From positions 5,354 to 69,353 of the forward strand of contig CAZWHQ010000004.1 in assembly GCA_964633715.1 (NCBI GenBank): 64,000 nt of DNA, written 5' to 3'. Source of the stretch: an uncultured Eubacteriales bacterium. Its GTDB lineage: Bacteria > Acidobacteriota > Aminicenantia > Aminicenantales > Aminicenantaceae. The notes under the pieces were generated by a model. The model had not been told where the DNA came from and did no database searches. It saw only the letters and a list, made by a program, of their open reading frames with translations. Position 1 is the stretch's first letter; every line of letters begins with the position of its first letter. Positions 1 to 64,000 of this stretch are shown here, piece by piece. The position numbers and the translations under genes were made by a program.

Positions 1-1864
1 TTCGATAGGTTGTGAGAAAAAACTCTGACTTTTTTTTCTTTATTGTTGATTCAGAGATTTTACTGAATAGAACAGGATTGATGTTGATCTTGGCAGGATG
101 AATTTTTTCTGGAGCCGGCTTCAAAGTTCGGGTGTTGGATTCCTCGCTCCAGAAACCTGTTTTTATGAGAGATTTGAATCCTCCGGAATCTGTGGGGCCA
201 AACATTTGTTCAACTTTTTGAGAATAAAATTCAAAAGTATTTTTGAAGGAAAAGCTCGTGCGAATCTTTCCGCCTATCCTCCTTGCCCATTCGATACAGA
301 CATTGCCGACTTCTTTGGCTTCTCCCAGAGGAAGAAAAGTTGGATTTATGACTTTGCCCACTTCGAAATCAGGAGATCGTAATATTTTAGCTGGGCTTTG
401 AAGAGAGACAACCGGTTGTCTTAAGTTAAGAACAGCTCTTTGATCCAGAGAAGGAGCGTAATCTAGTCCCCAACTTTCGAGATAGGTAGCGGCCGGAAGT
501 ACAAGATCGGCCAACATGGCTGTTTCTGTCATGTGTGTGTCCATAACAACTAAAAAGTTCACTTTTGTTTTATCCTTGAAGAACTGCTGGACAACGCGAT
601 TGTGAGATTCGTCAAACACAGGATTAGTTTTATAGGTTAAATAAATATGAGGCGGTGTATCTGAATGGAGCACATCTATGATCCCATTAAGGTATTCTGT
701 ATTTTGAGTTCCAAAAGTATGGGGAAATATTGTCTGGGGTGTACGGGGGAAAAAAAGTCCTCCTTCTTTTTCCAGATTCCCAACCAACCAATTCAAGAGA
801 AGAATGCTGCTGATACTCCCGACCCCTTGCTGTTGGTCTGCAACACCTCCACCAGCTACGGCAATGGAGGGTTTCTGAGTAGCGAATTCAACGGCAATTT
901 TTTCGATGACAGAAGCTTCGATACCACTTTCTTTTTCAGCCCTTGAAGGAGGGTAATCCGAAAGATGAGCTTTTAAATTTGGTAGAGATGTGTTTGTTCT
1001 TCTGGTTATAAAATCTGAGTCTGTAAGATTATTTTTGAGTATTGTGTGAGCCATAGCCAGGGCCACTATTCCATCGGTCCCGGATTTTACAGGAATCCAC
1101 AGATGACTTTTTGCGGCTGTCTCCGACATGCGGACATCAAAGCTGATAAGTTTTGCTCCTTTTTCCGTTTGAGCTTTTATCAGGCTGCCAGCCACACCGA
1201 TAAATTGGTCGTGATGCGCAAAGGGATTGGCGCCAAAATTGAGGATGGTTCGACTTCTGCTGAAATCCGGAAGAAGAGAAGGCGACTCCGTCATTTGTCT
1301 AAAGGAAAGTTCTTCATTTTTTCTGTTTAGAGTGGAGCGATTTAAAATAGACGAATTCGCTATAGTCCGGATAAAACGATCTAGGAGAGGATCGAATTGT
1401 CCCAGGTCCAAAACAAACCTGGAGTTTTGACTCCCCCCATTCAATTGGCGAATATGGGAGATCATCATCTCATGAGCCTCATCCCATGTGATCCTTGCCC
1501 AGTAGCCTTCTCCTCTTTGCCCGATTCTTTTCATTGGAAAAAGCAGTCTTTCCGGATCATAGACCAGATTTAATCCGGCAATTCCCCTTGCACAAATTCC
1601 TCCCTTGTTAACCGGATGATCGGGATTTCCTAAAATCTGGACACAGCGATCTCCATTTAAGTACGCTAAGATGCCGCATCCTGCCGCACATAAACCACAA
1701 GTTGTTGGAAAAACACGAAGGTTTTTTAAAGACGTTCGGGAGACCGCTTGTCTGGATTGAGTTGATGAATACTCTTGAAGAGCTTTTCCATCAAAGGCTG
1801 TACCGGCTAGACAGGCTAAGCCGGTCTTCATGAACCGTCGTCTCGAATAATTGACTTTATACAT
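1..1864 (-). CDS. Molybdopterin oxidoreductase catalytic subunit (CISM family, PsrA/PhsA/TtrA-like). Partial: the C-terminus lies beyond the window start. Has an N-terminal twin-arginine signal MYKVNYSRRRFMKTGLA followed by an FS0-type CxxCxxxC...C motif (TCGLCAAGCG...C).
   Basis: Manual reverse-strand translation gives one uninterrupted frame from 1864 down to position 1. The six-frame track lists no minus ORF here because it runs off the edge. The Tat motif SRRRF and the Cys cluster typical of the MopB N-terminus are present. The gene sits just downstream of NrfD-like and FeS subunit genes. Confidence 0.8.
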   Translation of the reverse strand, partial: MYKVNYSRRRFMKTGLACLAGTAFDGKALQEYSSTQSRQAVSRTSLKNLRVFPTTCGLCAAGCGILAYLNGDRCVQILGNPDHPVNKGGICARGIAGLNLVYDPERLLFPMKRIGQRGEGYWARITWDEAHEMMISHIRQLNGGSQNSRFVLDLGQFDPLLDRFIRTIANSSILNRSTLNRKNEELSFRQMTESPSLLPDFSRSRTILNFGANPFAHHDQFIGVAGSLIKAQTEKGAKLISFDVRMSETAAKSHLWIPVKSGTDGIVALAMAHTILKNNLTDSDFITRRTNTSLPNLKAHLSDYPPSRAEKESGIEASVIEKIAVEFATQKPSIAVAGGGVADQQQGVGSISSILLLNWLVGNLEKEGGLFFPRTPQTIFPHTFGTQNTEYLNGIIDVLHSDTPPHIYLTYKTNPVFDESHNRVVQQFFKDKTKVNFLVVMDTHMTETAMLADLVLPAATYLESWGLDYAPSLDQRAVLNLRQPVVSLQSPAKILRSPDFEVGKVINPTFLPLGEAKEVGNVCIEWARRIGGKIRTSFSFKNTFEFYSQKVEQMFGPTDSGGFKSLIKTGFWSEESNTRTLKPAPEKIHPAKININPVLFSKISESTIKKKKSEFFLTTYR

Positions 1865-1875
1865 ACAGGTTGCCT

Positions 1876-2772
1876 TTATATGAGCGGGATAAACTCTCCG
1901 CCCAAAACGACTACATATCTCATAAAAAAGATTCCAATAAAAACAAGAATTGATGCGATAATGACTGTGGTTTTTGTTCTGAACCTTGGGATAAAAAGCA
2001 GAAAAAGCGGAACAATTTTTCCGAGGAAATTTTCTATGAGCAAAAACATGAGGCTGAACTGTCCAAAAAGGATCAGATGAGCGGCCGCTTGTGCATCTGA
2101 ATGAGAAATGGACAGCACGATGAGATCGCAGCCAACAAGAAACAGATCAAGTACGATTGCCCATGCCAGCAGTTTTCCCATACTGAAAACTAGATCCTTG
2201 TTTATTGATTTAGATTTAGAAAAGAAAGATTCTTTGATGCTGTAGACCAATATCATTAAAGCGATCCCGGAAACAATGGCTGAGGCAAGAAATAGAATGG
2301 GCATCAATGCCGTATTCCAGAGAGCTCGAGCTTTCCCAAAGGCCAAAATAAAGCCTGTGTAACCATGAACGAGAATCGCTAGAGGAATACCTATAAATCC
2401 AAAAATTCTTGTCGGCTTGTTCTTCTCCTTGAACATAAAATAGGCATAAATGAGACAGTTAATCGGGTAAAGTATAAGGAGGAATGTACCCCATGTGATA
2501 GGGGATGACATGTTAAGATAGGTAAAAAGATGCCAGGCTCTTTGTGGCTGGCCAATGTGCAAAAGGAGAAAGAGAGGAGCAACGATAAGAAGAGTTGTTG
2601 CGAGAACAACGCCTATCCGGGCGATGGGTTTAAATTTTTCCATACCAAAGCAGCAAGCCAGAGTCGAAAGGATGAATGATTCAGCACTTAAACCTGTGAG
2701 GTAAAAATAGATTGCGATAAAAATTCCGAAAGCTTCCTGCTGGAATGTGTTGTATAGAATTTGACTTTCCAC
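1876..2772 (-). CDS. NrfD/PsrC-type integral membrane quinone-interacting subunit (polysulfide reductase NrfD family).
   Basis: 298 aa, about 8 predicted TM helices, hydrophobic NrfD-like pattern, located between the FeS subunit and the molybdopterin subunit. Confidence 0.8.
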   Translation of the reverse strand: MESQILYNTFQQEAFGIFIAIYFYLTGLSAESFILSTLACCFGMEKFKPIARIGVVLATTLLIVAPLFLLLHIGQPQRAWHLFTYLNMSSPITWGTFLLILYPINCLIYAYFMFKEKNKPTRIFGFIGIPLAILVHGYTGFILAFGKARALWNTALMPILFLASAIVSGIALMILVYSIKESFFSKSKSINKDLVFSMGKLLAWAIVLDLFLVGCDLIVLSISHSDAQAAAHLILFGQFSLMFLLIENFLGKIVPLFLLFIPRFRTKTTVIIASILVFIGIFFMRYVVVLGGEFIPLI

Positions 2773-2783
2773 GTTAATCTCTC

Positions 2784-3401
2784 TTAGTCTTCTTTTTCCT
2801 TCTTTGCTTCGACAGTGTCGATATCCAAGTCGATGTAAAATGTGTGAGGAGACGTGCCCATCTCAGGTTTGATCACTTGAACAGCATTTTTTGCGATGGC
2901 TTTAGAGATATCGCTATGAGGATCGTTTCTGTCTCCGAATAAGATAGCTCCTGTGGGACAGGCTAATGAACAGGCTGGCTCCAGTCCTGCATCCACACGG
3001 TGATGACACCAAAAACATTTTTCCGCAATTTTTTTCTTCGGGTGAATGTAGCGGACTCCATAAGGGCAGGACGCCATACAGTATCGGCATCCGATGCATC
3101 TGTGTGGATCAATATAGACGATTCCATCCGGACGTATGATTCCAGCGTTGACTGGACAGACAGTCACACAGATGGGCTTTTCGCAGTTGTTGCAGACGAT
3201 GGGGAGGAAATACTCTCTTGTGTCGGGGAATCGGCCCTTTTCGATTTTTTTCACCCAGCTCCTCCAAACACCCAAGGGAACATCGTTCTCGCTTTTGCAG
3301 GCTATTGCACAGGCCATACAACCTATGCATTTGCGCAGGTCAAAGAGCATCGCTAATCTTTTATTCGAGCTTTTCATCGCTCTTTTCCTTGGATTCCTCA
3401 T
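2784..3401 (-). CDS. 4x[4Fe-4S] ferredoxin-type electron-transfer subunit (PsrB/NrfC/DmsB-like).
   Basis: Four Cys clusters: CIGCMACAIAC, CNNCEKPICVTVCP, CIGCRYCMASCP and CFWC...CSLACP. 205 aa. The true start is probably an internal Met (MKSS or MLFDL), which would remove most of the overlap with the upstream cytochrome gene. Confidence 0.85.
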   Translation of the reverse strand: MRNPRKRAMKSSNKRLAMLFDLRKCIGCMACAIACKSENDVPLGVWRSWVKKIEKGRFPDTREYFLPIVCNNCEKPICVTVCPVNAGIIRPDGIVYIDPHRCIGCRYCMASCPYGVRYIHPKKKIAEKCFWCHHRVDAGLEPACSLACPTGAILFGDRNDPHSDISKAIAKNAVQVIKPEMGTSPHTFYIDLDIDTVEAKKEKED

Positions 3402-4233
3402 GAATCTTTTGAGTGTTTACCCAGACGATCATTTTCTGAATGAACTTTTTACGTTTCTTATTAACGATAAACATACCTAGACCAAGAAGTGAAAAAATGA
3501 CCAAACCACTCCCTACAAAATTGAATCCCGCCCACCGAACGGAATCGAGGTGAATGGGGCCTAAAATTTTACCTCCTTTTTTGCTGACATCATGGCAGCG
3601 AGAACAGTATTCCTTATAATCGCGCTTGGTCCCGTGCGCAGAATCTCCATAATGACAAGAGATGCAAATATTCATGTCGAATTTTTGAGATAAATCACCC
3701 TTGCGGTGTCCAGAAATTTTTCCAAGAGATGTCCCTTTGAAAATTCCTTTGACGCTCACTTCGGGATGGCAGATAGTACATGTCTTGCCAATGTTGGTTT
3801 CATGAACAGAAGATTCTGGATGATCGTGTAGGAGAACAAAATGTTTGGTATGACAGTCATAACACAAAGGGAGAGTTTTTCCCGGTGTCACATCTCTGTA
3901 TTCAAAATGTATGTTTTTTGTATACTCCTCCTCTTCTTCTGGATGGCAGCTTGCGCAGTTTACTTTTTTAAAACCCTCTCTAAAGTGGAGAGAAGGTGTC
4001 GCCTGGACATGACAGTCCACACAGGTCATCCCGATATTAAAATGAACATCCTGAGCCCATTTGGATGGATCGACGTAAAGAGAACGTCTACTCCCATTTT
4101 TAAGAGTTTGAGAGATTTCAGGCTTTTCATGGCATTTGAGGCAGTCTTTGTCAACAATGGATTGTGCATAAAAAGGAAGAATGGACAATCCAAATAGGAG
4201 AAAAACTAAAATCCCAATTGTTTTCAAATGCAT
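3361..4233 (-). CDS. Membrane-anchored multiheme c-type cytochrome with seven CxxCH motifs.
   Basis: Signal peptide, then CLKCH, CVDCH, CASCH, CYDCH, CTICH, CISCH and CSRCH, and a C-terminal TM helix followed by KKRKK. Confidence 0.85.
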   Translation of the reverse strand: MHLKTIGILVFLLFGLSILPFYAQSIVDKDCLKCHEKPEISQTLKNGSRRSLYVDPSKWAQDVHFNIGMTCVDCHVQATPSLHFREGFKKVNCASCHPEEEEEYTKNIHFEYRDVTPGKTLPLCYDCHTKHFVLLHDHPESSVHETNIGKTCTICHPEVSVKGIFKGTSLGKISGHRKGDLSQKFDMNICISCHYGDSAHGTKRDYKEYCSRCHDVSKKGGKILGPIHLDSVRWAGFNFVGSGLVIFSLLGLGMFIVNKKRKKFIQKMIVWVNTQKIHEESKEKSDEKLE

Positions 4234-4324
4234 TTCTGCATGACTCTCATCAAGTTGATTTACCTATCACATTTGCCATGAATAGACAAAATTTGAACAC
4301 AACATCCTTTTGTTGTCAAGATAC

Positions 4325-5152
4325 TCAGAAGGGGACCACAATTCCCCACATGAATTTATAGAATTTATCTTTGTTTCCAAGCTGGCTTAGCCGGATATCC
4401 TTCCAGATGCTTGAGCCTATGGATATCTCTAAGGATTTAAAAATCCGGGTGCGGATAAACAGGGTCGCCAAATAGGTCTGGCCTGATGCAAACAGTTCAT
4501 TAGTCTGTGCAAAAATCTGACCGTGTAAACCAATGCCATTTTCGAACCAGTATCCCAGCCTTATCCCATATTCCTGTTTCACCCTCTCTCCGGACATATC
4601 GAGATAGCTCCTCTGATTGGTATTATGAAGGAACCAAGTAAAAGGTTCGATATAGAGGTTTCCTGTTTCGAATGGAATCCCCAAGCCGATATAATTACGG
4701 TTGAGAAAATAGGCGCCTAAATCCCGTTGACTTTTATGATCAGAATCATGGTTGCTGTCATGCCCGATGTACAGTACAAGATTATCGAAAACTGTCTGCC
4801 TGATGGAAAAATGCCAGTCAAACTTTGTTCTCCGGTTGCCGTCATCATGGGTGACAAGTTGCGCGAGAAATCGTGTCGTTGGCGTAAAATAAATAGTGTT
4901 CTGGAAGCCAAAGTTCCAACGGTCTATGGATCCGGACCTGTCATTGAAACTAGGAAAAGTACTTGGAGACTGGAGATGTCCAAAAAATTCTCCATGAACG
5001 GTTATTTTTTTTCCCAAGCTCAGGCTGTTTTTTTCTGGTTTTGGCCTGAAGATGAAAATCTCTTGGGCAAAAGCCTTTGTGGTGAGATTTAAAGAGACTA
5101 GAAGGAGAATAAGGAAAGGATAAAGAATGTTTTTTTCAAATTTAAAATTCAT
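4325..5152 (-). CDS. Putative outer-membrane beta-barrel protein (signal peptide, C-terminal aromatic residue).
   Basis: Signal peptide ending AFAQ, alternating amphipathic strands, and a terminal ...GIVVPF typical of proteins inserted into the outer membrane by the BAM machinery. Overlaps the upstream TonB-receptor gene by 11 nt, which suggests an operon. Confidence 0.45.
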   Translation of the reverse strand: MNFKFEKNILYPFLILLLVSLNLTTKAFAQEIFIFRPKPEKNSLSLGKKITVHGEFFGHLQSPSTFPSFNDRSGSIDRWNFGFQNTIYFTPTTRFLAQLVTHDDGNRRTKFDWHFSIRQTVFDNLVLYIGHDSNHDSDHKSQRDLGAYFLNRNYIGLGIPFETGNLYIEPFTWFLHNTNQRSYLDMSGERVKQEYGIRLGYWFENGIGLHGQIFAQTNELFASGQTYLATLFIRTRIFKSLEISIGSSIWKDIRLSQLGNKDKFYKFMWGIVVPF

Positions 5153-8123
5153 AGGCCAATCCTAAACGAAAGACACGCGGGGATTGGATTTCTGTTGCAT
5201 AGCGGAGAGGGAATTCAAGGCTTGTCCATTCATTCTCTTCCGTTGCAAGAGATCTATTCGTCATATTAAAACCATCGAGGATGATCCGCAGTCTTGATTC
5301 TCCGATGTTGAACGTTTTTTCAATTCTTATATCAATGGTCCTGTTATATTCGTATCTTGCTTTTCCCCGGGGATGTGCCTGGATATAAAAGGGGCCTTGA
5401 TTCATTCCCGTGACGATAATTTTTCTCGCGAATGGCTGGCCATCATAGTATTTTATGATTCCGGATAATTTGATTCCCAGAGGTGCCAGATAGATCAGTC
5501 CTAGCCTTCCCGTATAACCTCTGTCAAATCGCGGATTTCCTTCTGAATTGATTAATGTATTCGGATTGTCATAAAGCTTTCCGACAACTCCGTCATCATT
5601 TTCCCATTCTGAATTTCCTGGATTAGTCGAACTAATTGCATTGACAGCTGTCAGAGAAAGGAAGAATGTGAAGTGATCTCCATATTTTTTTAATAGGGTC
5701 AGGTCAAGCCCATAATAATAGGACTTCCTGTTATTTGAATCGGCATTTGTGAGCAAATAATAATCCTGCCCCAAGCTCTCTGCTATCTGGTTATAAACAG
5801 TAAAAGTCAGATCATCGTGTGTATCGGGAATCCTGTCATCTCCAACATCTTGGATTTCCACCTCTTCGTACGATGTGTCTGGAACTCCAGTATTGATTGT
5901 TTCGACGAGGTCCTTTGTCCTGCGATAAAATCCTGAAAGAGTAAGGATCCAACCGGGACCAAAAGAATTGACGTAGGCAAGAGCAAGTTCATCGGTAAAC
6001 GGCCGTTTGAGATCCGGATCGATCTGAGAAAATAAAGGGCCTTCCCTCCTAAGAAGGTTTCCCATTTCCTCGGGTTGAAAGATGTTGTCTGAAGATGCAT
6101 CATTCCAAGCATAGATTTCTGTACCAAGAGCATCGCGATTTCCATATGTGAGATAGTTAAGGGGGAGAGTATGAAAGTATCGTGCCGCAGAGAATTTAAT
6201 AACGGAAGTCTTTGTTTCAGTCAGAGGAATTGTAAGACCAAATCGAGGAGAAAGATTGAGCCAGTCTATGTTGTATTTTAATCCGGCGGTGGCCGGTGTG
6301 TCGGGGAACCAACCTCTACTCATGGCGATATTGAATCCGAAATACAGAGAAACTAAATTAGAAAAAGTCCATGCTTCCTGGAGAAAAAAGTTTAAATGAT
6401 AGGACGTTTCATAGTGATGAACTGGAGTGTTGAATAGAGCGACTTGAAGAGGGTGGTTATTGAATGTATAAAGATGCCTGTTGTTTTGAATATCGAAAAG
6501 CGTGGAAGCTGTGGCATATTTGAGCTGTAGACCATACTGCAGTTTATGCATGGCACCAAAAATGGTGGGTAGTAGAGATTGCCCGCGGAGTTTAAAACTC
6601 ATCGTTTGCCGAGTGCTGTCGGTTTGAAAAGGGGCAATGCCGCTGGGTACATGTGTGAATATATCTGCTGTGTAATCTGAGGATAGGTTTTCCTGGAAAC
6701 TAGACCGTTGATCTCCATAAGCAAAGCTAAGACCTGCCTGAAGGATATGATTTGTTCCAAAATGGCCGTTCCAAAACAGCTGGAGGACATGGAATAAATT
6801 TTTTTTATCGGTTGTCGAAGAAAAAGGAATGTCTCGGCCGGCCCCAAAGGTAGGGGAAGATATAGTCTGTCCAGTCCAAAGAAAACGAAAATAGCTGTTG
6901 GCCATCTGGTATTTTAAGCTGAATAAACCTGTGACCACAGAGCTTTCATCTGTTGTCTCGAACTCGGCCAAGTCTCTCCCTATGCTATAGACCGAGGCAG
7001 ATGTCGAGAAATCCAATTTTCCCGGAACGATTGGTCCGGAAATACGGATGTTTCCATCTGTAAAATAATCAAACATGTTGCTTTCGAAAATCCCTTCCCG
7101 TTCCACACGAGGGATGATATTCGTACTCCGGAATTTTTTTGGGATAAAAAATGTGCAAAGACTTCCAGTGAGTTTAGATGATTCTTCCCTTGTTATAAGA
7201 TTAAAATGTCCTCCTGGTGACAGCGCATAAGGCGGATGACCAGCGTTGGTGAGTTGGGAGTACTGAAAACTGAAAAAATCCGGGTAAAAGAGGGGTATTC
7301 CTGACAAAAATGGATCGGTCACATCCATTCCATTGAGCAAGTAAACATTCTGAGTCCAAGAGCTGTTTCCACGCGAACCGAATAGAGCGGGGCGATCTCC
7401 CCAAAGACCTCCAACATCGATACGATTGGTCGTCGCGGAGAGATCCTGGTTTTCGATAAGAGACCAGACATTGTGAGCTGATGGCGTCGAATGGATTTGA
7501 GTTTCGTTCAAAATTGTCTGAAACACATTGTCCGTATAATCGATGGTGGATATAACGGATTCATTCAAATTGTCCGAAGATGTTGAAAGGACAACAGACA
7601 CAAAAAGTGTCTGAGATGGATCCAAAAGTATATTTTCAAGGATCTGAGGCTGGAGGTTTTCTTTATCAAATCGAATGGAGTATCTTCCTGGTTGGAGTCC
7701 GGTTATATGGAAGGCCCCATTTTCATCGGATTGAATGGATTGCTGCCATTCATACTGTTGATGTCTCAATTGGATAAGGACCTGAGGTAGAGGATTTTCC
7801 TCAAAATCCTTGCATGTACCCCAAATTGTGCCAAAATTATTTGCTAATAAAGAGGAATTTAAAAAGGAAAAAAATAGACACAGAACAAAAACAAAATATT
7901 TTTTATAGAAAATGCCTCTCAGCCTGCTGCTCCTCAATTTATAGCCAGTCTTGTTATTTATGACTTTTTTATTCTCACCTGTCAAGAATAAATGAAAAAC
8001 AGCAAGCTTTTCCATGGCCACGATGGATTTGAAGGGGGTCTTTTCTATACAGGTGGGAAAGGATATAATACGGCCACCATTAAGGAGAGTAGCGAACAAT
8101 GGACGAAAAATGTGATATTGCAA
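5142..8123 (-). CDS. TonB-dependent receptor-like outer-membrane protein with an N-terminal carboxypeptidase-regulatory-like (CarbopepD_reg) domain. The real start is probably the Met near 8015 (MEKLAV...).
   Basis: CarbopepD_reg-like segment (GAFHITGLQPGRYSIRF), a long beta-barrel region, and a C-terminal ...RVFRLGLAYEF typical of TonB-dependent receptor barrels. Starting at 8123 as annotated would overlap the divergent lpd start and its ribosome-binding site (RBS). Confidence 0.65.
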   Translation of the reverse strand: MQYHIFRPLFATLLNGGRIISFPTCIEKTPFKSIVAMEKLAVFHLFLTGENKKVINNKTGYKLRSSRLRGIFYKKYFVFVLCLFFSFLNSSLLANNFGTIWGTCKDFEENPLPQVLIQLRHQQYEWQQSIQSDENGAFHITGLQPGRYSIRFDKENLQPQILENILLDPSQTLFVSVVLSTSSDNLNESVISTIDYTDNVFQTILNETQIHSTPSAHNVWSLIENQDLSATTNRIDVGGLWGDRPALFGSRGNSSWTQNVYLLNGMDVTDPFLSGIPLFYPDFFSFQYSQLTNAGHPPYALSPGGHFNLITREESSKLTGSLCTFFIPKKFRSTNIIPRVEREGIFESNMFDYFTDGNIRISGPIVPGKLDFSTSASVYSIGRDLAEFETTDESSVVTGLFSLKYQMANSYFRFLWTGQTISSPTFGAGRDIPFSSTTDKKNLFHVLQLFWNGHFGTNHILQAGLSFAYGDQRSSFQENLSSDYTADIFTHVPSGIAPFQTDSTRQTMSFKLRGQSLLPTIFGAMHKLQYGLQLKYATASTLFDIQNNRHLYTFNNHPLQVALFNTPVHHYETSYHLNFFLQEAWTFSNLVSLYFGFNIAMSRGWFPDTPATAGLKYNIDWLNLSPRFGLTIPLTETKTSVIKFSAARYFHTLPLNYLTYGNRDALGTEIYAWNDASSDNIFQPEEMGNLLRREGPLFSQIDPDLKRPFTDELALAYVNSFGPGWILTLSGFYRRTKDLVETINTGVPDTSYEEVEIQDVGDDRIPDTHDDLTFTVYNQIAESLGQDYYLLTNADSNNRKSYYYGLDLTLLKKYGDHFTFFLSLTAVNAISSTNPGNSEWENDDGVVGKLYDNPNTLINSEGNPRFDRGYTGRLGLIYLAPLGIKLSGIIKYYDGQPFARKIIVTGMNQGPFYIQAHPRGKARYEYNRTIDIRIEKTFNIGESRLRIILDGFNMTNRSLATEENEWTSLEFPLRYATEIQSPRVFRLGLAYEF

Positions 8124-9499
8124 TTTTAGGAGGCGGACCTGGTGGTTATGTTGCGGCCATTCGCGGCGCTCAACTCAAGAAAAAAGTCTTGCTTATTGAA
8201 AAAGATCTGATTGGGGGAACTTGTTTGAACCATGGGTGTATCCCTACAAAATATCTTCTTCATCAAACTCAAATGCTCAGGGAACTCAAGGGTCAAACAA
8301 ATATTGAGGGGCCTATTGAGCAGATACGGTTGAATTGGTCCAAGGTTCAAGAAGGAAAAAGGAACAGCGTGGAAAGGCTTGTTAAGGGCATTGAATTTCT
8401 CTTGAAGAAAAATGGTGTGCAGATTTTACGTGGTGAAGCCAGTTTAAAATCAGAGAAAGAAGTGGCCGTCCAATCCAAGGAAGAAATGAGAATTTTCCCT
8501 GATAAGATAATTCTGGCGACAGGAAGTGAATCAGCCGGTTTGCCATTCCTCCAACCAGATGGGAAAAAAATTGTCACCAGTAAAGAAGCCCTTGGGTTGA
8601 ATGAGCTGCCTCAACGTCTGTTGATTGTTGGAGCTGGAGCCATAGGGCTGGAGATGGGGACGATTTTTCATCGAATGGGTTGTGATGTGACCATCCTGGA
8701 AATTGAAAAAAATGTTCTGCCGGGGATCGATCGTGATATGGCCGTGCGACTGGAAAGGCTCTTAAAGGCCCAAGGACTCAAAATCTATACGCAGATGAAA
8801 ATTGAAAAAAAAGATCTGAAAAATGGGATTGTCGAACTGGAAGGGATAAATCTGAAGACGTCATCCCGGTTTTCTTTTGCGGCCGACAAAGTGCTTCTTG
8901 CTACAGGGAGGACTCCGAATTCTGAAGAATTCAGGGAGAAAGATGCAAGACTGATTTTTGATCCTTTTGGATTTTTAAAGGTCGATTTTAAGCTTGAGAC
9001 AGGGATTCCTGGAATTTATGCCATTGGGGATCTCATTGGGGGGAAATTGCTGGCCCACAAAGCGTCCCATGAAGGAATTTTTGCTGTTGAAAATGCTTGT
9101 GGACAAACAAGAGCTAAAAAAGACAATGCGCTGCCCTCTGCCGTGTTTACCGAACCCGAATTTGCCTGGGTTGGGATTACGGAGTCGGAAGCCAAAAACA
9201 AAGGCCTCTCTGTTTTTACGGGGCTTTTTACTCTCCAGGCAAACAGCCGGGCCTTGACAATGGGAAAGCTGGACGGAATGGTCAAAATCTTAAGTGACTC
9301 TGAAGAACGGATATTAGGCGCACAAATCCTTTCTCCACATGCAAGTGAAATTGTCATGGAAGTCACATTAGCCATTCAGAAAAGGCTCAAACTGTCCGAC
9401 CTTTCTTCTGTGATCCATATTCATCCAACTCTCTCCGAAGCCGTGATGGAGGCTGCCCTCAAGGCAAAAGGTGAAGCCATCCATATGCTCAACACTTAG
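8099..9499 (+). CDS. lpdA: Dihydrolipoyl dehydrogenase (E3 component).
   Basis: FAD-binding GGGPGG, redox-active disulfide GGTCLNHGCIPTK, NAD-binding GAGAIGLE, and the C-terminal interface domain with HAHPTLSE. An AAGGAG RBS lies upstream. Confidence 0.9.
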   Translation: MDEKCDIAILGGGPGGYVAAIRGAQLKKKVLLIEKDLIGGTCLNHGCIPTKYLLHQTQMLRELKGQTNIEGPIEQIRLNWSKVQEGKRNSVERLVKGIEFLLKKNGVQILRGEASLKSEKEVAVQSKEEMRIFPDKIILATGSESAGLPFLQPDGKKIVTSKEALGLNELPQRLLIVGAGAIGLEMGTIFHRMGCDVTILEIEKNVLPGIDRDMAVRLERLLKAQGLKIYTQMKIEKKDLKNGIVELEGINLKTSSRFSFAADKVLLATGRTPNSEEFREKDARLIFDPFGFLKVDFKLETGIPGIYAIGDLIGGKLLAHKASHEGIFAVENACGQTRAKKDNALPSAVFTEPEFAWVGITESEAKNKGLSVFTGLFTLQANSRALTMGKLDGMVKILSDSEERILGAQILSPHASEIVMEVTLAIQKRLKLSDLSSVIHIHPTLSEAVMEAALKAKGEAIHMLNT

Positions 9500-9509
9500 A
9501 GGCCCCATC

Positions 9510-11150
9510 TTATTTGATGTAGCCAAGGGCCTTGAGCATTTCTTCCACGTCTTTTCCGATCTTTACTTCTTCTTTGTTTTGCAAAATATTTCGAGAGAAT
9601 TCATTTAATTTATTTTCGAGATTTGACATTTTGGCTGACTGTTCTTCTTCGGAATAGACATTTATTTTCTCATCAAAATCGTTTTCGAGATCATAGAGTT
9701 CATAGTTTTGATCTCCAGGGGTGAAAATCAGGTGCCAGGGATATTGTAAAAGGGCAAACTTATCCTTCATCGCTTCTGGCTTGTACGTTTCTTGGAAAAT
9801 AACGTCCTGCGATTCCCTTTTCAATTTATTGAGGTTTCTTCCCAAATAATCAGGTGTATTTCTAAATTTGACTATGTCCATGACTGTTGGGGCTATGTCA
9901 AGAAGCGTGACGTATTCGTCAACCGTAGTATTCCTTTTTGAACGGAGAGGGTTGTAGATAATGAGAGGAACTTTCATATAGACATTCTGGAGGAAATGGA
10001 TATGTCCAAAATGCGCATCGCCGTAGGCCGTGTTGTATTCTCCCAAACCTTCGCCATGGTCCCCGACGACCAGAATATGGGTTTTATCCAAAAGGTCGAG
10101 ATCTTTGAGTTTGGCCAGAAGTTTTCCGAATTCGTGATCCATGTACTCGACTTCATTCCTGTACAATTCCCGCCATCTCTCTAAGGTATGGTAGGATTTT
10201 CCTCGGAATTTCATCTTGATTTGCCGGGGTGAAGAACGATTGAACAGGGCAATTTTTGCGTTTTTTCTGAAGTAGAAAGTGTTACTATCCTTCCGGGTCT
10301 CCCAACCCAAATACGGATCGATGTTTATATTCTTATCATCTGGAGGAACTGAAAAATCGAGTGTATCCAATCTGGCCGCAAATCTGTCCGGGTCTTCCAT
10401 ATAGTCATTGTTTATGTTGAATGTGACTACATTATTGCCGGATTTGAGATGGAGTTCGATTTCGTTATTTTCAAGTTTTCCCAGGTTGTATGTTCCCAGT
10501 ACTTTGTCATTGAGAGATACTGTCAACTCTGCAGGCATTCCTGGTGGATAATAGGGATCGTGGGGATCTGAATAGTGCACCCACATGAAAAATTTTTTCT
10601 CTTCTTTACTGTCCAGCCAACGGAATACGCGCTCGTTGACTTCTCCCGCATTCAGATACCATCTATTTTTGGGGAACTCGTCAAAATAAACGTCAAAACC
10701 CTTAGCGAGACCAAATTGAGATTTTAGGACACCCAGAGAAATGAAGGCGGATGTCTGGTATCCATTTTTCTGAAACATTTCTGGAAAAGAAGGATGTTTT
10801 TTTCTCTCTGCTATGATTTGCCCATTGTTGTAGTTCTTTATTTCGTGCGGAGGTTCAGAAAAAAAAAGGGATGCGTGCGAAGGGAGCGTTATGGGGATAA
10901 GGCTGAAACAGTTTTCGTATCGTGTTCCCTGCTGCGCCAAAGAATCGATATTTGGCGTAGAGGCATTCTGTGTTTTGTAAGCACTGATAAAGTCGGCCCT
11001 CTGTGTATCCAGTGTGATAAGGATGAAATTGAGATTCTCTTTGGCCGTACGGCAGCAAAACAAACAAAGGAGTAATACAGCGCAAGAAAAAATCCAAAAT
11101 AAACGTCCAAAAAATTTTGGAACAAATGTGATATATTTTCTATATAACAA
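9510..11150 (-). CDS. Sulfatase-family (alkaline-phosphatase superfamily) hydrolase or transferase with an N-terminal membrane/signal segment.
   Basis: N-terminal LITLDTQRADFI metal-binding motif and a later GDHGE-like motif (VVGDHGEGLGE) characteristic of sulfatase/phosphoethanolamine-transferase-like enzymes. Confidence 0.7.
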   Translation of the reverse strand: MLYRKYITFVPKFFGRLFWIFSCAVLLLCLFCCRTAKENLNFILITLDTQRADFISAYKTQNASTPNIDSLAQQGTRYENCFSLIPITLPSHASLFFSEPPHEIKNYNNGQIIAERKKHPSFPEMFQKNGYQTSAFISLGVLKSQFGLAKGFDVYFDEFPKNRWYLNAGEVNERVFRWLDSKEEKKFFMWVHYSDPHDPYYPPGMPAELTVSLNDKVLGTYNLGKLENNEIELHLKSGNNVVTFNINNDYMEDPDRFAARLDTLDFSVPPDDKNINIDPYLGWETRKDSNTFYFRKNAKIALFNRSSPRQIKMKFRGKSYHTLERWRELYRNEVEYMDHEFGKLLAKLKDLDLLDKTHILVVGDHGEGLGEYNTAYGDAHFGHIHFLQNVYMKVPLIIYNPLRSKRNTTVDEYVTLLDIAPTVMDIVKFRNTPDYLGRNLNKLKRESQDVIFQETYKPEAMKDKFALLQYPWHLIFTPGDQNYELYDLENDFDEKINVYSEEEQSAKMSNLENKLNEFSRNILQNKEEVKIGKDVEEMLKALGYIK

Positions 11151-11241
11151 CTTATTTACTTCTTCTTTGTCAGCTTTTTCCTCGAGAAAAGTAACGCTAA
11201 TATAAATATTATTAAAAAAATAAAAAAATATGTCAAAATGA

Positions 11242-11270
11242 TTGCATCTTTCAAAATATTTTTATACAAT
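11242..11270 (+). promoter_or_regulatory. Candidate sigma70-type promoter for the nuo operon: TTGCAT, 17-nt spacer, TACAAT.
   Basis: Read directly from the sequence. It lies in the AT-rich region about 20 nt upstream of the nuoA ATG. Confidence 0.35.
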
Positions 11271-11291
11271 CTATCCCTTTATTAAACGCAA

Positions 11292-11639
11292 ATGGTAGAA
11301 ATAACATTAGTATTTGTTGTCTTTGGGCTCATTGGATTCATCATGGTTATGGTGAACAAAATTCTTGGGCCAAAGAAATTAACTCCTCTCAAAGAATCTC
11401 CTTTTGAGTGTGGAAGTCCATATCTCCAAGATTCTATTTATCCTGTTCCCATTAAATATTATCTTGTTGCGTTCCTTTTTCTCCTTTTTGATATTGAAGT
11501 TGTATTCTTTTTTCCTTGGGCATTGGTTTTTAAGAAATTGGGCTCTTCAGCCCTGCTTATCATGTTTGCCTACGTCCTCATCCTCGTAGTGGGATTTGTT
11601 TATGCTTGGCAAAAAGGAGCTTTTCAGTGGGAAGAATAA
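11292..11639 (+). CDS. nuoA: NADH-quinone oxidoreductase subunit A.
   Basis: 115 aa, three TM helices, conserved PFECG motif. Confidence 0.9.
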   Translation: MVEITLVFVVFGLIGFIMVMVNKILGPKKLTPLKESPFECGSPYLQDSIYPVPIKYYLVAFLFLLFDIEVVFFFPWALVFKKLGSSALLIMFAYVLILVVGFVYAWQKGAFQWEE

Positions 11640-12145
11640 AGCCAAGACATCATTATCCTGAAGATCGAAAATACAAAGGCGGCTTTTTTACGACAAAGCT
11701 GAATTATGTGATGGGGTGGGGAAGAAAATTTTCTCTTTTTCATTACCCCTTCATTACCGCATGCTGTGGAATGGAATACATGTCTGCTGCCTGCGCTCAT
11801 TGGGATTTTGACCGATTTGGCGTTGGAATGACAACATTTTCTCCTCGCCAATCAGATATGCTTTTTGTAGTCGGTACAATTTCCCATAAAGAAGCGCCCG
11901 TGCTTAGAACAGTTTATGAACAGATGTGCGAACCTAAATGGGTAATCGCCTGTGGGGCCTGTACTCTTAGTGGAGGCATTTACGACACCTATGCGGTGGT
12001 GCAGGGAATCGATAAAATTATCCCGGTCGATGTGTTCATTCCGGGATGTCCACCGCGCCCAGAGACAATTCTGGATGCTATAGAAAAGCTACAAGATAAA
12101 ATTCAACATCAACAACAAGATTGGCGATGGAAATCGAAAAAGTAA
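11606..12145 (+). CDS. nuoB: NADH-quinone oxidoreductase subunit B (N2 cluster subunit).
   Basis: Motifs CCGMEYMS, CGAC and GCPP for the [4Fe-4S] N2 cluster. Confidence 0.9.
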   Translation: MAKRSFSVGRIKPRHHYPEDRKYKGGFFTTKLNYVMGWGRKFSLFHYPFITACCGMEYMSAACAHWDFDRFGVGMTTFSPRQSDMLFVVGTISHKEAPVLRTVYEQMCEPKWVIACGACTLSGGIYDTYAVVQGIDKIIPVDVFIPGCPPRPETILDAIEKLQDKIQHQQQDWRWKSKK

Positions 12146-12618
12146 TCGAAGAACTTAAAGTCAAATTCAAGGACGATATTACGGAGTTTTCTAAGCAATT
12201 TGGGGATGATGTCATCCGAATAAAAAGAGAATCCCTGCTGGATATCGTCAGATTTCTCAAAAAAACACCGCATAACTTTGCGATGCTTTTAGATCTGACG
12301 TGTGTGGATTATAAGGGAGATGAACTGCGTTTTGAGATGGTCTACCATCTTTATTCCATCTCGAATAAAAATCGGCTGAGAATAAAAATTAGACTTGCCG
12401 AGGATGATCTCAAAGTGGATTCTTTGACATCCCTTTGGGGAAATGCCAACTGGCTGGAGAGAGAAGTCTTTGATATGTTTGGTGTCCATTTTAATGGTCA
12501 TCCTGATTTAAGAAGACTGTTTATGTATGATGGATTTGAAGGCTATCCTTTGCGCAAAGATTACCCCCTGCGCAAACGCCAACCGATTATCCCTATGAGA
12601 TATGAAGATGCCGACTAG
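12121..12618 (+). CDS. nuoC: NADH-quinone oxidoreductase subunit C.
   Basis: NuoC/30 kDa family pattern (FGVHFNGHPDLRRL), position in the operon. Confidence 0.85.
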   Translation: MAMEIEKVIEELKVKFKDDITEFSKQFGDDVIRIKRESLLDIVRFLKKTPHNFAMLLDLTCVDYKGDELRFEMVYHLYSISNKNRLRIKIRLAEDDLKVDSLTSLWGNANWLEREVFDMFGVHFNGHPDLRRLFMYDGFEGYPLRKDYPLRKRQPIIPMRYEDAD

Positions 12619-13939
12619 ACTGCAAAAAGAAGCCAACAAAGAAAACCTCCTTATTAATATGGGGCCCTCTCATCCGGCTATGCATGGGACAATCCGGATC
12701 ATGCTGGAGTTGGATGGAGAGAAAATCCTCAATTCAGAAGTCGAAGTGGGGTATCTCCACAGGGGATTCGAAAAGACATGTGAACACAAAACATATTTTA
12801 ATCTCCTCCCGTACACGGACAGACTCAACTATGTCTCTCCCCTAATCAACAATCTCGGTTATGTGATGACGATGGAGAAGATGCTGGGCATCGAAACTCC
12901 TGAGCGGTCCCAATATATCCGAGTGATTTTATGTGAGCTTTCGAGGATATCCGACCATCTTACAGCCCTGGCCGCAATGACCATGGAGTGTGGTGCTTTT
13001 ACCGCTTTTCTCTATTATATTCAGGCTCGTGAAGAGTTGTGGAATATTATCGAGCAGACAACTGGTGCCAGGATGACGACCTCATATATCCGAATTGGTG
13101 GGGTGCGCGCCGATCTCCACCCCGATATAAGAACGCAGCTGAAAAAGGCCACAAAAATCAACCGTAAGCTTCTCAAAGATAATCATGGTTTGCTCGATAA
13201 GAATAGGATCTGGATTGACCGGACTAGAGATGTAGCTGTTGTCAGTCCCAAAATGGCGGTCAATTACGGTTTTGCTGGACCATGCCTGAGAGCCTCTAAG
13301 GTTAACTATGATGTGCGAAAAGCCCAGCCCTACCTGGTTTATGATCAACTTGATTTTGAAGTGCCTCTAGGTGATAACGGAGACAATTACGACAGATACC
13401 TGGTCAGGATGAAAGAAATGGAGCAGAGTTTGAGGATCATTGAACAGTGTTTAGATAAACTACCTAAGTCCGCAGGACCAGAGGAACTCATGATAAAAGG
13501 ATTGGAGCCAGCAGATGTCATCAAAAAATCACGGAGCAAACGTGTCGAAGACACTGTGAAGCTTTCACCTAATCTCGAAGGTTCCGAAAAAGTTAAATAC
13601 CCTGGCATTTTGACCCAGGATAAAAAATACATTGTCCCTCCAAAGGAAGACACCTATACGTCCATCGAAGGATTGATCAAGCATTTTAAATTTTTCATGA
13701 AAGATCACGGCATCAAGCCTCCCAAAGGGGATGTCTATTTTTCTGTCGAGGGTGGGAGTGGGGAAGTCGGGTATTATATTGTGTCTGACGGTTCAGACAA
13801 ACCTTACAGGCTTCATCTTAGAGGACCCTGTTTTCATATTGTCTCCGCACTGGAGGAGATGATCAAAGGTCACTATGTTGCAGATGTCATCCCCACTTTT
13901 GGTTCCGTGAACATGATCGGAGGAGAGTTAGATAGATGA
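12602..13939 (+). CDS. nuoD: NADH-quinone oxidoreductase subunit D (49 kDa); separate from NuoC, not fused.
   Basis: NMGPSHPAMHGT motif and C-terminal ...RLHLRGPCF... segment. Confidence 0.9.
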   Translation: MKMPTRLQKEANKENLLINMGPSHPAMHGTIRIMLELDGEKILNSEVEVGYLHRGFEKTCEHKTYFNLLPYTDRLNYVSPLINNLGYVMTMEKMLGIETPERSQYIRVILCELSRISDHLTALAAMTMECGAFTAFLYYIQAREELWNIIEQTTGARMTTSYIRIGGVRADLHPDIRTQLKKATKINRKLLKDNHGLLDKNRIWIDRTRDVAVVSPKMAVNYGFAGPCLRASKVNYDVRKAQPYLVYDQLDFEVPLGDNGDNYDRYLVRMKEMEQSLRIIEQCLDKLPKSAGPEELMIKGLEPADVIKKSRSKRVEDTVKLSPNLEGSEKVKYPGILTQDKKYIVPPKEDTYTSIEGLIKHFKFFMKDHGIKPPKGDVYFSVEGGSGEVGYYIVSDGSDKPYRLHLRGPCFHIVSALEEMIKGHYVADVIPTFGSVNMIGGELDR

Positions 13940-14409
13940 GTCCTGAATTTTCGGACAAGATCAAAAAACAAGTGTTGGATATCATTGTGCGCTATCCGGA
14001 AAAGAAGGCCGCCCTCCTTCCTGTTCTTCATGTGGCTCAGTGGGAATTTGGATTCATCGGTGAAGACACTGAACGTATGGTGGCTGACCTTTTAGATATC
14101 AAGCCTGTCCAAGTTAGAGAAGTTGTCACCTTCTATACGATGTATAACCGACAGCCAGTAGGAAAATACCATATTCAAGTGTGTTCGAATCTGTCCTGTT
14201 CTCTTCTGGGAGGTGAAAACCTGCTCGATTTTCTTTTAAAGAAACTCAACATCGGAGTGGGCGAGACAACAAAGGACAAAAAATTCACAATTTCGACGGT
14301 GGAATGTCTCGGAGCCTGTGAACAGGCTCCCTGTATGATGGTGAATTTTGATTATTTTGGGGATTTGGACGAAGAAAAGATAAATAAAATTCTCGATAAT
14401 TTAAACTAG
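13936..14409 (+). CDS. nuoE: NADH-quinone oxidoreductase subunit E (24 kDa, [2Fe-2S]).
   Basis: CxxxxC...CLGACxxAP pattern (CSNLSC...CLGACEQAPC). Confidence 0.9.
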   Translation: MSPEFSDKIKKQVLDIIVRYPEKKAALLPVLHVAQWEFGFIGEDTERMVADLLDIKPVQVREVVTFYTMYNRQPVGKYHIQVCSNLSCSLLGGENLLDFLLKKLNIGVGETTKDKKFTISTVECLGACEQAPCMMVNFDYFGDLDEEKINKILDNLN

Positions 14410-14420
14410 AAAGTAAAACA

Positions 14421-15668
14421 GTGGAAGAAAAACTCTTAACCAACCTTTTCGAGATCAAGGATTCTTTTGCAATTGATGTTTATCTCAAGCATGACGGTTA
14501 TAAAGCTGTTGAGAAAGCCTTTCAAGAGATGGATCCTGAAAGCATCCTTGCCGAAGTTAAGAATGCAAGTTTGAGAGGAAGGGGAGGGGCGGGATTTCCT
14601 GCTGGTGTAAAATGGGGTTTTGTTCCCAAAGATGTCGATAAACCCAAGTACCTCTGTGTCAATGCCGATGAAGGTGAGCCGGGGACAATCAAAGACCGCT
14701 ACATCATGATGCACAATCCTCATCTCCTGCTGGAAGGCATTATCATTGCTTCATACTGTGTAGGGATTAACACAGCCTATATCTACATCCGTGGAGAGTA
14801 TGAGAACGTGGCCATTCGTCTGGAAAAGGCGATATCCGAAGCCAACGCCAAGGGATACCTGGGAGAAAATATTCTGAATTCCGGATTTAACTGTCAAATT
14901 TTTGTCCACAGAGGAGCAGGTGCTTATATCTGCGGGGAAGAAACAGCTCTCCTGGAATCACTGGAAGGAAAAAGAGGCAACCCACGTCTCAAACCGCCTT
15001 TTCCAGCGCTCGTAGGCCTTTTCCAAAGTCCAACGGTTATCAATAACATAGAAACACTTTCTAATGTTCCTAAGATTATTCTAAACGGGGCAGAGGCGTT
15101 TGTGCAAACAGGGCTTCCCAAAGACGGGGGCACGAGAATTTTTGGTGTCAGCGGGATGGTGAAAAAGCCTGGAATATATGAGATGCCTGTAGGAACAAAA
15201 CTTAAGGATGTCATATTTACTCTTGCAGGAGGAATGAAAGAGGGCAAGACACTTAAGGCGGTCATTCCCGGTGGGATGTCGGCACCCATACTGACAGCAG
15301 ATGAGATCGACATCAGTATGGACTTTGACTCTCTTGCAGAAGCGAAATCCATGCTGGGTTCGGCGGCCGTCATTGTTATTGATGAGGAGACTTCTATCCT
15401 TGACGTGCTGAAAAAAATTACAAAATTCTATTCCCATGAGTCTTGTGGCCAGTGCACGCCCTGCCGTATCGGTACGAAATGGATCGACAAAACCGTCCGC
15501 CGTATTGCCGAAGGGCAAGGCAAAATTGAGGACATCGATAATATTAAGAGATTGGCCGAGAATATTTTGGGTAAAACATTGTGCCCTCTGGGGGATGCCG
15601 CGGCTATGCCGATACTTTCCATCGTCAATAAATTCAGACAAGAGATTGAATCATATATAGGAAACTGA
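14421..15668 (+). CDS. nuoF: NADH-quinone oxidoreductase subunit F (51 kDa; FMN, NADH, [4Fe-4S]).
   Basis: GRGGAGFP FMN/NADH site and C-terminal SCGQCTPCR cluster. Confidence 0.9.
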   Translation: MEEKLLTNLFEIKDSFAIDVYLKHDGYKAVEKAFQEMDPESILAEVKNASLRGRGGAGFPAGVKWGFVPKDVDKPKYLCVNADEGEPGTIKDRYIMMHNPHLLLEGIIIASYCVGINTAYIYIRGEYENVAIRLEKAISEANAKGYLGENILNSGFNCQIFVHRGAGAYICGEETALLESLEGKRGNPRLKPPFPALVGLFQSPTVINNIETLSNVPKIILNGAEAFVQTGLPKDGGTRIFGVSGMVKKPGIYEMPVGTKLKDVIFTLAGGMKEGKTLKAVIPGGMSAPILTADEIDISMDFDSLAEAKSMLGSAAVIVIDEETSILDVLKKITKFYSHESCGQCTPCRIGTKWIDKTVRRIAEGQGKIEDIDNIKRLAENILGKTLCPLGDAAAMPILSIVNKFRQEIESYIGN

Positions 15669-15677
15669 GAAATCGAG

Positions 15678-17234
15678 ATGCTCAAAATTTTCATCGATGA
15701 GAAACCCCTTGAGGTAGAAGAAGGTATCACTGTTTTCAATGCTGCCAAACAGGCCGGTATTGAGATCCCTCATTTCTGTTATCATCCTGCTTTTGCACCT
15801 GAAGGGACATGCCGCATGTGTCTGATTGAAATTGAAGGTGTGCCCAAGCTCGAACTTGCATGCTCAACTGTAGTAAGAGAGGGAATGAAAGTATTGACAG
15901 AGAATGCAAGAGTTAAAGACGCTCGAAAAGGTGTTTTGGAATTTTTACTGGCCGACCATCCAATGGATTGCCCAATCTGTGACCAGGCTGGGGACTGCAA
16001 GCTTCAGGATTACTTTGAAAAATACGGGATGTTTGAAAGCCAGTTTAGTGAAAATAAAGAAAAAAGAGACAAAAAGAGAAAGCTCGGACAAACACTCATT
16101 CATGACCAGGAAAGATGTGTTCTCTGCCGCAGATGTGTGCGGTTCACAAGAGAGATCACAAAGACACAAGAACTCGGTGTTTTTGAAAGAGGGATTCATG
16201 CTGAAATAAGCATTCTTGAAGACCTCCCTGTTGAGAATAAATATTCTGGGAACCTGGCAGAGCTCTGTCCAGTAGGAGCTATCACTGACCAGGATTTCCG
16301 CTTTCAAACGCGCACCTGGTTTTTAAAGAGCGCGGATTCAATCTGCCCTCACTGCAGTCGAGGCTGCAGCATCACTATTGACTCTCATAAAGGATTTTTC
16401 CGTTTTAAGACTCCAAAAAGGGTCTACCGTGTCCGGTCGCGGAGAAACGAAAATGTCAACGGATTTTGGATTTGTGATATCGGCAGGTACGGATATCATT
16501 ATATCAATGAGAAGCGTTTAGGGAAAATTCTTTCCAAAAGTGAACAGAATGAGGTTCTTGGTTGGGAGAAGGGCCTCAACATGCTTTCGGAAACAATGAA
16601 AAAAGTTCATCCTATGGACAGAGCCTCGGGCGCTGTCCTGATTATCAATCCCTGGCTCACTAATGAAGAACTTTTTCTCATCAAGAAATTCCTTATTGAA
16701 AATCAGGAATTTAGAAATGTCTATCTTATCGACCTTCCAAATGAAGAGGGGGATGACTTTCTCATTACGGATGACCGGAATCCCAATAAGTGCGGTATGC
16801 GTGAGCTAGGAGTGCAAACAAAGTTGTTGTCCTCAGATAAACTTCCTGAAAAGATAAAACTCGTTTTGGCTTTTTATCCTCCAAACCTCGATGAAGCAGG
16901 AATGGCTTCCGTTAAAGCAGTTTTTAACTCAGCTGAGACAAAGATATTATTTTCTGCCAATGAAAATGAACTGTCTGAAATTTCGGATATGGTTTTTCCA
17001 ACATCTGTGATTCCGGAAAAAGGCGGGTCTCTGATTAATATCGATGGTCTTCTGCAAAATTTCTCGCCCGCATTGGACGCACTGGGAGACTCCAGACCGG
17101 AATGGCAAATACTGGTCGATTTAGCAAAAGAGATGGACACCGAATATAAATATTACAATCAATTCTTGTCACCTGAATCAATATTGCAGGAGATAAGAAA
17201 AGAAATTTCAGATTTTGGAAAGAAAAGTGATTGA
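15678..17234 (+). CDS. nuoG: NADH-quinone oxidoreductase subunit G, short form of 518 aa.
   Basis: N-terminal [2Fe-2S] (CYHPAFAPEGTCRMC), [4Fe-4S] motifs (CPICDQAGDC; CVLCRRCVRF), then a truncated molybdopterin-like domain. Confidence 0.85.
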   Translation: MLKIFIDEKPLEVEEGITVFNAAKQAGIEIPHFCYHPAFAPEGTCRMCLIEIEGVPKLELACSTVVREGMKVLTENARVKDARKGVLEFLLADHPMDCPICDQAGDCKLQDYFEKYGMFESQFSENKEKRDKKRKLGQTLIHDQERCVLCRRCVRFTREITKTQELGVFERGIHAEISILEDLPVENKYSGNLAELCPVGAITDQDFRFQTRTWFLKSADSICPHCSRGCSITIDSHKGFFRFKTPKRVYRVRSRRNENVNGFWICDIGRYGYHYINEKRLGKILSKSEQNEVLGWEKGLNMLSETMKKVHPMDRASGAVLIINPWLTNEELFLIKKFLIENQEFRNVYLIDLPNEEGDDFLITDDRNPNKCGMRELGVQTKLLSSDKLPEKIKLVLAFYPPNLDEAGMASVKAVFNSAETKILFSANENELSEISDMVFPTSVIPEKGGSLINIDGLLQNFSPALDALGDSRPEWQILVDLAKEMDTEYKYYNQFLSPESILQEIRKEISDFGKKSD

Positions 17235-18315
17235 GCCAATAGATATTCTTATCGTTTCCATCAAAATTGTTATGGCCATGATGTGGTTCCTTATACTGGC
17301 TCTCTACTTGACATGGTTAGAGCGGAAAGAGAGCGCCGTAATGCAGGACCGTGTGGGTGCAAACCGAGCTAATATTTTTGGTTTTCGGATTATTGGAATC
17401 TTTCAACCCTTTGCCGATGCCATAAAGATGTTTTTTAAAGAAGATTTCACACCAAAATTTTCTCGAAAACTATTGCACAATCTTGCCCCCTTCCTCTCTT
17501 TCTATTTTGTTCTTGTCACCATTGCAGCCATCCCTTTTGCCAGTGACCTGAAAATTGGTGAGAAAGTCATCAAACTCCAGGTTTTGGATCTCAATATTGG
17601 AATTTTGTTTGTCCTAGCTCTGTTGGGGCTCTCTGTCTACGGAGTTATGCTCAGCGGTTGGGCTTCTAACAGCCGCTGGACGCTTCTTGGCGGATTAAGA
17701 GGGGCTGCCCAGCTTGTGTCCTATGAAGTGGCTCTGGGATTGTCGCTTGTCGGATTGGTCATGATTTATCCTTCACTGAAGTTTTCAGCCATCGTCGAGG
17801 CTCAGGGAGAGCTGCTGTTTGGATTTCTCCCCAAATGGGGTGTTGTCTTTCAGCCGTTGGGTTTTATAGTGTTTTTTATGGCAGCCATGGCAGAGTCAGA
17901 AAGAGTTCCATTCGACCTTCCCGAAGCAGAATCTGAAATCGTAGGATACTTCACTGAATACAGTGGTCTCAAATGGGGCCTCTACATGTTTACAGATTTT
18001 ATGAAGGTTCTGATTATCGCGTGCTTACTGACAACCCTCTTTTTTGGTGGCTACCAGGTTCCGTGGCTGGCCGCGGATGGTTTCCATTTTTCCTGGGGTG
18101 GAGAGTGGTTGATGGCCCATGGATTGGTTGTGGCTCTTCAGGTTCTGATATTCAACCTCAAAGTATTCTTTTTCTGCTGGCTTCAGATCCTTTTCCGATG
18201 GACCTATCCCCGGTTCCGCTATGACCAGCTTATGGATTTTGGTTGGAAATTGCTCATTCCTCTGTGTTTGATCAATATTGCTATTACTGGGATTGTAATG
18301 AGTTTTATAAAATGA
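17215..18315 (+). CDS. nuoH: NADH-quinone oxidoreductase subunit H (membrane).
   Basis: Polytopic membrane protein with the NuoH/ND1 family pattern (GWASNSRW; EAESEIV). Confidence 0.9.
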   Translation: MERKVIEPIDILIVSIKIVMAMMWFLILALYLTWLERKESAVMQDRVGANRANIFGFRIIGIFQPFADAIKMFFKEDFTPKFSRKLLHNLAPFLSFYFVLVTIAAIPFASDLKIGEKVIKLQVLDLNIGILFVLALLGLSVYGVMLSGWASNSRWTLLGGLRGAAQLVSYEVALGLSLVGLVMIYPSLKFSAIVEAQGELLFGFLPKWGVVFQPLGFIVFFMAAMAESERVPFDLPEAESEIVGYFTEYSGLKWGLYMFTDFMKVLIIACLLTTLFFGGYQVPWLAADGFHFSWGGEWLMAHGLVVALQVLIFNLKVFFFCWLQILFRWTYPRFRYDQLMDFGWKLLIPLCLINIAITGIVMSFIK

Positions 18316-18785
18316 TAAAGCAGTTTGGATTTTTTATCGAAATCGTAAAAGGAAGCCTAATTACGGCCCGCCATTTTTGTGTGAATATTTTTTTCCATAT
18401 CTTAAAACTCTTCCATATCAAAACGAAAAGGAAAGGCGCCCCGACAATTCAATACCCTGATGTTAGGCAGCCCATTGCCTACAGGCACCGCAGTTTGCAC
18501 CGCTTAATGAAGCAAGAAAACGGAAAACCACGCTGTGTGGCTTGCATGCTGTGTGCCACAGCCTGTCCTTCAGAATGTATCTATGTGGAAGCTGCAGAAG
18601 ATCCTGATCCTGAAATCCAAAAATACCCGTCTAAATTTATCATCGATCTTACGCGGTGTTGTTTCTGCGGTTTCTGCGTGGAGGCCTGTCCTGAGGATGC
18701 CATCCGAATGGACACTGATGAGATCGAACTCGCTAGATATGACAAAGAAGAGTTGGTCTTTGATCTGGATAAACTTCTAGGATGA
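18312..18785 (+). CDS. nuoI: NADH-quinone oxidoreductase subunit I (2x[4Fe-4S]). The start is moved from 18243 to the internal ATG (MIKQFGFF), which removes a 73-nt overlap with nuoH.
   Basis: CVACMLCATACP and CCFCGFCVEACP ferredoxin motifs. Confidence 0.85.
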   Translation: MIKQFGFFIEIVKGSLITARHFCVNIFFHILKLFHIKTKRKGAPTIQYPDVRQPIAYRHRSLHRLMKQENGKPRCVACMLCATACPSECIYVEAAEDPDPEIQKYPSKFIIDLTRCCFCGFCVEACPEDAIRMDTDEIELARYDKEELVFDLDKLLG

Positions 18786-19639
18786 CCTCTGATTTTCTCC
18801 CTATTGGACAATTCCAAATCTATGGCTTAAGAGATGGCTTTTTTTCTCTAGATGGGGGAGCCATGTTTGGTGTTGTCCCAAAAACACTGTGGATAAAAAA
18901 GTATCCTGCCGATGATTTCAACAGAATCAGGCTGGGCCTCAACTCTATCCTGATCCGTACGGAAGACAACAATGTTCTCATTGAAACAGGGATTGGAACT
19001 CATCTGGATGAAAAATACAACAGTCTGTACTCCCTTGATCTTCATCCTGGGCTTGTGGAAAGTCTCAAAGACATAGGTTTGGAAAGAGAAGAGGTTGATT
19101 GTGTTATCAATACACATCTCCATTTTGATCACTGTGGGGGGAACACATATATCGACAGCTCAGGTGAAGTTAAACCTACATTTCCTCAAGCAAAGTACAT
19201 TGTTCAAAAAGGAGAATGGGAATCTGCCTGCAACCCTACACCGAGGGATAAGGCTAGTTATTTGGAGAAGTACTTTCGTCCTCTAGAAGAACACAATCAG
19301 CTCTATCTTGTTGAGGGAGATACGAAAATTTTTAAAGGAATCGAAGTGCTGCTCACACCGGGACACACTGCTTTTCATCAGTGCGTCAAGATCGAATCCG
19401 AAGGTCATGTGCTCTTTTTTCTTGGAGACATGGTTCCTACCTCAGGTCATGTGCGTCTTCCGTATGTTATGAGTTATGATCTCTTTCCACTGAAAACAAT
19501 GCAATACAAAGAAAAATATTATAGGCTGGCCCAAAAAGAAGATTGGACCATGGCGTTCAACCACGATCCCGAATTCTTCTTTGGAAAAATCGGAAAAAAA
19601 GATGATAAATATTTTTTTTCCCCTTTATCTAGAGGTTGA
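18782..19639 (+). CDS. MBL-fold metallo-hydrolase (lactonase/YtnP-like), directly after nuoI with a 4-nt overlap.
   Basis: HxHxDH motif (THLHFDHCGG) and downstream His and Asp ligands. 285 aa. Confidence 0.7.
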   Translation: MTSDFLPIGQFQIYGLRDGFFSLDGGAMFGVVPKTLWIKKYPADDFNRIRLGLNSILIRTEDNNVLIETGIGTHLDEKYNSLYSLDLHPGLVESLKDIGLEREEVDCVINTHLHFDHCGGNTYIDSSGEVKPTFPQAKYIVQKGEWESACNPTPRDKASYLEKYFRPLEEHNQLYLVEGDTKIFKGIEVLLTPGHTAFHQCVKIESEGHVLFFLGDMVPTSGHVRLPYVMSYDLFPLKTMQYKEKYYRLAQKEDWTMAFNHDPEFFFGKIGKKDDKYFFSPLSRG

Positions 19640-19701
19640 AATCAAGGAATACTCTGTGTATTGTAAGAGTGTCAGTACGTGAATCGACTGAGAGATCAAA
19701 A

Positions 19702-20055
19702 ATGCCTTTAATAAAAAACGGGAGAGATCGACGTCGATATCCGCGTTTTGAGATCCCTGTCCAGCTGCGCCCAGTTGAAATTTTTGGGAAAGAGGGACGG
19801 GTTCAAAATATTAGTACAGGAGGGATGCTCATTTATGGGACCATGAACATCGAGCTGGGCACAACTCTCAGAATTGACTTCGCTCTTCCCAGCCGTGAAT
19901 GGATTATGGCCGATGTCGAAGTGGTCTGGTCGAAAGAACGTTCCTCTCAATCCATTCTGAAATATGATATCGGTTGTCGATTTGAGGATATCCCACCTGA
20001 GTCAAAAAAAATTCTTGATGCATATTTGGCCAGATTCACTCCAAAGCTAGGCTGA
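19702..20055 (+). CDS. PilZ-domain protein (putative c-di-GMP receptor). Start chosen at MPLIKNG.
   Basis: RxxxR (RRRYPRF) and D/NxSxGG (NISTGGM) PilZ signature motifs. Confidence 0.6.
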   Translation: MPLIKNGRDRRRYPRFEIPVQLRPVEIFGKEGRVQNISTGGMLIYGTMNIELGTTLRIDFALPSREWIMADVEVVWSKERSSQSILKYDIGCRFEDIPPESKKILDAYLARFTPKLG

Positions 20056-20127
20056 AACTTTGACTTGAATCAATAGCTATCTCTGTGTATTCTACATATG
20101 GCGCAAAACTTTTATCAAGGGTATTGA

Positions 20128-20472
20128 ATGACGGAGAATAACAACGAACGCCGGAGTCATCCCAGATCGGGAAAACGTGTTCATCTTCGGCCATCATCTG
20201 TTTTTGGGCAGACCAGTTTGGTTGAGAACATCAGTTTAGGGGGGATGATGATTCAATGCCAAAAAACTTTTACGTTGGGAGAAATTCTGAAGATACAGAT
20301 GTCATTAGATAAAGAGGATTGGGCTGAAGCAAATATCCGAGTCGTATGGATCAATGAAAAAAGCTCTGATGTCTCCAATAGATTTGATATCGGCTGCGAG
20401 TTTGTCGATCTGCCTTTTGATATGCAAAATGAACTCTGGATGCTTTTAGATAAGGACACCAAGAGCCACTAA
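20128..20472 (+). CDS. PilZ-domain protein, paralog of the preceding gene.
   Basis: RRSHPRSGKR and NISLGGMMI motifs. The C-terminal half resembles the upstream paralog (VVW..E.S......DIGC.F.D.P). Confidence 0.6.
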   Translation: MTENNNERRSHPRSGKRVHLRPSSVFGQTSLVENISLGGMMIQCQKTFTLGEILKIQMSLDKEDWAEANIRVVWINEKSSDVSNRFDIGCEFVDLPFDMQNELWMLLDKDTKSH

Positions 20473-20581
20473 CCACAAAATTTATCCTTCATTTGTATTT
20501 TATCAAGTTAGTTCCTATAATTATCTTTGGGTATCAATAAAAGTTTAAAGGAATACAAAGTCGAAAATAAAGGATTTTATT

Positions 20582-20752
20582 ATGAATGAAACACAAGAAA
20601 AAATATCCTGCCACATCTGTAAAAAGGAGATTCCCAAAGCGGCAGCCCTGACTGCAGAAGGACAAGATTATGTTCTCAATTTTTGTGACATCAGCTGTTT
20701 GGATTACTGGAAAAAAGAAAATAAAGAGGATAAAGATAAAGATAAGGAATAA
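20582..20752 (+). CDS. Small 56-aa TRASH/YHS-type zinc-ribbon protein with a KD-rich tail. Not in the supplied ORF track because it is under 60 aa.
   Basis: The motif C-x2-C-x21-C-x3-C (CHIC...CDISC) matches the TRASH metal-binding domain spacing. A GGA-rich region lies upstream. The C-terminus is EDKDKDKE. Confidence 0.4.
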   Translation: MNETQEKISCHICKKEIPKAAALTAEGQDYVLNFCDISCLDYWKKENKEDKDKDKE

Positions 20753-20833
20753 AATATAGAGAGTTCTGGAGAATCTGACACCGAACTAACATTGAAAAAT
20801 TGATACTCCATTCCAAATCATACTTAAGTAGGG

Positions 20834-21043
20834 ATGTTGAATCCGAACATTCAAAATTTTATAAATTCCAAATCGATTGCTGTTGTTGGCGTGTCAAATT
20901 CCAGGAAAAAATTTGGGAACAGGCTTTACCGGGAACTCAAAGAGAAGGGTTATCGTGTTTTTCCTATCAATCCTCTTCGTGAAAAAGTTGAAGGGGACAT
21001 ATGTTTTCATTATAATCAACCTATTACTCAATTCATCTTGTAG
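20834..21043 (+). pseudogene. Truncated CoA-binding-domain protein (YccU-like), only about 65 aa of an expected 135 or so.
   Basis: N-terminal SIAVVGVSNSRKKFGNRLYRELKEKGYRVFPINP matches the CoA_binding family. The frame stops early, and no continuation appears in any frame downstream. Confidence 0.5.
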
Positions 21044-21084
21044 CATTGGGATTGCAACATTTTCCAAAACTTTTTCTAAGAATA

Positions 21085-21225
21085 AGTCGGCCACATTTAC
21101 CTTCCAGGCGAGCCGATCTCACCGCATCGGCTTCGTTGTAGCCTGTTCGCGGTACCTTAGTACAGCTTCACAGGTCACTGCCTTGCCGCACCAGCAACCT
21201 CGACTCGTGAATAATCCAGGTTAAT
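21085..21225. ncRNA. GC-rich stretch (about 55 % GC in a genome of about 43 %) with a strong hairpin (AGCCGAT-CTCACCGC-ATCGGCT). It could be a structured RNA or an element that replaced the 3' part of the CoA-binding gene. The family is undetermined.
   Basis: The composition shift, stable hairpins and absence of a plausible ORF are visible in the sequence. No SRP, tRNA or tmRNA signature motifs were found. Confidence 0.2.
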
Positions 21226-21377
21226 TTATTTATACACTCCTTTTTGGTTTTGATACAACTTTTTTTCACCTGAAATATATGAATTTGTGAATGAGACGAA
21301 CAATATAAAGAAATTTGTAGATTCTTGAGAGGAGAATTGATAGACTTTTCTTCTTCTAAAAGAAAAAGGATATTGGA

Positions 21378-22778
21378 TTGAAGATTCAATTCTTAGGGGC
21401 ATGTCAACAGGTTACAGGATCTTGTACATATATTGAAGTCGATAATCTACGACTTTTAGTCGACTGCGGTATGTTTCAAGAACGTGACCATTTAAACAAA
21501 AATTGGGATCCTTTCCCCATCCCTCCTTCCTCCATTGACTATATTCTGTTGACACACGTACACCTGGATCATGCAGGATTGATTCCCAGGATGGTTCATG
21601 CAGGTTTTAAAGCTAAAATCTTGATGACTCCACCATCTGGAGATCTTCTCCCCGTTGTTTTCCTAGATTCCGCGAAAATTCAAGAAGAAGATGCCAAATA
21701 CAAAAAGAAGCGGCATAAAAAAGAGGGGAGAAAGGGTCCATTTCCCGTCATCCCTTTGTACACAATGGAAGATGCAGAAGAATCACTCCAGCTTATCGAA
21801 GAAGTGCCCTATAAGCAGACGACTCAATTGGATCAGAATGTTTCCGTTGTCTTCCATGATGCTGGACATATCTTGGGTTCAGCCATGGTTGAATTGTTGG
21901 TTCAGTCGAAACACAAAATAATACGTATGGTCTTTTCAGGAGATATCGGTCAAAGGGATAAACCTCTTATCAAGGATCCTACGGTTTTTGATTCTGCGGA
22001 TTATGTCATTATGGAATCTACATATGGGAATCGGGACCATGAAGATTTGGGAGATGTCGATATTCAGCTTGAAAAAATTATTCTCTCTACGGTCAAGTCC
22101 GGAGGAAATATCGTTATTCCAACTTTTGCGATCGAACGTGCTCAGGAACTCCTTTATCATCTGAGCCGATTGGTCAGATCGGACCGCATCCCCTATCTCA
22201 TGATGTTTTTGGACAGCCCTATGGCACTTGATGTAACAGAAGTTTTTCTCCAAAACAAAACCCAACTTGATGATGAGACATTAAAATTGTTTAAAGATGG
22301 ACAGTCTCCATTTCGTTTTCCAGGTTTGAAATTTGTCAGATCAACTCAGGAGTCTAAGGCTATCAATCACATCCGTGGATCATGTGTCATTATGGCAGGA
22401 TCAGGAATGTGTACGGGAGGAAGAGTTAAACATCATCTTGTCAATAATATTTCACATTCGGGATCAACTATTCTTTTTGTCGGATACCAGGCTAGAGGGA
22501 CCTTGGGAAGACTCATTGTTGACGGAAAGGAGGAAGTGAGAATTCATGGCAAGACCTATAAAGTCAGAGCAAAAATCGCGGAAATCCATGGATTTTCAGC
22601 CCATGCTGACAGGAGTGGTCTCCGTGAATGGTTGGATGATCTGTCCTCTCCTCCAAAAAAGATATTTCTCGTGCATGGGGAAAAAGAAGCGGCCAAAAGC
22701 CTAAGAGATATTATCACTGAGACAAAAGGCTGGGATGTCGATATCCCTGAATATAAAAGGACTTTCCAAATCAATTAA
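21378..22778 (+). CDS. Beta-CASP family MBL-fold ribonuclease (RNase J/CPSF-like, RNA-metabolising metallo-beta-lactamase).
   Basis: HVHLDHAG motif, beta-CASP motifs (D..ESTYG; H; HGFSAHAD) and the RNA-specificity C-terminal domain. 466 aa. Confidence 0.8.
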   Translation: MKIQFLGACQQVTGSCTYIEVDNLRLLVDCGMFQERDHLNKNWDPFPIPPSSIDYILLTHVHLDHAGLIPRMVHAGFKAKILMTPPSGDLLPVVFLDSAKIQEEDAKYKKKRHKKEGRKGPFPVIPLYTMEDAEESLQLIEEVPYKQTTQLDQNVSVVFHDAGHILGSAMVELLVQSKHKIIRMVFSGDIGQRDKPLIKDPTVFDSADYVIMESTYGNRDHEDLGDVDIQLEKIILSTVKSGGNIVIPTFAIERAQELLYHLSRLVRSDRIPYLMMFLDSPMALDVTEVFLQNKTQLDDETLKLFKDGQSPFRFPGLKFVRSTQESKAINHIRGSCVIMAGSGMCTGGRVKHHLVNNISHSGSTILFVGYQARGTLGRLIVDGKEEVRIHGKTYKVRAKIAEIHGFSAHADRSGLREWLDDLSSPPKKIFLVHGEKEAAKSLRDIITETKGWDVDIPEYKRTFQIN

Positions 22779-22789
22779 AGAGGTTAAAC

Positions 22790-24328
22790 ATGAGTTTTAA
22801 AAAGGTTTTTGTCGAAGATATCCCGCGGCGGAAGTTTCTGGAGATGGGTTTAAAAGGAGGTGTGGCAGTGGCCGCAGTCCCATCGATGATGTTGAATTTA
22901 TTGTCCTGCAAGGGATCGAATCCTGAGCGGGTCCGGCTCGAGATTGACCCAGGCATGTTGAATCGGACTATCCGCAAAGCTCTGGAGAAAGGTGGAGAAT
23001 TTGCCGATGTCTATGTCGAAAACCGGATTTCAAGACAGATCCTTCTGGAAGAATCCAAATTTAAAAGTGCTGTTTTTGGGATAAGTCAGGGAGCAGGTGT
23101 CAGAGTGATTTCCGGAGATAAAACAGGATTTGCCTACACCGATGAAATTAGCGAAGAGAAACTGATAAAAGCAGCTGAAGTCGCTTCCTATGTTGCGCAA
23201 GGGACAAAATCAATAGAACCGGTTGATGTCACGGCAACTGAGAGGCCTTCCTTTATCACTGTCGAACTTCCCCTCCAGGACATTAAAGATGACAAGCGTT
23301 TGGAGATTATGCAGCGTGCCAACCAGGCCGCCCTGGACTATGATTCAAGGATCCAGATGGCTTCGATCAGTTATTATGATGAAATCAGAGGGAGAACGGT
23401 CGCCAACAGCGAGGGTCTATTGCTTTCGGATGAACTTCCTCTTCTGTTTTTCATTGTCCAAGCCATGGGTGTGGGGAACGACACGCGGCACATGGGAAGG
23501 GAAAGGTTGAGCCGTCACTCCGGATTTGAGATGTTCGATGAAGTGTCACCCGAGGAGGTGGCCAGAACGTGTGCGAGGGAGTCCATAGCGATGCTCGAAG
23601 CCAAGGATGCTCCTGCAGGAATTATGGATGTGGTCATGCAGAACGGCTGGGGAGGAGTCCTTGTTCATGAGGCTGTGGGTCATCCTCTTGAGGGAGATGG
23701 GATTGCCAGAAAAACAGGTGTGTTTACAGGAAAGCTCGGCCAGAAAGTGGCCTCTGAAAAATTCACGATGGTCGATGATGGAACTCTTCCCAACCGCAGG
23801 GGAACCACAAATTTTGATGATGAAGGAACCCCCATGCAGCGCAATGTTCTGATTAAGGACGGAGTGCTTGTGAAATACATGACCGATATCCTCTCTGCAA
23901 AACAATTAAAGATGGAGAGATCTGGAAACGGCCGCCGGGAAAGTTTTCAATACATTCCGATTCCGCGGATGACAAACACATTTATCGATAAAGGATTTGA
24001 CAATCCTGAAGATATCCTGGCTTCGACGAAAAAAGGCCTGTATGTACAGAGTTTGAGTGGAGGAAGTGTCAATTCCACGACTGGGATGTTCAATTTTACG
24101 TGCCGCGAAGCCTATTTGATCGAGAATGGCAAAAAGACGACACCGGTCAAAGGTGCCACTCTTATCGGAAGTTGTTTAGATGTCATCTCCAACATCGATG
24201 CCGTGGGGGACAATCTGGACTTTGGCCCCGGAATATGCGGAAAGGGACAAAGTGCTGAGGTTTCGGCCGGACAACCAACGGTCCGGATTCGCGGGATCAA
24301 TGTTGGCGGCAGCCGGGCCAGAGGATAG
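22790..24328 (+). CDS. tldD: TldD (U62 metalloprotease) with an N-terminal twin-arginine (Tat) signal.
   Basis: HEAVGHPLEGD zinc motif, GxC...C C-terminal region, and an N-terminal RRKFLEMGLKGGVAVAAVP Tat-like signal. Confidence 0.85.
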   Translation: MSFKKVFVEDIPRRKFLEMGLKGGVAVAAVPSMMLNLLSCKGSNPERVRLEIDPGMLNRTIRKALEKGGEFADVYVENRISRQILLEESKFKSAVFGISQGAGVRVISGDKTGFAYTDEISEEKLIKAAEVASYVAQGTKSIEPVDVTATERPSFITVELPLQDIKDDKRLEIMQRANQAALDYDSRIQMASISYYDEIRGRTVANSEGLLLSDELPLLFFIVQAMGVGNDTRHMGRERLSRHSGFEMFDEVSPEEVARTCARESIAMLEAKDAPAGIMDVVMQNGWGGVLVHEAVGHPLEGDGIARKTGVFTGKLGQKVASEKFTMVDDGTLPNRRGTTNFDDEGTPMQRNVLIKDGVLVKYMTDILSAKQLKMERSGNGRRESFQYIPIPRMTNTFIDKGFDNPEDILASTKKGLYVQSLSGGSVNSTTGMFNFTCREAYLIENGKKTTPVKGATLIGSCLDVISNIDAVGDNLDFGPGICGKGQSAEVSAGQPTVRIRGINVGGSRARG

Positions 24329-24343
24329 GAAAAGGAGAAAACC

Positions 24344-25678
24344 ATGGATTACAAAGCATTAACCGAAGAATTAGTCAATAAATGTATAAAAAAAGGCGCA
24401 GATGCAGCCGAAGTGTACTGCCAGTCCAGCAGAAACCTCAGTATTAGAATCCGTAATATGGAGATGGAAACTGTCCAGCAGGCTGAGTCTCACGGAGTGG
24501 GTATCCGTGTAATGGTGAAAGGCCGGATGGCTTTTTCCAGCTGTAACGATCTCAGTGAGGACTCTCTCGAGGAGACATTGTCGAACGCTGTGCAATTTGC
24601 CTCCAGCACAACACCGGATGAAAATAATGTTTTGCCTGACGATGAAGGAATCACAGAGGTAGAAGGCCTTTATGATCCTCAAACAAGCCAGGTTCCTCTT
24701 GAAACCAAGATCAATTTGGCCAAAGAGACAGAAAAACTGGCCATGAAGGATTCCAGGATTACAAAAAGTGGAGGGGCCAGCTATTCAGAAGGAGAAAGAC
24801 AGGTTTTTATCGCCAATTCAAACGGCCTTTCAAAAAATTATAAAACGTCGTCCTGTTCCTATGGAGTGAGTGTGGTTGCGGAAAAAGGGGATCAAAAATC
24901 TCCTGGTGGAGAGTCGTGTTCCCGCCGTTTTTATTCCGACTTAAAGAAACCCTCAGCAATTGCAGAAAAAGCTATTCAAGAAGCTGTTCAGATGCTGGAT
25001 CCAAAAATGGTCAAAACCCAGAGGGCTGCGGTTATTTTTGATCCGGATGTTGCCCGATCGATTTTGGGCGGGATACTCAGCGCAATCAACGGCGAGCGCG
25101 TTCTCCAGGAAGCCAGCTTTCTTAGAGAAAAATTGGACACAAAAATAAGCTCTGAGCTAGTTACCATTCTCGATGACGGGACCTTACCCAAGGGCCTGGG
25201 GAGCAAATGTTTCGATGGTGAGGGTGTTCCCTCTCAAAAACAGGTTTTCGTGGACAAGGGCGTTTTAAAAGGATTTATGTACAACACAATCGTGGCTAAA
25301 AGAGCGGGAGTGAAAAGCACTGGGAATGCTTCCCGGGGGGGATTCCGGAGTCTTCCCGGAATCGGTGCGCACAATTTTTACATGCTCAAGGGAGACAGTT
25401 CTCCCGATGAAATAATCCGGGCCACTCAAACAGGATTGCTTCTGAAGGGAGTCACTGGTTATGGTATCAATCCTGTCAATGGAAATTTCAGCGGAGGCGC
25501 ATCTGGTTTCTGGATTGAATACGGAAAAATCGCCTTTCCAGTAAAAGGATTGACCATAGCGGGCAAAGCAGAGGAAATGCTCACTGCAATCGATATGGTT
25601 GGAAATGACCTGGATCTTAACCGCAGTTTTACCGCCCCCACATTCCGCATCCCCGATATTCAAATCGGAGGGGAATAA
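24344..25678 (+). CDS. pmbA: PmbA/TldE (partner subunit of TldD).
   Basis: PmbA_TldD family pattern. Follows tldD with a 15-nt spacer. Confidence 0.8.
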   Translation: MDYKALTEELVNKCIKKGADAAEVYCQSSRNLSIRIRNMEMETVQQAESHGVGIRVMVKGRMAFSSCNDLSEDSLEETLSNAVQFASSTTPDENNVLPDDEGITEVEGLYDPQTSQVPLETKINLAKETEKLAMKDSRITKSGGASYSEGERQVFIANSNGLSKNYKTSSCSYGVSVVAEKGDQKSPGGESCSRRFYSDLKKPSAIAEKAIQEAVQMLDPKMVKTQRAAVIFDPDVARSILGGILSAINGERVLQEASFLREKLDTKISSELVTILDDGTLPKGLGSKCFDGEGVPSQKQVFVDKGVLKGFMYNTIVAKRAGVKSTGNASRGGFRSLPGIGAHNFYMLKGDSSPDEIIRATQTGLLLKGVTGYGINPVNGNFSGGASGFWIEYGKIAFPVKGLTIAGKAEEMLTAIDMVGNDLDLNRSFTAPTFRIPDIQIGGE

Positions 25679-25831
25679 AAAAAGTAAACTGGCAACTTTC
25701 TTTTATTAGAAATAAGTCGGATGGAACCCTTACGTGTTCTGCCCCTACCGCATTAAGAATGCGAGCAGTGACAGAGACACGACGTCCATCCTCCTCTATT
25801 AAGGATCAGAAGAAAGCAGCCAGTCTACTTT

Positions 25832-27616
25832 TTATTTGAGCGTAGCCGTAGTTTTATAGGTGCCTCCCTTGAGTGAATCATAGATCAGTTCAATCTCGCC
25901 TTTCCCTTTGACGAGAAGCCTCAGATTGGTAGTTCCAAAACTGGGCACACCAGATGTTATCCAGATACTGTCATCTTTTGTGTCGACCTTCTGGGTGATC
26001 TCTCGATACTTATCTGTCAAAAAGCCGGCAGCTCTAAGTCTGGCCGTTCCATCAATTTTAAACCGGTCTGCACGGTGAATTTTTTTCTGTACAGCCAATG
26101 AAGATATGGTTGGTGTGACCCGAGTGTTGGTGATGGCCACATCGATTTGGTAGAGATCTTTATTGATCTTGTTGACCTGAACATCCGTGAATTTCAAGCG
26201 GGGAAGCTGGTCGGCATGATAAAAAACGAAGGCTGCATTGCGATGGCATGTATCCGGAAGCTGGAAAAGGGGAGGCACACGGGCGCCGAATTTGGTCTGG
26301 CCTCCTATCTCAATCTCTCCGTATAAGGGATGAGTGTAGGGTGTCCAGTCTCTGTAGTGTTCGCCGAGAAGGGTCAGATCGTGGTACTCCATTTGATTGA
26401 GTTGATCAAGAATGGCGCGCATCCTGATCATTTCAGGATCCTGCTCCAGTTGTTCCTCCTGTTCATCTCCAATTGGGTAAACGAATGTCGGGGACATATC
26501 CAGCTCGTTGCTGAAAGCAAAGGCCCCAAGGACATTGACAAAAAAATCGACACTCCCTCCATAAACGGTGTACAGATCTTTGTAGATGATGATGTACCTG
26601 TAGCCTGGGAGAATTTTTTCTCCCTTATTCCCGATATAATCGTAGACGGATCTGTCTCCTATAGGGAGATCACCCATATTTTTAGCTCCAGGAGGACGAA
26701 GAATCATCCCTCCTGAGTTATGAAAATCTTGAGCCCCATAAATGTTGGGGTTTTCCAGGAGAAAATCTCTTGTGGCGATTGTTTCTGGAAAACAAAACGG
26801 ATAATTACCGGCACCCTGCTGTACATAATTTGGCTGCCAGTTAAAACCATAGTTTCTGTTCATGTCATAACCGCCTAAGCCGTCTTCATTAATCCGGCCA
26901 TCACCGTCATTATCGATCCCTTCCTGTCCAAGCATTGAGTAATCACCTTTCTCTCCTGGGCCGACGGGTACAAGAATTCTGGAATCTTCGGGATGAAGTC
27001 TGTACATCCCATCCGGATCCTTTTTTCTCATCTGAGTGATGAATCCGTCTCCATTTAGATCTTCAGCGGGATCTTCATCCGCAACTCCGTCTCTGTCCTC
27101 ATCCAGAGGAATGAGGCCCGTCCGATAATAGTCTTCCTTGTTGATAAAGTATTCTCTTGCATCGGGATTCATGGTGGGGATGATATAAAAAGCCTTTTCA
27201 TTGAGAAGGCGTGTGGCGAGATCTGTTTTTCCATAATTTTCCAGAAGATACCAAATGGCATAGAGTGCCACTTCCGTTCCCTGGATTTCATTTCCATGGA
27301 TGTTGCCATTGATGTAGTAACCAGGTTTGTGCTCTGCAGGTCCTGTTGCAGTGTTATTGAGGATTACTGCCCATATATCACGGCCCTGATAAGTTTTTCC
27401 AAGAGATTTCACTTCCAAAAACTCTGGATAAGCGTCTTCAAGAGCTTTTAGAGTTTCACTGAGTTCGGCATTATCATAAAAATGGTCAAAGGAAAGCTGG
27501 ACTTTTGCGGCCTGTAGCTGCTGGGGATAAAACAATCCTATTGAGAAAACCAAAACCAAAAGTGAAACTGCGACGTTTGTTTTTTTCATCTTTTCCCTCC
27601 TTCTATTGAAGAACAA
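25832..27616 (-). CDS. M14-family zinc carboxypeptidase, secreted, with a C-terminal extension domain.
   Basis: Signal peptide; HxxE zinc motif (NIHGNE); third zinc ligand His in DFHNSGG; 594 aa. Confidence 0.8.
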   Translation of the reverse strand: MFFNRRREKMKKTNVAVSLLVLVFSIGLFYPQQLQAAKVQLSFDHFYDNAELSETLKALEDAYPEFLEVKSLGKTYQGRDIWAVILNNTATGPAEHKPGYYINGNIHGNEIQGTEVALYAIWYLLENYGKTDLATRLLNEKAFYIIPTMNPDAREYFINKEDYYRTGLIPLDEDRDGVADEDPAEDLNGDGFITQMRKKDPDGMYRLHPEDSRILVPVGPGEKGDYSMLGQEGIDNDGDGRINEDGLGGYDMNRNYGFNWQPNYVQQGAGNYPFCFPETIATRDFLLENPNIYGAQDFHNSGGMILRPPGAKNMGDLPIGDRSVYDYIGNKGEKILPGYRYIIIYKDLYTVYGGSVDFFVNVLGAFAFSNELDMSPTFVYPIGDEQEEQLEQDPEMIRMRAILDQLNQMEYHDLTLLGEHYRDWTPYTHPLYGEIEIGGQTKFGARVPPLFQLPDTCHRNAAFVFYHADQLPRLKFTDVQVNKINKDLYQIDVAITNTRVTPTISSLAVQKKIHRADRFKIDGTARLRAAGFLTDKYREITQKVDTKDDSIWITSGVPSFGTTNLRLLVKGKGEIELIYDSLKGGTYKTTATLK

Positions 27617-29666
27617 TCGTAGCTTGGGCTGTATTCAGTCTTGGCGATTTGGCCGTTACACTGATTTTTGAACCCTTTTTGCCTTGTAATGTCCATTCGA
27701 CTTTTTGAGTTCCTCCGCTTCCTTCTATAAATGGGATAGTGACAATTTTTCGACCGGAAAAAACTGTTTGGTTCTCAGTGGTTTTGAGTTCAACTCGAAT
27801 CGGCCATGCCGCTTGAGCCCGCCGTCCCTGTGCAGTTGATGTGGGAAGCCAACCTGAGTTTGAAAAATAGACCGTAACCTGGAAGAGGTCTTCATCGAGA
27901 GTTTTGACTTGAGTGTCTTTGATCTCCAGTCGGGGGAGTTTGCCCATTAACTGGATGTAGTAGTTCGAGTGGAAGTCGATGCTTTTTTGGATGTCAGCAG
28001 CGGGGGGAGTCACTTTTAGGTATGGAATGAATCCACCGATATCGACATCGCCCAGTGTGGGGTGTGGATAAGGAGTCCAGTCGACAAATCCATTACCTAA
28101 AAGCTCAGCATCCGACCATTTGAGAATATAGGCCTCTGGATGTTCATCTCCAGTTGTGCCTGAACTTTGAGGCATCTGCTCCATCATGTCTGCCATTTTT
28201 TCTGGAGTGACTTGTCCGGATTCAACCATACCAATAAGCATGGCTGCATCTATGTTGGGAGGAGCACCCTGGTCCTTCAAAAAAGCTGCAATTTTTTCCT
28301 CTCCAAGCGCAAGAAAATCTTCGCTGGACATGCTTCTCAGCTTGTCTACGGATAAAGCGTCTTTATCGGGCTCTTTTTTGGGTTCGGGTACAGTCCAGAG
28401 GTTAGCAGAAAAAACTGGAACTCCGAGCTGATAATAGCAGTACGCAACAAAAGAGCCCTTCCCCACGCCTTTAGCCCGTTTTTCAAGGTATTCCAGTTGG
28501 GCTTCCTTAAGCGCGTTTTTATAATCTTTTTGGACAGCCTGGAATAGTGTCATATCCTGTCTGTCGATACTCATAGCAGGACCGAGTCCGAGCAGCATGG
28601 CCACAAGACTTTCATCGATTTCTATCCCGCCGCCAATATTCATTCCTTTAAGAATGTCGATAAGTTCCTGCATTCCATATTCTCTGTTTGGCTCCAGACC
28701 CAAAAAAGTGACGTAGGGCTCAGGCACGACAAATTTGTCTGCTGCAGCCTGGGCTTGTCCGGTTTGCTGAAGATTGAGGAATGTGTTTTCAGAGGAGAAG
28801 TTTAGAACCATGCAGATATTGGGATGAGCTACAAGGAATTTTAAAAGAGCGATAGCCTCAGGAGAAGAAACCGGCCAGAGTCCGGCCGTTTTGATGTAAT
28901 ATTCAAAGTCATGGGGAAAATTCCTGTTGAGTTCGATCCCTCCTGGAGGATCTTCGTTGTACTGACCATCTTCATCATTGTCTAAGCCTTCAGAATACAT
29001 TTTATATAAGCCGATTTCACCCTTTTTTGGATCGGCAAGGCGCATCAAACGCGGTTCCGTCGGATCAGGAATCCATTTCCCCTCTGGATCCAGAACTCTC
29101 ATTTGTGTGATCATTCCATCTCTGTTTAGGTCCTCGAACCCGTCTTCATCAACCCTGTCATCCATATCATCGTCGACAGCCACGGCATTTCGTGTGCGCT
29201 GGTATCGGATTCTTGCGAAGTACTCTTGTGTCGTGTCCGGATTGAGCAATGGAGCTATGTAGACAGTGATATTGGAAAGCAGCTGTGTGATATCCTCATC
29301 TGATCCGTGTTTTGTCAGAAGTTTTTCTGCAAGGAGAAGAGCCGCTTCTGTGCCGACAAGATAGTTGCCTTCCAGATTGGCCGTCACAAACACAGTGGGC
29401 CTGGAATCAGGCTCGGGACTTTCATTGGAGTCTGCAGCAATCCTGAGAGCCAGAAGATCTGTCTCTTCGATACTCTTTCCAATGGATATCATGGATGTCA
29501 GGTTAGGGTACCGGGAATTCCATGCTTTGAGAATAGAATTGACATCCTCGGGACGGTGATATGTGTCAAAGTTCAACTGATCTGACTGGCCAGCAAAAAC
29601 AGGAGAAAAATACAAAAAAATCATAATCAAGAATATTGTACGACGAGTCATTTTTGCCTCCTTCAT
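27603..29666 (-). CDS. M14-like carboxypeptidase homolog lacking the zinc ligands, so probably an inactive paralog.
   Basis: Aligns with the downstream M14 enzyme around GTE(A/V)AL and PNI(Y/C). The HxxE motif is replaced by LEGNY and the third His is replaced by Ser. Signal peptide; 687 aa. Overlaps the active paralog by 14 nt. Confidence 0.7.
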   Translation of the reverse strand: MKEAKMTRRTIFLIMIFLYFSPVFAGQSDQLNFDTYHRPEDVNSILKAWNSRYPNLTSMISIGKSIEETDLLALRIAADSNESPEPDSRPTVFVTANLEGNYLVGTEAALLLAEKLLTKHGSDEDITQLLSNITVYIAPLLNPDTTQEYFARIRYQRTRNAVAVDDDMDDRVDEDGFEDLNRDGMITQMRVLDPEGKWIPDPTEPRLMRLADPKKGEIGLYKMYSEGLDNDEDGQYNEDPPGGIELNRNFPHDFEYYIKTAGLWPVSSPEAIALLKFLVAHPNICMVLNFSSENTFLNLQQTGQAQAAADKFVVPEPYVTFLGLEPNREYGMQELIDILKGMNIGGGIEIDESLVAMLLGLGPAMSIDRQDMTLFQAVQKDYKNALKEAQLEYLEKRAKGVGKGSFVAYCYYQLGVPVFSANLWTVPEPKKEPDKDALSVDKLRSMSSEDFLALGEEKIAAFLKDQGAPPNIDAAMLIGMVESGQVTPEKMADMMEQMPQSSGTTGDEHPEAYILKWSDAELLGNGFVDWTPYPHPTLGDVDIGGFIPYLKVTPPAADIQKSIDFHSNYYIQLMGKLPRLEIKDTQVKTLDEDLFQVTVYFSNSGWLPTSTAQGRRAQAAWPIRVELKTTENQTVFSGRKIVTIPFIEGSGGTQKVEWTLQGKKGSKISVTAKSPRLNTAQATIVLQ

Positions 29667-29765
29667 TATTCATACGTTAGAGAAAAAATAAAGTTATCAT
29701 GTGAGTGATCAAAATGCAATTTTCCTTCATTTGGAGAACGGAGTGATTTTCTGAATGTCTTTGGT

Positions 29766-30782
29766 TTATTTTTTTCTGTGCCGGATCTGGTCAAGGGCTA
29801 CGGCAATCACGATGATTCCTCCGATGATGATTTCTTGAATGTAATTGGGCCAGCCCATCATATTGGAGCCGTTTCTCAGGAAAGCCATGATAAAAACTCC
29901 GATCATGGAGCCAAGAATACTCCCGGACCCTCCGCTTAAACTTCCTCCACCGATGACAACAGCGGCAATGATGTCGAGCTCCAGGCCAACAGCAACCGTG
30001 GGATCTCCAACAGTCAACCTGGAAAACTGCATGACACCACTCATGCCGCAAAACAGGCCTGCAGTGCCATAAATTGCCACTTTGGTCCTGTTGATACGGA
30101 TCCCGCAGAGTCGAGCAGTGGCTTCATTGGAACCAACAGCAAAAACATGTTTTCCAAACACTGTGTATCGCAGCACTACAGCCATGAGAACCGCAAAAAT
30201 AATCATAACCCAAACTCCTGGTGCAAGGAAGAGCCATGATGGACGGGGAGAAGAAGACATCAGGTCATTAATCCAGGTTAATGGGGCATCTATTTTTTGA
30301 TTTTTGGCTATCCATTTAGCGATACCTCGTGCGATACCCAGCATACCCAAAGTCACGATGAAAGGAACAAGCCGGAGACTGGTGATTAGAAATCCATTAA
30401 TCAATCCCACCATTCCGCCGGTGAGTAGGCCTATCAGGATGGCCCATGGGAGAGACACTCCCGCATTTATGGCGTATGCTGTTGTGACACTGGCCAATGC
30501 GATGTTCGATGCGGCAGAGAGGTCTATACCGCCGCTGATAATAATCAACGTCATTCCCAGAGCTCCCAGCGCAACGATCACCGATTGAGTGGCTACACTT
30601 TTTATGTTGGCAATCCTGAGGAAACGGTCTTGAATCTCCGGCATGGAAGCAAATATAACCAGGACAAGGATAAGTCCAATGAACGGTCCAATCCAATTCA
30701 AGAGAGTCTGGACTTGAGTGCTTTTTCCTTTTTTAGGCATGGTTTTGTGTTCCAGAATATTTTTCTTCTGACATACGCCCAA
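29766..30782 (-). CDS. Sugar ABC transporter permease (RbsC/branched monosaccharide family).
   Basis: About 10 TM helices and a BPD-transport pattern. In an operon with the ATPase and binding protein. Confidence 0.8.
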   Translation of the reverse strand: MGVCQKKNILEHKTMPKKGKSTQVQTLLNWIGPFIGLILVLVIFASMPEIQDRFLRIANIKSVATQSVIVALGALGMTLIIISGGIDLSAASNIALASVTTAYAINAGVSLPWAILIGLLTGGMVGLINGFLITSLRLVPFIVTLGMLGIARGIAKWIAKNQKIDAPLTWINDLMSSSPRPSWLFLAPGVWVMIIFAVLMAVVLRYTVFGKHVFAVGSNEATARLCGIRINRTKVAIYGTAGLFCGMSGVMQFSRLTVGDPTVAVGLELDIIAAVVIGGGSLSGGSGSILGSMIGVFIMAFLRNGSNMMGWPNYIQEIIIGGIIVIAVALDQIRHRKK

Positions 30783-32280
30783 GTGTGGCGGCTGTCATGA
30801 TGCTGTGGGCATTCCATTGGTGTACGGCGCGGAGTGCAATAAGATTTCCTCTGTGGAAGACGGCAATATTGTCACAGATGCCCAGCAGCTCTGGGAGGTA
30901 GGAACTGACAAAAATCACGGCCTTTCCAAAAGAGGCCAGTTCTCCTATCCATTCATAGATCTGTGTTTTGCTAAGAACATCGATTCCTCGAGTGGGTTCA
31001 TCCAGAAGCAGAATGTCGGCTTGCTGGTGCAATAGCCGCGCCAGAGCGACTTTTTGCTGATTTCCTCCCGATAAGCTGAGAACTGGTTGGTCTGATCCAG
31101 AAGTCTTGATGTTTAGTGTCTGGAGAAACCTTTCGATTCCTTTTTTGTACTTTTTGAGATTGAGAAATCCAAAGAAACTGTAGGGAACAAAATGGCTGAG
31201 AGCAATGTTGTCTGCAATAGAAAGGCTCAGTGCCAGTCCTTCTTTCTGTCTGTCTTCACTTAAAAAACCCAGGCCCTGCTTAATTCTGGACTGTGGATTT
31301 GTTTTGGTGGATGAAAAATAGGCGACTTTGACCTGTCCTTTAATCACGGGATCGAATCCAAAAATGGTTCGCAGCACATCCGTTCGTCCGGAGCCAACTA
31401 GTCCTGCAAAGCCCAATATCTCACCTTTATGTAGCTCAAGATTAACACAAGACGACATCTTTTTGCCCTGCAGTTTGTCAAGGGTGAGTGCGACATCGCT
31501 GATTTCATGAAGTGTTTTCGGGAACATTTCAGTCAATTCTCTTCCGATCATAAGATGAATAATCTTTTCATGTGTGACGTCTTGAATATTACCTGATTTT
31601 ATTTTTTTCCCATCACGGAGAACGGTGAAACGGTCGGCCACTTTTTGGACTTCTTCCAGAAAATGACTGATATAAATAATACTGACCCCCATTCCCTTGA
31701 GGTTGCTAATTATCTGGAACAACCGATCACTGTCCTCCAGAGAAAGGCTGCTTGTCGGTTCATCCATCACTAGAATTTTTGCTTCATCAGCTAGTGCCCG
31801 TGCGATCTCAACAATTTGTTTTATTCCCATACTTAGGTTTTCGATTGGCGTATCCAGAGGAATTTCAGGGTGATTGACCATTCCTAAGGCATTCTTGACG
31901 GCTTTTTTCATTTCTTTTTTCTTTAAAAAAAAGCCTGATTTGATTTCTTTACCCAACATGATATTTTCTTCGACAGTGAGATTAGGGGCGAGATTGAGTT
32001 CCTGGTAAATCATAGAGATGCCGTGCTTTCGGCTTTCCAATGGTGAGGCAGGAAAAAACGATTGTCCTTTAAGAGTGATTTGCCCTGCATCCTGACGCAG
32101 GGCTCCACTCAGTATTTTGACTAGCGTGCTTTTTCCCGCTCCATTTTCACCGATCAGGGCATGGACTTCTCCCTCTCGAAGTTCGAAATCGACATCACGG
32201 AGAGCCTGCGTTGTGCCAAAATTTTTGCAGATCCCTTTCATGTGCAAAAGAGTGTTTGAAGAGGATTCTGTGGTTTTCAA
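30733..32280 (-). CDS. Sugar ABC transporter ATP-binding protein with duplicated ATPase domains (RbsA/MglA-like).
   Basis: Two Walker A sites (GENGAGKST; GLVGSGRT), two LSGG signatures, 515 aa. Confidence 0.85.
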   Translation of the reverse strand: MKTTESSSNTLLHMKGICKNFGTTQALRDVDFELREGEVHALIGENGAGKSTLVKILSGALRQDAGQITLKGQSFFPASPLESRKHGISMIYQELNLAPNLTVEENIMLGKEIKSGFFLKKKEMKKAVKNALGMVNHPEIPLDTPIENLSMGIKQIVEIARALADEAKILVMDEPTSSLSLEDSDRLFQIISNLKGMGVSIIYISHFLEEVQKVADRFTVLRDGKKIKSGNIQDVTHEKIIHLMIGRELTEMFPKTLHEISDVALTLDKLQGKKMSSCVNLELHKGEILGFAGLVGSGRTDVLRTIFGFDPVIKGQVKVAYFSSTKTNPQSRIKQGLGFLSEDRQKEGLALSLSIADNIALSHFVPYSFFGFLNLKKYKKGIERFLQTLNIKTSGSDQPVLSLSGGNQQKVALARLLHQQADILLLDEPTRGIDVLSKTQIYEWIGELASFGKAVIFVSSYLPELLGICDNIAVFHRGNLIALRAVHQWNAHSIMTAATLGRMSEEKYSGTQNHA

Positions 32281-33266
32281 TTCAAATACGGTGACAGGTC
32301 TGGCGAAAGCAGTGCTTTCATCTCAGGATCGGACATATTGTCTGGAGTGATCAAATGAACACCCGTATCGATCCTCTTGTCAATTGTCTCACCCCGAAGA
32401 TGAAGGACTATCTGTTTAACACCCATATACCCGATTTGTATCGGATCTTGAAGGATCAGACCGTGGATGTGACCATCTTCTAATCCCTGGACAAGTTTGG
32501 GGCTGGAATCAAAACCAACAAATTTGATCTGACCTGCTCTCCCGGATTCCTGAAGAGCGCGGAGTGCACCAAAAGTGCTGGATTCATTGGGACAAAAAAG
32601 TCCATCCACATCTGCAAAACGATTGAGTAGATTTTCTGCCAGTTGGTAAGCTGTTTCTGTCGTGGCTCCGGCGTATTGATCTTCGACAAGAAAATTAATC
32701 TGGGGAAAGTCGTTTTTGATCGTGTCGACAAAACCCTTTTCCCGGTTGACCGTACTTGCCGATCCGACCTGATAGCGGATGAGGATCAAATTTCCCCCGT
32801 CTTTAAGGAGTTCTCCCATCCGTTGCGCTGCAAGCACTCCGCCCCTATAGTTATCGGTGGCCACATAACTTATGTGCTGCTCTCCCTGGAGAGCGGAATC
32901 GATAATGACAACAGGGATATTTCGTGCAACGGCGTCTCTTACAGGCCGCGTGAGCGCTCGGTCATCTAGGGGGGCGAGCACAATGCCGTCCACACCGAGA
33001 TTGATAAAATCCTCGACAACAGTGATCTGTTGGGCTCTGTCATCCTCCTTTTGAGGTCCGTTCCAGAATATTTTTACGTCGAATTCCCTTGAGGCTTTAA
33101 TAGCGCCGGCATGGATGGATTTCCAGAAGCCATGTGTGGTTCCCTTGGGGATGACAGCTATCTCAAGCTGCTTATTTTCAGTATTGCCTGAATCCTTTTT
33201 AGGACCGCACTGAATCACAAATAAGGAAAGACTCAATAGAAATATGAAATGCTTTTTTAATCCCAT
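32277..33266 (-). CDS. Periplasmic sugar-binding protein (RbsB-type, type I periplasmic-binding fold), lipoprotein.
   Basis: Signal peptide with lipobox-like ...VIQCG and a type I periplasmic-binding-fold pattern. Confidence 0.8.
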   Translation of the reverse strand: MGLKKHFIFLLSLSLFVIQCGPKKDSGNTENKQLEIAVIPKGTTHGFWKSIHAGAIKASREFDVKIFWNGPQKEDDRAQQITVVEDFINLGVDGIVLAPLDDRALTRPVRDAVARNIPVVIIDSALQGEQHISYVATDNYRGGVLAAQRMGELLKDGGNLILIRYQVGSASTVNREKGFVDTIKNDFPQINFLVEDQYAGATTETAYQLAENLLNRFADVDGLFCPNESSTFGALRALQESGRAGQIKFVGFDSSPKLVQGLEDGHIHGLILQDPIQIGYMGVKQIVLHLRGETIDKRIDTGVHLITPDNMSDPEMKALLSPDLSPYLN

Positions 33267-33384
33267 ATCAGTGAAAGTATAAATAAAAAAAACTCTTCCG
33301 TCAAAGATATGGGTATATTCAAGAACAATTTCTGGGCGGCCTCAGGTTTTGGCGGCGGTATGTATCATACAGATCTGTGTGGGT

Positions 33385-33560
33385 TTTTAACAGGGGGCTG
33401 CATTGCTCGGAAATAAGGACTCCGGAAACGGGTTCCGGGGTATGCCGCAGAATCGGACAGCTGGCTTCGGTCAGAGTGGAGGAATTGATTTTGAGCTACT
33501 TGAGCCCGCGACTTCCCGGCTTTACGGCCTGACTTCCCTCGGCGCAAAGCGGACAATTAT
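33385..33560. ncRNA. GC-rich structured-looking element (about 58 % GC) spanning the pyrE to rbsB intergenic region and the 3' end of pyrE. Candidate ncRNA or cis-regulatory leader; family unknown.
   Basis: Composition shift; hairpins CCGGAA-ACGGG-UUCCGG and CUGGC-UUCG-GUCAG; a repeated GACTTCCC(G/TC)GGC motif. No RNase P, tmRNA or SRP signature found. Confidence 0.2.
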
Positions 33561-34077
33561 TTGGTTCATAGTTTAAGACCTTCATCTGAAAGAGAGAAAA
33601 ATAGGGGACACTGAACTGGGCTTGACCACCGCTCCTATCTACGACCGATGTTACAGCTGCGATCTCAGCCCTGCTTTCCTTGAGGAGTTCAATCACTTCT
33701 TTGACCGATCCTCCCGTCGTAGTGACATCTTCGGCGAGGAGAATCCGTTCTCCAGGAGAGATCTCAAAGCCGCGCCGCAGTGTCATCTGCCCATCCACCC
33801 TCTCTGAAAAAATGGCTCGGACATTGAGTAGTCGACCAACTTCCTGGCCGAATACGATACCTCCCACAGCTGGAGAAACAACCACATCAATCTTCTCGTC
33901 CTTGAAGTGATCAGCGATATCCCGGCAGAGAGTTTCGGCATGCCAGGGGTATTGGAAGACCTTGGCACACTGGAAATATGATGCACTGTGCAGCCCGGAA
34001 GTCAGGATAAAATGACCCTCAAGGAGAGCTTCAGTTTCCTTGAAAATATTTAGTATATCGTCCCGTGTCAGAGCCAT
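33496..34077 (-). CDS. pyrE: Orotate phosphoribosyltransferase.
   Basis: PRPP-binding motif LLAEDVTTTGGS, 193 aa, with an unusual C-terminal tail of about 25 aa (NCPLCAEGSQAVKPGSRGLK). Confidence 0.85.
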   Translation of the reverse strand: MALTRDDILNIFKETEALLEGHFILTSGLHSASYFQCAKVFQYPWHAETLCRDIADHFKDEKIDVVVSPAVGGIVFGQEVGRLLNVRAIFSERVDGQMTLRRGFEISPGERILLAEDVTTTGGSVKEVIELLKESRAEIAAVTSVVDRSGGQAQFSVPYFSLFQMKVLNYEPNNCPLCAEGSQAVKPGSRGLK

Positions 34078-34240
34078 CCTCTGTCACCTCCATAATAAAA
34101 GTTTACTCAGAATACCACAGATTGCCTATTAAAAGAATCCTTGATCTTTCTCTATGAGAAACTTCTTGAAATAATGAAAAAGCACTAAATAGATCCCTAG
34201 ACATTCCGGAGGATGCTGACGAATGGATAAAAGAGCATCC

Positions 34241-35701
34241 CTATTTTGGCAGGACATCCAGACCGTTATTACGGGCATCAGCCAGCATGATGTCGTGCAG
34301 CTCTTTCTGTAAGGCGTCATCCAGGGGAGATTCAGAGGGTTCATTCAGAAGTCTGTTGACTTCATCGGCAGCTCTTTCAGCCATGGATTTTCTCCCGAGG
34401 GAAGCCCAGGTATCATAGGTGTCTCGGTCAATCATAAGAGGATAGGTGTGTTCTTCTTTGTACCATTTTCTTGTATGTGGAGTGGACAGGAATTCTGTGT
34501 CTTTTGTGATATTTTCAAACATATGTGTGGCGACTGGATCCTCTCTCTGGGTTATCCCTTTGACCAGCCTGAGGGCCATTCCGGCTATTTCATTATCGAT
34601 CACTAATTTTTCCAGGCTCTGGCAGCTTTCAAAATCCATCATACCCGGACCTGAAATCACGTTGATCCCGGATAGAGCTGCAAGAACGGCGCCGATACCT
34701 GTTTCCAATCCGGCCTGGTTGTCATTGATCTTGGCGTCACTCAATCCCATATAGGCATGGGTTGGTAAGTTAAGGTGTTTGGCGATTTGGGTATATCCTG
34801 AATCGATCATCATCGTTTCGATAGCTCCCATGGGAGTTGTGCCTTTTCGCATGTCGAAGCTGGAGGGGGATCCGCCGAAAATGACTGGTGCGCCTTGTTT
34901 GGCCAACTGGCAGATCACGAGCCCCGTGAGGTTTTCTGCCACGTGCTGAACGAGTGTTCCTGTAATTGTAATCAGAGATGTGGCTCCTGTCATACCCATA
35001 GAGATCAACTCAGAAGGGATTCCAGCCCGAGCGCTGTCAATTAAAGATTGGGTTGTCAGATTGCTCCATTTAAGAGGAGGGGAGGGGCAGGCATCAAAAA
35101 TGGCCAGGGGTTTTTCTGCAAGCTTTTCTTTACTGCCTCTGACCGCCACCATCATGTCAAACATGGGTTTAAATCCTTCCACGCGGAAGGTCCCTGTCAC
35201 TATGGGTTTTGTCGAATGTTGTAGTCCGATATACATCCTATATGAATCACTGATGAATTCAGGGACATCCTGGCTGATGAGCCCGGTGCTCTGGAAGTCG
35301 ATGTTTTTCAATTTGTCCGTCAATTTAACAAAATTGACGACGTCCACTGTAGTCGCTTTTCTCTGGGCTTGGGTCTTATGGTCAAGGATCGTAACGGCCG
35401 CAGAACCCGGATCGAAATGGACATCATCTTCCCCAACGATAAATTCTTTTTCTCCTGATCTGTCATAGAGTTTGATCACGGCCGGAGTTGTAGCCAGGGA
35501 ATCGTGGACGAGTTGGGGGGTCAGATAAACTCTTTGTGTCGAGGTGTCGACCTTCATGCCTGCTGCCTGAAAGAGTTCTTGTGCTTCTTCATTCTCAACA
35601 AAAATACCCTCTCTTTCGAGCAAGATCAAAGCTTCTTGGATGATCTTTTCGATCAATGCTGCATTGAGCAATTCCATTTTGGGTCTTACGGTATGATTCA
35701 T
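34241..35701 (-). CDS. MttB-superfamily methyltransferase: trimethylamine/glycine-betaine-type substrate:corrinoid methyltransferase, non-pyrrolysine form.
   Basis: 486 aa, with the TIM-barrel MttB-family pattern throughout. No in-frame amber codon, so this resembles the MtgB-like quaternary-amine methyltransferases rather than Pyl-containing MttB. Confidence 0.75.
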   Translation of the reverse strand: MNHTVRPKMELLNAALIEKIIQEALILLEREGIFVENEEAQELFQAAGMKVDTSTQRVYLTPQLVHDSLATTPAVIKLYDRSGEKEFIVGEDDVHFDPGSAAVTILDHKTQAQRKATTVDVVNFVKLTDKLKNIDFQSTGLISQDVPEFISDSYRMYIGLQHSTKPIVTGTFRVEGFKPMFDMMVAVRGSKEKLAEKPLAIFDACPSPPLKWSNLTTQSLIDSARAGIPSELISMGMTGATSLITITGTLVQHVAENLTGLVICQLAKQGAPVIFGGSPSSFDMRKGTTPMGAIETMMIDSGYTQIAKHLNLPTHAYMGLSDAKINDNQAGLETGIGAVLAALSGINVISGPGMMDFESCQSLEKLVIDNEIAGMALRLVKGITQREDPVATHMFENITKDTEFLSTPHTRKWYKEEHTYPLMIDRDTYDTWASLGRKSMAERAADEVNRLLNEPSESPLDDALQKELHDIMLADARNNGLDVLPK

Positions 35702-35726
35702 TTGTCTTGTCCTTTATTGAATTAAT

Positions 35727-37622
35727 TTATTTTTGAGTTTTTACAGTTGGGAACAATTTGACTTCGGTGTGAGGAAGAAATAAAGCCCCCGTATATTCGT
35801 TCATGTAGCGAGGTTCTGTATTCAATTCTAAATATGTCATCTTGTCAACAAGTTTTTCGATTTTTTCCCGGTTTTTATCGGACAGCAACACAAGCAGGGC
35901 GCCCAATAGAGAACTGTTTCCGACATAGTGAAATTTGTTTCTATCGAGATCTGGGAGGAGGCCAATGCGGATGGCATTTTCGACATTGAGATGCCGCCCG
36001 AATCCCCCGGCAATATAGACGTCAGCGATGTTGTCGAAGTCTATGCCTATGTTTTTAACGAGCAGCCTGCAGGCAGAAAATAGGGCACCCTTTGTTCGAA
36101 TAAGAGAAAGGATATCGTTTTCAGTGATGACCAGATCATGTCCCCAGAACGTGTCCTTTCCATCTAAAATAAGGAAAGCCAGTCCTTGTTCCGTATCCTT
36201 CAAATGTCCTTTTGTATTATCTGAAATAAACTTGCCGCTGCGGTCTATGAATCCGTAAATATAAAGTTCGGACAGCAGATCCACCAAACCTGAACCACAT
36301 AGTCCTCGAGGCTTACTGTTGTTGATTGTGCGGAATTCCAATCCTTTATCTCTATTCAATTTGACAGATTCGATCGCTCCATCTGAAGCCGGCATGCCGC
36401 ACCGGATCCCGCTGCCCTCAAAGGCTGGGCCTGCCGAACAGGCACAGGTCATCATCCAATCCATGTTCCCGATGACAAGTTCTCCATTTGTACCGGCATC
36501 GATAAAAAGCGAGATATCTTTGGCGTTTTTAAGCATGGGGGTGCTTAAAATTCCCGCTGTGATATCCCCCCCAACATAACTTCCCACAGCAGGGGCACAA
36601 AATATCCGGGCTTCTCTGTTCAGATCCAGGCCTATCTTTTCAGCGAGAACAATGGGGGCACGGTTAAATGTGGGGACATAGGGATCTTCTCGAATGAAAC
36701 GGGGATCACAATCGAGAAAAAGGTGGATCATTGTCGTATTGCCTGAAAATGAGCCATAATATATGTCTGAACAAGACAAGTTTGAACTCTTTGTGGCTTT
36801 GTGAATAAGAAAATTGATGGTTTTTATAATGAGTGTGTGAAGTTCTTTTTGGCGTTCCGGTTTCCGGGCGTAGTTGATTCTGGAAATGATATCTTCGCCG
36901 CATTTTATCTGCTGATTGAAGCTGGATGCCGTGCTGCAGATTTTCCCGTTTGTGAGGTCAACCAGATGAAGCGCCACGGTCGAAGTTCCAATATCGCAGG
37001 CGATACCGAGAACTTTTTTTTTAAGAGATACGGGGATAACATCGATGATAGAGTTTTCCAATCCGGCCGAAAACAAAATACAATCGACCTTATCTGGATC
37101 TTGACGAACGTTTTGTGACAAATTTTGGAGAACGGAAAAGGTGCTATTCCATTCCATCGGCCCGAGCTTTTCATCAAGTTTTTTCTCCACTCTCTTGAGC
37201 TCGCTGTAATTATTTTCCAGCGATGGAGGATCGAGTTTGAGGGAGATCTTCCTCACAGCAGGATTGACTTCATAGACACCCGAAATGCGGTCCTTGTTCT
37301 TGTTGAAATAGTCTGACTCAATCACACTCTGGATGGCCCGTTCATCAAAATGAGGGAGCTGGACAGTTAGGTTATCCTCGATCTTGGTCAAACAGGCCAG
37401 CACAAAACCTTTTGATAGAATATCATTGGGGAGTCCTTTGACGGAATTTTTAGACACAACTCCCTTTAAAATTTTTACACTGCAGTCTCCACACGTTCCT
37501 TCTCCGCCACAGGACGTCTTCATGGGTAGGTTTGCCTGTCTTATGGTCTCGAGGAGACCTGCCCCTTTATTGACCTCAACCTCTATCTCAAATGGGAGAA
37601 AGCGCACAGTGTATTTGTTCAT
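35727..37622 (-). CDS. Reductive activator of corrinoid proteins (RACo/RamA-like): an N-terminal [2Fe-2S] ferredoxin plus an ASKHA ATPase (DUF4445).
   Basis: N-terminal plant-type ferredoxin Cys pattern (CGGEGTCGDCSVKI...C), then a sugar-kinase/Hsp70/actin-like ATPase body. 631 aa, directly downstream of acsC. Confidence 0.8.
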   Translation of the reverse strand: MNKYTVRFLPFEIEVEVNKGAGLLETIRQANLPMKTSCGGEGTCGDCSVKILKGVVSKNSVKGLPNDILSKGFVLACLTKIEDNLTVQLPHFDERAIQSVIESDYFNKNKDRISGVYEVNPAVRKISLKLDPPSLENNYSELKRVEKKLDEKLGPMEWNSTFSVLQNLSQNVRQDPDKVDCILFSAGLENSIIDVIPVSLKKKVLGIACDIGTSTVALHLVDLTNGKICSTASSFNQQIKCGEDIISRINYARKPERQKELHTLIIKTINFLIHKATKSSNLSCSDIYYGSFSGNTTMIHLFLDCDPRFIREDPYVPTFNRAPIVLAEKIGLDLNREARIFCAPAVGSYVGGDITAGILSTPMLKNAKDISLFIDAGTNGELVIGNMDWMMTCACSAGPAFEGSGIRCGMPASDGAIESVKLNRDKGLEFRTINNSKPRGLCGSGLVDLLSELYIYGFIDRSGKFISDNTKGHLKDTEQGLAFLILDGKDTFWGHDLVITENDILSLIRTKGALFSACRLLVKNIGIDFDNIADVYIAGGFGRHLNVENAIRIGLLPDLDRNKFHYVGNSSLLGALLVLLSDKNREKIEKLVDKMTYLELNTEPRYMNEYTGALFLPHTEVKLFPTVKTQK

Positions 37623-37624
37623 GT

Positions 37625-38962
37625 TTAGGTTAGTTGGACATTTTTAACAAAAGATGGAATGTCCGAGGCCTCCTGGGGTCCCACGATGACCTCCCACCCC
37701 GGCAGGCTTTCTTCAAGATCTCCACTGATCTGTGAGACAAATCCTGGTATGACGATTTTCCGAGTTTTGACTTGATCTTCCAGTCCGATGTCTTTGATAA
37801 ATTTGGCAATGGTTTCCCCTACGAATTTTCCTGCGGCCCAGGCTGTAAGCACAGATTGGCCTTCGACATCCGTGATGACAAGGTGGGCCGATATTCCTGA
37901 GTTTTCAATCTCTCCTGAAACCATAAAATATGTGAGAGAAAAATTAGTGGTCACAAAAACAGGAGAATCGGGAGTGGGATCTCCGATCGGATAGATTCTG
38001 GGATCAACCTGAATGGGTTTTTGTGGATCGGTGAAAATGTTCTGACGCAAAGTAAACAAGGCATAGAGAAGCGCCTTGTTGTATTCGGGCAGTACGATGA
38101 TGGAATCGTATTTACACAAAAGCACAGACGCTTCGGCCAAAACATCATAAACAGAAGCACTTTGAATGTAGGAAAACAAAGGATAGCCAAAAGGTTTATA
38201 GCTGTTCTTCAAGGCACTTCGTCTCACTATGGTGTTGTTTTGGAGCTGGCGGCCTAAATTTTTCGCGTCCACATTGAGAATGAGGTCAGAAACACCCGCA
38301 GTGCGGGCCTTTTCAGACTGAGTTTTGAGGGATTCCAGAGAATCTGCAAAAAGGATAAGACTGGCGTTAAATGTTTTAGCCAGCACAAAATCTTCATCTG
38401 AGGCCGCATCTCTTAAGTAGATTGCCGGCCGAACGTCCTTGCATTTCTCCAGCCCTTTTTTTAGAAGTGTTGTGTCCTGGCAGTCGAGAATAATGCCTTT
38501 GGAGGACATATTTTGCACAGCATGGATGGTCTTGAGAAAATTGTCTTCATTTTTTGTGTTGTGCCGAATAAAAAACAGATCAATAAAAAGTTCTTCTCCC
38601 ACTCTTTCCACACGATAGTCCTCGAGTTCTTCAATTTTTTTCTTAAGATCGCCGATATCTTCTGAGGTGAGAAGTTCAATGGCGATTCCAGTCTGGTGAA
38701 AGAACGTTTTGTCATGCCGGAACAATACTGTTTCATTTCCGATTTCCAGCGTTTTGGCCCCGCCGATTTTAACCAATTTGATGGGAGGTTCACTGGCCGC
38801 ACCAAGAGAATCCTTTGCCTCATCTGAGGCAAAAGGACATTCGCCCAGTTCTGCTTTTTTCTGGGCCAGTTTCATGGCAAAGGCCATGCAGGTGGGGACA
38901 CCGCAGTCTCCACAGTTGGTTTTTGGCAGCAGTTTGAAGATATCCAGTCCAGAGAATGCCAT
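37625..38962 (-). CDS. acsC: Corrinoid iron-sulfur protein large subunit (AcsC/CdhE).
   Basis: N-terminal [4Fe-4S] motif CGDCGVPTCMAFAMKLA...C followed by a TIM-barrel corrinoid-binding body. 445 aa. Confidence 0.85.
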   Translation of the reverse strand: MAFSGLDIFKLLPKTNCGDCGVPTCMAFAMKLAQKKAELGECPFASDEAKDSLGAASEPPIKLVKIGGAKTLEIGNETVLFRHDKTFFHQTGIAIELLTSEDIGDLKKKIEELEDYRVERVGEELFIDLFFIRHNTKNEDNFLKTIHAVQNMSSKGIILDCQDTTLLKKGLEKCKDVRPAIYLRDAASDEDFVLAKTFNASLILFADSLESLKTQSEKARTAGVSDLILNVDAKNLGRQLQNNTIVRRSALKNSYKPFGYPLFSYIQSASVYDVLAEASVLLCKYDSIIVLPEYNKALLYALFTLRQNIFTDPQKPIQVDPRIYPIGDPTPDSPVFVTTNFSLTYFMVSGEIENSGISAHLVITDVEGQSVLTAWAAGKFVGETIAKFIKDIGLEDQVKTRKIVIPGFVSQISGDLEESLPGWEVIVGPQEASDIPSFVKNVQLT

Positions 38963-38963
38963 T

Positions 38964-39956
38964 TTAATTGTCCTTTTGAGTCAAAAACATGTCCTTAATT
39001 TTCCCTTTTACAGCCTTTACGGCTTCGGGGTGATACAGAATCAGGATGTCTGCTCCTGCAACCAGAAGGCTTATGGCGGTGGCGATTTCCCAGTGGGCGA
39101 GCCGTTCGGGAAGCTCCCCCCAATCGGGATTGGCCTCCATGTCTGTTCGGGCTTCTTTGATCAGGGACGTTTCATATCCGGGATTGACAAGCATCGGAGA
39201 TGAGAGCATCTTATCGCCTGAAAGACCATCTATCCGGATCCGTTCCATGATGGAGTAGGTGTACTCAAGTCCGTATCCGAGAGTTCCGGTCAGAGGATCC
39301 ATCACAATTCTATCCAGCGGAAAATCCATGTCGGCCAACAAGATGTTTAGCTGTTTGGCCAAGTTGACATCGATAGGGGATTGGGCCACAAGGGTGTGAT
39401 TGTAAGCGATGCACGCGGCGGCGATGGTTTTGTAGTTGTCTGTTTCGACAAAATTGAAAAGGCAGTTTTCTCCGGCCGTTATCTCACTAATTTTTTTCAT
39501 CACATTGTTGTTTTTTTCGAAATGGCTGTGACCGGTAATGATAAGAGGGACACTCACGCTTTGTAAAACATCCTGGACGATTTCAACCGCTTCCTCGACA
39601 CTCAAGTTTCCTTTTTCCGGGTGAGTCCCTTCCAGTCGTATTGAAATGAGATCGGCCCCATATTCATCGACACATTTCTTTGCCATTTCTCCTGGTTTGT
39701 CCAAGACGTCTTTAAAATAATCCAGCAGAGGCCGAGGGAATTTAGGCGGAACTCTATCAAAAACTTCCATGGCTACTACTGGAGGATAGGGAAATTGACC
39801 TTCAAAGAAATGGAAGGGCAGGGCCGTACTTCCTCCGACCGTCAAGGTAAAAGACCTGGTCCCGCCTAAATCGGCTGTGGCTCCAAGGCGGACGGAAACA
39901 ACTTGTCCTATATTGTTCTCTTTTGGGATTTCAAATACCATGGGTGTTGTCCTCAA
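38964..39956 (-). CDS. acsD: Corrinoid iron-sulfur protein small subunit (AcsD/CdhD).
   Basis: 330 aa with a pterin-binding-like TIM-barrel pattern. Position between acsC and cooC/acsB. Confidence 0.8.
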   Translation of the reverse strand: MRTTPMVFEIPKENNIGQVVSVRLGATADLGGTRSFTLTVGGSTALPFHFFEGQFPYPPVVAMEVFDRVPPKFPRPLLDYFKDVLDKPGEMAKKCVDEYGADLISIRLEGTHPEKGNLSVEEAVEIVQDVLQSVSVPLIITGHSHFEKNNNVMKKISEITAGENCLFNFVETDNYKTIAAACIAYNHTLVAQSPIDVNLAKQLNILLADMDFPLDRIVMDPLTGTLGYGLEYTYSIMERIRIDGLSGDKMLSSPMLVNPGYETSLIKEARTDMEANPDWGELPERLAHWEIATAISLLVAGADILILYHPEAVKAVKGKIKDMFLTQKDN

Positions 39957-39957
39957 A

Positions 39958-40713
39958 TTAATAATTTATAAAATTTTTCATCCATTTGTCGACAGCAAGT
40001 AGTGCCGGAGAAAAATCGGACAGTGTCCAGACTGACTCTCCATTTTTTTCCATGTCTAAAAGGGTGTTGTCTTCTGGGAGTGTCAAGCCCAATTCGAGGC
40101 GTTCTTCCTCGAGAGTCTGAGTTAATAAAGGTGGAACCTCTCCTTGAAGACGGTTGATAAATACGTCCTTCTTTCCAACTCGTATGTCCAGTTCACTCAA
40201 AAGACGGCTGATGTTTGCAGCTGTACGGATTCCTCTGACCGAGGGATCAGAGACAATGAGCAGGCGATCTATATTTAGGGTTGTTCGGCGGCTGAGGTGC
40301 TCCATCCCGGCTTCATTGTCGATGATGACATATCGATATTGGGCACTCAATGTCTGGAGAATATCCCTGAGGAGATTGTTGGCATAGCAGTAACATCCTG
40401 GTCCTTCCGGACGGCCCATAGCGATAAGGTCATAATCTGGTGTTTCCACAAGACTGGTCTGAATTTTATATTCGAGAAACTGGGCCTTGCTCATTCCTCC
40501 CGGAAGATTCGTAGGGTTCTGTTTCATTTCTTCTCTTATTGCTCCCACAGTGTCCTCAATCTCGAGTCCCAAAAGGACATTGAGATTGACGTTGGAATCG
40601 GCGTCGACGGCTAGAACAGATCTGCTTTTGTGTTGGCTCAACCAGCGGACCATCAGAGCAGCAATGGTACTTTTTCCTGTTCCCCCTTTTCCTGAAATAC
40701 CTATTGTTTTCAT
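39958..40713 (-). CDS. cooC: CooC/AcsF-type P-loop ATPase (nickel-insertion accessory protein, MinD/ParA superfamily).
   Basis: Deviant Walker A GKGGTGKST, 251 aa, between acsB and acsD. Confidence 0.8.
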   Translation of the reverse strand: MKTIGISGKGGTGKSTIAALMVRWLSQHKSRSVLAVDADSNVNLNVLLGLEIEDTVGAIREEMKQNPTNLPGGMSKAQFLEYKIQTSLVETPDYDLIAMGRPEGPGCYCYANNLLRDILQTLSAQYRYVIIDNEAGMEHLSRRTTLNIDRLLIVSDPSVRGIRTAANISRLLSELDIRVGKKDVFINRLQGEVPPLLTQTLEEERLELGLTLPEDNTLLDMEKNGESVWTLSDFSPALLAVDKWMKNFINY

Positions 40714-40724
40714 TGTTTTAGAAA

Positions 40725-42929
40725 CTAGAACAGAGGGGGCATGGAGAGTGCATGATGGTTGTTCTGTGTGATGAACTCCAGAACCTCTTCTTCGGTTATT
40801 GCAACTGTTTCATCGGCGATCGATTCAAAATAATTATCTATGCCTTGAGCTTTTCCGATATCCCGGAGAATAGATTCCAACTCTTCTTTAAGGCCTCTAT
40901 CCATCCAAACGATCCTTGGAGCGCCTCCCTCTGCGCTGATGAATTTTTGACTTCCGATATACTGCTTGCTGTGCCCGATAAATCCGGGTGTCTGGACTCC
41001 GCCTCCCACAGTTCCTGCCAGGGTCGAAAACTTCATGCCTATAGGTGTCATACCCATATAATCTCGATAGACTGTCATGATTCCATTTGTCGAAGGCAGG
41101 ATGCATGAAATGCACTCAAAACATCCACACGATGTCATGGGGAATTCGATGATGCTGTAGGCATTAAATGTATCCAAGGTTTTATGAGAATTGTTGTACA
41201 CAAAAGTGTTTATGTCCTGCCACTGCCCTTTGATAGGATCAGTGACTTTTCCCTTTTTTACGGGTTGGTTAGGGCCGGCCGGGCTGATTTGATGGGCCGC
41301 TTTGCCGTCCAACCAGTTGTAAGCACCGCACAATCCCGATCGCTCGGGGGTGATGATACAGATGTGATTTGGCGCAAATGACTGGCACAGCGCACAGGAA
41401 TAAAATGTATCGACAGCCTCATCGGTCATATTGGCCAGGCGAGCATCCCGATGGAGATACACTTCGCGGGCCTTTCCGATAAGAGTTTTGACGTCTTTTT
41501 CCACCGTGTATATTCTGATCTGGACCTTGTCGAAGATTTTTCCGAATTCACCATGGAGTTTGGCATGGAGGATAGAACCGAAATGACGAAATTTAAATCC
41601 TTTATCCTTTGTATCCTTTCCGATCCGGATCCAGTTGATATCCCTTTGGCCCATATGAAACACGCCGTTGGCGGCATTGATAAAATCATGTATGTGGCGC
41701 TCGAGAATGGGTTCAAAATCTGTCTGCATTTCACGCCCTGCCACTTCGGCCCAGATTCCGATGGGGATTTTACTCCCTGAAGGGACCTCGTCGATTTCCG
41801 GACCAATCACCTCAATTCTTCCGTCTTCGACTTCATCGAGTTCCTTGGTGGTCAAATATTCAAATCCCAGTTGTTCCTGCCCGCCCAATTCCACATACAT
41901 ATCTTCTTTCCTGATCCTTTCCCCCTGGAAAGCGGGTCCATAGGGGACAGGAATGGGAACTTTGGTGATGTTGAGTTTGAGTCCTCTGACCTCGATCGCT
42001 TTGGCGACAATATTGTCCAATGGGACAGGAGAGACAACATGCTCATAGGTGCAGATGCCTGAAGGAAGAATTTGATCGATATCTGTCTCCGAAATTGTGG
42101 GAAACCCAAAATTGAGGGTGCCTGCTGCCTGGGCGTGTTTTTCTTCGTCAACTGGTCCCAGTGCCAGCACAAAAGCGAACACGCGGTTTTTATTGTAGCG
42201 GAGAACTCTCTGGAAATCTCCTGGTTGTGCCCCTCCAAAGGAGAGGGCAACCCGCGTGGCAAAACCCAGAGAATGAACGGTGGCAGCCACATCATCACCA
42301 AAAGGAACGAGGCGTGTGTCCCAGCCCAACTGAATGCCTTCTTCGTGGAGCTGAGTGGCCATGGATTTTCCGTTTATCCCTGCTGACATAAACACATACA
42401 AGTTTTTTTCTTGAAGTTCGCGCGCAATTTTAACCGCCAGTTCATTAGTGGAACAGCAGCCAACACAGGCGGCAAATCCCGGAGCCGTCCCATCCACAAA
42501 CTCGATGCCTCGCTCGCGCATGATGACATCATTGGCTGCGCCCAGCCAGAGTTGGCTGGCGTCGGGGGTTGTTGTTGTAAGATAGGGAAGAGGAGTCTGT
42601 ATGTACTTGATGGCCTCGATGATTTCATCGGCAAACAATGTGGCCATTCCTGCATCCAGTGTGTGTCCGAGAAAAGGGAGCCATTTTTCCTTTTCCGGGA
42701 TTGGAGGAAGAAGATTCTGGGCTTCCTGGAGCAGCTCTTGAAGACCTGCTAAAGTTTCGATTTTCAGGCCAAGTATCCCGTGTGAGATGGGTAAAAAGTA
42801 GCCTGTATTGGGGAACTCGACTTTGGTCTCAGGGCTGTTGTTGACGATCGCTAATTTGAGTTCTTTTTCTGCACGGGAGACCAGGTTATGAGCACCTTGG
42901 ATGGCTTTTGTTGCGATGATTCTTGACAT
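40725..42929 (-). CDS. acsB: Acetyl-CoA synthase, bacterial-type (AcsB/CdhC; A-cluster subunit).
   Basis: 734 aa. Cys-Gly-Cys A-cluster bridging motif (SCGCFEC) plus the upstream Cys ligands. Bacterial length class. Confidence 0.9.
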   Translation of the reverse strand: MSRIIATKAIQGAHNLVSRAEKELKLAIVNNSPETKVEFPNTGYFLPISHGILGLKIETLAGLQELLQEAQNLLPPIPEKEKWLPFLGHTLDAGMATLFADEIIEAIKYIQTPLPYLTTTTPDASQLWLGAANDVIMRERGIEFVDGTAPGFAACVGCCSTNELAVKIARELQEKNLYVFMSAGINGKSMATQLHEEGIQLGWDTRLVPFGDDVAATVHSLGFATRVALSFGGAQPGDFQRVLRYNKNRVFAFVLALGPVDEEKHAQAAGTLNFGFPTISETDIDQILPSGICTYEHVVSPVPLDNIVAKAIEVRGLKLNITKVPIPVPYGPAFQGERIRKEDMYVELGGQEQLGFEYLTTKELDEVEDGRIEVIGPEIDEVPSGSKIPIGIWAEVAGREMQTDFEPILERHIHDFINAANGVFHMGQRDINWIRIGKDTKDKGFKFRHFGSILHAKLHGEFGKIFDKVQIRIYTVEKDVKTLIGKAREVYLHRDARLANMTDEAVDTFYSCALCQSFAPNHICIITPERSGLCGAYNWLDGKAAHQISPAGPNQPVKKGKVTDPIKGQWQDINTFVYNNSHKTLDTFNAYSIIEFPMTSCGCFECISCILPSTNGIMTVYRDYMGMTPIGMKFSTLAGTVGGGVQTPGFIGHSKQYIGSQKFISAEGGAPRIVWMDRGLKEELESILRDIGKAQGIDNYFESIADETVAITEEEVLEFITQNNHHALSMPPLF

Positions 42930-42931
42930 CC

Positions 42932-44866
42932 TTAAATCTCCAGGTCTCTTCTCATCTCCATATCATAGAGCACCCGTTCTTTCCCTTTACTGATACCTAG
43001 GGCCTCTCTTTTTTTGTCTATGTGGTCGATCATCAGTTCGGCCATTTTTTTAGGATCGGGTTCGACCGCCCATTTTCCTCCAAATAGGCTTTCAAAATCA
43101 CCAAAGATAAGACGGCAAAATTTATCGCTCCCTGTGACAGGGAGGCCTACGCCAAAAACAGTAAAAACTCCGGAAGCGACAAAATACTGGCCGATAGAGA
43201 TGGCTTTTTCGCTCATCCATTCGGGAGCGGCGCCGGCCACGGGCAGGTCTGAAATGTCTTCTCCCAATCCTCCTATTTTGACCATTTCGGACAAAGCCAT
43301 AAGGATACGGCTGTTGTCCACACAGGAACCGGAATGGAGTACGGGCGGCATGCCCACAGCTTTGCAGACTTCAGCCAGCCCCCTTCCAGCATATTTTTCA
43401 GCCGATTCGGGAATAAGATAGCCGGCTTTAGCGCAAGCAATAGCGGAACAGCCTGTCTGGACAACAAGGATATCATTGGCGATGAGCTCCCGGACTAAAT
43501 CCACATGAGCCTTATCGTGAGTGACCTTGGGATTACAGCAGCCGACAACTCCGGCCACACCCTTGATCCGGCCGTTGATGATGTTGTCATTAAGAGGAGT
43601 ATAGGAACCACGAAACTTGCCTCCCAACATATAGATGATTGCCTCGTGGCTGAATCCTGCGATCAGATCCATCTTTTCTTTGGGGATTTCCACCTGTTCC
43701 CTGTTGGGAAAATTGAGAATGGCGGTTTTGACGATTTTCTTAGCGGTTTCGTACGCGTTTTTGTCACCTAATTCATAGTATTCGGCGCCGGGGATCTGAC
43801 CTTTGCTCGATGTCGTGATGATCTGAGTGTGGAAACATTTACACAATTCCGGGAGTGCGGGCATGATGCACTGCACATCGACAATCATAGCATCTACGGC
43901 TCCTGTGCTGACTGCCAATTCCTGTTGGAGCACATTTCCTGCTACAGGGAGGCCGTGGCGGAGGAGAATCTCGTTGGCTGTGCAGCAGATTCCGGCAAGG
44001 TTAATGCCTGAGGCCCCGTTTTCTTTAGCCAGGTTTATAAGTGTCTTATCCTGAGCAGCCAGCACGAGCATCTCTGAGAGTACAGGTTCATGTCCGTGTA
44101 CGACAATATTCACCTCTGTTTCAGAAAGAACGCCCAGATTGACTTCTCCCCGGAGAGGGGAGGGTGTTCCAAAAAGGATATCCTGAAGTTCGGTGGCCAC
44201 CATGGAACCTCCCCAACCGTCGGCAAGGGCCGTTCGTGCCCCCTGGAGCATGATGTTTTTTGGATCGTGGTCCACTCCCATGGTTGTCCGGTGCATCATC
44301 TCGACGACTTCACGGTCAATCCCTCTGGGAGACACACCCAACTTATGCCATAAAGCCTGGCGGTTATCGGGAGCCATTTTGAGGAAATCCAACTCTCCTT
44401 CCTGCCTTCCGAAATTTTCGAGAGTTTCTTCCGCCACATCACGTGCGATATCTTCAGTCCTTCTGTCCTTTATATTGATTCCCAGTGTCTGCGCGATTGT
44501 ATTGAGCTTAACCTTGTCTTTTATTGAATAGGGAGATTCGGGATTGGTGGCTGCCTCGAGCAGTGTTTGAGCGACATCTCTGCCGTGGTCGGAATGCGCC
44601 GCCGCTCCTCCTGCGATTTTGCGTGCAAAATTGCGGGCTATGATCACCTCGGCGGTGGCCCCGCAAACTCCCTGTTGAGGGCTTTTGCCTTTTGGGTGGA
44701 TACGGCAGGGGCCCATGTAGCAGTTATTGCAGCAAAGCCCTTGTTCACCAAAACCGCAGTGTGGAGACTGTTTTTCAGCCCGGTCCCAGATTGTTTCGAT
44801 CCCTTTTTCGGCCGCTCTTTCTAGGGTTTGCTGAACTGTTTTATCGATACTTTTTTTCTCAGACAT
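42932..44866 (-). CDS. acsA: Ni-dependent anaerobic carbon monoxide dehydrogenase catalytic subunit (CooS/AcsA).
   Basis: N-terminal B- and D-cluster Cys motif (HCGFGEQGLCCNNCYMGPCR); 644 aa; hybrid-cluster/CODH family pattern. Confidence 0.9.
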   Translation of the reverse strand: MSEKKSIDKTVQQTLERAAEKGIETIWDRAEKQSPHCGFGEQGLCCNNCYMGPCRIHPKGKSPQQGVCGATAEVIIARNFARKIAGGAAAHSDHGRDVAQTLLEAATNPESPYSIKDKVKLNTIAQTLGINIKDRRTEDIARDVAEETLENFGRQEGELDFLKMAPDNRQALWHKLGVSPRGIDREVVEMMHRTTMGVDHDPKNIMLQGARTALADGWGGSMVATELQDILFGTPSPLRGEVNLGVLSETEVNIVVHGHEPVLSEMLVLAAQDKTLINLAKENGASGINLAGICCTANEILLRHGLPVAGNVLQQELAVSTGAVDAMIVDVQCIMPALPELCKCFHTQIITTSSKGQIPGAEYYELGDKNAYETAKKIVKTAILNFPNREQVEIPKEKMDLIAGFSHEAIIYMLGGKFRGSYTPLNDNIINGRIKGVAGVVGCCNPKVTHDKAHVDLVRELIANDILVVQTGCSAIACAKAGYLIPESAEKYAGRGLAEVCKAVGMPPVLHSGSCVDNSRILMALSEMVKIGGLGEDISDLPVAGAAPEWMSEKAISIGQYFVASGVFTVFGVGLPVTGSDKFCRLIFGDFESLFGGKWAVEPDPKKMAELMIDHIDKKREALGISKGKERVLYDMEMRRDLEI

Positions 44867-44966
44867 GAAGATTTTCCATCCGGATCGGTATTTTTAAAAG
44901 AGGTCAATTATAGCCTATTTTTTAAAGGTTGCCCAATGATTTTTAGAAAAGAGGTGTAGGATGTCT

Positions 44967-46019
44967 CTAAAAACGGAGCTGCTGGCTGAGGCGGGATAAT
45001 TCCTGGAAAATTTTATTCGATAATTCCACAGAGAGTGAGCCGGTTCCGCAGCTGGGTGTGAGGAGACATTGATCCCATATCAGATCCTTATCTATCCCTT
45101 TCTCTGCCAGATTGTCGATTCGCTCTTCCAGTTTTTTGTGCAATGAGCCGGTTGTCTCGACTTTAATTTTTTCAGATGTCGGGACGATTCCCCAAGCGAT
45201 AACACCCCTCTTTTCCAGAAAACCTTTGACCTGTTCGGGATAATAACCGATTGTGTCGCCGAATTCATAGGCGTCAAAACTGATGATGTCCACACCGGCA
45301 TCGATCAGTATAGGCCATTCTGTGTTCCCACAGCAGTGGGTGCCGACAAGAGCTCCTTCCTGATGAATAGCTTCGACCACTTCATTTAAATATTCGACCA
45401 CGTCTGCTTTCTGGAGACTGACATAGGTCGAAGAGCCAAAGGCCGACAGAATGGGTTCATCGACAAAACAGATTTGTTTAAATCCGAAGTTTTTGAATCT
45501 GTTCAGAAGCCAGCGGGCCTTCATTATGATCCCTTTGACCACCGTGTCCCTGAAGACGTCATTGTAATAGATGGCGCGTTTATTCTCATCAACGGTGGCC
45601 AGTCCAAAAGTGATAGGTCCTGTGACCTGGTGTTTGAAGAAGAGCAGGGAAGGGGGAAGCGCTGCTTTTAATTTTTCTTCCATGGCATAGAGCCCGCGGC
45701 TGAATTCGGGTGAAATACGGAAATAGTCGAGATTTTCCATTACGAAGTTTTCATAAAATTTTTCCAATTCACTTGTGGGATCCCCACTTGTGTCAATGAT
45801 CATCTTACTTTTGGCTTCATCAAGCACTACACATGGAAGACCTTCACTGTACTGGATTTCCATCTGCTCGCGAAAATTTGCATTAGACAACTGCGGCCAG
45901 ACTGGGATTTCGGGAATTGTCTCGAGGATCAGGTCACAAACCTTTCCGGCATCCAGATCAGGAAAACTCCCAATGCCGGTTGCCAGGCACTTTGGAAAAA
46001 ATGTCATTCTCTTCTCCAT
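44967..46019 (-). CDS. URO-D/CIMS-like zinc methyltransferase (core-MetE/MtaA-like; methylcorrinoid-dependent methyltransferase candidate).
   Basis: 350 aa. Zinc-site-like H-C-C (GTHCCGN) and CG (TPSCGTG) motifs resemble the C-terminal domain of cobalamin-independent methionine synthase and MtaA-type methyltransferases. Confidence 0.55.
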   Translation of the reverse strand: MEKRMTFFPKCLATGIGSFPDLDAGKVCDLILETIPEIPVWPQLSNANFREQMEIQYSEGLPCVVLDEAKSKMIIDTSGDPTSELEKFYENFVMENLDYFRISPEFSRGLYAMEEKLKAALPPSLLFFKHQVTGPITFGLATVDENKRAIYYNDVFRDTVVKGIIMKARWLLNRFKNFGFKQICFVDEPILSAFGSSTYVSLQKADVVEYLNEVVEAIHQEGALVGTHCCGNTEWPILIDAGVDIISFDAYEFGDTIGYYPEQVKGFLEKRGVIAWGIVPTSEKIKVETTGSLHKKLEERIDNLAEKGIDKDLIWDQCLLTPSCGTGSLSVELSNKIFQELSRLSQQLRF

Positions 46020-46798
46020 TTATTGGAATTATCCCCAATGAGAGAGTAGATGGTTTGAAATTCTTTTTTCAACAGAGAGTCCAGGTTGTCGTAGAGAGGC
46101 AAGCTGTCCCTATCAGAATGGCTGATGATCTGGCTGAAGGAGATTCTACCAAGGTACAAGTTCTCTGAAAATTGTTTCTGTATCCATAAAGCTTGATCTT
46201 TGTCCTGAATTTTATTTCCAATGACATTGAATTTTTCTATGCCGATTTCTTTGCCAAGTTTAATGATGGTTTTGGCCGTCTGGATGCTTCGCAGCCCGGG
46301 TTCTACGACGATAACCATGGAGTCTATAGACTGAGCGGTCGCTCTTCCCAGGTGCTCGATACCGGCTTCCATATCCACGATGATAATTTCATTTCTATTG
46401 AGCAAAATATCGGACAGGAGACTGCGGAGAAGGACATTTTCAGGGCAGGCACATCCATCCCCACCTTTTATTATGCCTCCCATTACTAAAACCTTGATCC
46501 CATGTACAGAAATACAGAAATTTTCGGGGATGTCACTGACAGTAGGATTAAGTTTAAATAGCTGCCCAAACTGCCGTGGCCTGGCTCCTGTGCGCTCCTG
46601 GATCAGCTTTCGCTGAGCAGAAATAGGGGAAACTGAAGCCAATAGTTCTTGAGATGCCCCTATGGCTTCTGCGAGGTTAGCATCGGGATCGGCATCTACG
46701 GCCAGTACCTCAAATCCGCTTTTTTTAAAAAAATGAGAAAGGACAGCAGCAATGGTTGTTTTTCCAGTCCCGCCCTTTCCCGTAATGGCTATCTTCAT
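46004..46798 (-). CDS. Second CooC/AcsF-type P-loop ATPase (Ni-insertion accessory).
   Basis: GKGGTGKTT Walker A; 264 aa; paralog of the 39958-40713 gene. Confidence 0.8.
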   Translation of the reverse strand: MKIAITGKGGTGKTTIAAVLSHFFKKSGFEVLAVDADPDANLAEAIGASQELLASVSPISAQRKLIQERTGARPRQFGQLFKLNPTVSDIPENFCISVHGIKVLVMGGIIKGGDGCACPENVLLRSLLSDILLNRNEIIIVDMEAGIEHLGRATAQSIDSMVIVVEPGLRSIQTAKTIIKLGKEIGIEKFNVIGNKIQDKDQALWIQKQFSENLYLGRISFSQIISHSDRDSLPLYDNLDSLLKKEFQTIYSLIGDNSNKWRRE

Positions 46799-46916
46799 CC
46801 AGTTATTCTAGAGAAATAAGTATATTTTATCAAATTTAGTAATCCTTCTTTACATTAAAATTGGGATATGGTAGATGAAGGGGGAAGAATAAAAAATTAT
46901 ATGTGAGGAGGAGCAA

Positions 46917-47552
46917 TTGGCAATATTAGAAGATTTGGCAGCAGAAGTTGTAAAAGGAGATGCAGATGCGGCAAAAAACCTTACAGAAGAAGCCTTAAAC
47001 CAGAATACATCGGCGGGAGATATTCTGAATTTGGGTTTGGTTGCGGGTATGAATGTTATCAGTCAGCAGTTTAAGAATAATGAGATTTTTATTCCAGAGG
47101 TACTAGTGGCTGCAAGAGCTATGAAAGCAGGAATGCAAATAATCCGTCCTCTACTCGCAGAGGCCAAAGTGGAATCCTTGGGGAAAATTATCATTGGCAC
47201 ATGCGGAGGAGATTTGCATGATATCGGAAAAAACATTGTCGCCATGCTGCTGGAAGGAGCAGGATATGAAGTCATAGATCTGGGTGCAGATGTTCCCAAG
47301 GAAAAATTTCTGGAGTATGCAGAAAAAGAAAATCCTGATGTTTTAGGAATGTCAGCTCTTCTTACAACAACGATGGTGTTTATGAAGGGGATGGTTGAGG
47401 CTCTTGAGGAATCCGGACTCAAGGAAAAAGTCAAAGTAATTATTGGCGGAGCACCCATCACACAATCCTATGCGGATGAAATCAGAGCGGATGGTTATGC
47501 ACCCGATGCCGCTTCAGCTGTGGATCTGGTTAAGGCCGTGATGGGAAGTTAG
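46917..47552 (+). CDS. Corrinoid (B12-binding) protein of methyltransferase systems (MtgC/MttC-like). Uses a TTG start.
   Basis: N-terminal helical cap and a Rossmann B12-binding domain with the DxHxxG motif (GDLHDIGKN). 211 aa. A GGAGGAG RBS precedes the TTG. Confidence 0.8.
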   Translation: MAILEDLAAEVVKGDADAAKNLTEEALNQNTSAGDILNLGLVAGMNVISQQFKNNEIFIPEVLVAARAMKAGMQIIRPLLAEAKVESLGKIIIGTCGGDLHDIGKNIVAMLLEGAGYEVIDLGADVPKEKFLEYAEKENPDVLGMSALLTTTMVFMKGMVEALEESGLKEKVKVIIGGAPITQSYADEIRADGYAPDAASAVDLVKAVMGS

Positions 47553-49315
47553 GATTGGGCAGGAAAGTCTAAAGAATCCACAAAATATTCCTGGAACTGG
47601 ACATCTGTCGCCAGGGAGAAAAACACAACTTTTTTTGAGAGAGCGACAACGTCTGCGCGAAGCGGGGCTGAAATCAGCAGGGCCTTTGCACCGGCTATCG
47701 AAGAATTTCCGACAAAATGGATTTTTTCTTCAGGAATCGGTGGCAAAAGACCGATTTGAATACTGTTGGAGATGTTCAAATAGTTCCCGAAGGCTCCTGC
47801 GATAAATATCCCATCAAGAAGATCGAGAGAGAGGCTTTTTTTCTCCATTATCATCCTGATTCCTGACCTGACAGCGGCCACGGCGAGCTGAAGTTCCCGA
47901 ATATCTTTTTGAGTAAGTGATAGATCTGGAGTCAACTCGATTTTGCCGGATTCATTCAAAATTTTTCCCTTTTGAGACAATAAGCCCAAATTAAGAGCAA
48001 CAGCCACGGCGTCGATCAAACCGGTCCCGCAGATGCCAAGGGCAGGTTGGCCCTGGACAGTCTCCATCTGAACAGGGTTGAGGTTTCTGACTTTGAAAAT
48101 TGCCCCCGGTAAAGCCAGCATACCGCAGCTGATATTCATCCCCTCAAAGGCCGGCCCGGCAGCCGTGGATGTGGCGACACTTTCTGTATCTGTTTTAAGA
48201 ACGATTTCTCCGTTTGTCCCAAGGTCGATAAATAGAAAATTTCCTTTTTTATTAAAAAGGTCAGACGCGATAAGACCTCCTGATATATCTCCACCAACAA
48301 AACTCTGGATATTCGGGACAATAAAGAGTTTGCCGCTGTGATGGATTTCAAAACCAATCGAGTTCGCCGGTAATTCAGGCAGAGATGAAAACAGGGCATT
48401 AAAAGGGGTTTGGGATAGGGTCTCAAGAGGAAGTCCAAGCAGTATATGGTTCATGGTTGTATTGCCGGAAAGAACGATCTCATAGACATAAAATGGGGGG
48501 ATATGGTGCTTGGAGAGGATTTGAGCGATTTTTTGATTGAGGTTTTCGAGGACTGTTTGTTTTAGTTCTTCCAGGTTGGATTTTCCGGAAATGGAAAAGC
48601 CTATTCTGGAGACGACATCGGCTCCGAATTGAGACTGGCTGTTTTCTGAGGCTATCTTGTCGATACTTTTCCCCGAATTGAGATCGATAAGTTCAACAAC
48701 AAGTGTTGTTGTGCCCAAATCGATTGCAATCCCATAACAGTGATTTGATGTATTGCCCTCTTCAATGGCGATAATTTCACTGTTTTTATGAATAACGGAT
48801 GTGATTTTGTATTGGTTTTTTTCGAGGATTGGATGCACTGTTTTAAGCAGTCTAAGAGGAACAGACAATTTTGTGTTCTTTAAGCTCTTTTGGAAAAGTT
48901 CAATGAATGACTGGGGTTCGGCAAGTGTGGGTTTTGGCAGTTGGATAAAAAACTTTTTTACTGAGGGATCCAAAGTCACAGGTGTTTTAACACCGGATTT
49001 CAAAATGTTCTGTTTTTGCAAAAGAGATTCTTCAGGAATATCAATTTTTAGATCGCTCTTGATATGAAAAAGACAGGCAAGTCGATATGTTTTTTCTAGA
49101 TTTTTCTCCATAAGAAAGGATTCTTCCTGTTCCCCTAGAGGGGCGAGGTGGCCATCGATAATATTTACCAGGCATTTTCCGCACACTCCAAGAAGGCCGC
49201 AGTCTGACCGTAGATTTATCCCTGCTTTTTGTAGGGCATCTGCAAGGAGAGTATCCTCTTCGACAGAAATTGTTTTGTTTAAGGGAAATATTTCGATGCT
49301 GAATTTCTGGCTCAT
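47549..49315 (-). CDS. Second RACo/RamA-like corrinoid reductive activase ([2Fe-2S] ferredoxin + ASKHA ATPase).
   Basis: N-terminal ferredoxin Cys pattern (CGLLGVCGKC...C), DUF4445-like body, 588 aa. Convergent with the corrinoid protein gene, overlapping it by 4 nt. Confidence 0.75.
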   Translation of the reverse strand: MSQKFSIEIFPLNKTISVEEDTLLADALQKAGINLRSDCGLLGVCGKCLVNIIDGHLAPLGEQEESFLMEKNLEKTYRLACLFHIKSDLKIDIPEESLLQKQNILKSGVKTPVTLDPSVKKFFIQLPKPTLAEPQSFIELFQKSLKNTKLSVPLRLLKTVHPILEKNQYKITSVIHKNSEIIAIEEGNTSNHCYGIAIDLGTTTLVVELIDLNSGKSIDKIASENSQSQFGADVVSRIGFSISGKSNLEELKQTVLENLNQKIAQILSKHHIPPFYVYEIVLSGNTTMNHILLGLPLETLSQTPFNALFSSLPELPANSIGFEIHHSGKLFIVPNIQSFVGGDISGGLIASDLFNKKGNFLFIDLGTNGEIVLKTDTESVATSTAAGPAFEGMNISCGMLALPGAIFKVRNLNPVQMETVQGQPALGICGTGLIDAVAVALNLGLLSQKGKILNESGKIELTPDLSLTQKDIRELQLAVAAVRSGIRMIMEKKSLSLDLLDGIFIAGAFGNYLNISNSIQIGLLPPIPEEKIHFVGNSSIAGAKALLISAPLRADVVALSKKVVFFSLATDVQFQEYFVDSLDFPAQS

Positions 49316-49440
49316 TACCCCATAGTGTATTGCATTATTGTTCTGTTTGGCAAGATTTTCTGTTTTACGTAAAAGACAAATGATTCAAGTTTTAGTACAC
49401 TGGAGTTGAAAAAGGAAAATTTGAAAAAGAGGAGTTTGCT

Positions 49441-49788
49441 ATGCCAATGAATTTGAAAAGTTATGTCATCGATGGCTATGTTATTGAGATTTTTAGCATT
49501 GATAAACGGGGGAAGAGAACACGTTGGGGAGACAAATTGATTAAACTGTATTCGGAAGGAAAAAACGTTGGGCAGGCTGTATTTGCATCTGAAGGAGAAA
49601 GGCCACCGGAGCCTTATCACTCAGAAGAAAAAATCTATTATTTTGCCCCCTCCAGCCAGTATCAGGTTATCCTTGATCTTCTGAGAAATATGGAAGCAAA
49701 TCCTGTATATTTTGCATGGAGACCTACGAATGATCCGAAGGAAACCAATGATGGGGATGCTGTATTCTACACAGATCAAATTAAATGA
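49441..49788 (+). CDS. Hypothetical protein of 115 aa.
   Basis: An AGAGGAG RBS upstream; no recognisable motif. Confidence 0.4.
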   Translation: MPMNLKSYVIDGYVIEIFSIDKRGKRTRWGDKLIKLYSEGKNVGQAVFASEGERPPEPYHSEEKIYYFAPSSQYQVILDLLRNMEANPVYFAWRPTNDPKETNDGDAVFYTDQIK

Positions 49789-49865
49789 TCGTGTTGTATT
49801 CAAAAAAATGGATCGGAAGCTTATCATTTAGAAAATCAATTTAGAAAAACACGCTACCTGGAATT

Positions 49866-49905
49866 AGTATAGTTAAGTATATTAAAGTATATTAAAGTAT
49901 AGTCA
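49866..49905. repeat. Short tandem repeat with 10-bp period (AGTATATTAA-like units, about 4 copies) immediately upstream of the HTH gene.
   Basis: Seen directly: gtatagttaagtatattaaagtatattaaagtatag. Confidence 0.5.
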
Positions 49906-49911
49906 AAAAGA

Positions 49912-50190
49912 ATGAGAATTTTGAAATTTGGTAAAAAAAAGATCAAGCAGTATACGGTCAAGGACTTGATGGAGATACTGGATATATCCAAAGTGACAGC
50001 GTTGAAGTTACTCAAGTCCGGTCAATTGAGGTCAATCCGAATAGGCCGACAGTATTGGATCAATGAGGACGACTTGATCGAATTTCTCCTCGGAGATCAA
50101 AATCGTATTAAAGAAACTTATGAAGATGTTTTAAAATTAAAGGTTAGAAATCCTTTTTACAGATTTATTTTGAAACGTCTGCTGAAATAG
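49912..50190 (+). CDS. Excisionase/MerR-like helix-turn-helix DNA-binding protein (HTH_17-like).
   Basis: YTVKDLMEILDISKVTALKLLKSGQLRSIRIGRQYWINEDDL matches the excisionase-family HTH pattern. 92 aa. Confidence 0.5.
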   Translation: MRILKFGKKKIKQYTVKDLMEILDISKVTALKLLKSGQLRSIRIGRQYWINEDDLIEFLLGDQNRIKETYEDVLKLKVRNPFYRFILKRLLK

Positions 50191-51430
50191 TGAAAGATTC
50201 TCTTCTCTCTCCATTTGATTCAAGAACATCCACAGTTAATTTTTTCTGAGAGACTAAAACCTTAAAAATAGTATCCTTCGCTCCGATAACGAGTGGGTAA
50301 AGGTGCTCGTTATTAGGCTGGAGAATTTCAAACCGGTGAGTATGCCCACAGATAAGAAGGTCTATTCCAACATCATTAAAAATTGGACCCCATGACTTCC
50401 TTATATATTGCTCTCCATGTCCGATTCTTCCCTCTCTTCCTGTATAAGGAGGAATATGACAGATCACAATCTGAAACACGGCATTCGAGAAATCTTCTTT
50501 TTTGGAATTCTCTTCCAACCACTCAGCCTGTAAATCGCGGTATCTGTCAAAATCGGCCAGACCTGCATATACAGGGTGAGAATCGGGTTTATCTTCCCCG
50601 GTGTCCAAAACAATAAAATGAGCGGGTCCATGGTTGAACGAGTAGTAATACCTGTTATCTCTTGGAGGGATATATTCAGGAAGATGTCTAGCAAGAATCC
50701 CTCTGGTCTCATGATTCCCCCTGATAAGAATAAAAGGAGTGTTTTTGGCAAATTTATTCACACACGTATCCAGAAAGCCGGCAAAAATTTGATTTTCATC
50801 TTCAAAATGATTGATGGAGTCTCCGTTGAGAAATATCATGTCGATTTTATCCCAGGAAACAGCTTGAATTTGTGTATTCAGCCTTGCGGCATCTTCGTGA
50901 ATGTCACAGACAACATAAAATGTCGTTGATTCCTGCAGAGGATTGAGCGTTTTAAAGGTGAAAATATCACTCACAACGGTTGTTCCAAAGAGAACCTCGT
51001 AGGGTTGAAATTGCACGATTTCTTTCGAGATGACGCGGTATCTGTACGATTTTCCCGGTTCCAGATCACGGATAATAATTTTGTGGTTTTTTGTATAGGC
51101 ATCAATGAGGCCATGGGAACTGCTGACCTCTGTCTGGACAAGGCTTCCCCATTGAGGGAAAGTCAACAAATTCTCACCTGTACCGTATTCAATTCTTGAC
51201 ACACAATTTTTATTTGTAAACCACATGATTGTGACTGAATTCTCTGTAATATTCTGAAGATATGGTCCATGTGTTATGGCTAGAGCCTCGCTTTTTTCTT
51301 CCTGTGCAAATATCTGACCGGAGAATAGAAAAAAGAATACGAAAAAAAATAGCGAAATATAAATTTGAAGTCTCTTAATCATATTGTTCTCCAATAAAGA
51401 ATTTTTGCATCTGTTTGGACAAGTATACAA
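50165..51430 (-). CDS. Secreted calcineurin-like metallophosphoesterase (purple-acid-phosphatase-like).
   Basis: Signal peptide; metallophosphoesterase motifs (GDxxY...GNHE: IRGNHETRG; GHTH: CGHTHRFE). Confidence 0.75.
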   Translation of the reverse strand: MYTCPNRCKNSLLENNMIKRLQIYISLFFFVFFFLFSGQIFAQEEKSEALAITHGPYLQNITENSVTIMWFTNKNCVSRIEYGTGENLLTFPQWGSLVQTEVSSSHGLIDAYTKNHKIIIRDLEPGKSYRYRVISKEIVQFQPYEVLFGTTVVSDIFTFKTLNPLQESTTFYVVCDIHEDAARLNTQIQAVSWDKIDMIFLNGDSINHFEDENQIFAGFLDTCVNKFAKNTPFILIRGNHETRGILARHLPEYIPPRDNRYYYSFNHGPAHFIVLDTGEDKPDSHPVYAGLADFDRYRDLQAEWLEENSKKEDFSNAVFQIVICHIPPYTGREGRIGHGEQYIRKSWGPIFNDVGIDLLICGHTHRFEILQPNNEHLYPLVIGAKDTIFKVLVSQKKLTVDVLESNGERRESFTISADVSK

Positions 51431-51651
51431 CTTTGTCTTTGTCTAAGTCTCGCAATTCATCACCATTTTTATAAAGAAAAAGCAGAAATAAAACGCAATA
51501 AATTCTTGTTTTTATGATAACTAATTCATATAATTTGAATTCTTCTCATGAGAAATCACTTCTTGCTCTTTAGAAAATTTACCTTATTTCTCATCCGTTT
51601 TCAAACTGCGGATATTAGTCCATATTCATTAAAATATTAGGAGGGACTTAA

Positions 51652-54234
51652 ATGAAAAGAAAATTATCGCCAGGACATCGTGTTTTTATGTTGTTTGTGT
51701 GTGGGGGGCTTCTTCTGTCCTTTAGTACACAGGCCATAGCAGAAAGCATTCCTGTCAAAAAAGCCAATTACAAGCTGGCTGAAAGATTCTCACCTGCAAA
51801 ATTGAGAAATATGGCATTTTCAACGAGTGTCAGTCCTCATTGGCTGAAACTCAGTGAACGCTTCTGGTACAGCTACGAAACGAGCGAAGGACAGACATTC
51901 TATATTGTAGATCCGGCCAGAAAGACTAAGAAATCCATCTTCGATAACGTCAAGATGGCGGCCCTTTTAACAAACATGACAAAAGATCCGTACGAGGCGA
52001 AACATCTTCCCATCAACACCATCAAATTTATCAAAGACGAAACTGCGATCTATTTTAAGGTGGCAAAAAATGAAGACGTTCTTGCTGCAGAAAAGAGGGA
52101 GGCCGAGTGGGAACAAAAGGATGAAGAGAAAGACAAAGAACAGACTGAAGAAGTAAAAAAGAAAAGAGAAAAAAGCGAAATCGAAAAAGCCAAAGAGGAA
52201 GCCCAGAAGTTCCATCATTTCGAATACGATTTAGCCTCGGGAAAACTGACTATGTTGGAAGACTTTGTGGACGAGCCTAACAGGGCAAGGTGGGCCAACA
52301 TTTCCCCGGATGGAGAAACCGTTCTGTTCGGGCGACATTACAACCTTTACTCCATGTCCAAAGCAGACTATGAAAAATGGCTGAACAATCCCGATGACGA
52401 GACCATCGAAGAAATCCAGCTGACCACAGATGGAGAGGAACACTTCGCCTATCACGGTGGCGGCCGCGGAGAAACCAATGTCACCAAGGAAAAAGAGAAG
52501 GACGATCGCAAATCCGTCCGGGTTTACTGGTCACATGATTCAAAGAAATTTGCCATGACAAGAACGGATTCCAGAGAGGTCAAGGACCTCTGGGTTATAA
52601 ATTCCGTTGCGGACCCCCGGCCCACATTGGAAACCTACAAATATCAAATGCCCGGTGAGGCCGAAGCTCCGCAGGAAGAATTGTTTGTTTTCGACCTGGA
52701 GTCAAAAGAAAAAACACTTATCAAGGCTGACGCCTTCAAAGACCAGACCCTTTCAATTTTTAGCCACAGATATCCGGTCAATACGCGAGATGACAGAAAT
52801 CGAGCCACCATGTGGATTTCTGAATCTCCTGACAAACTTTATTTTTCACGAACCAGCCGGGATTTAAAACGCATCGATACCTGCGTAGCCAACACCTCCA
52901 CTGGAGAGGTCACAATACTCATCGAGGAACGGCTTAACACCTATGTGGAGACAAGAAGCATCGGATTCGTCAATAACGGCCAGGAGCTCATACACTGGTC
53001 AGAGAGAGACGGCTGGGCGCATTTTTATCTTTATGACGGTGACGGAAATCTCAAAAAACAATTGACATCAGGACCCTTCCATTGTGAGAACATCGTTAGT
53101 CTCGATGAAAAGAACAGGATTCTCTATTTTACCGCCAACGGGCGGGAGAAGGGAGAAGATCCTTACTATCTCCACCTGTACCGGGTCAATTTTGACGGAA
53201 CAGGCCTCAAGCTCCTCAATAAAGATGAGTTCAACCATTCTGTCTCGGGAGATGATACGAACAAGTATTTTACGGATAATTTTTCTCGAGTCGACACCGT
53301 TCCCGTCTCTGTACTCCTGGACAATCAAGGCAACAAAATATTGGATTTAGAAACAGCTGATCTTTCACTTCTCGAAGCAGCCGGTTTCAAATTTCCCGAA
53401 CCGTTCAAGGTCAAGGCCGCCGATGGAATCACTGATCTCTATGGCGTCATGTACAAACCTTTTGACTTTGATGAAACCAAAAGCTATCCAATCATCGCCT
53501 ACGTCTATCCTGGACCTCAGACGGAATCCGTGTCCAAATCCTTTTCTTCAAGAGGAGATACAAATTACAGATTAGCTCAGTTTGGTTTTGTTGTCATCAC
53601 TGTCGGGAATCGCGGGGGCCATCCCAGCCGATCGAAATGGTACCACAATTATGGTTACGGAAACCTGAGAGATTACGGTCTAGCTGATAAAAAGGCTGTC
53701 ATTGAACAATTGGCCGATAGGCATGACTTTATCAACATCGATAAAGTGGGTATTTTTGGCCATTCGGGAGGCGGATTCATGTCAACAGCCGCCCTTCTGG
53801 TTTACCCGGATTTCTTTAAGGTGGCGGTCTCTTCTTCAGGAAACCACGAAAATAACATTTACAACAGATGGTGGAGTGAGAAACATCACGGTGTTGACGA
53901 AATCGTCGATAAGGACGGAAATATCACATTTAAGTACGATATCGAGAAGAACTCCGAAATTGCCGGTAATCTTAAGGGACGTTTGCTCATTACGACCGGT
54001 GATATCGACAACAATGTTCATCCTGGAAATACAATCAGACTTGCCAATGCCCTTATCAAGGCTAACAAGAGGTTTGACTTCTTTCTGTTTCCCGGGCAGA
54101 GGCACGGATATGGCTCGATGAATGAGTACTTTTTTTGGCTGAGAGCCGACTATTTCTGTAAACACCTTATCGGTGACTACTCACAGAGCGTTGATATCGA
54201 TGAGATCAATAGGGATATCGAGAAGAAAAGATAA
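51652..54234 (+). CDS. S9-family serine peptidase: a dipeptidyl-peptidase-IV-like N-terminal beta-propeller plus a prolyl-oligopeptidase alpha/beta-hydrolase domain. Carries a Lys/Glu-rich insertion.
   Basis: Signal peptide; GxSxGG nucleophile motif (GIFGHSGGGFMS); C-terminal Asp and His triad region (GDIDNNVHP; GQRHGY). 860 aa. Confidence 0.85.
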   Translation: MKRKLSPGHRVFMLFVCGGLLLSFSTQAIAESIPVKKANYKLAERFSPAKLRNMAFSTSVSPHWLKLSERFWYSYETSEGQTFYIVDPARKTKKSIFDNVKMAALLTNMTKDPYEAKHLPINTIKFIKDETAIYFKVAKNEDVLAAEKREAEWEQKDEEKDKEQTEEVKKKREKSEIEKAKEEAQKFHHFEYDLASGKLTMLEDFVDEPNRARWANISPDGETVLFGRHYNLYSMSKADYEKWLNNPDDETIEEIQLTTDGEEHFAYHGGGRGETNVTKEKEKDDRKSVRVYWSHDSKKFAMTRTDSREVKDLWVINSVADPRPTLETYKYQMPGEAEAPQEELFVFDLESKEKTLIKADAFKDQTLSIFSHRYPVNTRDDRNRATMWISESPDKLYFSRTSRDLKRIDTCVANTSTGEVTILIEERLNTYVETRSIGFVNNGQELIHWSERDGWAHFYLYDGDGNLKKQLTSGPFHCENIVSLDEKNRILYFTANGREKGEDPYYLHLYRVNFDGTGLKLLNKDEFNHSVSGDDTNKYFTDNFSRVDTVPVSVLLDNQGNKILDLETADLSLLEAAGFKFPEPFKVKAADGITDLYGVMYKPFDFDETKSYPIIAYVYPGPQTESVSKSFSSRGDTNYRLAQFGFVVITVGNRGGHPSRSKWYHNYGYGNLRDYGLADKKAVIEQLADRHDFINIDKVGIFGHSGGGFMSTAALLVYPDFFKVAVSSSGNHENNIYNRWWSEKHHGVDEIVDKDGNITFKYDIEKNSEIAGNLKGRLLITTGDIDNNVHPGNTIRLANALIKANKRFDFFLFPGQRHGYGSMNEYFFWLRADYFCKHLIGDYSQSVDIDEINRDIEKKR

Positions 54235-54272
54235 GGAAAACGAACACGAACACGAAAGCTTCGCATCGAATC

Positions 54273-54302
54273 CTAACTTGAAGGCCAGATTTAGGTTTTT
54301 TT
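54273..54302 (+). terminator. Candidate intrinsic terminator downstream of the S9 peptidase: a CCTAA/TTAGG stem followed by a T7 run.
   Basis: Seen in sequence. The stem is short (5 bp) and the loop is 13 nt, so it is weak. Confidence 0.3.
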
Positions 54303-54366
54303 AAAGTATATTTGGATCTGGTTTTTTACCTGCAGGGGATCGGGAATCCTGTTCCGTCTAAAATCT

Positions 54367-54546
54367 ATGGAGACAAAGGATCTCTATTTGAGATGTGTAG
54401 ATTCGGTTGTCTTCGGTTCCGTCGTGAGTGGACTCAGTTTAATGGATGCCTTTGGCGAAGTTCAATATGAAGTCACTCTAAGCCAAAAAAGACAGAGACT
54501 GACTGTTGTTGAGGGAATACTTGAATTTAAGGTTCTGTTTCCCTAG
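54367..54546 (+). CDS. Possible small ORF (59 aa; METKDLYLRCVDSVVFGSVVSGLSLMDAFGEVQYEVTLSQKRQRLTVVEGILEFKVLFP) upstream of the membrane/ABC operon. Not in the track because it is under 60 aa.
   Basis: Open frame read manually. No clear RBS, so it is speculative. Confidence 0.2.
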   Translation: METKDLYLRCVDSVVFGSVVSGLSLMDAFGEVQYEVTLSQKRQRLTVVEGILEFKVLFP

Positions 54547-54613
54547 TGTTTCCTCCCAAATAAGCCATCTCCATGTGTTTGACTATTAAAATATGACTTG
54601 ATATAAGCCAGGT

Positions 54614-55873
54614 ATGATTGTTTCTTCAAAGAGTCCCGGCTTTGCTTTTCTTCGATTTCATCTCAATGTAGGCGCACGCCTGGCAGCGAAAATTCTGGCT
54701 CCGTTGATTTCCGTATTTTTTGCCGCTCTTTATCTCTTTAAAATAGATTTTTTTATTGTTCTGGTTCGTGCTTTACTCGTTGACAGCCATTTTATAGTGT
54801 CTGGTCTTATTTATTCTGCGATTATGGTTGGGACTTCGCGTATGATCTCTCCACGAATCTGCTTAGGGCTTAACGGCTGGATCCGACACCTTCCTCTGAA
54901 AAGCCGGTCGAATAGAAGGCTGGCCCTCATCTCTATCTTTATAGCCCAGATGCCCGTGCTGTTATCGCTGTCTCTCCCCACTCTGCTGTTATCCAACAGC
55001 CTTGGAATAAATCCTGCAGTTTATTTTGCCGGGCTGCCTGTGCTGGGCCTATCGTCCGCTCTTTTTATATTGCCTATTCAGAACAGTGTCTTCATCAAGC
55101 CGTTTGTACTTGGAGCATGTATTTTGTCAGCATCCGGCAACTGGATGATGTTAATTGTGGGTGTTTTCCTCTTCGTGATTTGCGATCTCCTTTCCGGTCC
55201 GCTTGAAACCGGGAAAAAACGTCAGCAGTTTGGCAAAGTTAAAAAAGGAGTCTGGTTGGGTTTTTTTATTGTTTGGAGAGCCCTGAAATGGAGGTTAGGA
55301 TTTCCATATATTCTTTCGATTTTCACTCTCAGTCTGGCACGGATTTTTGTTCAGAATAACGACCTAAGTCCTGAGTTATCAAGTAAAATATTTCTATTTG
55401 GAGGGGCATGCAGTGTTGTCGTTTTTTGTGCTTTTCTTGCTCATATGCTGGCTGTCCGGAGGCCGCCGTGGCCCTGGTCTCGTTCACTTCCCTGGTCCTC
55501 CAGGCAAAGAGTTTTGATGAATGTTGGCTATATGGCCGCATTAGTCACTCCGCTTCTTTTGATGGCATTTGTGATGGAGAGAAAGACGTTTTTTCCTTTA
55601 CTGCTCAGTTTTCCATCACTGTGTTTTCTTTCCTCATGGACAATGAGCCGCGCTTTTAATCTCCGGACTGGTGCGTACGGGACGATTTTTGTTCATGGAA
55701 TGGTCGGAGCTTTGCTGCTCTGTCTCTTTCCCTTAATATCTATTGTGTATTTTTGTCTCGCTCCGATCCTTTTTTGGCAGGCTGTCGAGCAGGAACGTCT
55801 CCTTAAAGTGAGTCTGTGGTTGGAAAGGCATCACCTGGCTGCCGGGGATTCTTTATCATGGAGGCAGGAATGA
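54614..55873 (+). CDS. Polytopic integral membrane protein of unknown family (about 12 TM helices).
   Basis: Hydrophobicity pattern. Its stop overlaps the ABC ATPase start (ATGA). Confidence 0.5.
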   Translation: MIVSSKSPGFAFLRFHLNVGARLAAKILAPLISVFFAALYLFKIDFFIVLVRALLVDSHFIVSGLIYSAIMVGTSRMISPRICLGLNGWIRHLPLKSRSNRRLALISIFIAQMPVLLSLSLPTLLLSNSLGINPAVYFAGLPVLGLSSALFILPIQNSVFIKPFVLGACILSASGNWMMLIVGVFLFVICDLLSGPLETGKKRQQFGKVKKGVWLGFFIVWRALKWRLGFPYILSIFTLSLARIFVQNNDLSPELSSKIFLFGGACSVVVFCAFLAHMLAVRRPPWPWSRSLPWSSRQRVLMNVGYMAALVTPLLLMAFVMERKTFFPLLLSFPSLCFLSSWTMSRAFNLRTGAYGTIFVHGMVGALLLCLFPLISIVYFCLAPILFWQAVEQERLLKVSLWLERHHLAAGDSLSWRQE

Positions 55874-56571
55874 TTCGATTTGTTGATGCATTTTATAAAT
55901 ACGAAAAAACAAATCCTGTATTGTTGGGGATTAACCTGGAAATAACATCTGGCCTCACTTTACTTGTCGGGCCTAACGGATGTGGAAAAAGCACGTTATT
56001 AAAAATAGCTGCAGGAGTTGAAAAACTGGACTCCGGATCTGTCTTTATCCAGAATTTTGACCTTTGGACAGATGAAGTGGCTGCGCGGAAGAATCTGGCC
56101 TATCTCCCCGAACAGCCTGATTTGACTCCCTATGCCTCGATCAGAGAGATTTTGGATCTTGTCTGCCGGCTGCGAAGAGAGCCTACCAAGAAGGGGAGAG
56201 AGGCGCTGGAATTTTTCGGAATAGAGAAAATCTCAGAAAAAACAGTCAGGGAACTGTCTATGGGGCAGAGAAGACGTGCCGTTTTTGCTGCCTGTAAGAT
56301 CGGACTCCCTTTTTACATCCTGCTCGATGAGCCTTTAGAAGGAATGGATCTTCGTATTCAGAAAAAAATCCTTGAGTGGATCAGAATTCGTTTAAAAGAT
56401 GGGGTAAACATGATTGTTGTCTCTCATTCCATAGTCCCTTTCCTGGAATTTGTTACAAGAATTTTGACGATATATGAAGGTCAAACGTTTCTTTATGAAA
56501 CCCTGCCGGCAAATCAAAACGAGAAACGAGACTTTATAAATAATCTTGCTCAGGGTATTCTTCCAAAGTGA
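55870..56571 (+). CDS. ABC transporter ATP-binding protein with no fused membrane domain. Start taken at MIRFVD... rather than the track ORF start at 55816.
   Basis: Walker A GPNGCGKST, signature LSMGQRRR, Walker B ILLDEPLEGMD, H-loop VSHS. Confidence 0.8.
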   Translation: MIRFVDAFYKYEKTNPVLLGINLEITSGLTLLVGPNGCGKSTLLKIAAGVEKLDSGSVFIQNFDLWTDEVAARKNLAYLPEQPDLTPYASIREILDLVCRLRREPTKKGREALEFFGIEKISEKTVRELSMGQRRRAVFAACKIGLPFYILLDEPLEGMDLRIQKKILEWIRIRLKDGVNMIVVSHSIVPFLEFVTRILTIYEGQTFLYETLPANQNEKRDFINNLAQGILPK

Positions 56572-57368
56572 TAGACTCTCTCTTTTTGTTTCAAATGAGT
56601 CTTTCTTTTATTGTTGGGAGTCTTTGGGTTTTTCTGACCACACTTCTCGCCGATCGGTTTGGGAGCAAAATTGGTGGCTTTATCGGAGGTCTTCCCTCAA
56701 CAGCCGCTGTCTCGTTTTTCTTTATTGGACTCACTCAATCGCCGATTTTCGCTGCACAAGCGACAACCGTTTTCCCCATGAGTTATGCGTTTACAGGTCT
56801 ATTTCTGGTCTTGTACGCACTTTTCTGGCGCCATGGCTTCATCGTCACATTAAGCGGCTCTCTTTCTGTTTGGTTTCTCCTTTCTGCCTGTGTTGTGCTG
56901 CTCGATGTGGATTCTTATGTTCTTTCTGTTGGTTTTTATATGGTTGTTCTTATTTTGGCCGTATATACTCTCGAATTCAGATTAAAAATTCCATCGATTG
57001 GAAAAGAGGATATCCATTATTCTGTTCCTCAATATGCGATTAGAGCGGTATTTGGCGGTTTTATTGTGGCTTTAGCTGTTTTTTTGAGTCACATTGGAGG
57101 CCCTGTGTTCGGAGGCATTTTTTCAGCGTTCCCAGCTGTTTTTATCTCGATTCTGATAATCAACTACAGATCGAGAGGGATGGAATTTTCTCGCGCTATG
57201 ACTAAACCGCTGCTTGTCACAGGAATGGTGTCCATTTTTTTTTACAGTGTTGGAGTCAGGTACTTCTATCCATCTTTTGGACTGTGGTGGGGGACTTTCG
57301 GAGCTTATGTCGTTGCTTTATTCGGCGCCCTCTTTTCGTGCCTTGTGATTCAAAAAAAACTTACTTGA
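56568..57368 (+). CDS. Integral membrane protein made of two internally repeated halves (DUF3147-like G-rich TM motif, GxxGGxxxxxP).
   Basis: Internal repeat: SFIVGSLWVFLTTLLADRFGSKIGGFIGGLPSTAAVSFFFIG versus RAVFGGFIVALAVFLSHIGGPVFGGIFSAFPAVFISILIIN. Overlaps the ATPase stop by 4 nt. Confidence 0.5.
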   Translation: MIDSLFLFQMSLSFIVGSLWVFLTTLLADRFGSKIGGFIGGLPSTAAVSFFFIGLTQSPIFAAQATTVFPMSYAFTGLFLVLYALFWRHGFIVTLSGSLSVWFLLSACVVLLDVDSYVLSVGFYMVVLILAVYTLEFRLKIPSIGKEDIHYSVPQYAIRAVFGGFIVALAVFLSHIGGPVFGGIFSAFPAVFISILIINYRSRGMEFSRAMTKPLLVTGMVSIFFYSVGVRYFYPSFGLWWGTFGAYVVALFGALFSCLVIQKKLT

Positions 57369-57498
57369 AATTCCACCGTGTTATCTTAGTAAATTTTTAT
57401 CGACTGGCTAAAGACTCATTGTTGAAATCATGGAAATATTGATATTTCTGAAATGACGTTGGAGATTTTTTTAAAAATTTGATAAAAAGAAGACAGAC

Positions 57499-57990
57499 AT
57501 GGATCCCATCATTTTTGAAGACAACGTCAAGTATGATCTCTGGTTCAAAATCATTCTTGTCGGCTCCATCGTTGTCCTCATTGCGGTGGGGATCATGTTT
57601 TTCATCGATGCCTATTCCAGAGATATTCTCCCTGAAGAGCCCATGGAAGATTCCAAGATCGGGGCTATTATTATGTTTGTTGCAACGGCTTTTCTTTTGC
57701 TCGTGTACGGTGCAGTTCTACCGAGAAAACTATTTATCTACAGGGATAAAATCCGGATCAAATACGGCTTGTTTTTCTATAATATTCCTTTTTCGAAAAT
57801 TGATTTCTACGCTAAAACCAGAGGTCTTCCCTTAGGCAATTACTTAATCTCTGCAACATCTCTCAAGAATCAGATCGAGATTGTCCGTAAGAGAGGCTTG
57901 AAAATTAGAATTTCTCCCAGTCGTATGGATTTCTTTTTAGAAGCTTTTAATCGAGCAGTGGAAGACTGGGAAAAATATCAACCAAGATAG
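57499..57990 (+). CDS. Membrane protein with a bacterial PH-like (YdbT/bPH_2-like) domain.
   Basis: Two N-terminal TM helices, then a roughly 90-aa soluble domain with a PH-like pattern. 163 aa. Confidence 0.45.
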   Translation: MDPIIFEDNVKYDLWFKIILVGSIVVLIAVGIMFFIDAYSRDILPEEPMEDSKIGAIIMFVATAFLLLVYGAVLPRKLFIYRDKIRIKYGLFFYNIPFSKIDFYAKTRGLPLGNYLISATSLKNQIEIVRKRGLKIRISPSRMDFFLEAFNRAVEDWEKYQPR

Positions 57991-58159
57991 ATTTACGTGT
58001 GATCTTGATGTTTATAACATAAAATGCTTGGAATCGTACTATTGGTGCTTATCGGGATATTTTCACTTGTGATGATTATCCTGGCCGCTGTAAAAGCCAG
58101 CGAAGGAGAAAAATACCGCTATCCCTTCAGTATCCGTTTGATTCAGTAGTTTCATTCAC

Positions 58160-58654
58160 TTGAAAACCACAGATCCTGTAATGGATTCCCCGAAAGGTTT
58201 GAAGAGGCGTCTGGGTCTGCTTGATTCCACGATGATGATGATGGGAATTGTCATCGATTCCGGGATTTTTCTCACGACTGGGATCATGGCCAGGGATGGG
58301 CTTTTTTTTAAAAAAGTGGCACGGATTCATCCACGCTTCAAAACTCCATCGATCTCAATTTTTTTACAAGGATTATGGGCCTGTATTTTGACATTATCCG
58401 GGACATTCGAACAGCTTTTTACGTTTGCCATGTTTGCCGGCATTATTTTTTGGGTGGCTGCAGCCGCCTCAATTTTTGCGCTGAGGAAAAAAGCTCCACA
58501 ACTTCCAAGACCCTATAAAACTTGGGGGTATCCAGTGACTCCTCTGATCTTCATCGTTGTTCTAACAGGGATTCTTGTGAACACTCTTTTTCAAAAACCC
58601 GTAGAATCCTTGGCGGGAAGTGGATTGGCTTTGTTAGGGGTGCCAGTGTACTAA
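58160..58654 (+). pseudogene. Remnant of an APC-family amino-acid permease with a large internal deletion: the N-terminal first-TM region is fused directly to the last C-terminal TM helices.
   Basis: The N-terminus LKRRLGLLDSTMMMMGIVIDSGIFLTTGIMA matches the APC first helix. It is followed at once by RDGLFFKKVARIHPRFKTPSISIFLQGLWACIL..., which matches the APC C-terminal region. Only 164 aa versus the expected 440-480 or so. Confidence 0.55.
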
Positions 58655-58677
58655 TACTGGAAAAGGAAAAAAACTGG

Positions 58678-59622
58678 TTAGGGGAGTCCGACAGGTTCTC
58701 TTTTGAGTACGGCCGTCATGCAGTGAAGAGAACCCCATCCTTTGCGAAGTTCAGAGACATCAATTTCAATGACTTTGTGGACATGTTCCGCTAAAGCTGC
58801 CTTTGTTTCTGGAAATCCTGAGGCCAAAAGAATGACGCCAGGTGAGAGGGCGACAAAATTTAAAGCCAGCCTTGCTGTTTCTTCGGGCGAAGGAGCCTCC
58901 AGCAATTTTATCCCTTTCTCCTTAAGGATTTTTCTCAATTCAGACGGGAATCGTAGAGGATCGATCATTGCTGTTTTTTTCTCTATGAAACTGACAATAC
59001 TGTCAATGTGGGCGTATCCATGAGGAATTTGCATTTGAAGGAAATGTGTCACACCCACCTGTTTAAGGATCTCTTTTAATTGTCTGATGCCTTCGGTATT
59101 GGCTCTATCCCCGATTCCCAAAATTACGGTTTTTGCATCGACCCACAGACAGCATGCTGTTTCAAAGATCCCGTGTCCCGAAATCGTTCGGAGAATAGGA
59201 ATGCCAAGACGGCTTAAGGCTTCGGCTACGTACCGCTCCTCGCCACGCCGGCAGGCCATGGCTTGACGCCCTACAATGGCTCCTTCAGGACTCATGAGGA
59301 CATTGTCTCGCATGAAGTAAGCGTTGGGCCGGTCGTCACGCATTCTGTCTACATAAAAAACCGAAACGCCGTGGGTTTTGTACAATGTAGCTAGGTTTTC
59401 ATGCTGGCTTCGTGCTTTTTCCGGATTTAAAACCTCCAGCCATCTGCATTGTTTTGGATCTTTAATGCCTTCGATTTCCTTTCCAGGTTGCCTCAGAAGT
59501 ACGGCTTTTAAAGGGCCCACTTCAGAATCACAGCCCCAGTCACCGCCCCATAAGGAGGTCATCTCCGTACGTGAAGGTGTTTCCAGAGGTCGCCATTCCT
59601 GAGGGATTTTAGTCTTTGTCAC
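58678..59622 (-). CDS. Amidinotransferase-superfamily hydrolase (dimethylarginine dimethylaminohydrolase/arginine-deiminase/citrulline-utilisation-like).
   Basis: 314 aa with the C-terminal catalytic Cys motif GSLHCMT and a fold pattern typical of DDAH/ADI-like enzymes. Confidence 0.65.
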   Translation of the reverse strand: MTKTKIPQEWRPLETPSRTEMTSLWGGDWGCDSEVGPLKAVLLRQPGKEIEGIKDPKQCRWLEVLNPEKARSQHENLATLYKTHGVSVFYVDRMRDDRPNAYFMRDNVLMSPEGAIVGRQAMACRRGEERYVAEALSRLGIPILRTISGHGIFETACCLWVDAKTVILGIGDRANTEGIRQLKEILKQVGVTHFLQMQIPHGYAHIDSIVSFIEKKTAMIDPLRFPSELRKILKEKGIKLLEAPSPEETARLALNFVALSPGVILLASGFPETKAALAEHVHKVIEIDVSELRKGWGSLHCMTAVLKREPVGLP

Positions 59623-59956
59623 TCTGTCCCTTATTTTTCATCTTCGCTTGCCGTTTCATGTTTTCAATCACAGGTTTAACCGACTCCTTCCACTCTTTCA
59701 TCCTTTGTGAAAACTCATCTGTTGGAGGAGTGAGGATTTTTCCCAACTCCTTAAGTTTTTTTCCAAGCTCTGAGAGAGAAGGGTGAACAGCACGCTCAAA
59801 ATCCTTTAGCTTTTTTTCACCTTTTTCAAATTCGTTTTTGAGATCTTCACCGATGTCCTTAAGCTGATCACCAATGTCTTTAAAAATGTCTTTATTTTTG
59901 TCTGTCATCTTCTGCTCCCTAGTGGGTATTATAGAATTCAAACAGTGTTTACTCAA
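59609..59956 (-). CDS. Lys/Glu-rich predicted coiled-coil small protein (hypothetical).
   Basis: Repetitive K/E/L heptad-like composition (KDIGDQLKDIGEDLKNEFEKGEKKLKDFE...). Low complexity. Confidence 0.35.
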   Translation of the reverse strand: MSKHCLNSIIPTREQKMTDKNKDIFKDIGDQLKDIGEDLKNEFEKGEKKLKDFERAVHPSLSELGKKLKELGKILTPPTDEFSQRMKEWKESVKPVIENMKRQAKMKNKGQSDKD

Positions 59957-60163
59957 GATTCCAATATATGATTTTCCTAATTTTTTCTTAACTTAATGTC
60001 GACAATATGCTAATATATCCTTCAATTTATCTAAATAAATTGAGAAATTTTAAAATTATAAAATACACAATCACATGAGTTTTGAAGAGAGAGACGATCC
60101 TCAATATTTGAACTCAAAGGAACAGCAGTTCCATTCATTTGACTATTAAAAGAGAGGAAGAAG

Positions 60164-61387
60164 ATGGATATTTTTTCGAAATGCGACACGGACGCAGGTT
60201 CTTTCGGTCAATTCCGCGCTCGGGGCGATCATTTTTTTACTAGACCTATCCTTGATTCGCTCCCTGGACCCCGTATGGTTTTTCAGGGAAATGAATGTGT
60301 GATGTGGTCAGTAAACAGTTATCTGGGGCTGGCTGGTAATGAAGAGGTTAAAGCCGTTGCCCGCAAAACTCTGGAGGAATACAGCACGAGTGGCCCCATG
60401 GGTTCCAGGATGATGACGGGAAATTCAACACGCCATATCAAACTTGAAGAAGCACTTGCAGACTACTGTGAAAAAGATGCGGCTGTCCTTTTTAACTATG
60501 GGTATCTGGGTGTCCTTGGAACCCTAGCCTCTCTTGTTGAAAAAAATGATACCATCATTATCGATAAACTTTCTCATGCGTCCATGATCGACGGCACGCA
60601 CCTGTCGCGTGGAAAATACCGGGTTTTTCAGCACAATGATATGAATGATCTGGAAAAGCAGCTAAAACAGGTGAATGACAAAAGAAAGGGCGGTGTCCTT
60701 GTTGTTACCGAGGGCGTGTTTGGAATGGAAGGTGATCTGGCAGATCTCCCGGGAATTTGTGCATTAAAAGACAAGTACGATGCGCGGCTCTTTGTCGATG
60801 ATGCCCATGGTTTTGGGGTGATGGGAGAAACCGGCCAGGGGACAGCCTCTTATTATGGAGTTCAGGACAAGATTGATATCTATTTTGGGACATTTGCTAA
60901 AGCTTTTGCCTCGATCGGAGGTATGGCTGCAGGAGAAAAAAGGGTCTGTGAGTGGATCCTTTACAATGCCCGCACACAGATCTTTGCCAAAAGTCTTCCC
61001 ATGGTGTATGTCGAATCTTTGCATAAGACATTGGAAATTATCAGGACGGATAATAAAAGACGGGAAAAGATGTGGGGTGTGTCCAGGAAGCTGAAAAATG
61101 GTCTTTTGGAACTTGGATTTAAAGTGGGCGATGTGCGTTCACCGATCACACCTGTTTATGTACCTGTTGGGAATATCAATTTGGGTGCGATGATTTTGAT
61201 GAAGCTGAGGAGTCTTGGTGTTTTTGTGACTGGTGTTGTCTATCCTGTTGTTCCAAAAGGGATTGTCCTGTTCAGAATGATTCCCACAGCGGCCCATTCA
61301 GATGAAGATATCGAAAAAACTTTGTTTGCTTTCCGCAAGGTCAGAGATGACATGAAGCTCGATTTAGAGACTAAAAAGAGCGGTTGA
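60164..61387 (+). CDS. Alpha-oxoamine synthase family PLP enzyme (serine palmitoyltransferase / 2-amino-3-ketobutyrate CoA ligase / BioF-like).
   Basis: Class II aminotransferase pattern with PLP-Lys in GTFAKAFASIGG, His in DDAHGFG, and the substrate loop. 407 aa. Confidence 0.8.
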   Translation: MDIFSKCDTDAGSFGQFRARGDHFFTRPILDSLPGPRMVFQGNECVMWSVNSYLGLAGNEEVKAVARKTLEEYSTSGPMGSRMMTGNSTRHIKLEEALADYCEKDAAVLFNYGYLGVLGTLASLVEKNDTIIIDKLSHASMIDGTHLSRGKYRVFQHNDMNDLEKQLKQVNDKRKGGVLVVTEGVFGMEGDLADLPGICALKDKYDARLFVDDAHGFGVMGETGQGTASYYGVQDKIDIYFGTFAKAFASIGGMAAGEKRVCEWILYNARTQIFAKSLPMVYVESLHKTLEIIRTDNKRREKMWGVSRKLKNGLLELGFKVGDVRSPITPVYVPVGNINLGAMILMKLRSLGVFVTGVVYPVVPKGIVLFRMIPTAAHSDEDIEKTLFAFRKVRDDMKLDLETKKSG

Positions 61388-62187
61388 TAAGATTGGGACA
61401 ACAACAAAAAGTTCTGATTACCGGGGCATCAAGAGGAATTGGGCGCGCGACAGCATTAATCCTTCATAATTTAGGCTACACTGTTTTTGGGACCTATTAT
61501 CCGCTCGATAAAACAGACGATCGACTTGACAATATCGAATACTTCCCCCTTGATTTTAAAAATGAAGATTCCATTGTTGCTCTTGCCCAAAAAATTAAAG
61601 ATATCGATATCTTAATCAACAACGTTGGGCAAAGCCAGATCGGGCCTGTCGAAGAAACTCCTATCGATAAAATCAGAGATGATTTCCAGGTTAATTTTTT
61701 TGGGATGATTTCTCTCACGCAGGCCTTTCTTCCGGGTATGAGAGAGCGAAAAAGAGGGACCATCATCAATATTGGATCGATGGCGGGAAGGTTTGCTGTT
61801 CCTTTTCAGTCGATCTATGTGGCCACAAAAGCAGCCGTTGCCGGATTCAGCTGGGCGCTGCGCAACGAAGTCATGAATTTCGGCATCAAGGTTATCGTTG
61901 TCGAACCCAACGATATTAGGACCACAATTGAACCCTATGTTGCTTTGAAAGACGATTCGGTCTACCGGGACTCGGTCTTAAAAATGAAAAGTGTCAGGGA
62001 TAAGAACATGGCTCATGCACCTGGTCCGGAAATCGTAGGAAAAAAAGTGGCTAAAATCCTGAAGAAAAATAAACCAAGGCCCTTTTATACAGTGGGTGGC
62101 ATCGGGCCGCTTTTGGTTTTTTTAAAGAGGTTGATGCCTGATAAAGTTGTCGAAAAACTTTTGAAGAAAAACTACGGCCTTAAATAA
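61384..62187 (+). CDS. Short-chain dehydrogenase/reductase (classical SDR), translationally coupled to the AOS gene by a 4-nt overlap.
   Basis: TGASRGIG cofactor motif, NNVG, and a catalytic YxxxK (YVATKAA). 267 aa. Confidence 0.8.
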   Translation: MIRLGQQQKVLITGASRGIGRATALILHNLGYTVFGTYYPLDKTDDRLDNIEYFPLDFKNEDSIVALAQKIKDIDILINNVGQSQIGPVEETPIDKIRDDFQVNFFGMISLTQAFLPGMRERKRGTIINIGSMAGRFAVPFQSIYVATKAAVAGFSWALRNEVMNFGIKVIVVEPNDIRTTIEPYVALKDDSVYRDSVLKMKSVRDKNMAHAPGPEIVGKKVAKILKKNKPRPFYTVGGIGPLLVFLKRLMPDKVVEKLLKKNYGLK

Positions 62188-62195
62188 ATTGGGAG

Positions 62196-62237
62196 GATAA
62201 GGATTCAAGGGGTCAAGAATTCAGGGATTCAAGTGCT
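62196..62237. repeat. Left arm of an imperfect inverted repeat of about 40 bp, built from GGATTCAAGG-like sub-repeats, flanking the four-helix-bundle gene.
   Basis: gataaggattcaaggggtcaagaattcagggattcaagtgc is the near reverse-complement of the right arm at 62598-62637. Confidence 0.7.
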
Positions 62238-62592
62238 TTTTTTCTAACGATTTAATAAGTGCTTTGAGCATCCTTTCAACCTCTCCTATTCCCTCCTGTA
62301 GTATCTTTAATTTATCAGTCTCAATATAACCCATGTCCCCAGATAGTAATATTTGGGTTTCCAGCTCACAATTTGAACCATAAGCAATATATAAAAACCG
62401 AATATATTCCGGAGTTGTTTTTCGTCCATATCCTTCTGCTATATTACTTGGAACAGAGACTGCTGCTCTCCGTATTTGCGATGTCAGGATGTATCTTTCT
62501 TCATTAGGGAATCTTTTTGTTATTTTGTAAACCTCCAAACATAGCTGATAGGCTCTTTGCCAAACTTTCAATTCTTTATAATTCCTAAGCAT
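62221..62592 (-). CDS. Four-helix-bundle protein of the family usually encoded in 23S rRNA intervening sequences.
   Basis: About 120 aa with the characteristic N-terminus (YKELKVWQRAYQLCLEVYKITKRFP...), the conserved AAVSVPSNIAEGYGR motif, and flanking inverted repeats. Confidence 0.8.
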   Translation of the reverse strand: MLRNYKELKVWQRAYQLCLEVYKITKRFPNEERYILTSQIRRAAVSVPSNIAEGYGRKTTPEYIRFLYIAYGSNCELETQILLSGDMGYIETDKLKILQEGIGEVERMLKALIKSLEKKHLNP

Positions 62593-62597
62593 TTTTC

Positions 62598-62637
62598 ACT
62601 CGAATCCTTGAACCCTCGAATCCTTGAATCCTTATTC
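62598..62637. repeat. Right arm of the inverted repeat flanking the four-helix-bundle gene.
   Basis: cactcgaatccttgaaccctcgaatccttgaatccttatt. Its reverse complement (aataaggattcaaggattcgagggttcaaggattcgagtg) matches the left arm apart from a few mismatches. Confidence 0.7.
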
Positions 62638-64000
62638 TAGATTTCTTTCAGGATTAGCAGCCATCCTTTTCCCTTTTCAATAGGAATTTCTTCCGATGGG
62701 GCAAAATTGGCGGCGTCCTGAAAATCTTTAGCATAGGGAGCTTGAAGGATATATAAATCGGGACTGAATCCGAGCGCCTCCCAATCTATGTTGAGACGGC
62801 ACACGACAGGTCCCTCAGCCCAACTGGCTAGAGCGATAAGAACGCTTTCTTCTTTTTTGTTTACGTAGGCCGTCGCAAGGACATCTTTTCTATCTGTCCG
62901 GATAGGGGAGGAAGAAGACCAGTACCCCTTCATCTCTGAATCCTGGATATTAAAATCATCCCAGATTTTCCAGATGGGCCTTGGATCACCAGCCCAAGGC
63001 AGGCGGGAGGTCATACCATAGATCATCCCCCGCCAGGGATTCCCCCCATCCTGAAGCATCTCTCCCATAAGTCCAAATGGAATTCCCGATATCTCGACAA
63101 GCCAATAGTCAGGGGAGGAATCATAGTCAAAGTATTCTCCGAACCAGAGGCGGTTGAGATAGGGGAAGTGTTCGAGATAGAGATTGGCGCTGCTGGCATA
63201 ACCATCCCTCGGATTGAACTGGTTTGCGGAATGGAGATCGATAAGCGCTCCCTCCCTGTTGCGGTCCAGGATTTTTCGAACACGTTTCATAGTTGTCCTG
63301 TCGTAGGCGACATCATCGATATAAAGGCCGTCGATTTTGATGTTTTTGGCCAACCAGTCAAGGCCTTCGATATAGTAATTGTGCCAGCGGGACATGCCGC
63401 TGTTGATAAGAGCGGCATCCTTGAGTTTTGGAACAAACCAGGCAGCGATGTAGTTAGATCCGATGTGTTCTTGAAGCCATGAGAATCCCCCTCCAGGACC
63501 CGGGGAGAAGATTTCCTCTCCCAGGCTTCTGAATGCAAAGATCTCTGCGGCCCTGTTGGACAGCTCTCGGATGGTGTTATAAATTTTTACTTTAAATCCT
63601 CTTTCATGTGCTGCCTTGACATATTGTTTCATCAATTCGGTGTGGATAAAGGGATAGTTGATGTAGGGATTGACTTCATTGGCATGGTGGTTGTTGATGG
63701 TGTTTGCTCCTGAGGCGGCGATCTTTTCGATGGGTTCATAGGCATGATAAAACCGTGTGGCCCACTGGGTTTTGGTGTCCAGGAGTTTAAAAGGGGTTAA
63801 AAGGAGGTTGAAGTTAAAATAAAGATTTTTGCCGGGCTGGACTGTCCTGGAACCGCTGTAGGCGCAGATAATTACAGCATGGCTGTCCTCTTTGATCTCG
63901 CAGCCGCCTTTGCCGTCATTAAACCAGGAAGGCGGCATATTAAGCGGTTTGGACAGGTAAAAATTCGTATTCAGCGGTCTGGAGTAATTCTCTGCACGAA
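62637..64000 (-). CDS. Putative glycoside-hydrolase-like TIM-barrel protein. Partial: the N-terminus lies beyond the window end.
   Basis: The open frame continues upstream past 63938 to the edge. Acidic and aromatic-rich barrel motifs (GLYIDDVAYD; NEVNPY) suggest a GH-like fold. The family is not determined. Confidence 0.4.
   Translation of the reverse strand, partial: RAENYSRPLNTNFYLSKPLNMPPSWFNDGKGGCEIKEDSHAVIICAYSGSRTVQPGKNLYFNFNLLLTPFKLLDTKTQWATRFYHAYEPIEKIAASGANTINNHHANEVNPYINYPFIHTELMKQYVKAAHERGFKVKIYNTIRELSNRAAEIFAFRSLGEEIFSPGPGGGFSWLQEHIGSNYIAAWFVPKLKDAALINSGMSRWHNYYIEGLDWLAKNIKIDGLYIDDVAYDRTTMKRVRKILDRNREGALIDLHSANQFNPRDGYASSANLYLEHFPYLNRLWFGEYFDYDSSPDYWLVEISGIPFGLMGEMLQDGGNPWRGMIYGMTSRLPWAGDPRPIWKIWDDFNIQDSEMKGYWSSSSPIRTDRKDVLATAYVNKKEESVLIALASWAEGPVVCRLNIDWEALGFSPDLYILQAPYAKDFQDAANFAPSEEIPIEKGKGWLLILKEI

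Follow-up and report, generated by a model that had tools for sequence, protein, structure and literature searches.

The redox systems closest to the locus analysed here are known in some detail. In PsrABC/PhsABC (Thermus thermophilus, PDB 2VPW-2VPZ), a Tat-exported subunit of the MopB (molybdopterin oxidoreductase) family with an FS0 motif (CX2CX3CX27C) is combined with a PsrB-type subunit and an 8-helix NrfD/PsrC protein. Qrc and ACIII contain an anchored multihaem cytochrome, a MopB-like protein without Mo ligand, a four-cluster protein and an NrfD-type subunit; QrcB is free of cofactors (PMC13059093), ActB1 likewise carries no redox cofactor, and QrcD and ActC belong to the 10-helix group of NrfD-type proteins (PMC6303296). 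In ACIII, ActB is a fusion of MopB-like and FeS parts, and a second NrfD-like protein, ActF, is present. The characterised ETF:(methyl)menaquinone oxidoreductases (EMO/EtfD), SaEMO of S. aciditrophicus and EtfD of M. smegmatis (PDB 9OJN), share a three-domain architecture with haem-b histidines (His233 and His251 in SaEMO; bioRxiv 10.64898/2026.08.18.745454; PMC13083937) and are stand-alone proteins that operate via the quinone pool; the Syntrophus enzyme is paired there with a periplasmic formate dehydrogenase. DsrMKJOP and HmcABCDEF follow a two-lobed plan in which periplasmic cytochrome c, FeS and NrfD proteins form one part and a NarI-type cytochrome b and a cytoplasmic CCG protein the other. 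Finally, the OmeA/OmeB/HupX core of organohalide respiration in Dehalococcoides is a protein wire of QrcBCD-like MopB, FeS and NrfD-like subunits and is reportedly quinone-free (PMC6303296).

Here, we analysed a stretch of 64,000 nucleotides (the window) from the genome of an uncultured member of the Aminicenantes. The four redox genes at its start are the beginning of a conserved seven-gene membrane electron-transfer module in uncultured Aminicenantes, which encodes, in this order, a heptahaem cytochrome, a 4x[4Fe-4S] protein, NrfD, MopB, a beta-propeller, an N-terminally anchored hexahaem cytochrome and EMO/EtfD. The module is apparently new to the literature: publications on molybdopterin, NrfD and multihaem proteins in Aminicenantes and on ETF:menaquinone oxidoreductases with NrfD and multihaem proteins gave no description of it.

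The module has the three subunit types of PsrABC/PhsABC, but their genes are in the order B-C-A and are tied to 13 c-type haems, the propeller and EMO. It differs from Qrc/ACIII in gene order, in having separate MopB and FeS genes and a single NrfD, and in the addition of the heptahaem cytochrome, the propeller and EMO. Unlike the stand-alone enzymes, its EMO is operon-linked to the hexahaem cytochrome and a ligand-less MopB protein. The module shares the two-lobed plan of DsrMKJOP and HmcABCDEF but also has a MopB subunit and a propeller, which they lack; its scores against the NCBIfam models are all below the cut-offs (DsrO 184/200, DsrP 86/350, DsrK 72/400 and DsrM 22/300 bits), and no dsr context is evident in the organism. 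OmeA/OmeB/HupX resembles the MopB/FeS/NrfD-like set by subunit description, a comparison of interest given that the genome under study shows no evident menaquinone synthesis; unlike the module, the Dehalococcoides system lacks cytochromes and EMO, and its partners are a hydrogenase and a reductive dehalogenase. The kinship to Psr-, Qrc- and ACIII-type modules and the unusual gene order were already recognised in the original prediction, which was made from the window sequence, and both stand.

Results

An ORF check of window positions 1-8123 recovered six co-directional ORFs on the minus strand, each where it had been predicted, and together with motifs and domain matches it confirmed the cytochrome-FeS-NrfD-MopB make-up of the block. 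As to the "tiny gaps or overlaps" described between the genes, most junctions are indeed overlaps or 11-nt gaps, the exception being a gap of 91 nt between P0005 and the cytochrome gene P0004, in which a promoter and terminator scan found nothing convincing.

The first redox gene, P0004 (3361..4233, minus strand), encodes a protein with seven CXXCH motifs, a Sec signal at its N-terminus and, at its C-terminal end, a transmembrane helix (residues 239-257; motif scan and hydropathy), in agreement with the predicted seven-heme c-type cytochrome anchored at its C-terminus; the count of seven haems is kept in 32/33 homologues. P0003 (2784..3401, minus strand) has 16 Cys in four cluster motifs and no signal of its own, and its start is likely Met9, near position 3377. 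Its best structure match is PsrB (2vpw_B, E 1.6e-52), and PsrB and TtrB are its top family matches. The NrfD/PsrC-type integral membrane subunit P0002 (1876..2772, minus strand; 298 aa) has approximately eight transmembrane helices according to hydropathy, matches the Pfam NrfD model with E 5.4e-48 and is 54-77% identical among related loci; a PDB sequence search with it gave no match.

The MopB gene P0007 (2..1864, minus strand) is represented in the window by the first 621 of its 754 codons and runs approximately 400 nt past the window start (contig C4:4953-7217). Extending the contig beyond this point, as had been proposed, recovered the remainder of MopB and three further co-directional genes for a periplasmic beta-propeller, a membrane-anchored hexahaem cytochrome and an EMO/EtfD-type ETF:menaquinone oxidoreductase. 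These three genes, which lay beyond the view of the original prediction, reframe the redox unit as EMO-linked.

The confident model of the propeller (pLDDT 89.7) resembles generic TolB and S9-peptidase propellers only, with query-normalised TM-scores of 0.3-0.54, and does not point to a function; a Pfam search at E up to 10 gave no match. A complex prediction for MopB residues 46-614 with the mature propeller scored 0.00; run without controls, this score speaks neither for nor against binding. The EMO gene, the seventh of the module (contig C4:1103-3097), matches Pfam Nitrate_red_gam, Fer4 and CCG and aligns with M. smegmatis EtfD (9OJN_A) with E 9.7e-127. Its product has a five-helix NarI-like haem-b domain, two CxxCxxCxxxCP (cubane) motifs and two CCG/non-cubane-cluster motifs. 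His70, His201 and His219 are present, the last two spaced by 18 residues as are His233 and His251 of SaEMO.

By analogy with the EMO/EtfD family, ETF is the putative donor and menaquinone the putative acceptor of this protein. In a Gemmatimonadota locus, genes for an acyl-CoA dehydrogenase and ETF-beta/alpha lie directly upstream of the module, and in a Deltaproteobacteria MAG the same place is taken by genes for thiolase, 3-hydroxyacyl-CoA dehydrogenase and acyl-CoA dehydrogenase. In Aminicenantes the ETF genes are not next to the module; etfA is present in the genome that contains the window. In this 91%-complete genome, MenB, MenD, MqnA/D and MqnC score under their cut-offs and MenA just under, and among the menaquinone markers only MenG/UbiE passes. 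Menaquinone synthesis is not evident, and the quinone step is therefore uncertain.

All seven genes are found in 25/25 related loci, the count covering those with sufficient flanking sequence and including a Gemmatimonadota genome, whose chromosome holds the same seven genes. Both haem counts, 7 and 6, are kept among homologues. Two genomes without the other six module genes still keep EMO, from which it follows that EMO can work alone and that its adjacency to the other six could be in part historical.

Discussion

We favour, with moderate confidence, the interpretation that the locus encodes a periplasmic redox module that derives from Psr, is coupled to EMO and has an unspecified acceptor, and that the outer-membrane genes next to it are separate from this module. 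The properties of the MopB subunit and the distribution of the outer-membrane genes are central to this interpretation, and both also bear on the alternatives.

P0007 has a Tat motif (S-R-R-R-F-M-K) and the FS0 cysteines C56, C59, C63 and C91, which are invariant in 121 family sequences; the prediction of a Tat-exported molybdopterin subunit that keeps the FS0 motif was correct. In an alignment, Asn180 occupies the Mo-ligand column, i.e. the position of PsrA Cys173, the ArrA Cys, FdhF Sec140, NapA Cys179 and DmsA Ser205. Across the 121 family members this column reads K98/N15/R6 and never C, U, S or D. The equivalents of PsrA Arg332 and His145 are also lost, with Gly339/Gly340 and Leu152 in their place; the Arg332 position is Arg in 21/36 Cys-bearing relatives. 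In the phylogenetic analysis, the ligand-less clade (SH-aLRT 100) is sister to Cys-bearing Psr/Phs-like proteins. The original prediction had linked loss of the coordinating residue and clustering with QrcB/ActB to a Qrc/ACIII-type quinone reductase; the residue is absent, and the clustering is not observed.

These losses would fit MopB as a catalytically dead scaffold of the Qrc/ACIII kind without Mo/W. The module would then transfer electrons between cytochrome c and quinone, in one direction or the other, with the chemistry confined to the cytochromes, the FeS protein and NrfD, and FS0 would be a relic with a structural role. Such proteins are known from QrcB and ActB (PMC6303296, PMC13059093), the ligand column is unconstrained over a deep clade, the make-up of anchored hexahaem cytochrome, MopB-like, FeS and NrfD proteins mirrors that of Qrc/ACIII, and ActA and QrcA are weak matches of the hexahaem cytochrome. 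We nevertheless regard this possibility as unlikely. P0007 is not a QrcB or ActB, as judged from its retained FS0, its 8-helix rather than 10-helix NrfD partner, its score under the QrcB cut-off and its position as sister to Psr/Phs-like proteins. QrcB is devoid of redox cofactors, in contrast to the invariance of the FS0 cysteines here. Every Qrc model scores under its NCBIfam cut-off (QrcA 25/180, QrcB 190/440, QrcC 112/400 and QrcD 52/570 bits), and ActB chains match P0007 with E of 4e-6 to 3e-4.

A further argument against a scaffold comes from the positions characteristic of canonical enzymes. P0007 keeps DPR, PGTD, D442, D453, P457, E463, N631, N642 and T678, many of which are lost in the cofactor-less E. 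coli NuoG and in a second, ligand-less and Qrc-like copy in the same genome. Two FS0-less relatives also retain most of them. Averaged over canonical positions, conservation is 0.70-0.77 in every group and does not separate ligand-less from canonical clades; the informative signal lies in individual positions only, with E. coli NuoG as control. Read from conservation patterns and not from a contact map, the conserved positions may be pterin-binding, with D243, R245, T249, G262-D264, D442, D453, N631 and N642 as predicted PGD contacts. It should be kept in mind that FS0 may persist without function, as does cluster N7 of NuoG.

One more specific possibility is that the ligand-less, FS0-bearing clade represents an active Mo/W-bisPGD class without protein metal ligand, which together with the propeller would act as a periplasmic EMO partner, possibly quinone-independent, and move beta-oxidation electrons out or in. 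We offer this only tentatively and consider it doubtful.

Upstream of the cytochrome gene lie the two genes for outer-membrane proteins. P0006 (5142..8123, minus strand) is a maximal ORF of 993 aa. Translation probably does not begin at the TTG of position 8123, where the ORF overlaps the divergent lpdA gene; in the database the gene is called from Met37, at approximately window position 8015, and the true start is probably there or after it. The protein has a CarboxypepD_reg domain (Pfam, E 2.9e-11), and a Pfam search with the barrel part at E up to 10 gave nothing beyond this domain, neither Plug nor TonB_dep_Rec; relatives of P0006 and its paralogue in the same genome carry PF25183 OMP_b-brl_4. 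The AF2 model (pLDDT 71.8) matches YddB (6ofr, E 8.7e-26) as well as FusA, PqqU, Cir and FecA with E of about 1e-25 to 1e-17, and target-normalised TM-scores to TonB-dependent transporters are 0.6-0.7 over 840-930 columns. P0006 is thus predicted to have the transporter fold with a plug-like region, in keeping with the TonB-dependent-like receptor originally proposed. P0005 (4325..5152, minus strand) encodes a small secreted protein of 275 aa, presumed to be outer-membrane, with a signal peptide and a C-terminal Phe; it has no Pfam match (E up to 10) and no PDB sequence match, and is found in 3/301 genomes of the phylum.

The proximity of these genes to the redox genes had led to the proposal of an envelope-spanning respiratory or uptake unit, in which the outer-membrane receptor and the small barrel would serve the cytochromes and MopB in the use of insoluble or large acceptors or in substrate import. 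The genes are co-directional, and in the slot between lpdA and the cytochrome gene, which in 20 Aminicenantes loci contains both, either or neither of the outer-membrane genes, at least one is present in 16/20; on this basis, a loose functional tie to the module may exist. However, the remaining four loci have the module with neither gene, as do all loci outside the Aminicenantes; the relatives that carry the module without these genes include Gemmatimonadota and other Aminicenantes families. Conversely, two genomes keep the outer-membrane pair but only one of the seven module genes. The 91-nt gap ahead of the cytochrome gene, the transporter fold of P0006 and a sulfatase adjoining its paralogue in the same genome also speak against a joint unit. 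The outer-membrane genes are separable from the redox module, and the envelope-spanning proposal, which did not hold up against this independent occurrence, is improbable. Synteny also extends to lpdA and a threonine aldolase gene, so the neighbourhood may be no more than an inherited one. We also considered the P0006 barrel as an Mtr-like porin-cytochrome conduit; we rejected this in view of its fold and of its occurrence independently of the cytochrome module.

The least probable of the alternatives is a canonical terminal reductase (Psr/Phs/Ttr/Arr/Srr) for polysulfide, thiosulfate, tetrathionate, arsenate or selenite. In its favour, PhsA (286 bits) and PsrA (2vpw_A, E 5.4e-41) are the top matches of P0007, the FeS subunit is PsrB/TtrB-like, and databases name relatives polysulfide or thiosulfate reductases. 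However, P0007 has other residues in place of the ligand Cys and of both PsrA active-site residues, it stays below every equivalog cut-off (694 bits for NCBIfam PhsA), and its clade branches apart from the relatives that have the Cys.

Returning to the EMO-coupled, Psr-derived module, we suggest the following path. Electrons from acyl-CoA dehydrogenases would pass via ETF to the cytoplasmic Fe-S domain of EMO and cross the membrane via haems b. They would reach the periplasmic side either via menaquinone oxidised at NrfD or directly via the adjacent hexahaem cytochrome, and would then be transferred from the four-cluster protein to FS0 and the MopB subunit. MopB still looks cofactor-competent and, by analogy with arsenite oxidase, probably has a bis-PGD (pterin guanine dinucleotide) site without protein ligand; it and the propeller would act jointly on an unspecified periplasmic acceptor. 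The heptahaem cytochrome could provide a side port to other periplasmic redox partners. Reverse flow, from periplasmic donors to enoyl-CoA reduction, would be equally allowed. The protein with TonB-dependent-transporter fold and the small outer-membrane protein would be an adjacent uptake-type pair that evolves separately.

Abundant in anoxic sediments, the Aminicenantes are usually seen as fermenters. With a conserved operon that links beta-oxidation, at its ETF:quinone oxidoreductase, to 13 c-type haems and a Psr-derived periplasmic module, they may have an outlet for electrons from fatty acids and amino acids by respiration or a redox loop. If the MopB clade is indeed an active class, it would provide the strictly anaerobic Aminicenantes and some Gemmatimonadota and Desulfobacterota with an outlet or inlet via an unspecified substrate. 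Members of this deep, multi-phylum clade go by the annotations 'polysulfide/thiosulfate reductase' or 'selenocysteine-containing dehydrogenase'. Without the metal ligand they cannot be these enzymes, and to count them as sulfur-cycling genes in metabolic reconstructions is probably a mistake. With its place between true molybdoenzymes and the cofactor-free QrcB/ActB scaffolds, the clade is well suited to the study of how catalytic subunits turn into wires.

Results

ORF listing and translation bore out six genes in the window at 2-8123, all on the minus strand and in the same direction. The FeS, NrfD and molybdopterin-family composition of the original prediction agrees with the Pfam/NCBIfam assignments, which give a MopB-family large subunit (from position 2; Molybdop_Fe4S4 and Molybdopterin domains), an NrfD membrane subunit and a four-cluster ferredoxin-like subunit (top models TtrB, DsrO and NrfC; closest PDB match PsrB, E 1.6e-52). 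The seven-haem cytochrome with a C-terminal membrane anchor was likewise recovered: it has seven CXXCH motifs along with a signal peptide, and its anchor is a transmembrane helix at the C-terminus. The remaining two genes are a 275-aa ORF (4325-5152) that has a signal peptide and a C-terminal Phe and gave no Pfam or PDB match, and a 993-aa ORF (5142-8123) with a CarboxypepD_reg domain. Read from its TTG at 8123, the 993-aa ORF overlaps the divergent lpdA; the database gene call has it begin at Met37 (~position 8015). The tiny gaps and overlaps claimed for the block hold at its junctions (overlaps or 11 nt), except for the 91 nt separating the 275-aa gene from the cytochrome gene.

In the source assembly (4.33 Mb, 91% complete; window at C4:5354-69353), extension of the contig past MopB, as had been proposed, recovered the rest of this gene (754 aa in full, with a C-terminal Molydop_binding domain) and three further genes on the same strand past the window start: a secreted 431-aa protein (the propeller gene), a 181-aa hexahaem cytochrome (six CXXCH motifs) anchored at its N-terminus, and a protein of 664 aa that combines a NarI-like membrane domain with two CxxCxxCxxxCP and two CCG motifs. 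The block is closed by a threonine aldolase gene on the opposite strand. Close homologues bear names that assign the organism to Aminicenantes. The 664-aa protein aligns with M. smegmatis EtfD as solved by cryo-EM (9OJN, E 9.7e-127) and has in common with EtfD (PMC13083937) and the S. aciditrophicus ETF:methylmenaquinone oxidoreductase (SaEMO; bioRxiv 10.64898/2026.08.18.745454) the three-domain architecture described for both. Its histidines are 70, 201 and 219, and the 18-residue spacing of His201-His219 equals that of His233-His251 in SaEMO. Judged by its sequence, the last gene of the module is EMO/EtfD; etfA lies elsewhere in the genome.

Using the propeller as marker, the most specific of the genes with only 254 database relatives, we fetched 51 loci from species-representative genomes. 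All seven genes are present in 25 of the 25 loci with enough flank, and haem counts are kept (seven in 32 of 33 heptahaem and six in 44 of 44 hexahaem homologues). A complete Gemmatimonadota chromosome carries the same seven genes, directly preceded by genes for an acyl-CoA dehydrogenase and ETF-beta/alpha; MAGs of Deltaproteobacteria/Desulfarculaceae and Dehalococcoidia have partial sets in similar order, with contig ends or single-gene differences, and one of the Deltaproteobacteria MAGs has genes for thiolase, 3-hydroxyacyl-CoA dehydrogenase and acyl-CoA dehydrogenase directly upstream. The conserved unit is seven genes.

Two distant versions differ in content: at L011:3555-7136 an extra MopB (704 aa) and a separate NarI-like gene lie upstream, among corrinoid methyltransferase genes, and at L024:8037-8984 a Band-7/SPFH gene stands between NrfD and MopB in a locus without the propeller. 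Many contigs with the Aminicenantes-type module (50-83% identity; e.g. loci L031, L033, L039 and L040) have TPA titles reading 'uncultured Eubacteriales bacterium' or 'Clostridia', which are probably placeholders or misassigned taxonomy.

Discussion

The original prediction suggested that the outer-membrane and redox genes form one envelope-spanning unit. This is not supported: in another family of the class the seven module genes occur without either outer-membrane gene, and in two genomes from the same order lpdA, the barrel, the small outer-membrane gene, EMO and the aldolase are present but the other six module genes are missing. Among the 20 Aminicenantes loci having both lpdA and the cytochrome gene (within L034-L081), the interval between them contains the two outer-membrane genes together in 5 loci, the large gene alone in 6, the small gene alone in 5 and no outer-membrane gene in 4; it is a variable 'outer-membrane slot' beside a constant seven-gene module. 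A survey of 301 genomes from across the phylum recovered the small protein in just 3. The lpdA and aldolase genes are also syntenic, so that adjacency within the class does not count as independent evidence of function. The outer-membrane genes lie next to the module without belonging to it. One homologue of the small outer-membrane gene (G247:C3:219088-219884, locus L028) has an in-frame TGA, is split into two reading frames and may be a pseudogene; its genome is also without six of the seven module genes.

Modelled with AlphaFold (pLDDT 71.8), the large protein matches TonB-dependent transporters, among them YddB, FusA, Cir and FecA (E 1e-25 to 1e-17), pointing to an import-type protein; a porin-cytochrome conduit was rejected on fold and on co-occurrence. 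The gene (5142-8123) lies two genes from a sulfatase at 9510-11150 (Pfam E 2.1e-38). Its single paralogue in the genome (C16:46838-49573), with PF25183, is directly followed by a sulfatase-TPR protein. The true functional setting of the large gene may be this transporter-sulfatase pairing.

Both the Mo-ligand residue and the phylogenetic placement of the catalytic subunit, proposed as checks, were determined. In pairwise HMMER alignments, Asn180 of MopB lies opposite PsrA Cys173 and the ArrA Cys, and PsrA Arg332 and His145 are replaced by Gly and Leu. Across 121 family members (at least 49% identity) the ligand column holds Lys in 98, Asn in 15 and Arg in 6, and the four FS0 cysteines are invariant. 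The column was validated on E. coli FdhF Sec140, NapA Cys179 and DmsA Ser205 (precursor numbering); cofactor-less E. coli NuoG has Glu there. An exhaustive HMMER search yielded 150 representatives, and the query clade is well supported both by FastTree (132 rows; SH-like 99, 44 representatives) and by IQ-TREE (45 rows, rooted on FdhF and NapA; SH-aLRT 100, 18/18 rows). Cys and Sec are absent from the ligand column throughout the clade, whose sister consists of Cys-bearing proteins with a 'HTSICE'-type motif.

A scaffold in the style of Qrc/ACIII, in which MopB would be dead, is the main rival and in our view less likely. Ligand loss and QrcB/ActB clustering had been paired as signs against a terminal reductase; ligand loss is found (Asn180), whereas QrcB kinship is not. 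The subunit is not QrcB-like: QrcB is reported to lack a redox cofactor (PMC13059093), and Qrc and ACIII have 10-helix NrfD proteins (PMC6303296). Neither the query nor ten sampled relatives reached an NCBIfam equivalog cut-off, and in all of them PhsA is the top match, with QrcB behind. The query clade keeps all positions conserved in canonical enzymes (DPR, PGTD, D442, D453, P457, E463, N631, N642 and T678), many of which are lost in E. coli NuoG and in the clade to which the genome's second, likewise ligand-less copy belongs. We read this conservation as suggesting that selection still acts on the pterin pocket.

That second copy, which bears FS0, lies outside the window in a cluster with Qrc gene order (C32:20827-28426; L026:6827-14426): a c3-like cytochrome (178 aa), MopB (768 aa), FeS (236 aa) and a long NrfD (510 aa), then a c-type cytochrome of 390 aa and a protein of 408 aa with a dihaem cytochrome c (DHC) and a porin domain. 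From its domains, this fusion is a predicted cytochrome-porin of the Cyc2-like kind, and as a candidate for spanning the envelope it is better than the block in the window. FeGenie has identified cyc2 homologues in Aminicenantes (PMC7005843).

Menaquinone ring synthesis is not evident in the 91% complete genome, yet it has genes for EMO, for Complex I and for two NrfD complexes. MenB, MenD, MqnA/D and MqnC are below cut-off or absent, a MenA-like prenyltransferase falls just under cut-off, and among menaquinone markers only MenG/UbiE passes. The module may act as a quinone-independent protein wire of the kind reported for the QrcBCD-like core of Dehalococcoides (PMC6303296).

Beyond the observed composition, topology signals and conservation, we infer an electron path in which ETF-derived electrons would enter via EMO and reach the periplasmic side via menaquinone at NrfD or directly via the hexahaem cytochrome, the gene for which always precedes the EMO gene. 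They would pass through the four clusters and then FS0 to a candidate endpoint, a ligand-free bis-PGD site working with the propeller on a periplasmic acceptor, with the heptahaem cytochrome as a putative lateral port. Reverse flow, like the enoyl-CoA respiration of Syntrophus, would be equally possible. Literature searches found no account of the seven-gene module, and we place it among the CISM (complex iron-sulfur molybdoenzyme)/NrfD complexes as a variant that is Psr-derived, Qrc-like in logic and EMO-coupled.

Follow-up and report, generated by a model that had tools for sequence, protein, structure and literature searches.

An Aminicenantes CODH/ACS operon that lacks acsE and carries MesB-like and MttB-like genes

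Gene content and operon structure

The window (the whole 64-kb stretch of DNA analyzed) contains, between positions 34241 and 49315, a single operon of approximately 12.5 kb from an Aminicenantes bacterium, adjoined by a divergent corrinoid-protein gene and the gene for a RamA-type activase. On the minus strand the order from 5′ to 3′ is cooC2, mesB-like, cooS, acsB, cooC1, acsD, acsC, acsV (RACo), and mttB-like. The gene content listed in the original prediction proved correct, each gene being recovered in place with strong Pfam and NCBIfam support:

34241–35701, minus: MttB-superfamily methyltransferase of the non-pyrrolysine type, encoded at the 3′ end of the operon (PF06253, 1e-87)
34645–34744, minus: Rfam PYLIS_3 match within the mttB-like gene (44.2 bits; gathering score 38)
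35727–37622, minus: RACo1/AcsV, ATP-dependent reductive activase of the corrinoid iron-sulfur protein, CFeSP (four RACo Pfam domains)
37625–38962, minus: AcsC, large subunit of the CFeSP, 4Fe-4S motif at the N-terminus (PF04060 and PF03599; NF003195, 512 bits, cut-off 306)
38964–39956, minus: AcsD, small CFeSP subunit (PF03599; NF003376, 385 bits, cut-off 280)
39958–40713, minus: CooC1, AcsF-type maturation ATPase (P-loop CbiA/AAA_31 matches)
40725–42929, minus: AcsB, acetyl-CoA synthase, A-cluster subunit (PF18537, PF03598, PF19436; NF040764, 1015 bits, cut-off 800)
42932–44866, minus: CooS/AcsA, Ni-CODH catalytic subunit (PF03063, 2.7e-171; TIGR01702, 661 bits, cut-off 478)
44967–46007, minus: putative MesB-like core methionine synthase (346 aa when started at the second Met, 350 aa as 44967–46019)
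46004–46798, minus: CooC2, Ni-insertion ATPase of the CooC/AcsF type (CbiA/AAA_31/ParA P-loop matches)
46799–46916, no strand assigned: divergent intergenic region, likely operon promoter (sigma-70-like consensus matches only)
46917–47552, plus: CorP′, small corrinoid protein with B12 cap and B12-binding domains (PF02607 and PF02310)
47549–49315, minus: RACo2, RamA-type reductive activase of corrinoid proteins (PF00111, PF17650, PF17651, PF14574)

Intergenic distances inside the operon range from −16 to +25 bp, the exception being the 100 bp ahead of cooS, and a consensus scan revealed no terminator-like sites on the coding strand between operon genes. Just 5′ of cooC2 the minus strand possesses two sigma-70-like matches (46923–46896, 11/12; 46833–46805, 10/12), which are among the strongest of the scan and include the best one. 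A SAM or B12 riboswitch marking methionine regulation was looked for and none was found. The 101-aa ORF at 49315–49620 (minus) is probably spurious, a conserved gene being present there on the other strand (49441–49788, plus).

AcsB carries a Cys-Gly-Cys motif at residue 601. The position of the cooC1 gene between acsB and acsD is kept in all related clusters, and homologs of CooC2 (58–63% identity) precede the mesB-like gene in four of them (L084, L096, L100, and L102). The top NCBIfam match of RACo1 is AcsV (NF040756) at 648 bits, which is under the model cut-off of 800; the protein shares 50–84% identity with the RACo encoded last in the acs clusters of relatives.

Canonical bacterial clusters possess acsE together with acsCD. 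The expectation that acsE is absent from the present cluster was borne out, since Pterin_bind/AcsE was found in none of the ORFs scanned across the 64-kb window (≥120 aa for positions 1–28000, ≥100 aa elsewhere), and tblastn of the window with the pterin domain of E. coli MetH gave no match. Pterin-binding AcsE is also absent from approximately 30 related acs clusters, and no pterin-binding, MetF, or FolD homologs were found in 1.5–1.6 Mb of related loci. AcsCDE has been treated as the bacterial methyltransferase module (PMC6305446). The locus shares AcsA/CooS, AcsB, AcsC, AcsD, AcsV, and CooC, all with typical domains, with the canonical cluster of Moorella thermoacetica (acsA, acsB, acsC, acsD, acsE, cooC, acsV), but differs from it in the absence of AcsE, the mesB-like gene at its head, and the MttB homolog at its tail. 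Should acsE and a folate methyl branch be encoded elsewhere in the genome, “folate-independent” would hold for the cluster only, not for the organism.

The MesB-like, MttB-like, and corrinoid proteins

A “CIMS/URO-D-like” gene had been predicted between cooC and acsA; a gene is indeed present there, but the zinc-ligand pattern H-x-C…D…C indicates that it most likely encodes a MesB-type core methionine synthase instead. Its product shows a weak Pfam match to Meth_synt_2 (E 9e-4) and consists of a single MetE-type catalytic barrel without the folate-binding half, the DEP and HxC motifs of which were aligned by hhalign with the C-terminal domain of E. coli MetE. The zinc ligands H228, C230, D249, and C324 are invariant across 15 homologs, and their spacing (+2, +21, +96) corresponds to that of His215/Cys217/Asp236/Cys312 in the core-MetE/MesB of Dehalococcoides (PMC7005905, PMC7857596). 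The criterion for MesB in print is at least 173 bits to DET0516. Clustering of mesB with Wood–Ljungdahl genes has been published (PMC7857596), and the mesB-like gene lies upstream of cooS in all eight relatives in which its position is visible (L003, L084, L086, L096, L100, L102, L107, and L109). It shares 38% identity (247 bits) with a cluster of homologs from the Methanomassiliicoccales, an order reported with MesB only (PMC7857596).

The mttB-like gene starts 25 bp after acsV. Its product scores 397 bits against TIGR02369, the NCBIfam model for pyrrolysine-type trimethylamine MttB, which is under the cut-off of 525, and is about equidistant from MtgB (2QNE/9YCE; 220 bits) and Methanosarcina barkeri MttB (7XCL; 206 bits). 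At codon 320, which corresponds to the pyrrolysine position, the gene has TTG (Leu), not TAG. The PYLIS_3 match begins exactly at this codon, and the ortholog in L052 gives the same match; given the TTG codon we rejected it as a working element and read it as a relic of ancestry common with true mttB. Glycine betaine had been put forward as a methyl source, yet none of the four betaine ligands of MtgB is kept (Y97, R312, H348, and F356 correspond to S100, H315, S350, and E358), which makes it an unlikely substrate (PMC13080624 for MtgB). The methyl donor is probably neither glycine betaine nor trimethylamine via the pyrrolysine mechanism; all characterized members of the superfamily have small methylated or quaternary amines as substrates (PMC8604678, PMC13080624). 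Orthologs with 65–100% identity occur in 80 genomes, most of which carry the Aminicenantes name in their records; there are 525 confirmed matches in these genomes, and the mean column identity is 84% (13 orthologs).

CorP′ contains the sequence DLHDIG (DxHxxG) at residue 99. Being approximately 43% identical to the MttB-adjacent CorP of relatives it represents a different paralog, and it is 70% identical to L024:717–1352, the neighbor of another MttB paralog. RACo2, with 2Fe-2S ferredoxin, linker, middle, and ASKHA domains, exhibits 43–49% identity to the RACo upstream of the CorP–MttB modules of relatives, as against about 29% to the AcsV-type RACo1; its homolog is the first cluster gene in L096 and L100. 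The lineage of the window has lost the MttB-adjacent CorP yet has a paralog beside RACo2, which suggests that it continues to require a small corrinoid protein.

The MttB module and its linkage to acs in relatives

In 58 of 68 loci the gene of a corrinoid protein lies ≤1.6 kb upstream of the MttB ortholog. The ortholog is adjoined in 37/80 by an activation-domain protein of PF02965 (two sampled proteins gave 39 and 32 bits, over the gathering score of 25), a PF02574 homocysteine methyltransferase accompanies the module in 17/80, and a RamA-type RACo lies upstream of it in 12/54. Downstream synteny (900-aa BNR protein, c5, M14 peptidase, TldD) is conserved with or without acs. In some relatives the ortholog has as neighbors pyl genes and the gene for a dimethylamine methyltransferase that contains pyrrolysine. 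Relatives also possess both a MesB-like gene and a MetH-type homocysteine methyltransferase in one cluster, and the two are thus not simple alternatives.

Fifteen related acs clusters whose downstream sequence is readable were sampled through acsV, independently of MttB; in 11 of these the MttB module is located directly 3′ of acsV, with gaps of 33–153 bp. In the clade of the window the MttB gene follows acsV by 25–40 bp with no corrinoid-protein gene in between. When loci were sampled through MttB, 13 of the 54 informative ones were linked to acs and 41, about three-quarters, were without an adjacent acs cluster, so that the module does not depend on having one beside it. The linked copies span at least five MttB clades, and linkage persists over RACo1 identities of 59–85%. 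L096 and L100 display the nested order RamA, cooC2, mesB, acs genes, acsV, CorP, MttB, while L107 has another corrinoid methyltransferase set (URO-D/CorP/URO-D) at the same end of its acs cluster. A lack of conservation had been named as grounds for abandoning the original prediction; the adjacency is conserved, and its frequency and its spread over the MttB clades indicate that the genes are probably co-transcribed.

Possible routes of the methyl group

Our best explanation, which we hold tentatively and at somewhat less than even confidence, is that the operon joins two corrinoid-based modules into a folate-independent methyl-corrinoid hub draining into methionine. In the first, CODH/ACS and the CFeSP (AcsCD, kept active by AcsV) would interconvert acetyl-CoA and methyl-Co(III)-CFeSP plus CO/CO2, and, in line with what has been proposed for Dehalococcoides, the MesB-type enzyme would methylate homocysteine with the methyl group carried by the corrinoid. 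In the second, the MttB homolog would move a methyl group from an N-methyl donor to the small corrinoid protein, which RACo2 would keep active. The MttB module of relatives includes MetH-like homocysteine-binding and activation-domain proteins, so that its usual sink would also be methionine; together, the modules would form a hub with two methyl sources, acetyl-CoA and an N-methyl compound, and a methionine sink suggested by homology. The analysis shows the gene identities, the structure of the operon, the conserved linkage, and the missing acsE of the cluster; from these we infer the direction of flow, the corrinoid protein with which MttB pairs in this lineage, and any exchange of methyl groups between that small protein and the CFeSP/ACS. 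Genes for the homocysteine methyltransferase and the activation domain, which connect the module with methionine in relatives, are missing from the window itself. Delivery of methyl groups to methionine, a secondary idea of the original prediction, is better supported than its main one by the MesB zinc-ligand pattern, the position at the cluster head, and the MetH-like parts of relatives.

The quaternary-amine systems of D. hafniense (MtgBCA) and E. limosum (MtpB/MtcB/MtyB with MtqC/MtqA) likewise combine an MttB-superfamily MT1, a small corrinoid protein, and an ATP-dependent activase in a host with CODH/ACS. They transfer the methyl group to tetrahydrofolate via a pterin-binding MT2, feeding the Wood–Ljungdahl pathway, and their genes are not known to lie inside the acs operon; by comparison, the window has no pterin-binding MT2 and the MtgB betaine ligands are replaced. 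Dehalococcoides mccartyi has an incomplete Wood–Ljungdahl pathway with core-MetE/MesB (Zhuang 2014; Deobald 2020, PMC7005905; Price 2021, PMC7857596). It shares with the window AcsB and AcsCD without acsE, mesB clustered with Wood–Ljungdahl genes, and a methionine synthase, predicted in the case of the window, of ~340 aa with a single barrel and His-x-Cys…Asp…Cys zinc ligands that takes its methyl group from a corrinoid, whereas CooS, two CooC, the MttB homolog, the small corrinoid protein, and the RamA-type activase distinguish the present locus, and the host belongs to the Aminicenantes rather than the Chloroflexota. In main-text passages of Williams et al. 2022 an MttB cluster was proposed, as a hypothesis, to be a corrinoid-dependent methionine synthase of unknown donor (PMC9324843). 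Relatives of the window possess exactly the cluster described in those passages, with an MttB homolog lacking pyrrolysine; the window has lost its homocysteine methyltransferase, adjacent corrinoid protein, and activation-domain gene, and fusion of the module to an acs–mesB operon goes unmentioned there. Experiments on Ruegeria pomeroyi (MtgBCDE) showed that methionine synthesis can draw on the same corrinoid protein as an MttB-family enzyme (Mausz et al. 2025, PMC12478193). The MttB-superfamily enzyme, RamA-type activase, and PF02574 homocysteine module are common to both systems, but this aerobic alphaproteobacterium utilizes glycine betaine, has no CODH/ACS, and needs the pterin-binding bidirectional MtgD and tetrahydrofolate (PMC12478193).

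The main idea of the original prediction, that methyl groups of methylamines pass through a corrinoid protein to the CFeSP/ACS, fared less well, and we consider it unlikely that the MttB homolog feeds N-methyl groups to ACS, whether by methylating the CFeSP directly or via the small corrinoid protein. Were this so, CooS would provide CO from CO2, acetyl-CoA would be formed without tetrahydrofolate, and the route would supply a fermenter with an electron sink and with additional ATP. It is consistent with the lack of acsE in the window and related clusters and of folate genes in the related loci searched, with the module right after acsC–acsV at the 3′-end of 11/15 clusters, with the close, corrinoid-gene-free junction in the window clade, and with the full CODH and maturases present here as compared to Dehalococcoides; the set in L107 suggests that this end collects methyl-donor systems. 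Yet physiological methylation of the CFeSP is known only from AcsE-type methyltransferases, the recurrent partners of an ortholog that mostly stands apart from acs are MetH-like parts, not ACS, and the separate small corrinoid protein and activase kept in the window favor that protein over the CFeSP as the partner of MttB.

It is also doubtful that the organism runs an ordinary Wood–Ljungdahl pathway, with acsE, metF, folD, and fhs elsewhere, MesB as a methionine shortcut, and the MttB module an independent neighbor kept near acs by common ancestry or loose co-regulation. Many MesB bacteria do have the complete pathway (PMC7857596), and Aminicenantes have been characterized from their genomes as putative acetogenic heterotrophs (PMC6472368). 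The visible part of the genome is 64 kb, and the module occupies a conserved chromosomal spot with or without acs, so adjacency could be inherited. However, acsE, usually found with acsCD, is absent from all the related clusters that were examined, the short same-strand gaps and nested RamA…CorP–MttB order point to co-transcription, not mere proximity, and linkage has held over divergent RACo1 and MttB clades.

Very improbable is a non-orthologous replacement of the pterin-binding module (AcsE or the MetH folate domain) by the MttB homolog, in which methyl-tetrahydrofolate or a different methylated pterin would methylate both the small corrinoid protein and the CFeSP: MttB does stand at the place of the pterin module in both systems (the split-MetH-like cluster has homocysteine, B12, and activation parts without a pterin part), its conservation and number of matches are as for a housekeeping enzyme, and betaine-binding residues are not kept, but the characterized superfamily acts on amines, the orthologs beside pyl genes and a dimethylamine methyltransferase fit methylamine metabolism better, and Electryoneota with the same cluster also have a normal folate-dependent MetH, making a methyl-folate donor redundant (PMC9324843).

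Returning to the methionine hub, each part of the operon is already known or proposed in other systems; the joining of CODH/ACS, a predicted folate-independent methionine synthase, and an MttB-like protein in one operon of a sediment Aminicenantes bacterium appears not to have been described before. A whole CODH/ACS with two maturases would be a big investment for the methyl group of methionine alone, which hints at a larger flux, in acetyl-CoA synthesis or cleavage.

The predicted acs operon and its surroundings

All of the genes named in the original prediction were recovered by ORF listing together with Pfam and NCBIfam scans of the window.

Features of the locus (window coordinates, strand, product and supporting match)
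34241-35701, minus: MttB-superfamily protein, 486 aa (PF06253)
35727-37622, minus: RACo1, an AcsV-type activase (all four RACo Pfam domains)
37625-38962, minus: AcsC (NF003195, 512 bits, above the NCBIfam cut-off)
38964-39956, minus: AcsD (NF003376, 385 bits, above the NCBIfam cut-off)
39958-40713, minus: CooC1, a CooC-like P-loop ATPase
40725-42929, minus: AcsB (NF040764, 1015 bits, above the NCBIfam cut-off)
42932-44866, minus: CooS/AcsA (TIGR01702, 661 bits, above the NCBIfam cut-off)
44967-46019, minus: MesB-like protein, 346/350 aa (only a weak MetE-type match in profile scans)
46004-46798, minus: CooC2, a CooC-like P-loop ATPase
46917-47552, plus: CorP', a corrinoid protein with the motif DLHDIG (divergent from cooC2)
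47549-49315, minus: RACo2, a RamA-type activase (converges on the CorP' gene)

Read 5′ to 3′ on the minus strand, the gene order is cooC2, mesB-like, cooS, acsB, cooC1, acsD, acsC, acsV and mttB-like. The intergenic gaps in this string range from -16 to +25 bp, with the exception of 100 bp before cooS, and the two best predicted promoter-like sites are found just upstream of cooC2; on this basis the nine genes from cooC2 to mttB-like look like one operon. The bacterial CODH/ACS core is complete (CooS/AcsA, AcsB, AcsC and AcsD, all above their NCBIfam cut-offs) and is accompanied by two CooC-type maturases and an activase (AcsV/RACo) for the corrinoid iron-sulfur protein AcsCD (CFeSP). The best NCBIfam model for this activase, RACo1, is AcsV, at 648 bits against a model cut-off of 800.

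The cluster was also predicted to lack acsE, the gene for the methyl-tetrahydrofolate:CFeSP methyltransferase, and this is borne out by PF00809, which found no match among the scanned window ORFs (at least 120 aa in positions 1-28000 and at least 100 aa elsewhere). The same ORFs include no URO-D protein (PF01208), nor any second methyltransferase (MT2) of the pterin-binding or URO-D type. Of a three-component corrinoid system the window holds the first methyltransferase (MT1, the MttB homologue), a corrinoid protein and an activase (RACo2), and the MesB-like protein is its only candidate for unloading the corrinoid protein. A tblastn search of 1.53 Mb (window plus related loci) with the pterin domain of E. 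coli MetH returned only 27-aa matches inside acsD; with E. coli queries, no homologue of a MetH-type pterin domain, MetF or FolD was found in 1.5-1.6 Mb of loci. No unassigned gene that could be acsE is present in the related clusters sampled from acsV, and none of the recurrent neighbors in related loci (ParAB, an APC permease, a short-chain dehydrogenase, galactokinase, a BNR/sortilin-like protein and others) is pterin-binding. The rest of the 64-kb window contains nuo genes, peptidases, a sugar ABC transporter and similar genes, and no folate C1 genes.

Several further features of the window were recorded. The complex I genes at 11606-18785 encode 20-kDa, 30-kDa, 49-kDa, 24-kDa-like, 51-kDa and 75-kDa-like subunits, NuoH and a 4Fe-4S subunit, and are followed by genes for metallo-beta-lactamase-fold and PilZ proteins rather than by further membrane-subunit genes. 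A 164-aa ORF at 58160-58654 (plus) matches amino-acid permease profiles only in their C-terminal part (approximately 302-409 of 427), perhaps because a transporter gene has been truncated or frameshifted. The protein encoded at 62221-62592 (minus) belongs to the 23S rRNA intervening-sequence family (PF05635) and has a match to bAvd-like (PF22296) as well, a family linked to diversity-generating retroelements.

The MttB module in related loci

JGI 3300002231 contig KVRMV2_100031634 (L001/L083) encodes an MttB protein with 100% identity to that of the window. On this contig, which contains an ambiguous base, cooS, acsD and RACo1 are each split into two or three calls with apparent frameshifts; all three are intact in the window (at 35727-44866), which accordingly derives from a better assembly of the same population or of one almost identical to it. 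For MttB, the 346-aa protein and the relatives' homocysteine methyltransferase alike, the closest homologues with a name come from Candidatus Aminicenantes/Acidobacteriota MAGs. Next to RACo2, a 101-aa ORF without a Pfam match (49315-49620, minus) overlaps a 115-aa ORF (49441-49788, plus). The JGI record calls the latter as a gene, with a small HTH_17 gene beside it, and this plus-strand ORF recurs near MttB modules in three related loci (L019, L020 and L034).

With RACo1 as query, 18 metagenome contigs were retrieved, 15 of them with at least 1 kb downstream of acsV. The adjacency of MttB and acs, on which the original prediction depended, is conserved, the MttB module standing immediately after acsV in 11 of these 15. 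Within the clade to which the window belongs, acsV and MttB are linked directly (gaps of 33-40 bp), and at approximately 60% RACo1 identity the connection runs via a corrinoid-protein gene. Two of the contigs (L096 and L100) have the nested order RamA-type RACo, CooC2, MesB-like, CooS, AcsB, CooC1, AcsD, AcsC, AcsV, CorP, MttB, where CorP is the small corrinoid protein preceding MttB in relatives. Other variants have a homocysteine methyltransferase, with or without a SAM-dependent methyltransferase, inserted before CorP, and in L107 a URO-D/CorP/URO-D set on the opposite strand replaces the MttB module. The acs-mesB cluster of L107 ends with a homocysteine methyltransferase gene, after which comes the opposite-strand set (10920-14147), with two URO-D/MtaA-CmuA-like methyltransferases flanking the corrinoid protein. 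No such methyl-donor module was found in L086 or in the lineage with 50-53% RACo1 identity (L097-L099).

Sampling from MttB gave 80 loci with orthologues at 65-90% identity, the majority recorded as Aminicenantes; these loci were compared by tblastn and ORF clustering. A corrinoid-protein gene precedes the MttB orthologue in 58 of 68 informative loci, and a protein of approximately 200 aa with the MetH activation domain (PF02965; two sampled members exceed the Pfam gathering score) flanks it in 37 of 80. Homocysteine methyltransferase as a separate protein (PF02574) occurs in 17/80 loci. A RamA-type RACo lies upstream of MttB in 12/54 and an acs cluster directly upstream in 13/54. The acs-linked copies fall into at least five clades of a neighbor-joining tree. 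The window shares downstream synteny with the MttB loci (BNR protein, c5, M14 peptidase and TldD), which indicates that the module occupies a conserved chromosomal site.

The module of the Aminicenantes relatives is the MttB/split-MetH cluster that Williams et al. 2022 reported from other phyla and proposed to be a corrinoid-dependent methionine synthase whose methyl donor is not known (PMC9324843). Of the full set (MttB homologue, PF02574, corrinoid protein and PF02965), the window contains no more than the MttB homologue and, as a paralogue, a corrinoid protein. Experiments by Mausz et al. 2025 in Ruegeria demonstrated that a single corrinoid protein serves both methionine synthesis and an enzyme of the MttB family (PMC12478193).

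By comparison with these relatives, the window lineage has lost the corrinoid-protein gene normally preceding MttB. CorP', which is approximately 43% identical to the usual partner CorP, is encoded in the opposite direction, with RACo2 on one side and cooC2 on the other. Its closest relative (70% identical) is found in L024 (717-6525), where its neighbors are a transporter of the SNF family (sodium:neurotransmitter symporter), a DUF885 protein and an MttB paralogue of a different, distant kind (31% identical); CorP' may accordingly have come from another methyltransferase system. The retention of a small corrinoid protein by replacement argues that MttB still needs one rather than simply using the CFeSP.

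Class and predicted function of the MttB homologue and the MesB-like protein

The MttB homologue matches the MTTB profile PF06253 over residues 7-472 of 486 (E 1.1e-87) and is about as far from the MtgB of D. hafniense (220 bits) as from the MttB of M. barkeri (206 bits). On TIGR02369, the pyrrolysine-MttB model, it scores 397 bits, below the cut-off of 525. Pyrrolysine was rejected for the window protein: codon 320, the pyrrolysine position, is TTG (Leu), and in 93 orthologous stretches this position is Leu or Met and never TAG. The substrate is unlikely to be glycine betaine, one of the donors originally suggested, because none of the four betaine ligands of MtgB (Y97, R312, H348 and F356; PMC13080624) is conserved. 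They align to S100, H315, S350 and E358, positions that vary little or not at all in the MttB family of Aminicenantes.

An Rfam PYLIS_3 match above the gathering score (34645-34744, minus) starts exactly at codon 320, where TTG is one base from TAG; we read it as a probable trace of coding-sequence homology, reflecting ancestry shared with true mttB. No pyl genes are present in the window. In four Aminicenantes relatives (L052, L063, L067 and L074) a pyrrolysine set lies directly downstream of the MttB orthologue, consisting of pylS-like, pylB, pylC and pylD genes and a gene for a second corrinoid protein, and L081 has a pylS-like gene only. The pyl-bearing relatives also carry a dimethylamine methyltransferase (PF09505) with an in-frame TAG exactly at the pyrrolysine position (L074, 17911-17970), and in L052, where these features occupy 11494-16307 and 16.9-18.3 kb, an Rfam PYLIS_2 match lies at this TAG.

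The 346-aa product at the head of the acs cluster is a predicted core methionine synthase, with a single MetE-type catalytic domain and no folate-binding half. In 15 sequences H228, C230, D249 and C324 are invariant, and a DEP motif is also kept. The zinc ligands of the Dehalococcoides core-MetE are His215, Cys217, Asp236 and Cys312 (PMC7005905; MesB in PMC7857596); their spacing of +2, +21, +97 compares with +2, +21, +96 here, and the unusual Asp ligand is common to both proteins (PMC7005905). When profiles are compared, the DEP and HxC motifs fall in register with those of the catalytic half of E. coli MetE. Among 1.84 billion representatives searched there were 421 clusters at E < 1e-30, one of which (38% identical, 247 bits) is from Methanomassiliicoccales, an order reported to possess MesB only (PMC7857596). 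In the window, as in each of the eight related clusters with a readable head (L003, L084, L086, L096, L100, L102, L107 and L109), the mesB-like gene immediately precedes cooS, which is congruent with the published clustering of mesB with Wood-Ljungdahl genes (PMC7857596). From the ligands and their spacing, the MetE alignment, the Methanomassiliicoccales match and the position before cooS, the protein is called MesB-like; the published criterion for MesB is a score of at least 173 bits to D. mccartyi DET0516 (Price 2021, PMC7857596). A PDB sequence search revealed no relative, and the AlphaFold model built from the 15-sequence alignment was poor (pLDDT 48). The idea that the MesB-like protein and the MetH-type homocysteine methyltransferase are alternatives to each other was rejected, as L107 and L109 carry both in one cluster.

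Possible routes of the methyl groups

The best-supported interpretation is that the locus forms a folate-independent methyl-corrinoid hub. The ACS/CFeSP and MesB-like part would follow the Dehalococcoides model, and to it would be fused the MttB, corrinoid-protein and RamA module, whose recurrent partners in other loci appear to be parts of methionine synthase. Homology supports methionine as a predicted sink of the hub. That it is the only sink is weakened by two observations, namely that relatives carry both the MesB-like gene and a MetH-type homocysteine methyltransferase, and that Rfam reveals no SAM or B12 riboswitch marking methionine regulation in the window or in eight related loci; both limit the confidence in the hub interpretation.

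The central idea of the original prediction was a feeding of ACS by MttB. It is favored by the complete CODH and by the fact that methyl-donor modules are placed at the acsV end, but in three quarters of the loci the module has no adjacent acs cluster and its partners are MetH-like, which makes this the less likely reading. It is rather doubtful that the MttB homologue is a functional replacement for AcsE, loading the CFeSP directly or via the small corrinoid protein with a methyl group from an N-methyl compound or, less likely, a methylated pterin. Were this the case, CO2 and a methyl compound would yield acetyl-CoA with the methyl branch of tetrahydrofolate bypassed, which would open a new way, methylotrophic and independent of folate, into the acetyl-CoA pathway. 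As another rival, the pathway may be an ordinary one whose acsE lies in a different part of the genome.

To our knowledge, methyl traffic at an acetyl-CoA synthase without AcsE is understood for Dehalococcoides alone, and as a proposal only. Precedents exist for each component of the hub, namely for MesB alongside acs genes (PMC7857596), for the MttB/split-MetH cluster (PMC9324843) and for shared corrinoid use (PMC12478193). No published description of an acs-MttB operon, or of its conservation in Aminicenantes, was found in the open-access literature, and the supplementary tables of Price 2021 make no mention of Aminicenantes.

Aminicenantes are widespread in anoxic sediments, and the operon is conserved across many of those from sediments. 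It places two puzzles, an AcsE-less ACS and a large non-pyrrolysine MttB clade beside MetH-like genes, in one transcription unit, and reduces them to a defined set of about six proteins (the MttB homologue, CorP', RACo2, AcsCD, AcsV and the MesB-like protein). Should methionine prove to be the sole sink, the Dehalococcoides model would be extended to a second phylum and a second methyl source identified. If the methyl groups reach ACS, the operon would represent a new folate-independent route of methylotrophic acetyl-CoA synthesis, with relevance to carbon cycling in anoxic sediments.

Follow-up and report, generated by a model that had tools for sequence, protein, structure and literature searches.

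The stretch of DNA analysed here (64,000 nucleotides; hereafter, the window) carries, inside an acs operon, a gene whose product is by sequence criteria a member of the MesB (core-MetE) family, an assignment that comes from the tests made in this analysis. The reading that we prefer, with a probability of about 0.65, is that the protein is a MesB methionine synthase, which would transfer a methyl group from a corrinoid to homocysteine with the methylated corrinoid Fe-S protein AcsCD as the donor. The protein is an enzyme of a known kind rather than a new type, and the published idea about its donor is strengthened by the evidence from bacterial operons.

Family assignment and predicted active site

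The longest open reading frame at this locus (44967..46019, minus strand) codes for 350 residues according to the ORF list of the window and contains the H-C-C and S-C-G motifs, as had been claimed in a preliminary description of this DNA. A shorter product is likelier. The true start is most likely Met5 (ATG at 46007..46005), which places mesB, the putative gene for a core-MetE type methionine synthase, at 44967..46007 on the minus strand and gives a protein of 346 residues. This start is favoured because 346 residues is also the length of the 100% identical protein in the database and of almost all relatives, because GGAGA lies directly 5' of the ATG and because this ATG overlaps the stop codon of the preceding cooC gene as ATGA.

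The reading frame is conserved far beyond chance. Among 90%-identity clusters, a sequence search with the window protein gave more than 7,400 matches at E ≤ 1e-3; the best of them, from a JGI metagenome contig, is 100% identical (346 residues, E = 1.5e-233). In a library of 50%-identity representatives, 1,924 representatives were matched at E ≤ 1e-3 and 421 at E ≤ 1e-30. The best-matching named sequences belong to Aminicenantes and Acidobacteriota MAGs. Members of the clade are labelled as hypothetical proteins at NCBI, and for more distant family members a cluster look-up gave no name other than 'hypothetical protein' or 'methionine synthase II'.

Core methionine synthases that are short and work without folate fall into four described families, one of which is MesB (Price et al. 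2021, PMC7857596). The founder of MesB is cbdbA481 of Dehalococcoides mccartyi CBDB1, a protein of 343 residues with the zinc ligands His215, Cys217, Asp236 and Cys312 (Deobald et al. 2020, PMC7005905). This core-MetE is a methionine synthase with a kcat of about 60 per second; it works with methylcob(III)alamin but not with 5-methyl-THF, and it fails to complement E. coli metE (PMC7005905). We found a reference copy of the enzyme by searching a metagenome collection with the gene-specific 20-mer of the published cloning primer A481_fw, which yielded two contigs. The gene on one of them (L002) codes for 343 residues, starting with MTKTDFY and ending with KHGTV as the reverse primer predicts, and has His215, Cys217, Asp236 and Cys312 exactly at the published positions. 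Its neighbours, in agreement with the published locus (PMC7005905), code for MTA phosphorylase, methylthioribose-1-phosphate isomerase and AdoHcy hydrolase.

Proteins have been assigned to MesB if phmmer gives them 173 bits or more against DET0516 of D. mccartyi, or 130 bits in the relaxed form (Price et al. 2021, PMC7857596). The window protein scores 222.9 bits (E = 3.5e-70), above both cutoffs, against the D. mccartyi enzyme from L002, which is not literally DET0516, the latter being reported as 99% identical to the CBDB1 enzyme. BLASTP aligned the window protein to the same reference at 37% identity over 326 residues (221 bits, E = 2e-74). AcsC and AcsD, the genomic criterion associated with MesB, are both encoded in the same operon of the window organism.

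General domain models recognize the protein poorly. Its sole Pfam match is Meth_synt_2 (PF01717; residues 132-325, E = 9e-4), with 19 bits against a gathering score of 21. The Dehalococcoides enzyme itself has no Pfam match at E ≤ 1e-3, and therefore the weak score is a family-wide trait and no argument against membership. The best NCBIfam match is the archaeal core methionine synthase model NF002119 (MesA-type, E = 5.5e-5); a MesA identity was rejected, as the score of 22.5 bits is far below the cutoff of 258. Canonical MetE (PF08267 plus PF01717, ~750 residues) was rejected as well, the window protein having 346 residues, no Meth_synt_1 match and a PF01717 score under the gathering value. 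Sequence searches of the PDB returned no match with either the window protein or the family profile. Given this null result, the family is linked to MetE only via fold comparison, that is, through a predicted model.

The residues of the putative active site could be assigned by alignment to the Dehalococcoides enzyme. The H-C-C motif (codons of His224-Cys225-Cys226 at 45330..45338, minus strand; context T-H-C-C-G-N) supplies two predicted zinc ligands in an HxC arrangement, His224 and Cys226, which align to His215 and Cys217. Asp245 (codon at 45273..45275, minus strand), the predicted third ligand, aligns to Asp236; Asp at this position, where the MesB ligand pattern also admits Glu, is the MesB state, whereas MetE has Glu there. 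The predicted fourth ligand, Cys320 (codon at 45048..45050, minus strand), lies within the S-C-G motif (codons at 45053..45045; context P-S-C-G-T) and aligns to Cys312. In the 346-residue numbering the ligands are thus spaced by +2, +21 and +96. Two further residues, Ser14 of an IGS motif and Asp183 of an FVDEP motif, align to the homocysteine-binding Ser and Asp of the Dehalococcoides enzyme, which are the equivalents of Ser433 and Asp599 in MetE. We compiled an alignment of 144 sequences, consisting of the window protein, the Dehalococcoides enzyme and 142 diverse representatives of at least 300 residues from the 50%-identity library. The zinc ligands His224, Cys226, Asp245 and Cys320 are kept in 143, 140, 143 and 142 of these sequences, respectively, and the homocysteine residues Ser14 and Asp183 in 134 and 136. 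Together with the characterised homologue, these conserved residues point to homocysteine as the substrate.

An AF2 model computed from 63 family sequences (mean pLDDT 76.7, pTM 0.80) has 10-residue block means of pLDDT 88-95 around the four predicted zinc ligands. It is poor (pLDDT below 50) at residues about 49-96 and 131-147. The poorly modelled stretches include the MesB-variable region that would hold the third homocysteine contact. In a Foldseek comparison of the model with the PDB, ranks 1-15 are all taken by MetE of T. maritima, C. albicans and N. crassa (best E = 5e-8), and rank 16 is the MesD structure 3rpd. As modelled, the protein is a single barrel of the MetE catalytic type without the N-terminal folate-binding domain.

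These results also bear on the resemblance to MtaA and CmuA seen in the preliminary description, which would make the protein either a methylcobamide:thiol methyltransferase of the MtaA/MtbA/CmuA type, from the URO-D (uroporphyrinogen decarboxylase) fold family, or HemE. The resemblance comes down to the MtbA model, which aligns with 45 residues around the HCC motif (E = 0.01) and scores 15 bits against a cutoff of 600. When the two profiles proposed as a check were compared, PF01208 had no match at E ≤ 10, so that PF01717, although under its gathering score, was the only one found. The top 50 Foldseek matches in the PDB include no URO-D or MtaA structure, MetE filling the first 15 ranks, and a best match to HemE was not seen. 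We consider the URO-D, MtaA, CmuA or HemE assignment refuted at the level of both sequence and fold, with a probability that is close to nil. The view of the protein as a short core-MetE zinc methyltransferase, on the other hand, has held up: its phmmer score is above the MesB cutoffs, the zinc ligands align and the closest folds are MetE barrels.

The acs operon and its conservation

In the window, mesB is the second gene of an operon on the minus strand and lies between cooC and acsA, as described before. The first gene (46004..46798) codes for a cooC-type Ni-insertion P-loop ATPase (Pfam CbiA/AAA_31/ParA). Downstream of mesB, after a gap of 100 nt, follow acsA for the CODH catalytic subunit (42932..44866; Pfam Prismane, E = 2.7e-171; TIGR01702, 660.7 bits against a cutoff of 478) and acsB for acetyl-CoA synthase (40725..42929; Pfam CdhC/ACS_CODH_B_C; NF040764, 1015 bits against 800). 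Next are a second ATPase gene of the cooC/acsF type (39958..40713; Pfam CbiA/AAA_31) and the genes for the two subunits of the corrinoid Fe-S protein, the inferred methyl donor: acsD for the small subunit (38964..39956; Pfam CdhD; NF003376, 385 bits against 280) and acsC for the large one (37625..38962; Pfam FeS and CdhD; NF003195, 512 bits against 306). The operon continues with a RACo/AcsV-type reductive activator of corrinoid proteins (35727..37622; Pfam Fer2 and RACo linker, middle and C-terminal domains), which reaches 648 bits with the AcsV model, under the cutoff of 800. The last gene (34241..35701) codes for an MttB-superfamily methyltransferase without pyrrolysine (Pfam MTTB, E = 1e-87; TIGR02369, 397 bits, under the cutoff of 525); a PYLIS_3 match lies inside this gene, with UUG replacing UAG.

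Divergently from the operon, the plus strand encodes a small corrinoid protein of the MtgC/MetH type (46917..47552; Pfam B12-binding_2 and B12-binding; 236 bits with the MtgC model, under cutoff). It is followed by a second RACo-type corrinoid activase on the minus strand (47549..49315; Pfam Fer2 and RACo domains). Two sigma-70-like matches 5' of cooC (46805..46923, minus strand), TTGCCA-16-TATAAT (11/12) and TTGATA-17-TAGAAT (10/12), represent a candidate operon promoter by consensus match only. An Rfam search over 33-51 kb of the window found no SAM, cobalamin or THF riboswitch, PYLIS_3 being the only match above the gathering score. Judging from the gene arrangement, mesB is most likely co-transcribed with cooC, acsA, acsB, the second cooC, acsD, acsC and RACo, and the ATGA overlap suggests that it is probably translationally coupled to the first cooC.

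To see the locus in relatives, we scanned one genome per GTDB species, which gave 51 loci with proteins 54-89% identical to the window protein. The order cooC-mesB-acsA-acsB-cooC-acsD-acsC-RACo is kept in relatives labelled as several phyla. Among the loci with enough flanking sequence, acsA lies at most 2.5 kb downstream of mesB in 32 of 33, cooC directly upstream in 31 of 39, and acsC or acsD downstream in 23 of 27. Only three of the 51 loci (L033, L041 and L045) have mesB without acs neighbours, and AcsCD is present wherever mesB of this clade has them. A CooF-like ferredoxin and an FAD/NAD oxidoreductase are encoded between mesB and acsA in eight loci. The labels of the MAGs comprise Aminicenantes, Acidobacteriota, Latescibacterota, KSB1, Eisenbacteria, Thermodesulfobacteriota, Gemmatimonadota and Fibrobacteres, some of these automatic labels looking unreliable. 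One of the Aminicenantes MAGs, E29_bin47, has been described as a putative acetogenic heterotroph (locus L024; PMC6472368).

Bacterial acs clusters normally contain acsE (PMC12827605). A Pfam search of all ORFs of at least 120 residues not nested in a longer one detected no acsE or other pterin-binding gene in the 64-kb window. No pterin-binding homologue was found in the 51 related loci by phmmer with a single MetH pterin domain, a search of limited sensitivity for AcsE. The acsE gene may be located elsewhere in these genomes.

Many of the relatives have a second gene of the homocysteine methyltransferase type. A stand-alone homocysteine S-methyltransferase (PF02574, about 300 residues, E about 1e-70) is encoded directly after RACo, as part of the operon, in six relatives and upstream in two further loci (eight loci in total), and a full-length MetH adjoins cooC-mesB in one Fibrobacteres locus. 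The slot after RACo is occupied in the window by the non-pyrrolysine MttB homologue. A small MetH/MtgC-type corrinoid protein and a second RACo are often found upstream of the operon in relatives. The PF02574 protein, the small corrinoid protein and the second RACo together look like a split MetH without the pterin module. Since PF02574 proteins or MetH occur in these loci, MesB is not necessarily the sole homocysteine methyltransferase there. Price et al. have themselves warned that MesB-like proteins in such genomes might have another role (PMC7857596).

Methyl donor and direction of transfer

According to the preferred reading, the zinc site of His, Cys, Asp and Cys would activate the thiol of bound homocysteine, and the methyl group would pass to it from a methyl-Co(III) corrinoid, not from methyl-folate, giving methionine and Co(I). 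With the methylated corrinoid Fe-S protein AcsCD as the donor, methionine would be formed as a direct branch of the methyl pool of acetyl-CoA synthase, with no folate intermediate. The two parts of this reading deserve different degrees of confidence. That the mesB product is a methyl-corrinoid:homocysteine methyltransferase is highly probable, while the corrinoid Fe-S protein as its methyl donor, which we infer from synteny together with a published hypothesis, is favoured at somewhat better than even odds.

AcsCD is the most economical donor because the position of mesB inside the acs operon is conserved. A route from the corrinoid Fe-S protein to methionine has already been proposed for MesB (Deobald et al. 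2020, PMC7005905; Price et al. 2021, PMC7857596), and mesB-acsCD operons have been reported for some methanogens (Price et al. 2021, PMC7857596). The two corresponding suggestions of the preliminary description have thus gained ground: donation of the methyl group by the corrinoid Fe-S protein to MesB is plausible in view of the tight, conserved linkage to acsABCD, and the origin of methionine from ACS-derived methyl groups is supported, albeit not new.

MesB might instead be served by the small MtgC-like corrinoid protein at 46917..47552, a credible alternative donor. The chemistry would be the same, but the MttB-family enzyme, a candidate for another source of methyl-corrinoid, would methylate the corrinoid protein and the second RACo would keep it active, so that a methylated amine or similar substrate would be converted to methionine by a corrinoid route. 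The genes for all three components lie no more than 13 kb from mesB, and of the 29 loci with enough flank, 8 again have the gene of the corrinoid protein upstream of the operon. For some MesB paralogues, a corrinoid protein different from CoFeSP has been suggested as the partner (Price et al. 2021, PMC7857596). However, in the other 21 of these 29 loci mesB stays beside acsABCD with no small corrinoid protein within 5-10 kb, and an MttB-family gene is seen only in the window and in its closest relative among the related loci, L007. Moreover, the small corrinoid protein of the relatives pairs more plausibly with the stand-alone MetH-type homocysteine domain. On balance we consider this donor rather unlikely, though the foremost competitor of AcsCD.

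The lack of acsE in the operon raises the question of whether MesB could act in its place. The preliminary description had suggested an AcsE-replacing function, that is, methyl transfer between methyl-tetrahydrofolate and the corrinoid Fe-S protein. The absence of acsE from the operon is the sole point in favour of this idea, which otherwise finds no counterpart in the protein: it has neither a PF00809 pterin-binding domain nor the N-terminal folate-binding domain of MetE, and the thiol-activating zinc site and the homocysteine residues are conserved. In addition, the Dehalococcoides homologue shows no activity on 5-methyl-THF and fails to complement E. coli metE (PMC7005905). An AcsE-like role is therefore very improbable, and we abandon it.

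The reaction might also run in reverse, or on another thiol-thioether pair. Methionine or a methyl-thioether would then be demethylated onto the Co(I) form of the corrinoid Fe-S protein, feeding acetyl-CoA synthesis, and in an operon without acsE it would be MesB that loads the complex with methyl groups. Thioether-to-Co(I) transfer is chemically possible, as in the methylthiol:CoM systems (MtsA/MtsB), and neither the Pfam search of the window nor the phmmer search of the 51 related loci showed acsE or another pterin-binding gene. Furthermore, with a second gene of the homocysteine methyltransferase type present in many relatives, MesB would seem superfluous if its role were biosynthesis alone. 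Against this, the favourable direction is from methyl-cobalamin to the thiolate, the conserved amino-acid-binding Ser and Asp point to homocysteine, and acsE may simply sit elsewhere in the genome. The characterised homologue, moreover, works as a methionine synthase at about 60 turnovers per second (PMC7005905). We regard the reverse direction as distinctly unlikely.

In this widespread operon without acsE, MesB is the one methyltransferase found alongside the corrinoid Fe-S protein in every case. In a broader form, the operon could therefore be a folate-independent module that exchanges the methyl group of the corrinoid Fe-S protein with the homocysteine/methionine pool, an improbable idea. 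In one version, acetyl-CoA cleavage could mainly supply the methionine methyl group, as proposed for Dehalococcoides, but with a full CODH. In a bolder one, MesB or the MetH-like domain could load the corrinoid Fe-S protein from methionine or thioethers for acetyl-CoA synthesis. Folate-independent exchange or reverse operation has a small probability and no positive support.

For methionine synthesis from AcsCD, the preferred reading, support for the published donor idea had so far come from phylogenetic co-occurrence and from the operons of a few methanogens. The arrangement described here is kept in about 30 genomes, whose labels name several bacterial phyla, and is, judging by the literature found, stronger bacterial genomic support than has been published; literature combining core-MetE, MesB, Wood-Ljungdahl and methionine synthase was not found beyond Deobald et al. 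(2020) and Price et al. (2021). There is also a gap in annotation, as Pfam and NCBIfam fail to recognise the family and NCBI names its members hypothetical. Therefore, when the metabolism of Aminicenantes and similar MAGs is reconstructed, methionine synthase will wrongly be listed as absent. The practical value of the present analysis lies in correcting this annotation and in pointing out the acsE-less operon and the second homocysteine-methyltransferase-type gene as notable features of the relatives.

Comparison with known systems

The closest known system is MesB of D. mccartyi (cbdbA481 in CBDB1, DET0516 in strain 195). The two proteins have in common a single domain of about 345 residues, the His-x-Cys...Asp...Cys ligands at the same spacing (+2, +21, +96/97), the IGS and FVDEP homocysteine-binding motifs and an organism that encodes AcsC and AcsD. 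They differ in genomic setting: Dehalococcoides mesB is found among methionine-salvage and SAM-cycle genes, whereas mesB of the window is inside the acs operon, between cooC and acsA. Furthermore, the Dehalococcoides enzyme is biochemically characterised, while the window clade is known here from sequence and predicted fold.

Canonical MetE provides the best structural match through its C-terminal catalytic domain (PF01717; T. maritima structure 1xpg, Foldseek E = 5e-8, probability 1.00), and the same zinc-thiolate chemistry is predicted for the window protein. In contrast to MetE, the window protein has no N-terminal folate-binding domain, and its expected donor is a methyl-corrinoid instead of methyl-folate. 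The short MetE-like architecture and the zinc site are shared with MesA, MesC and MesD (Price et al. 2021); for MesA and MesC, too, corrinoid proteins are the predicted partners (PMC7857596). In the direct comparison, which covered MesA and MesD, MesD (3rpd) is a weaker fold match to the window protein than MetE.

Two other kinds of enzymes resemble the putative MesB in part. The methylcobamide:coenzyme M methyltransferases MtaA and MtbA likewise use a zinc-activated thiol to attack a methyl-corrinoid protein, but represent a different fold family (URO-D). AcsE (PF00809), the methyl-THF:corrinoid Fe-S protein methyltransferase that bacterial acs clusters as a rule contain, has the same partner, the corrinoid Fe-S protein; unlike the window protein, it is a pterin-binding barrel with no zinc-thiol site, and no homology between the two was detected.

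Composition of the acs operon and its surroundings

The acs operon (window 34241..46798, minus strand) has the gene order cooC-mesB-acsA-acsB-cooC-acsD-acsC-RACo, where mesB (44967..46007, minus strand) codes for a MesB (core-MetE)-type methionine synthase and RACo for a reductive activator of corrinoid proteins. The gene for AcsE, a normal member of bacterial acs clusters (PMC12827605), or for any other pterin-binding protein was found neither within this operon, in the window and in 51 related loci (L006-L056), nor elsewhere in the 64-kb window (Pfam search of non-nested ORFs of at least 120 residues). It was likewise not detected within 10 kb of mesB across the 51 loci, where phmmer with the MetH pterin domain, a search of limited sensitivity, was used. 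In a JGI contig representing the same locus (L005, KVRMV2_100031634), acsA, acsD and RACo are split or shortened relative to the window by apparent frameshifts, which are probably assembly or sequencing errors of the JGI version.

The interval between mesB and acsA (44867..44966, minus strand) is 100 nt long and AT-rich. It includes a sigma-70-like match (TGGGCA-17-TATAAT) and, on the minus strand, no terminator-like hairpin. acsA might have a promoter of its own as well. In eight relatives (L027, L030, L031, L032, L038, L043, L044 and L046) the two genes are separated by those for a CooF-like 4Fe-4S ferredoxin (~161 residues) and a Pyr_redox_2/Rubredoxin_C FAD oxidoreductase (~430 residues), as in L030:11108-12897. 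Eight loci (e.g. L012:536-1828 and L024:5609-6868) have a divergent gene for a PocR-sensor/AraC-type regulator ahead of the block formed by corrinoid protein, RACo and cooC-mesB-acs. This protein is a candidate regulator of the mesB-acs operon; none was seen in the window.

MttB homologue with a PYLIS_3 match

PYLIS_3 is the pyrrolysine insertion element of mttB. The Rfam model matches window 34645..34744 (minus strand; 44.2 bits versus a gathering score of 38) inside ORF 34241..35701. This ORF is uninterrupted: where the model has UAG, its codon 320 is UUG (Leu), in frame. The product, which scores under the TMA-methyltransferase equivalog cutoff (397 bits versus 525), is a non-Pyl MttB homologue whose codon 320 is one nucleotide from amber. 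Elsewhere in the window, a 123-residue protein (62221..62592, minus strand) matches 23S rRNA-intervening-sequence protein/bAvd-like families, sometimes found with diversity-generating retroelements.

MesB annotation and a second homocysteine methyltransferase-type gene

The MesB family is not captured by any Pfam or NCBIfam model; even the biochemically characterised Dehalococcoides enzyme has zero Pfam matches at E<=1e-3. Members are labeled 'hypothetical protein' by NCBI and, for some, 'methionine synthase II' by JGI. A MesB methionine synthase will thus escape automated reconstructions.

Loci of relatives also encode a stand-alone PF02574 homocysteine S-methyltransferase-family protein (~300 residues, E ~1e-70), so that one operon can hold two homocysteine-methyltransferase-type genes. 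Its gene follows RACo in L012:15736-16424, L015:20261-21035, L018:16086-16604, L022:20483-21029, L024:17858-18760 and L051:20530-21035, and lies upstream in L023:1324-2229 and L028:8244-9167. In one Fibrobacteres locus, full-length MetH (L049:140-3586) adjoins cooC-mesB. Together with the small corrinoid protein and the second RACo (in the window, the counterparts of these two are at 46917..47552, plus strand, and 47549..49315, minus strand), the PF02574 protein of the relatives looks like a split MetH without the pterin module.
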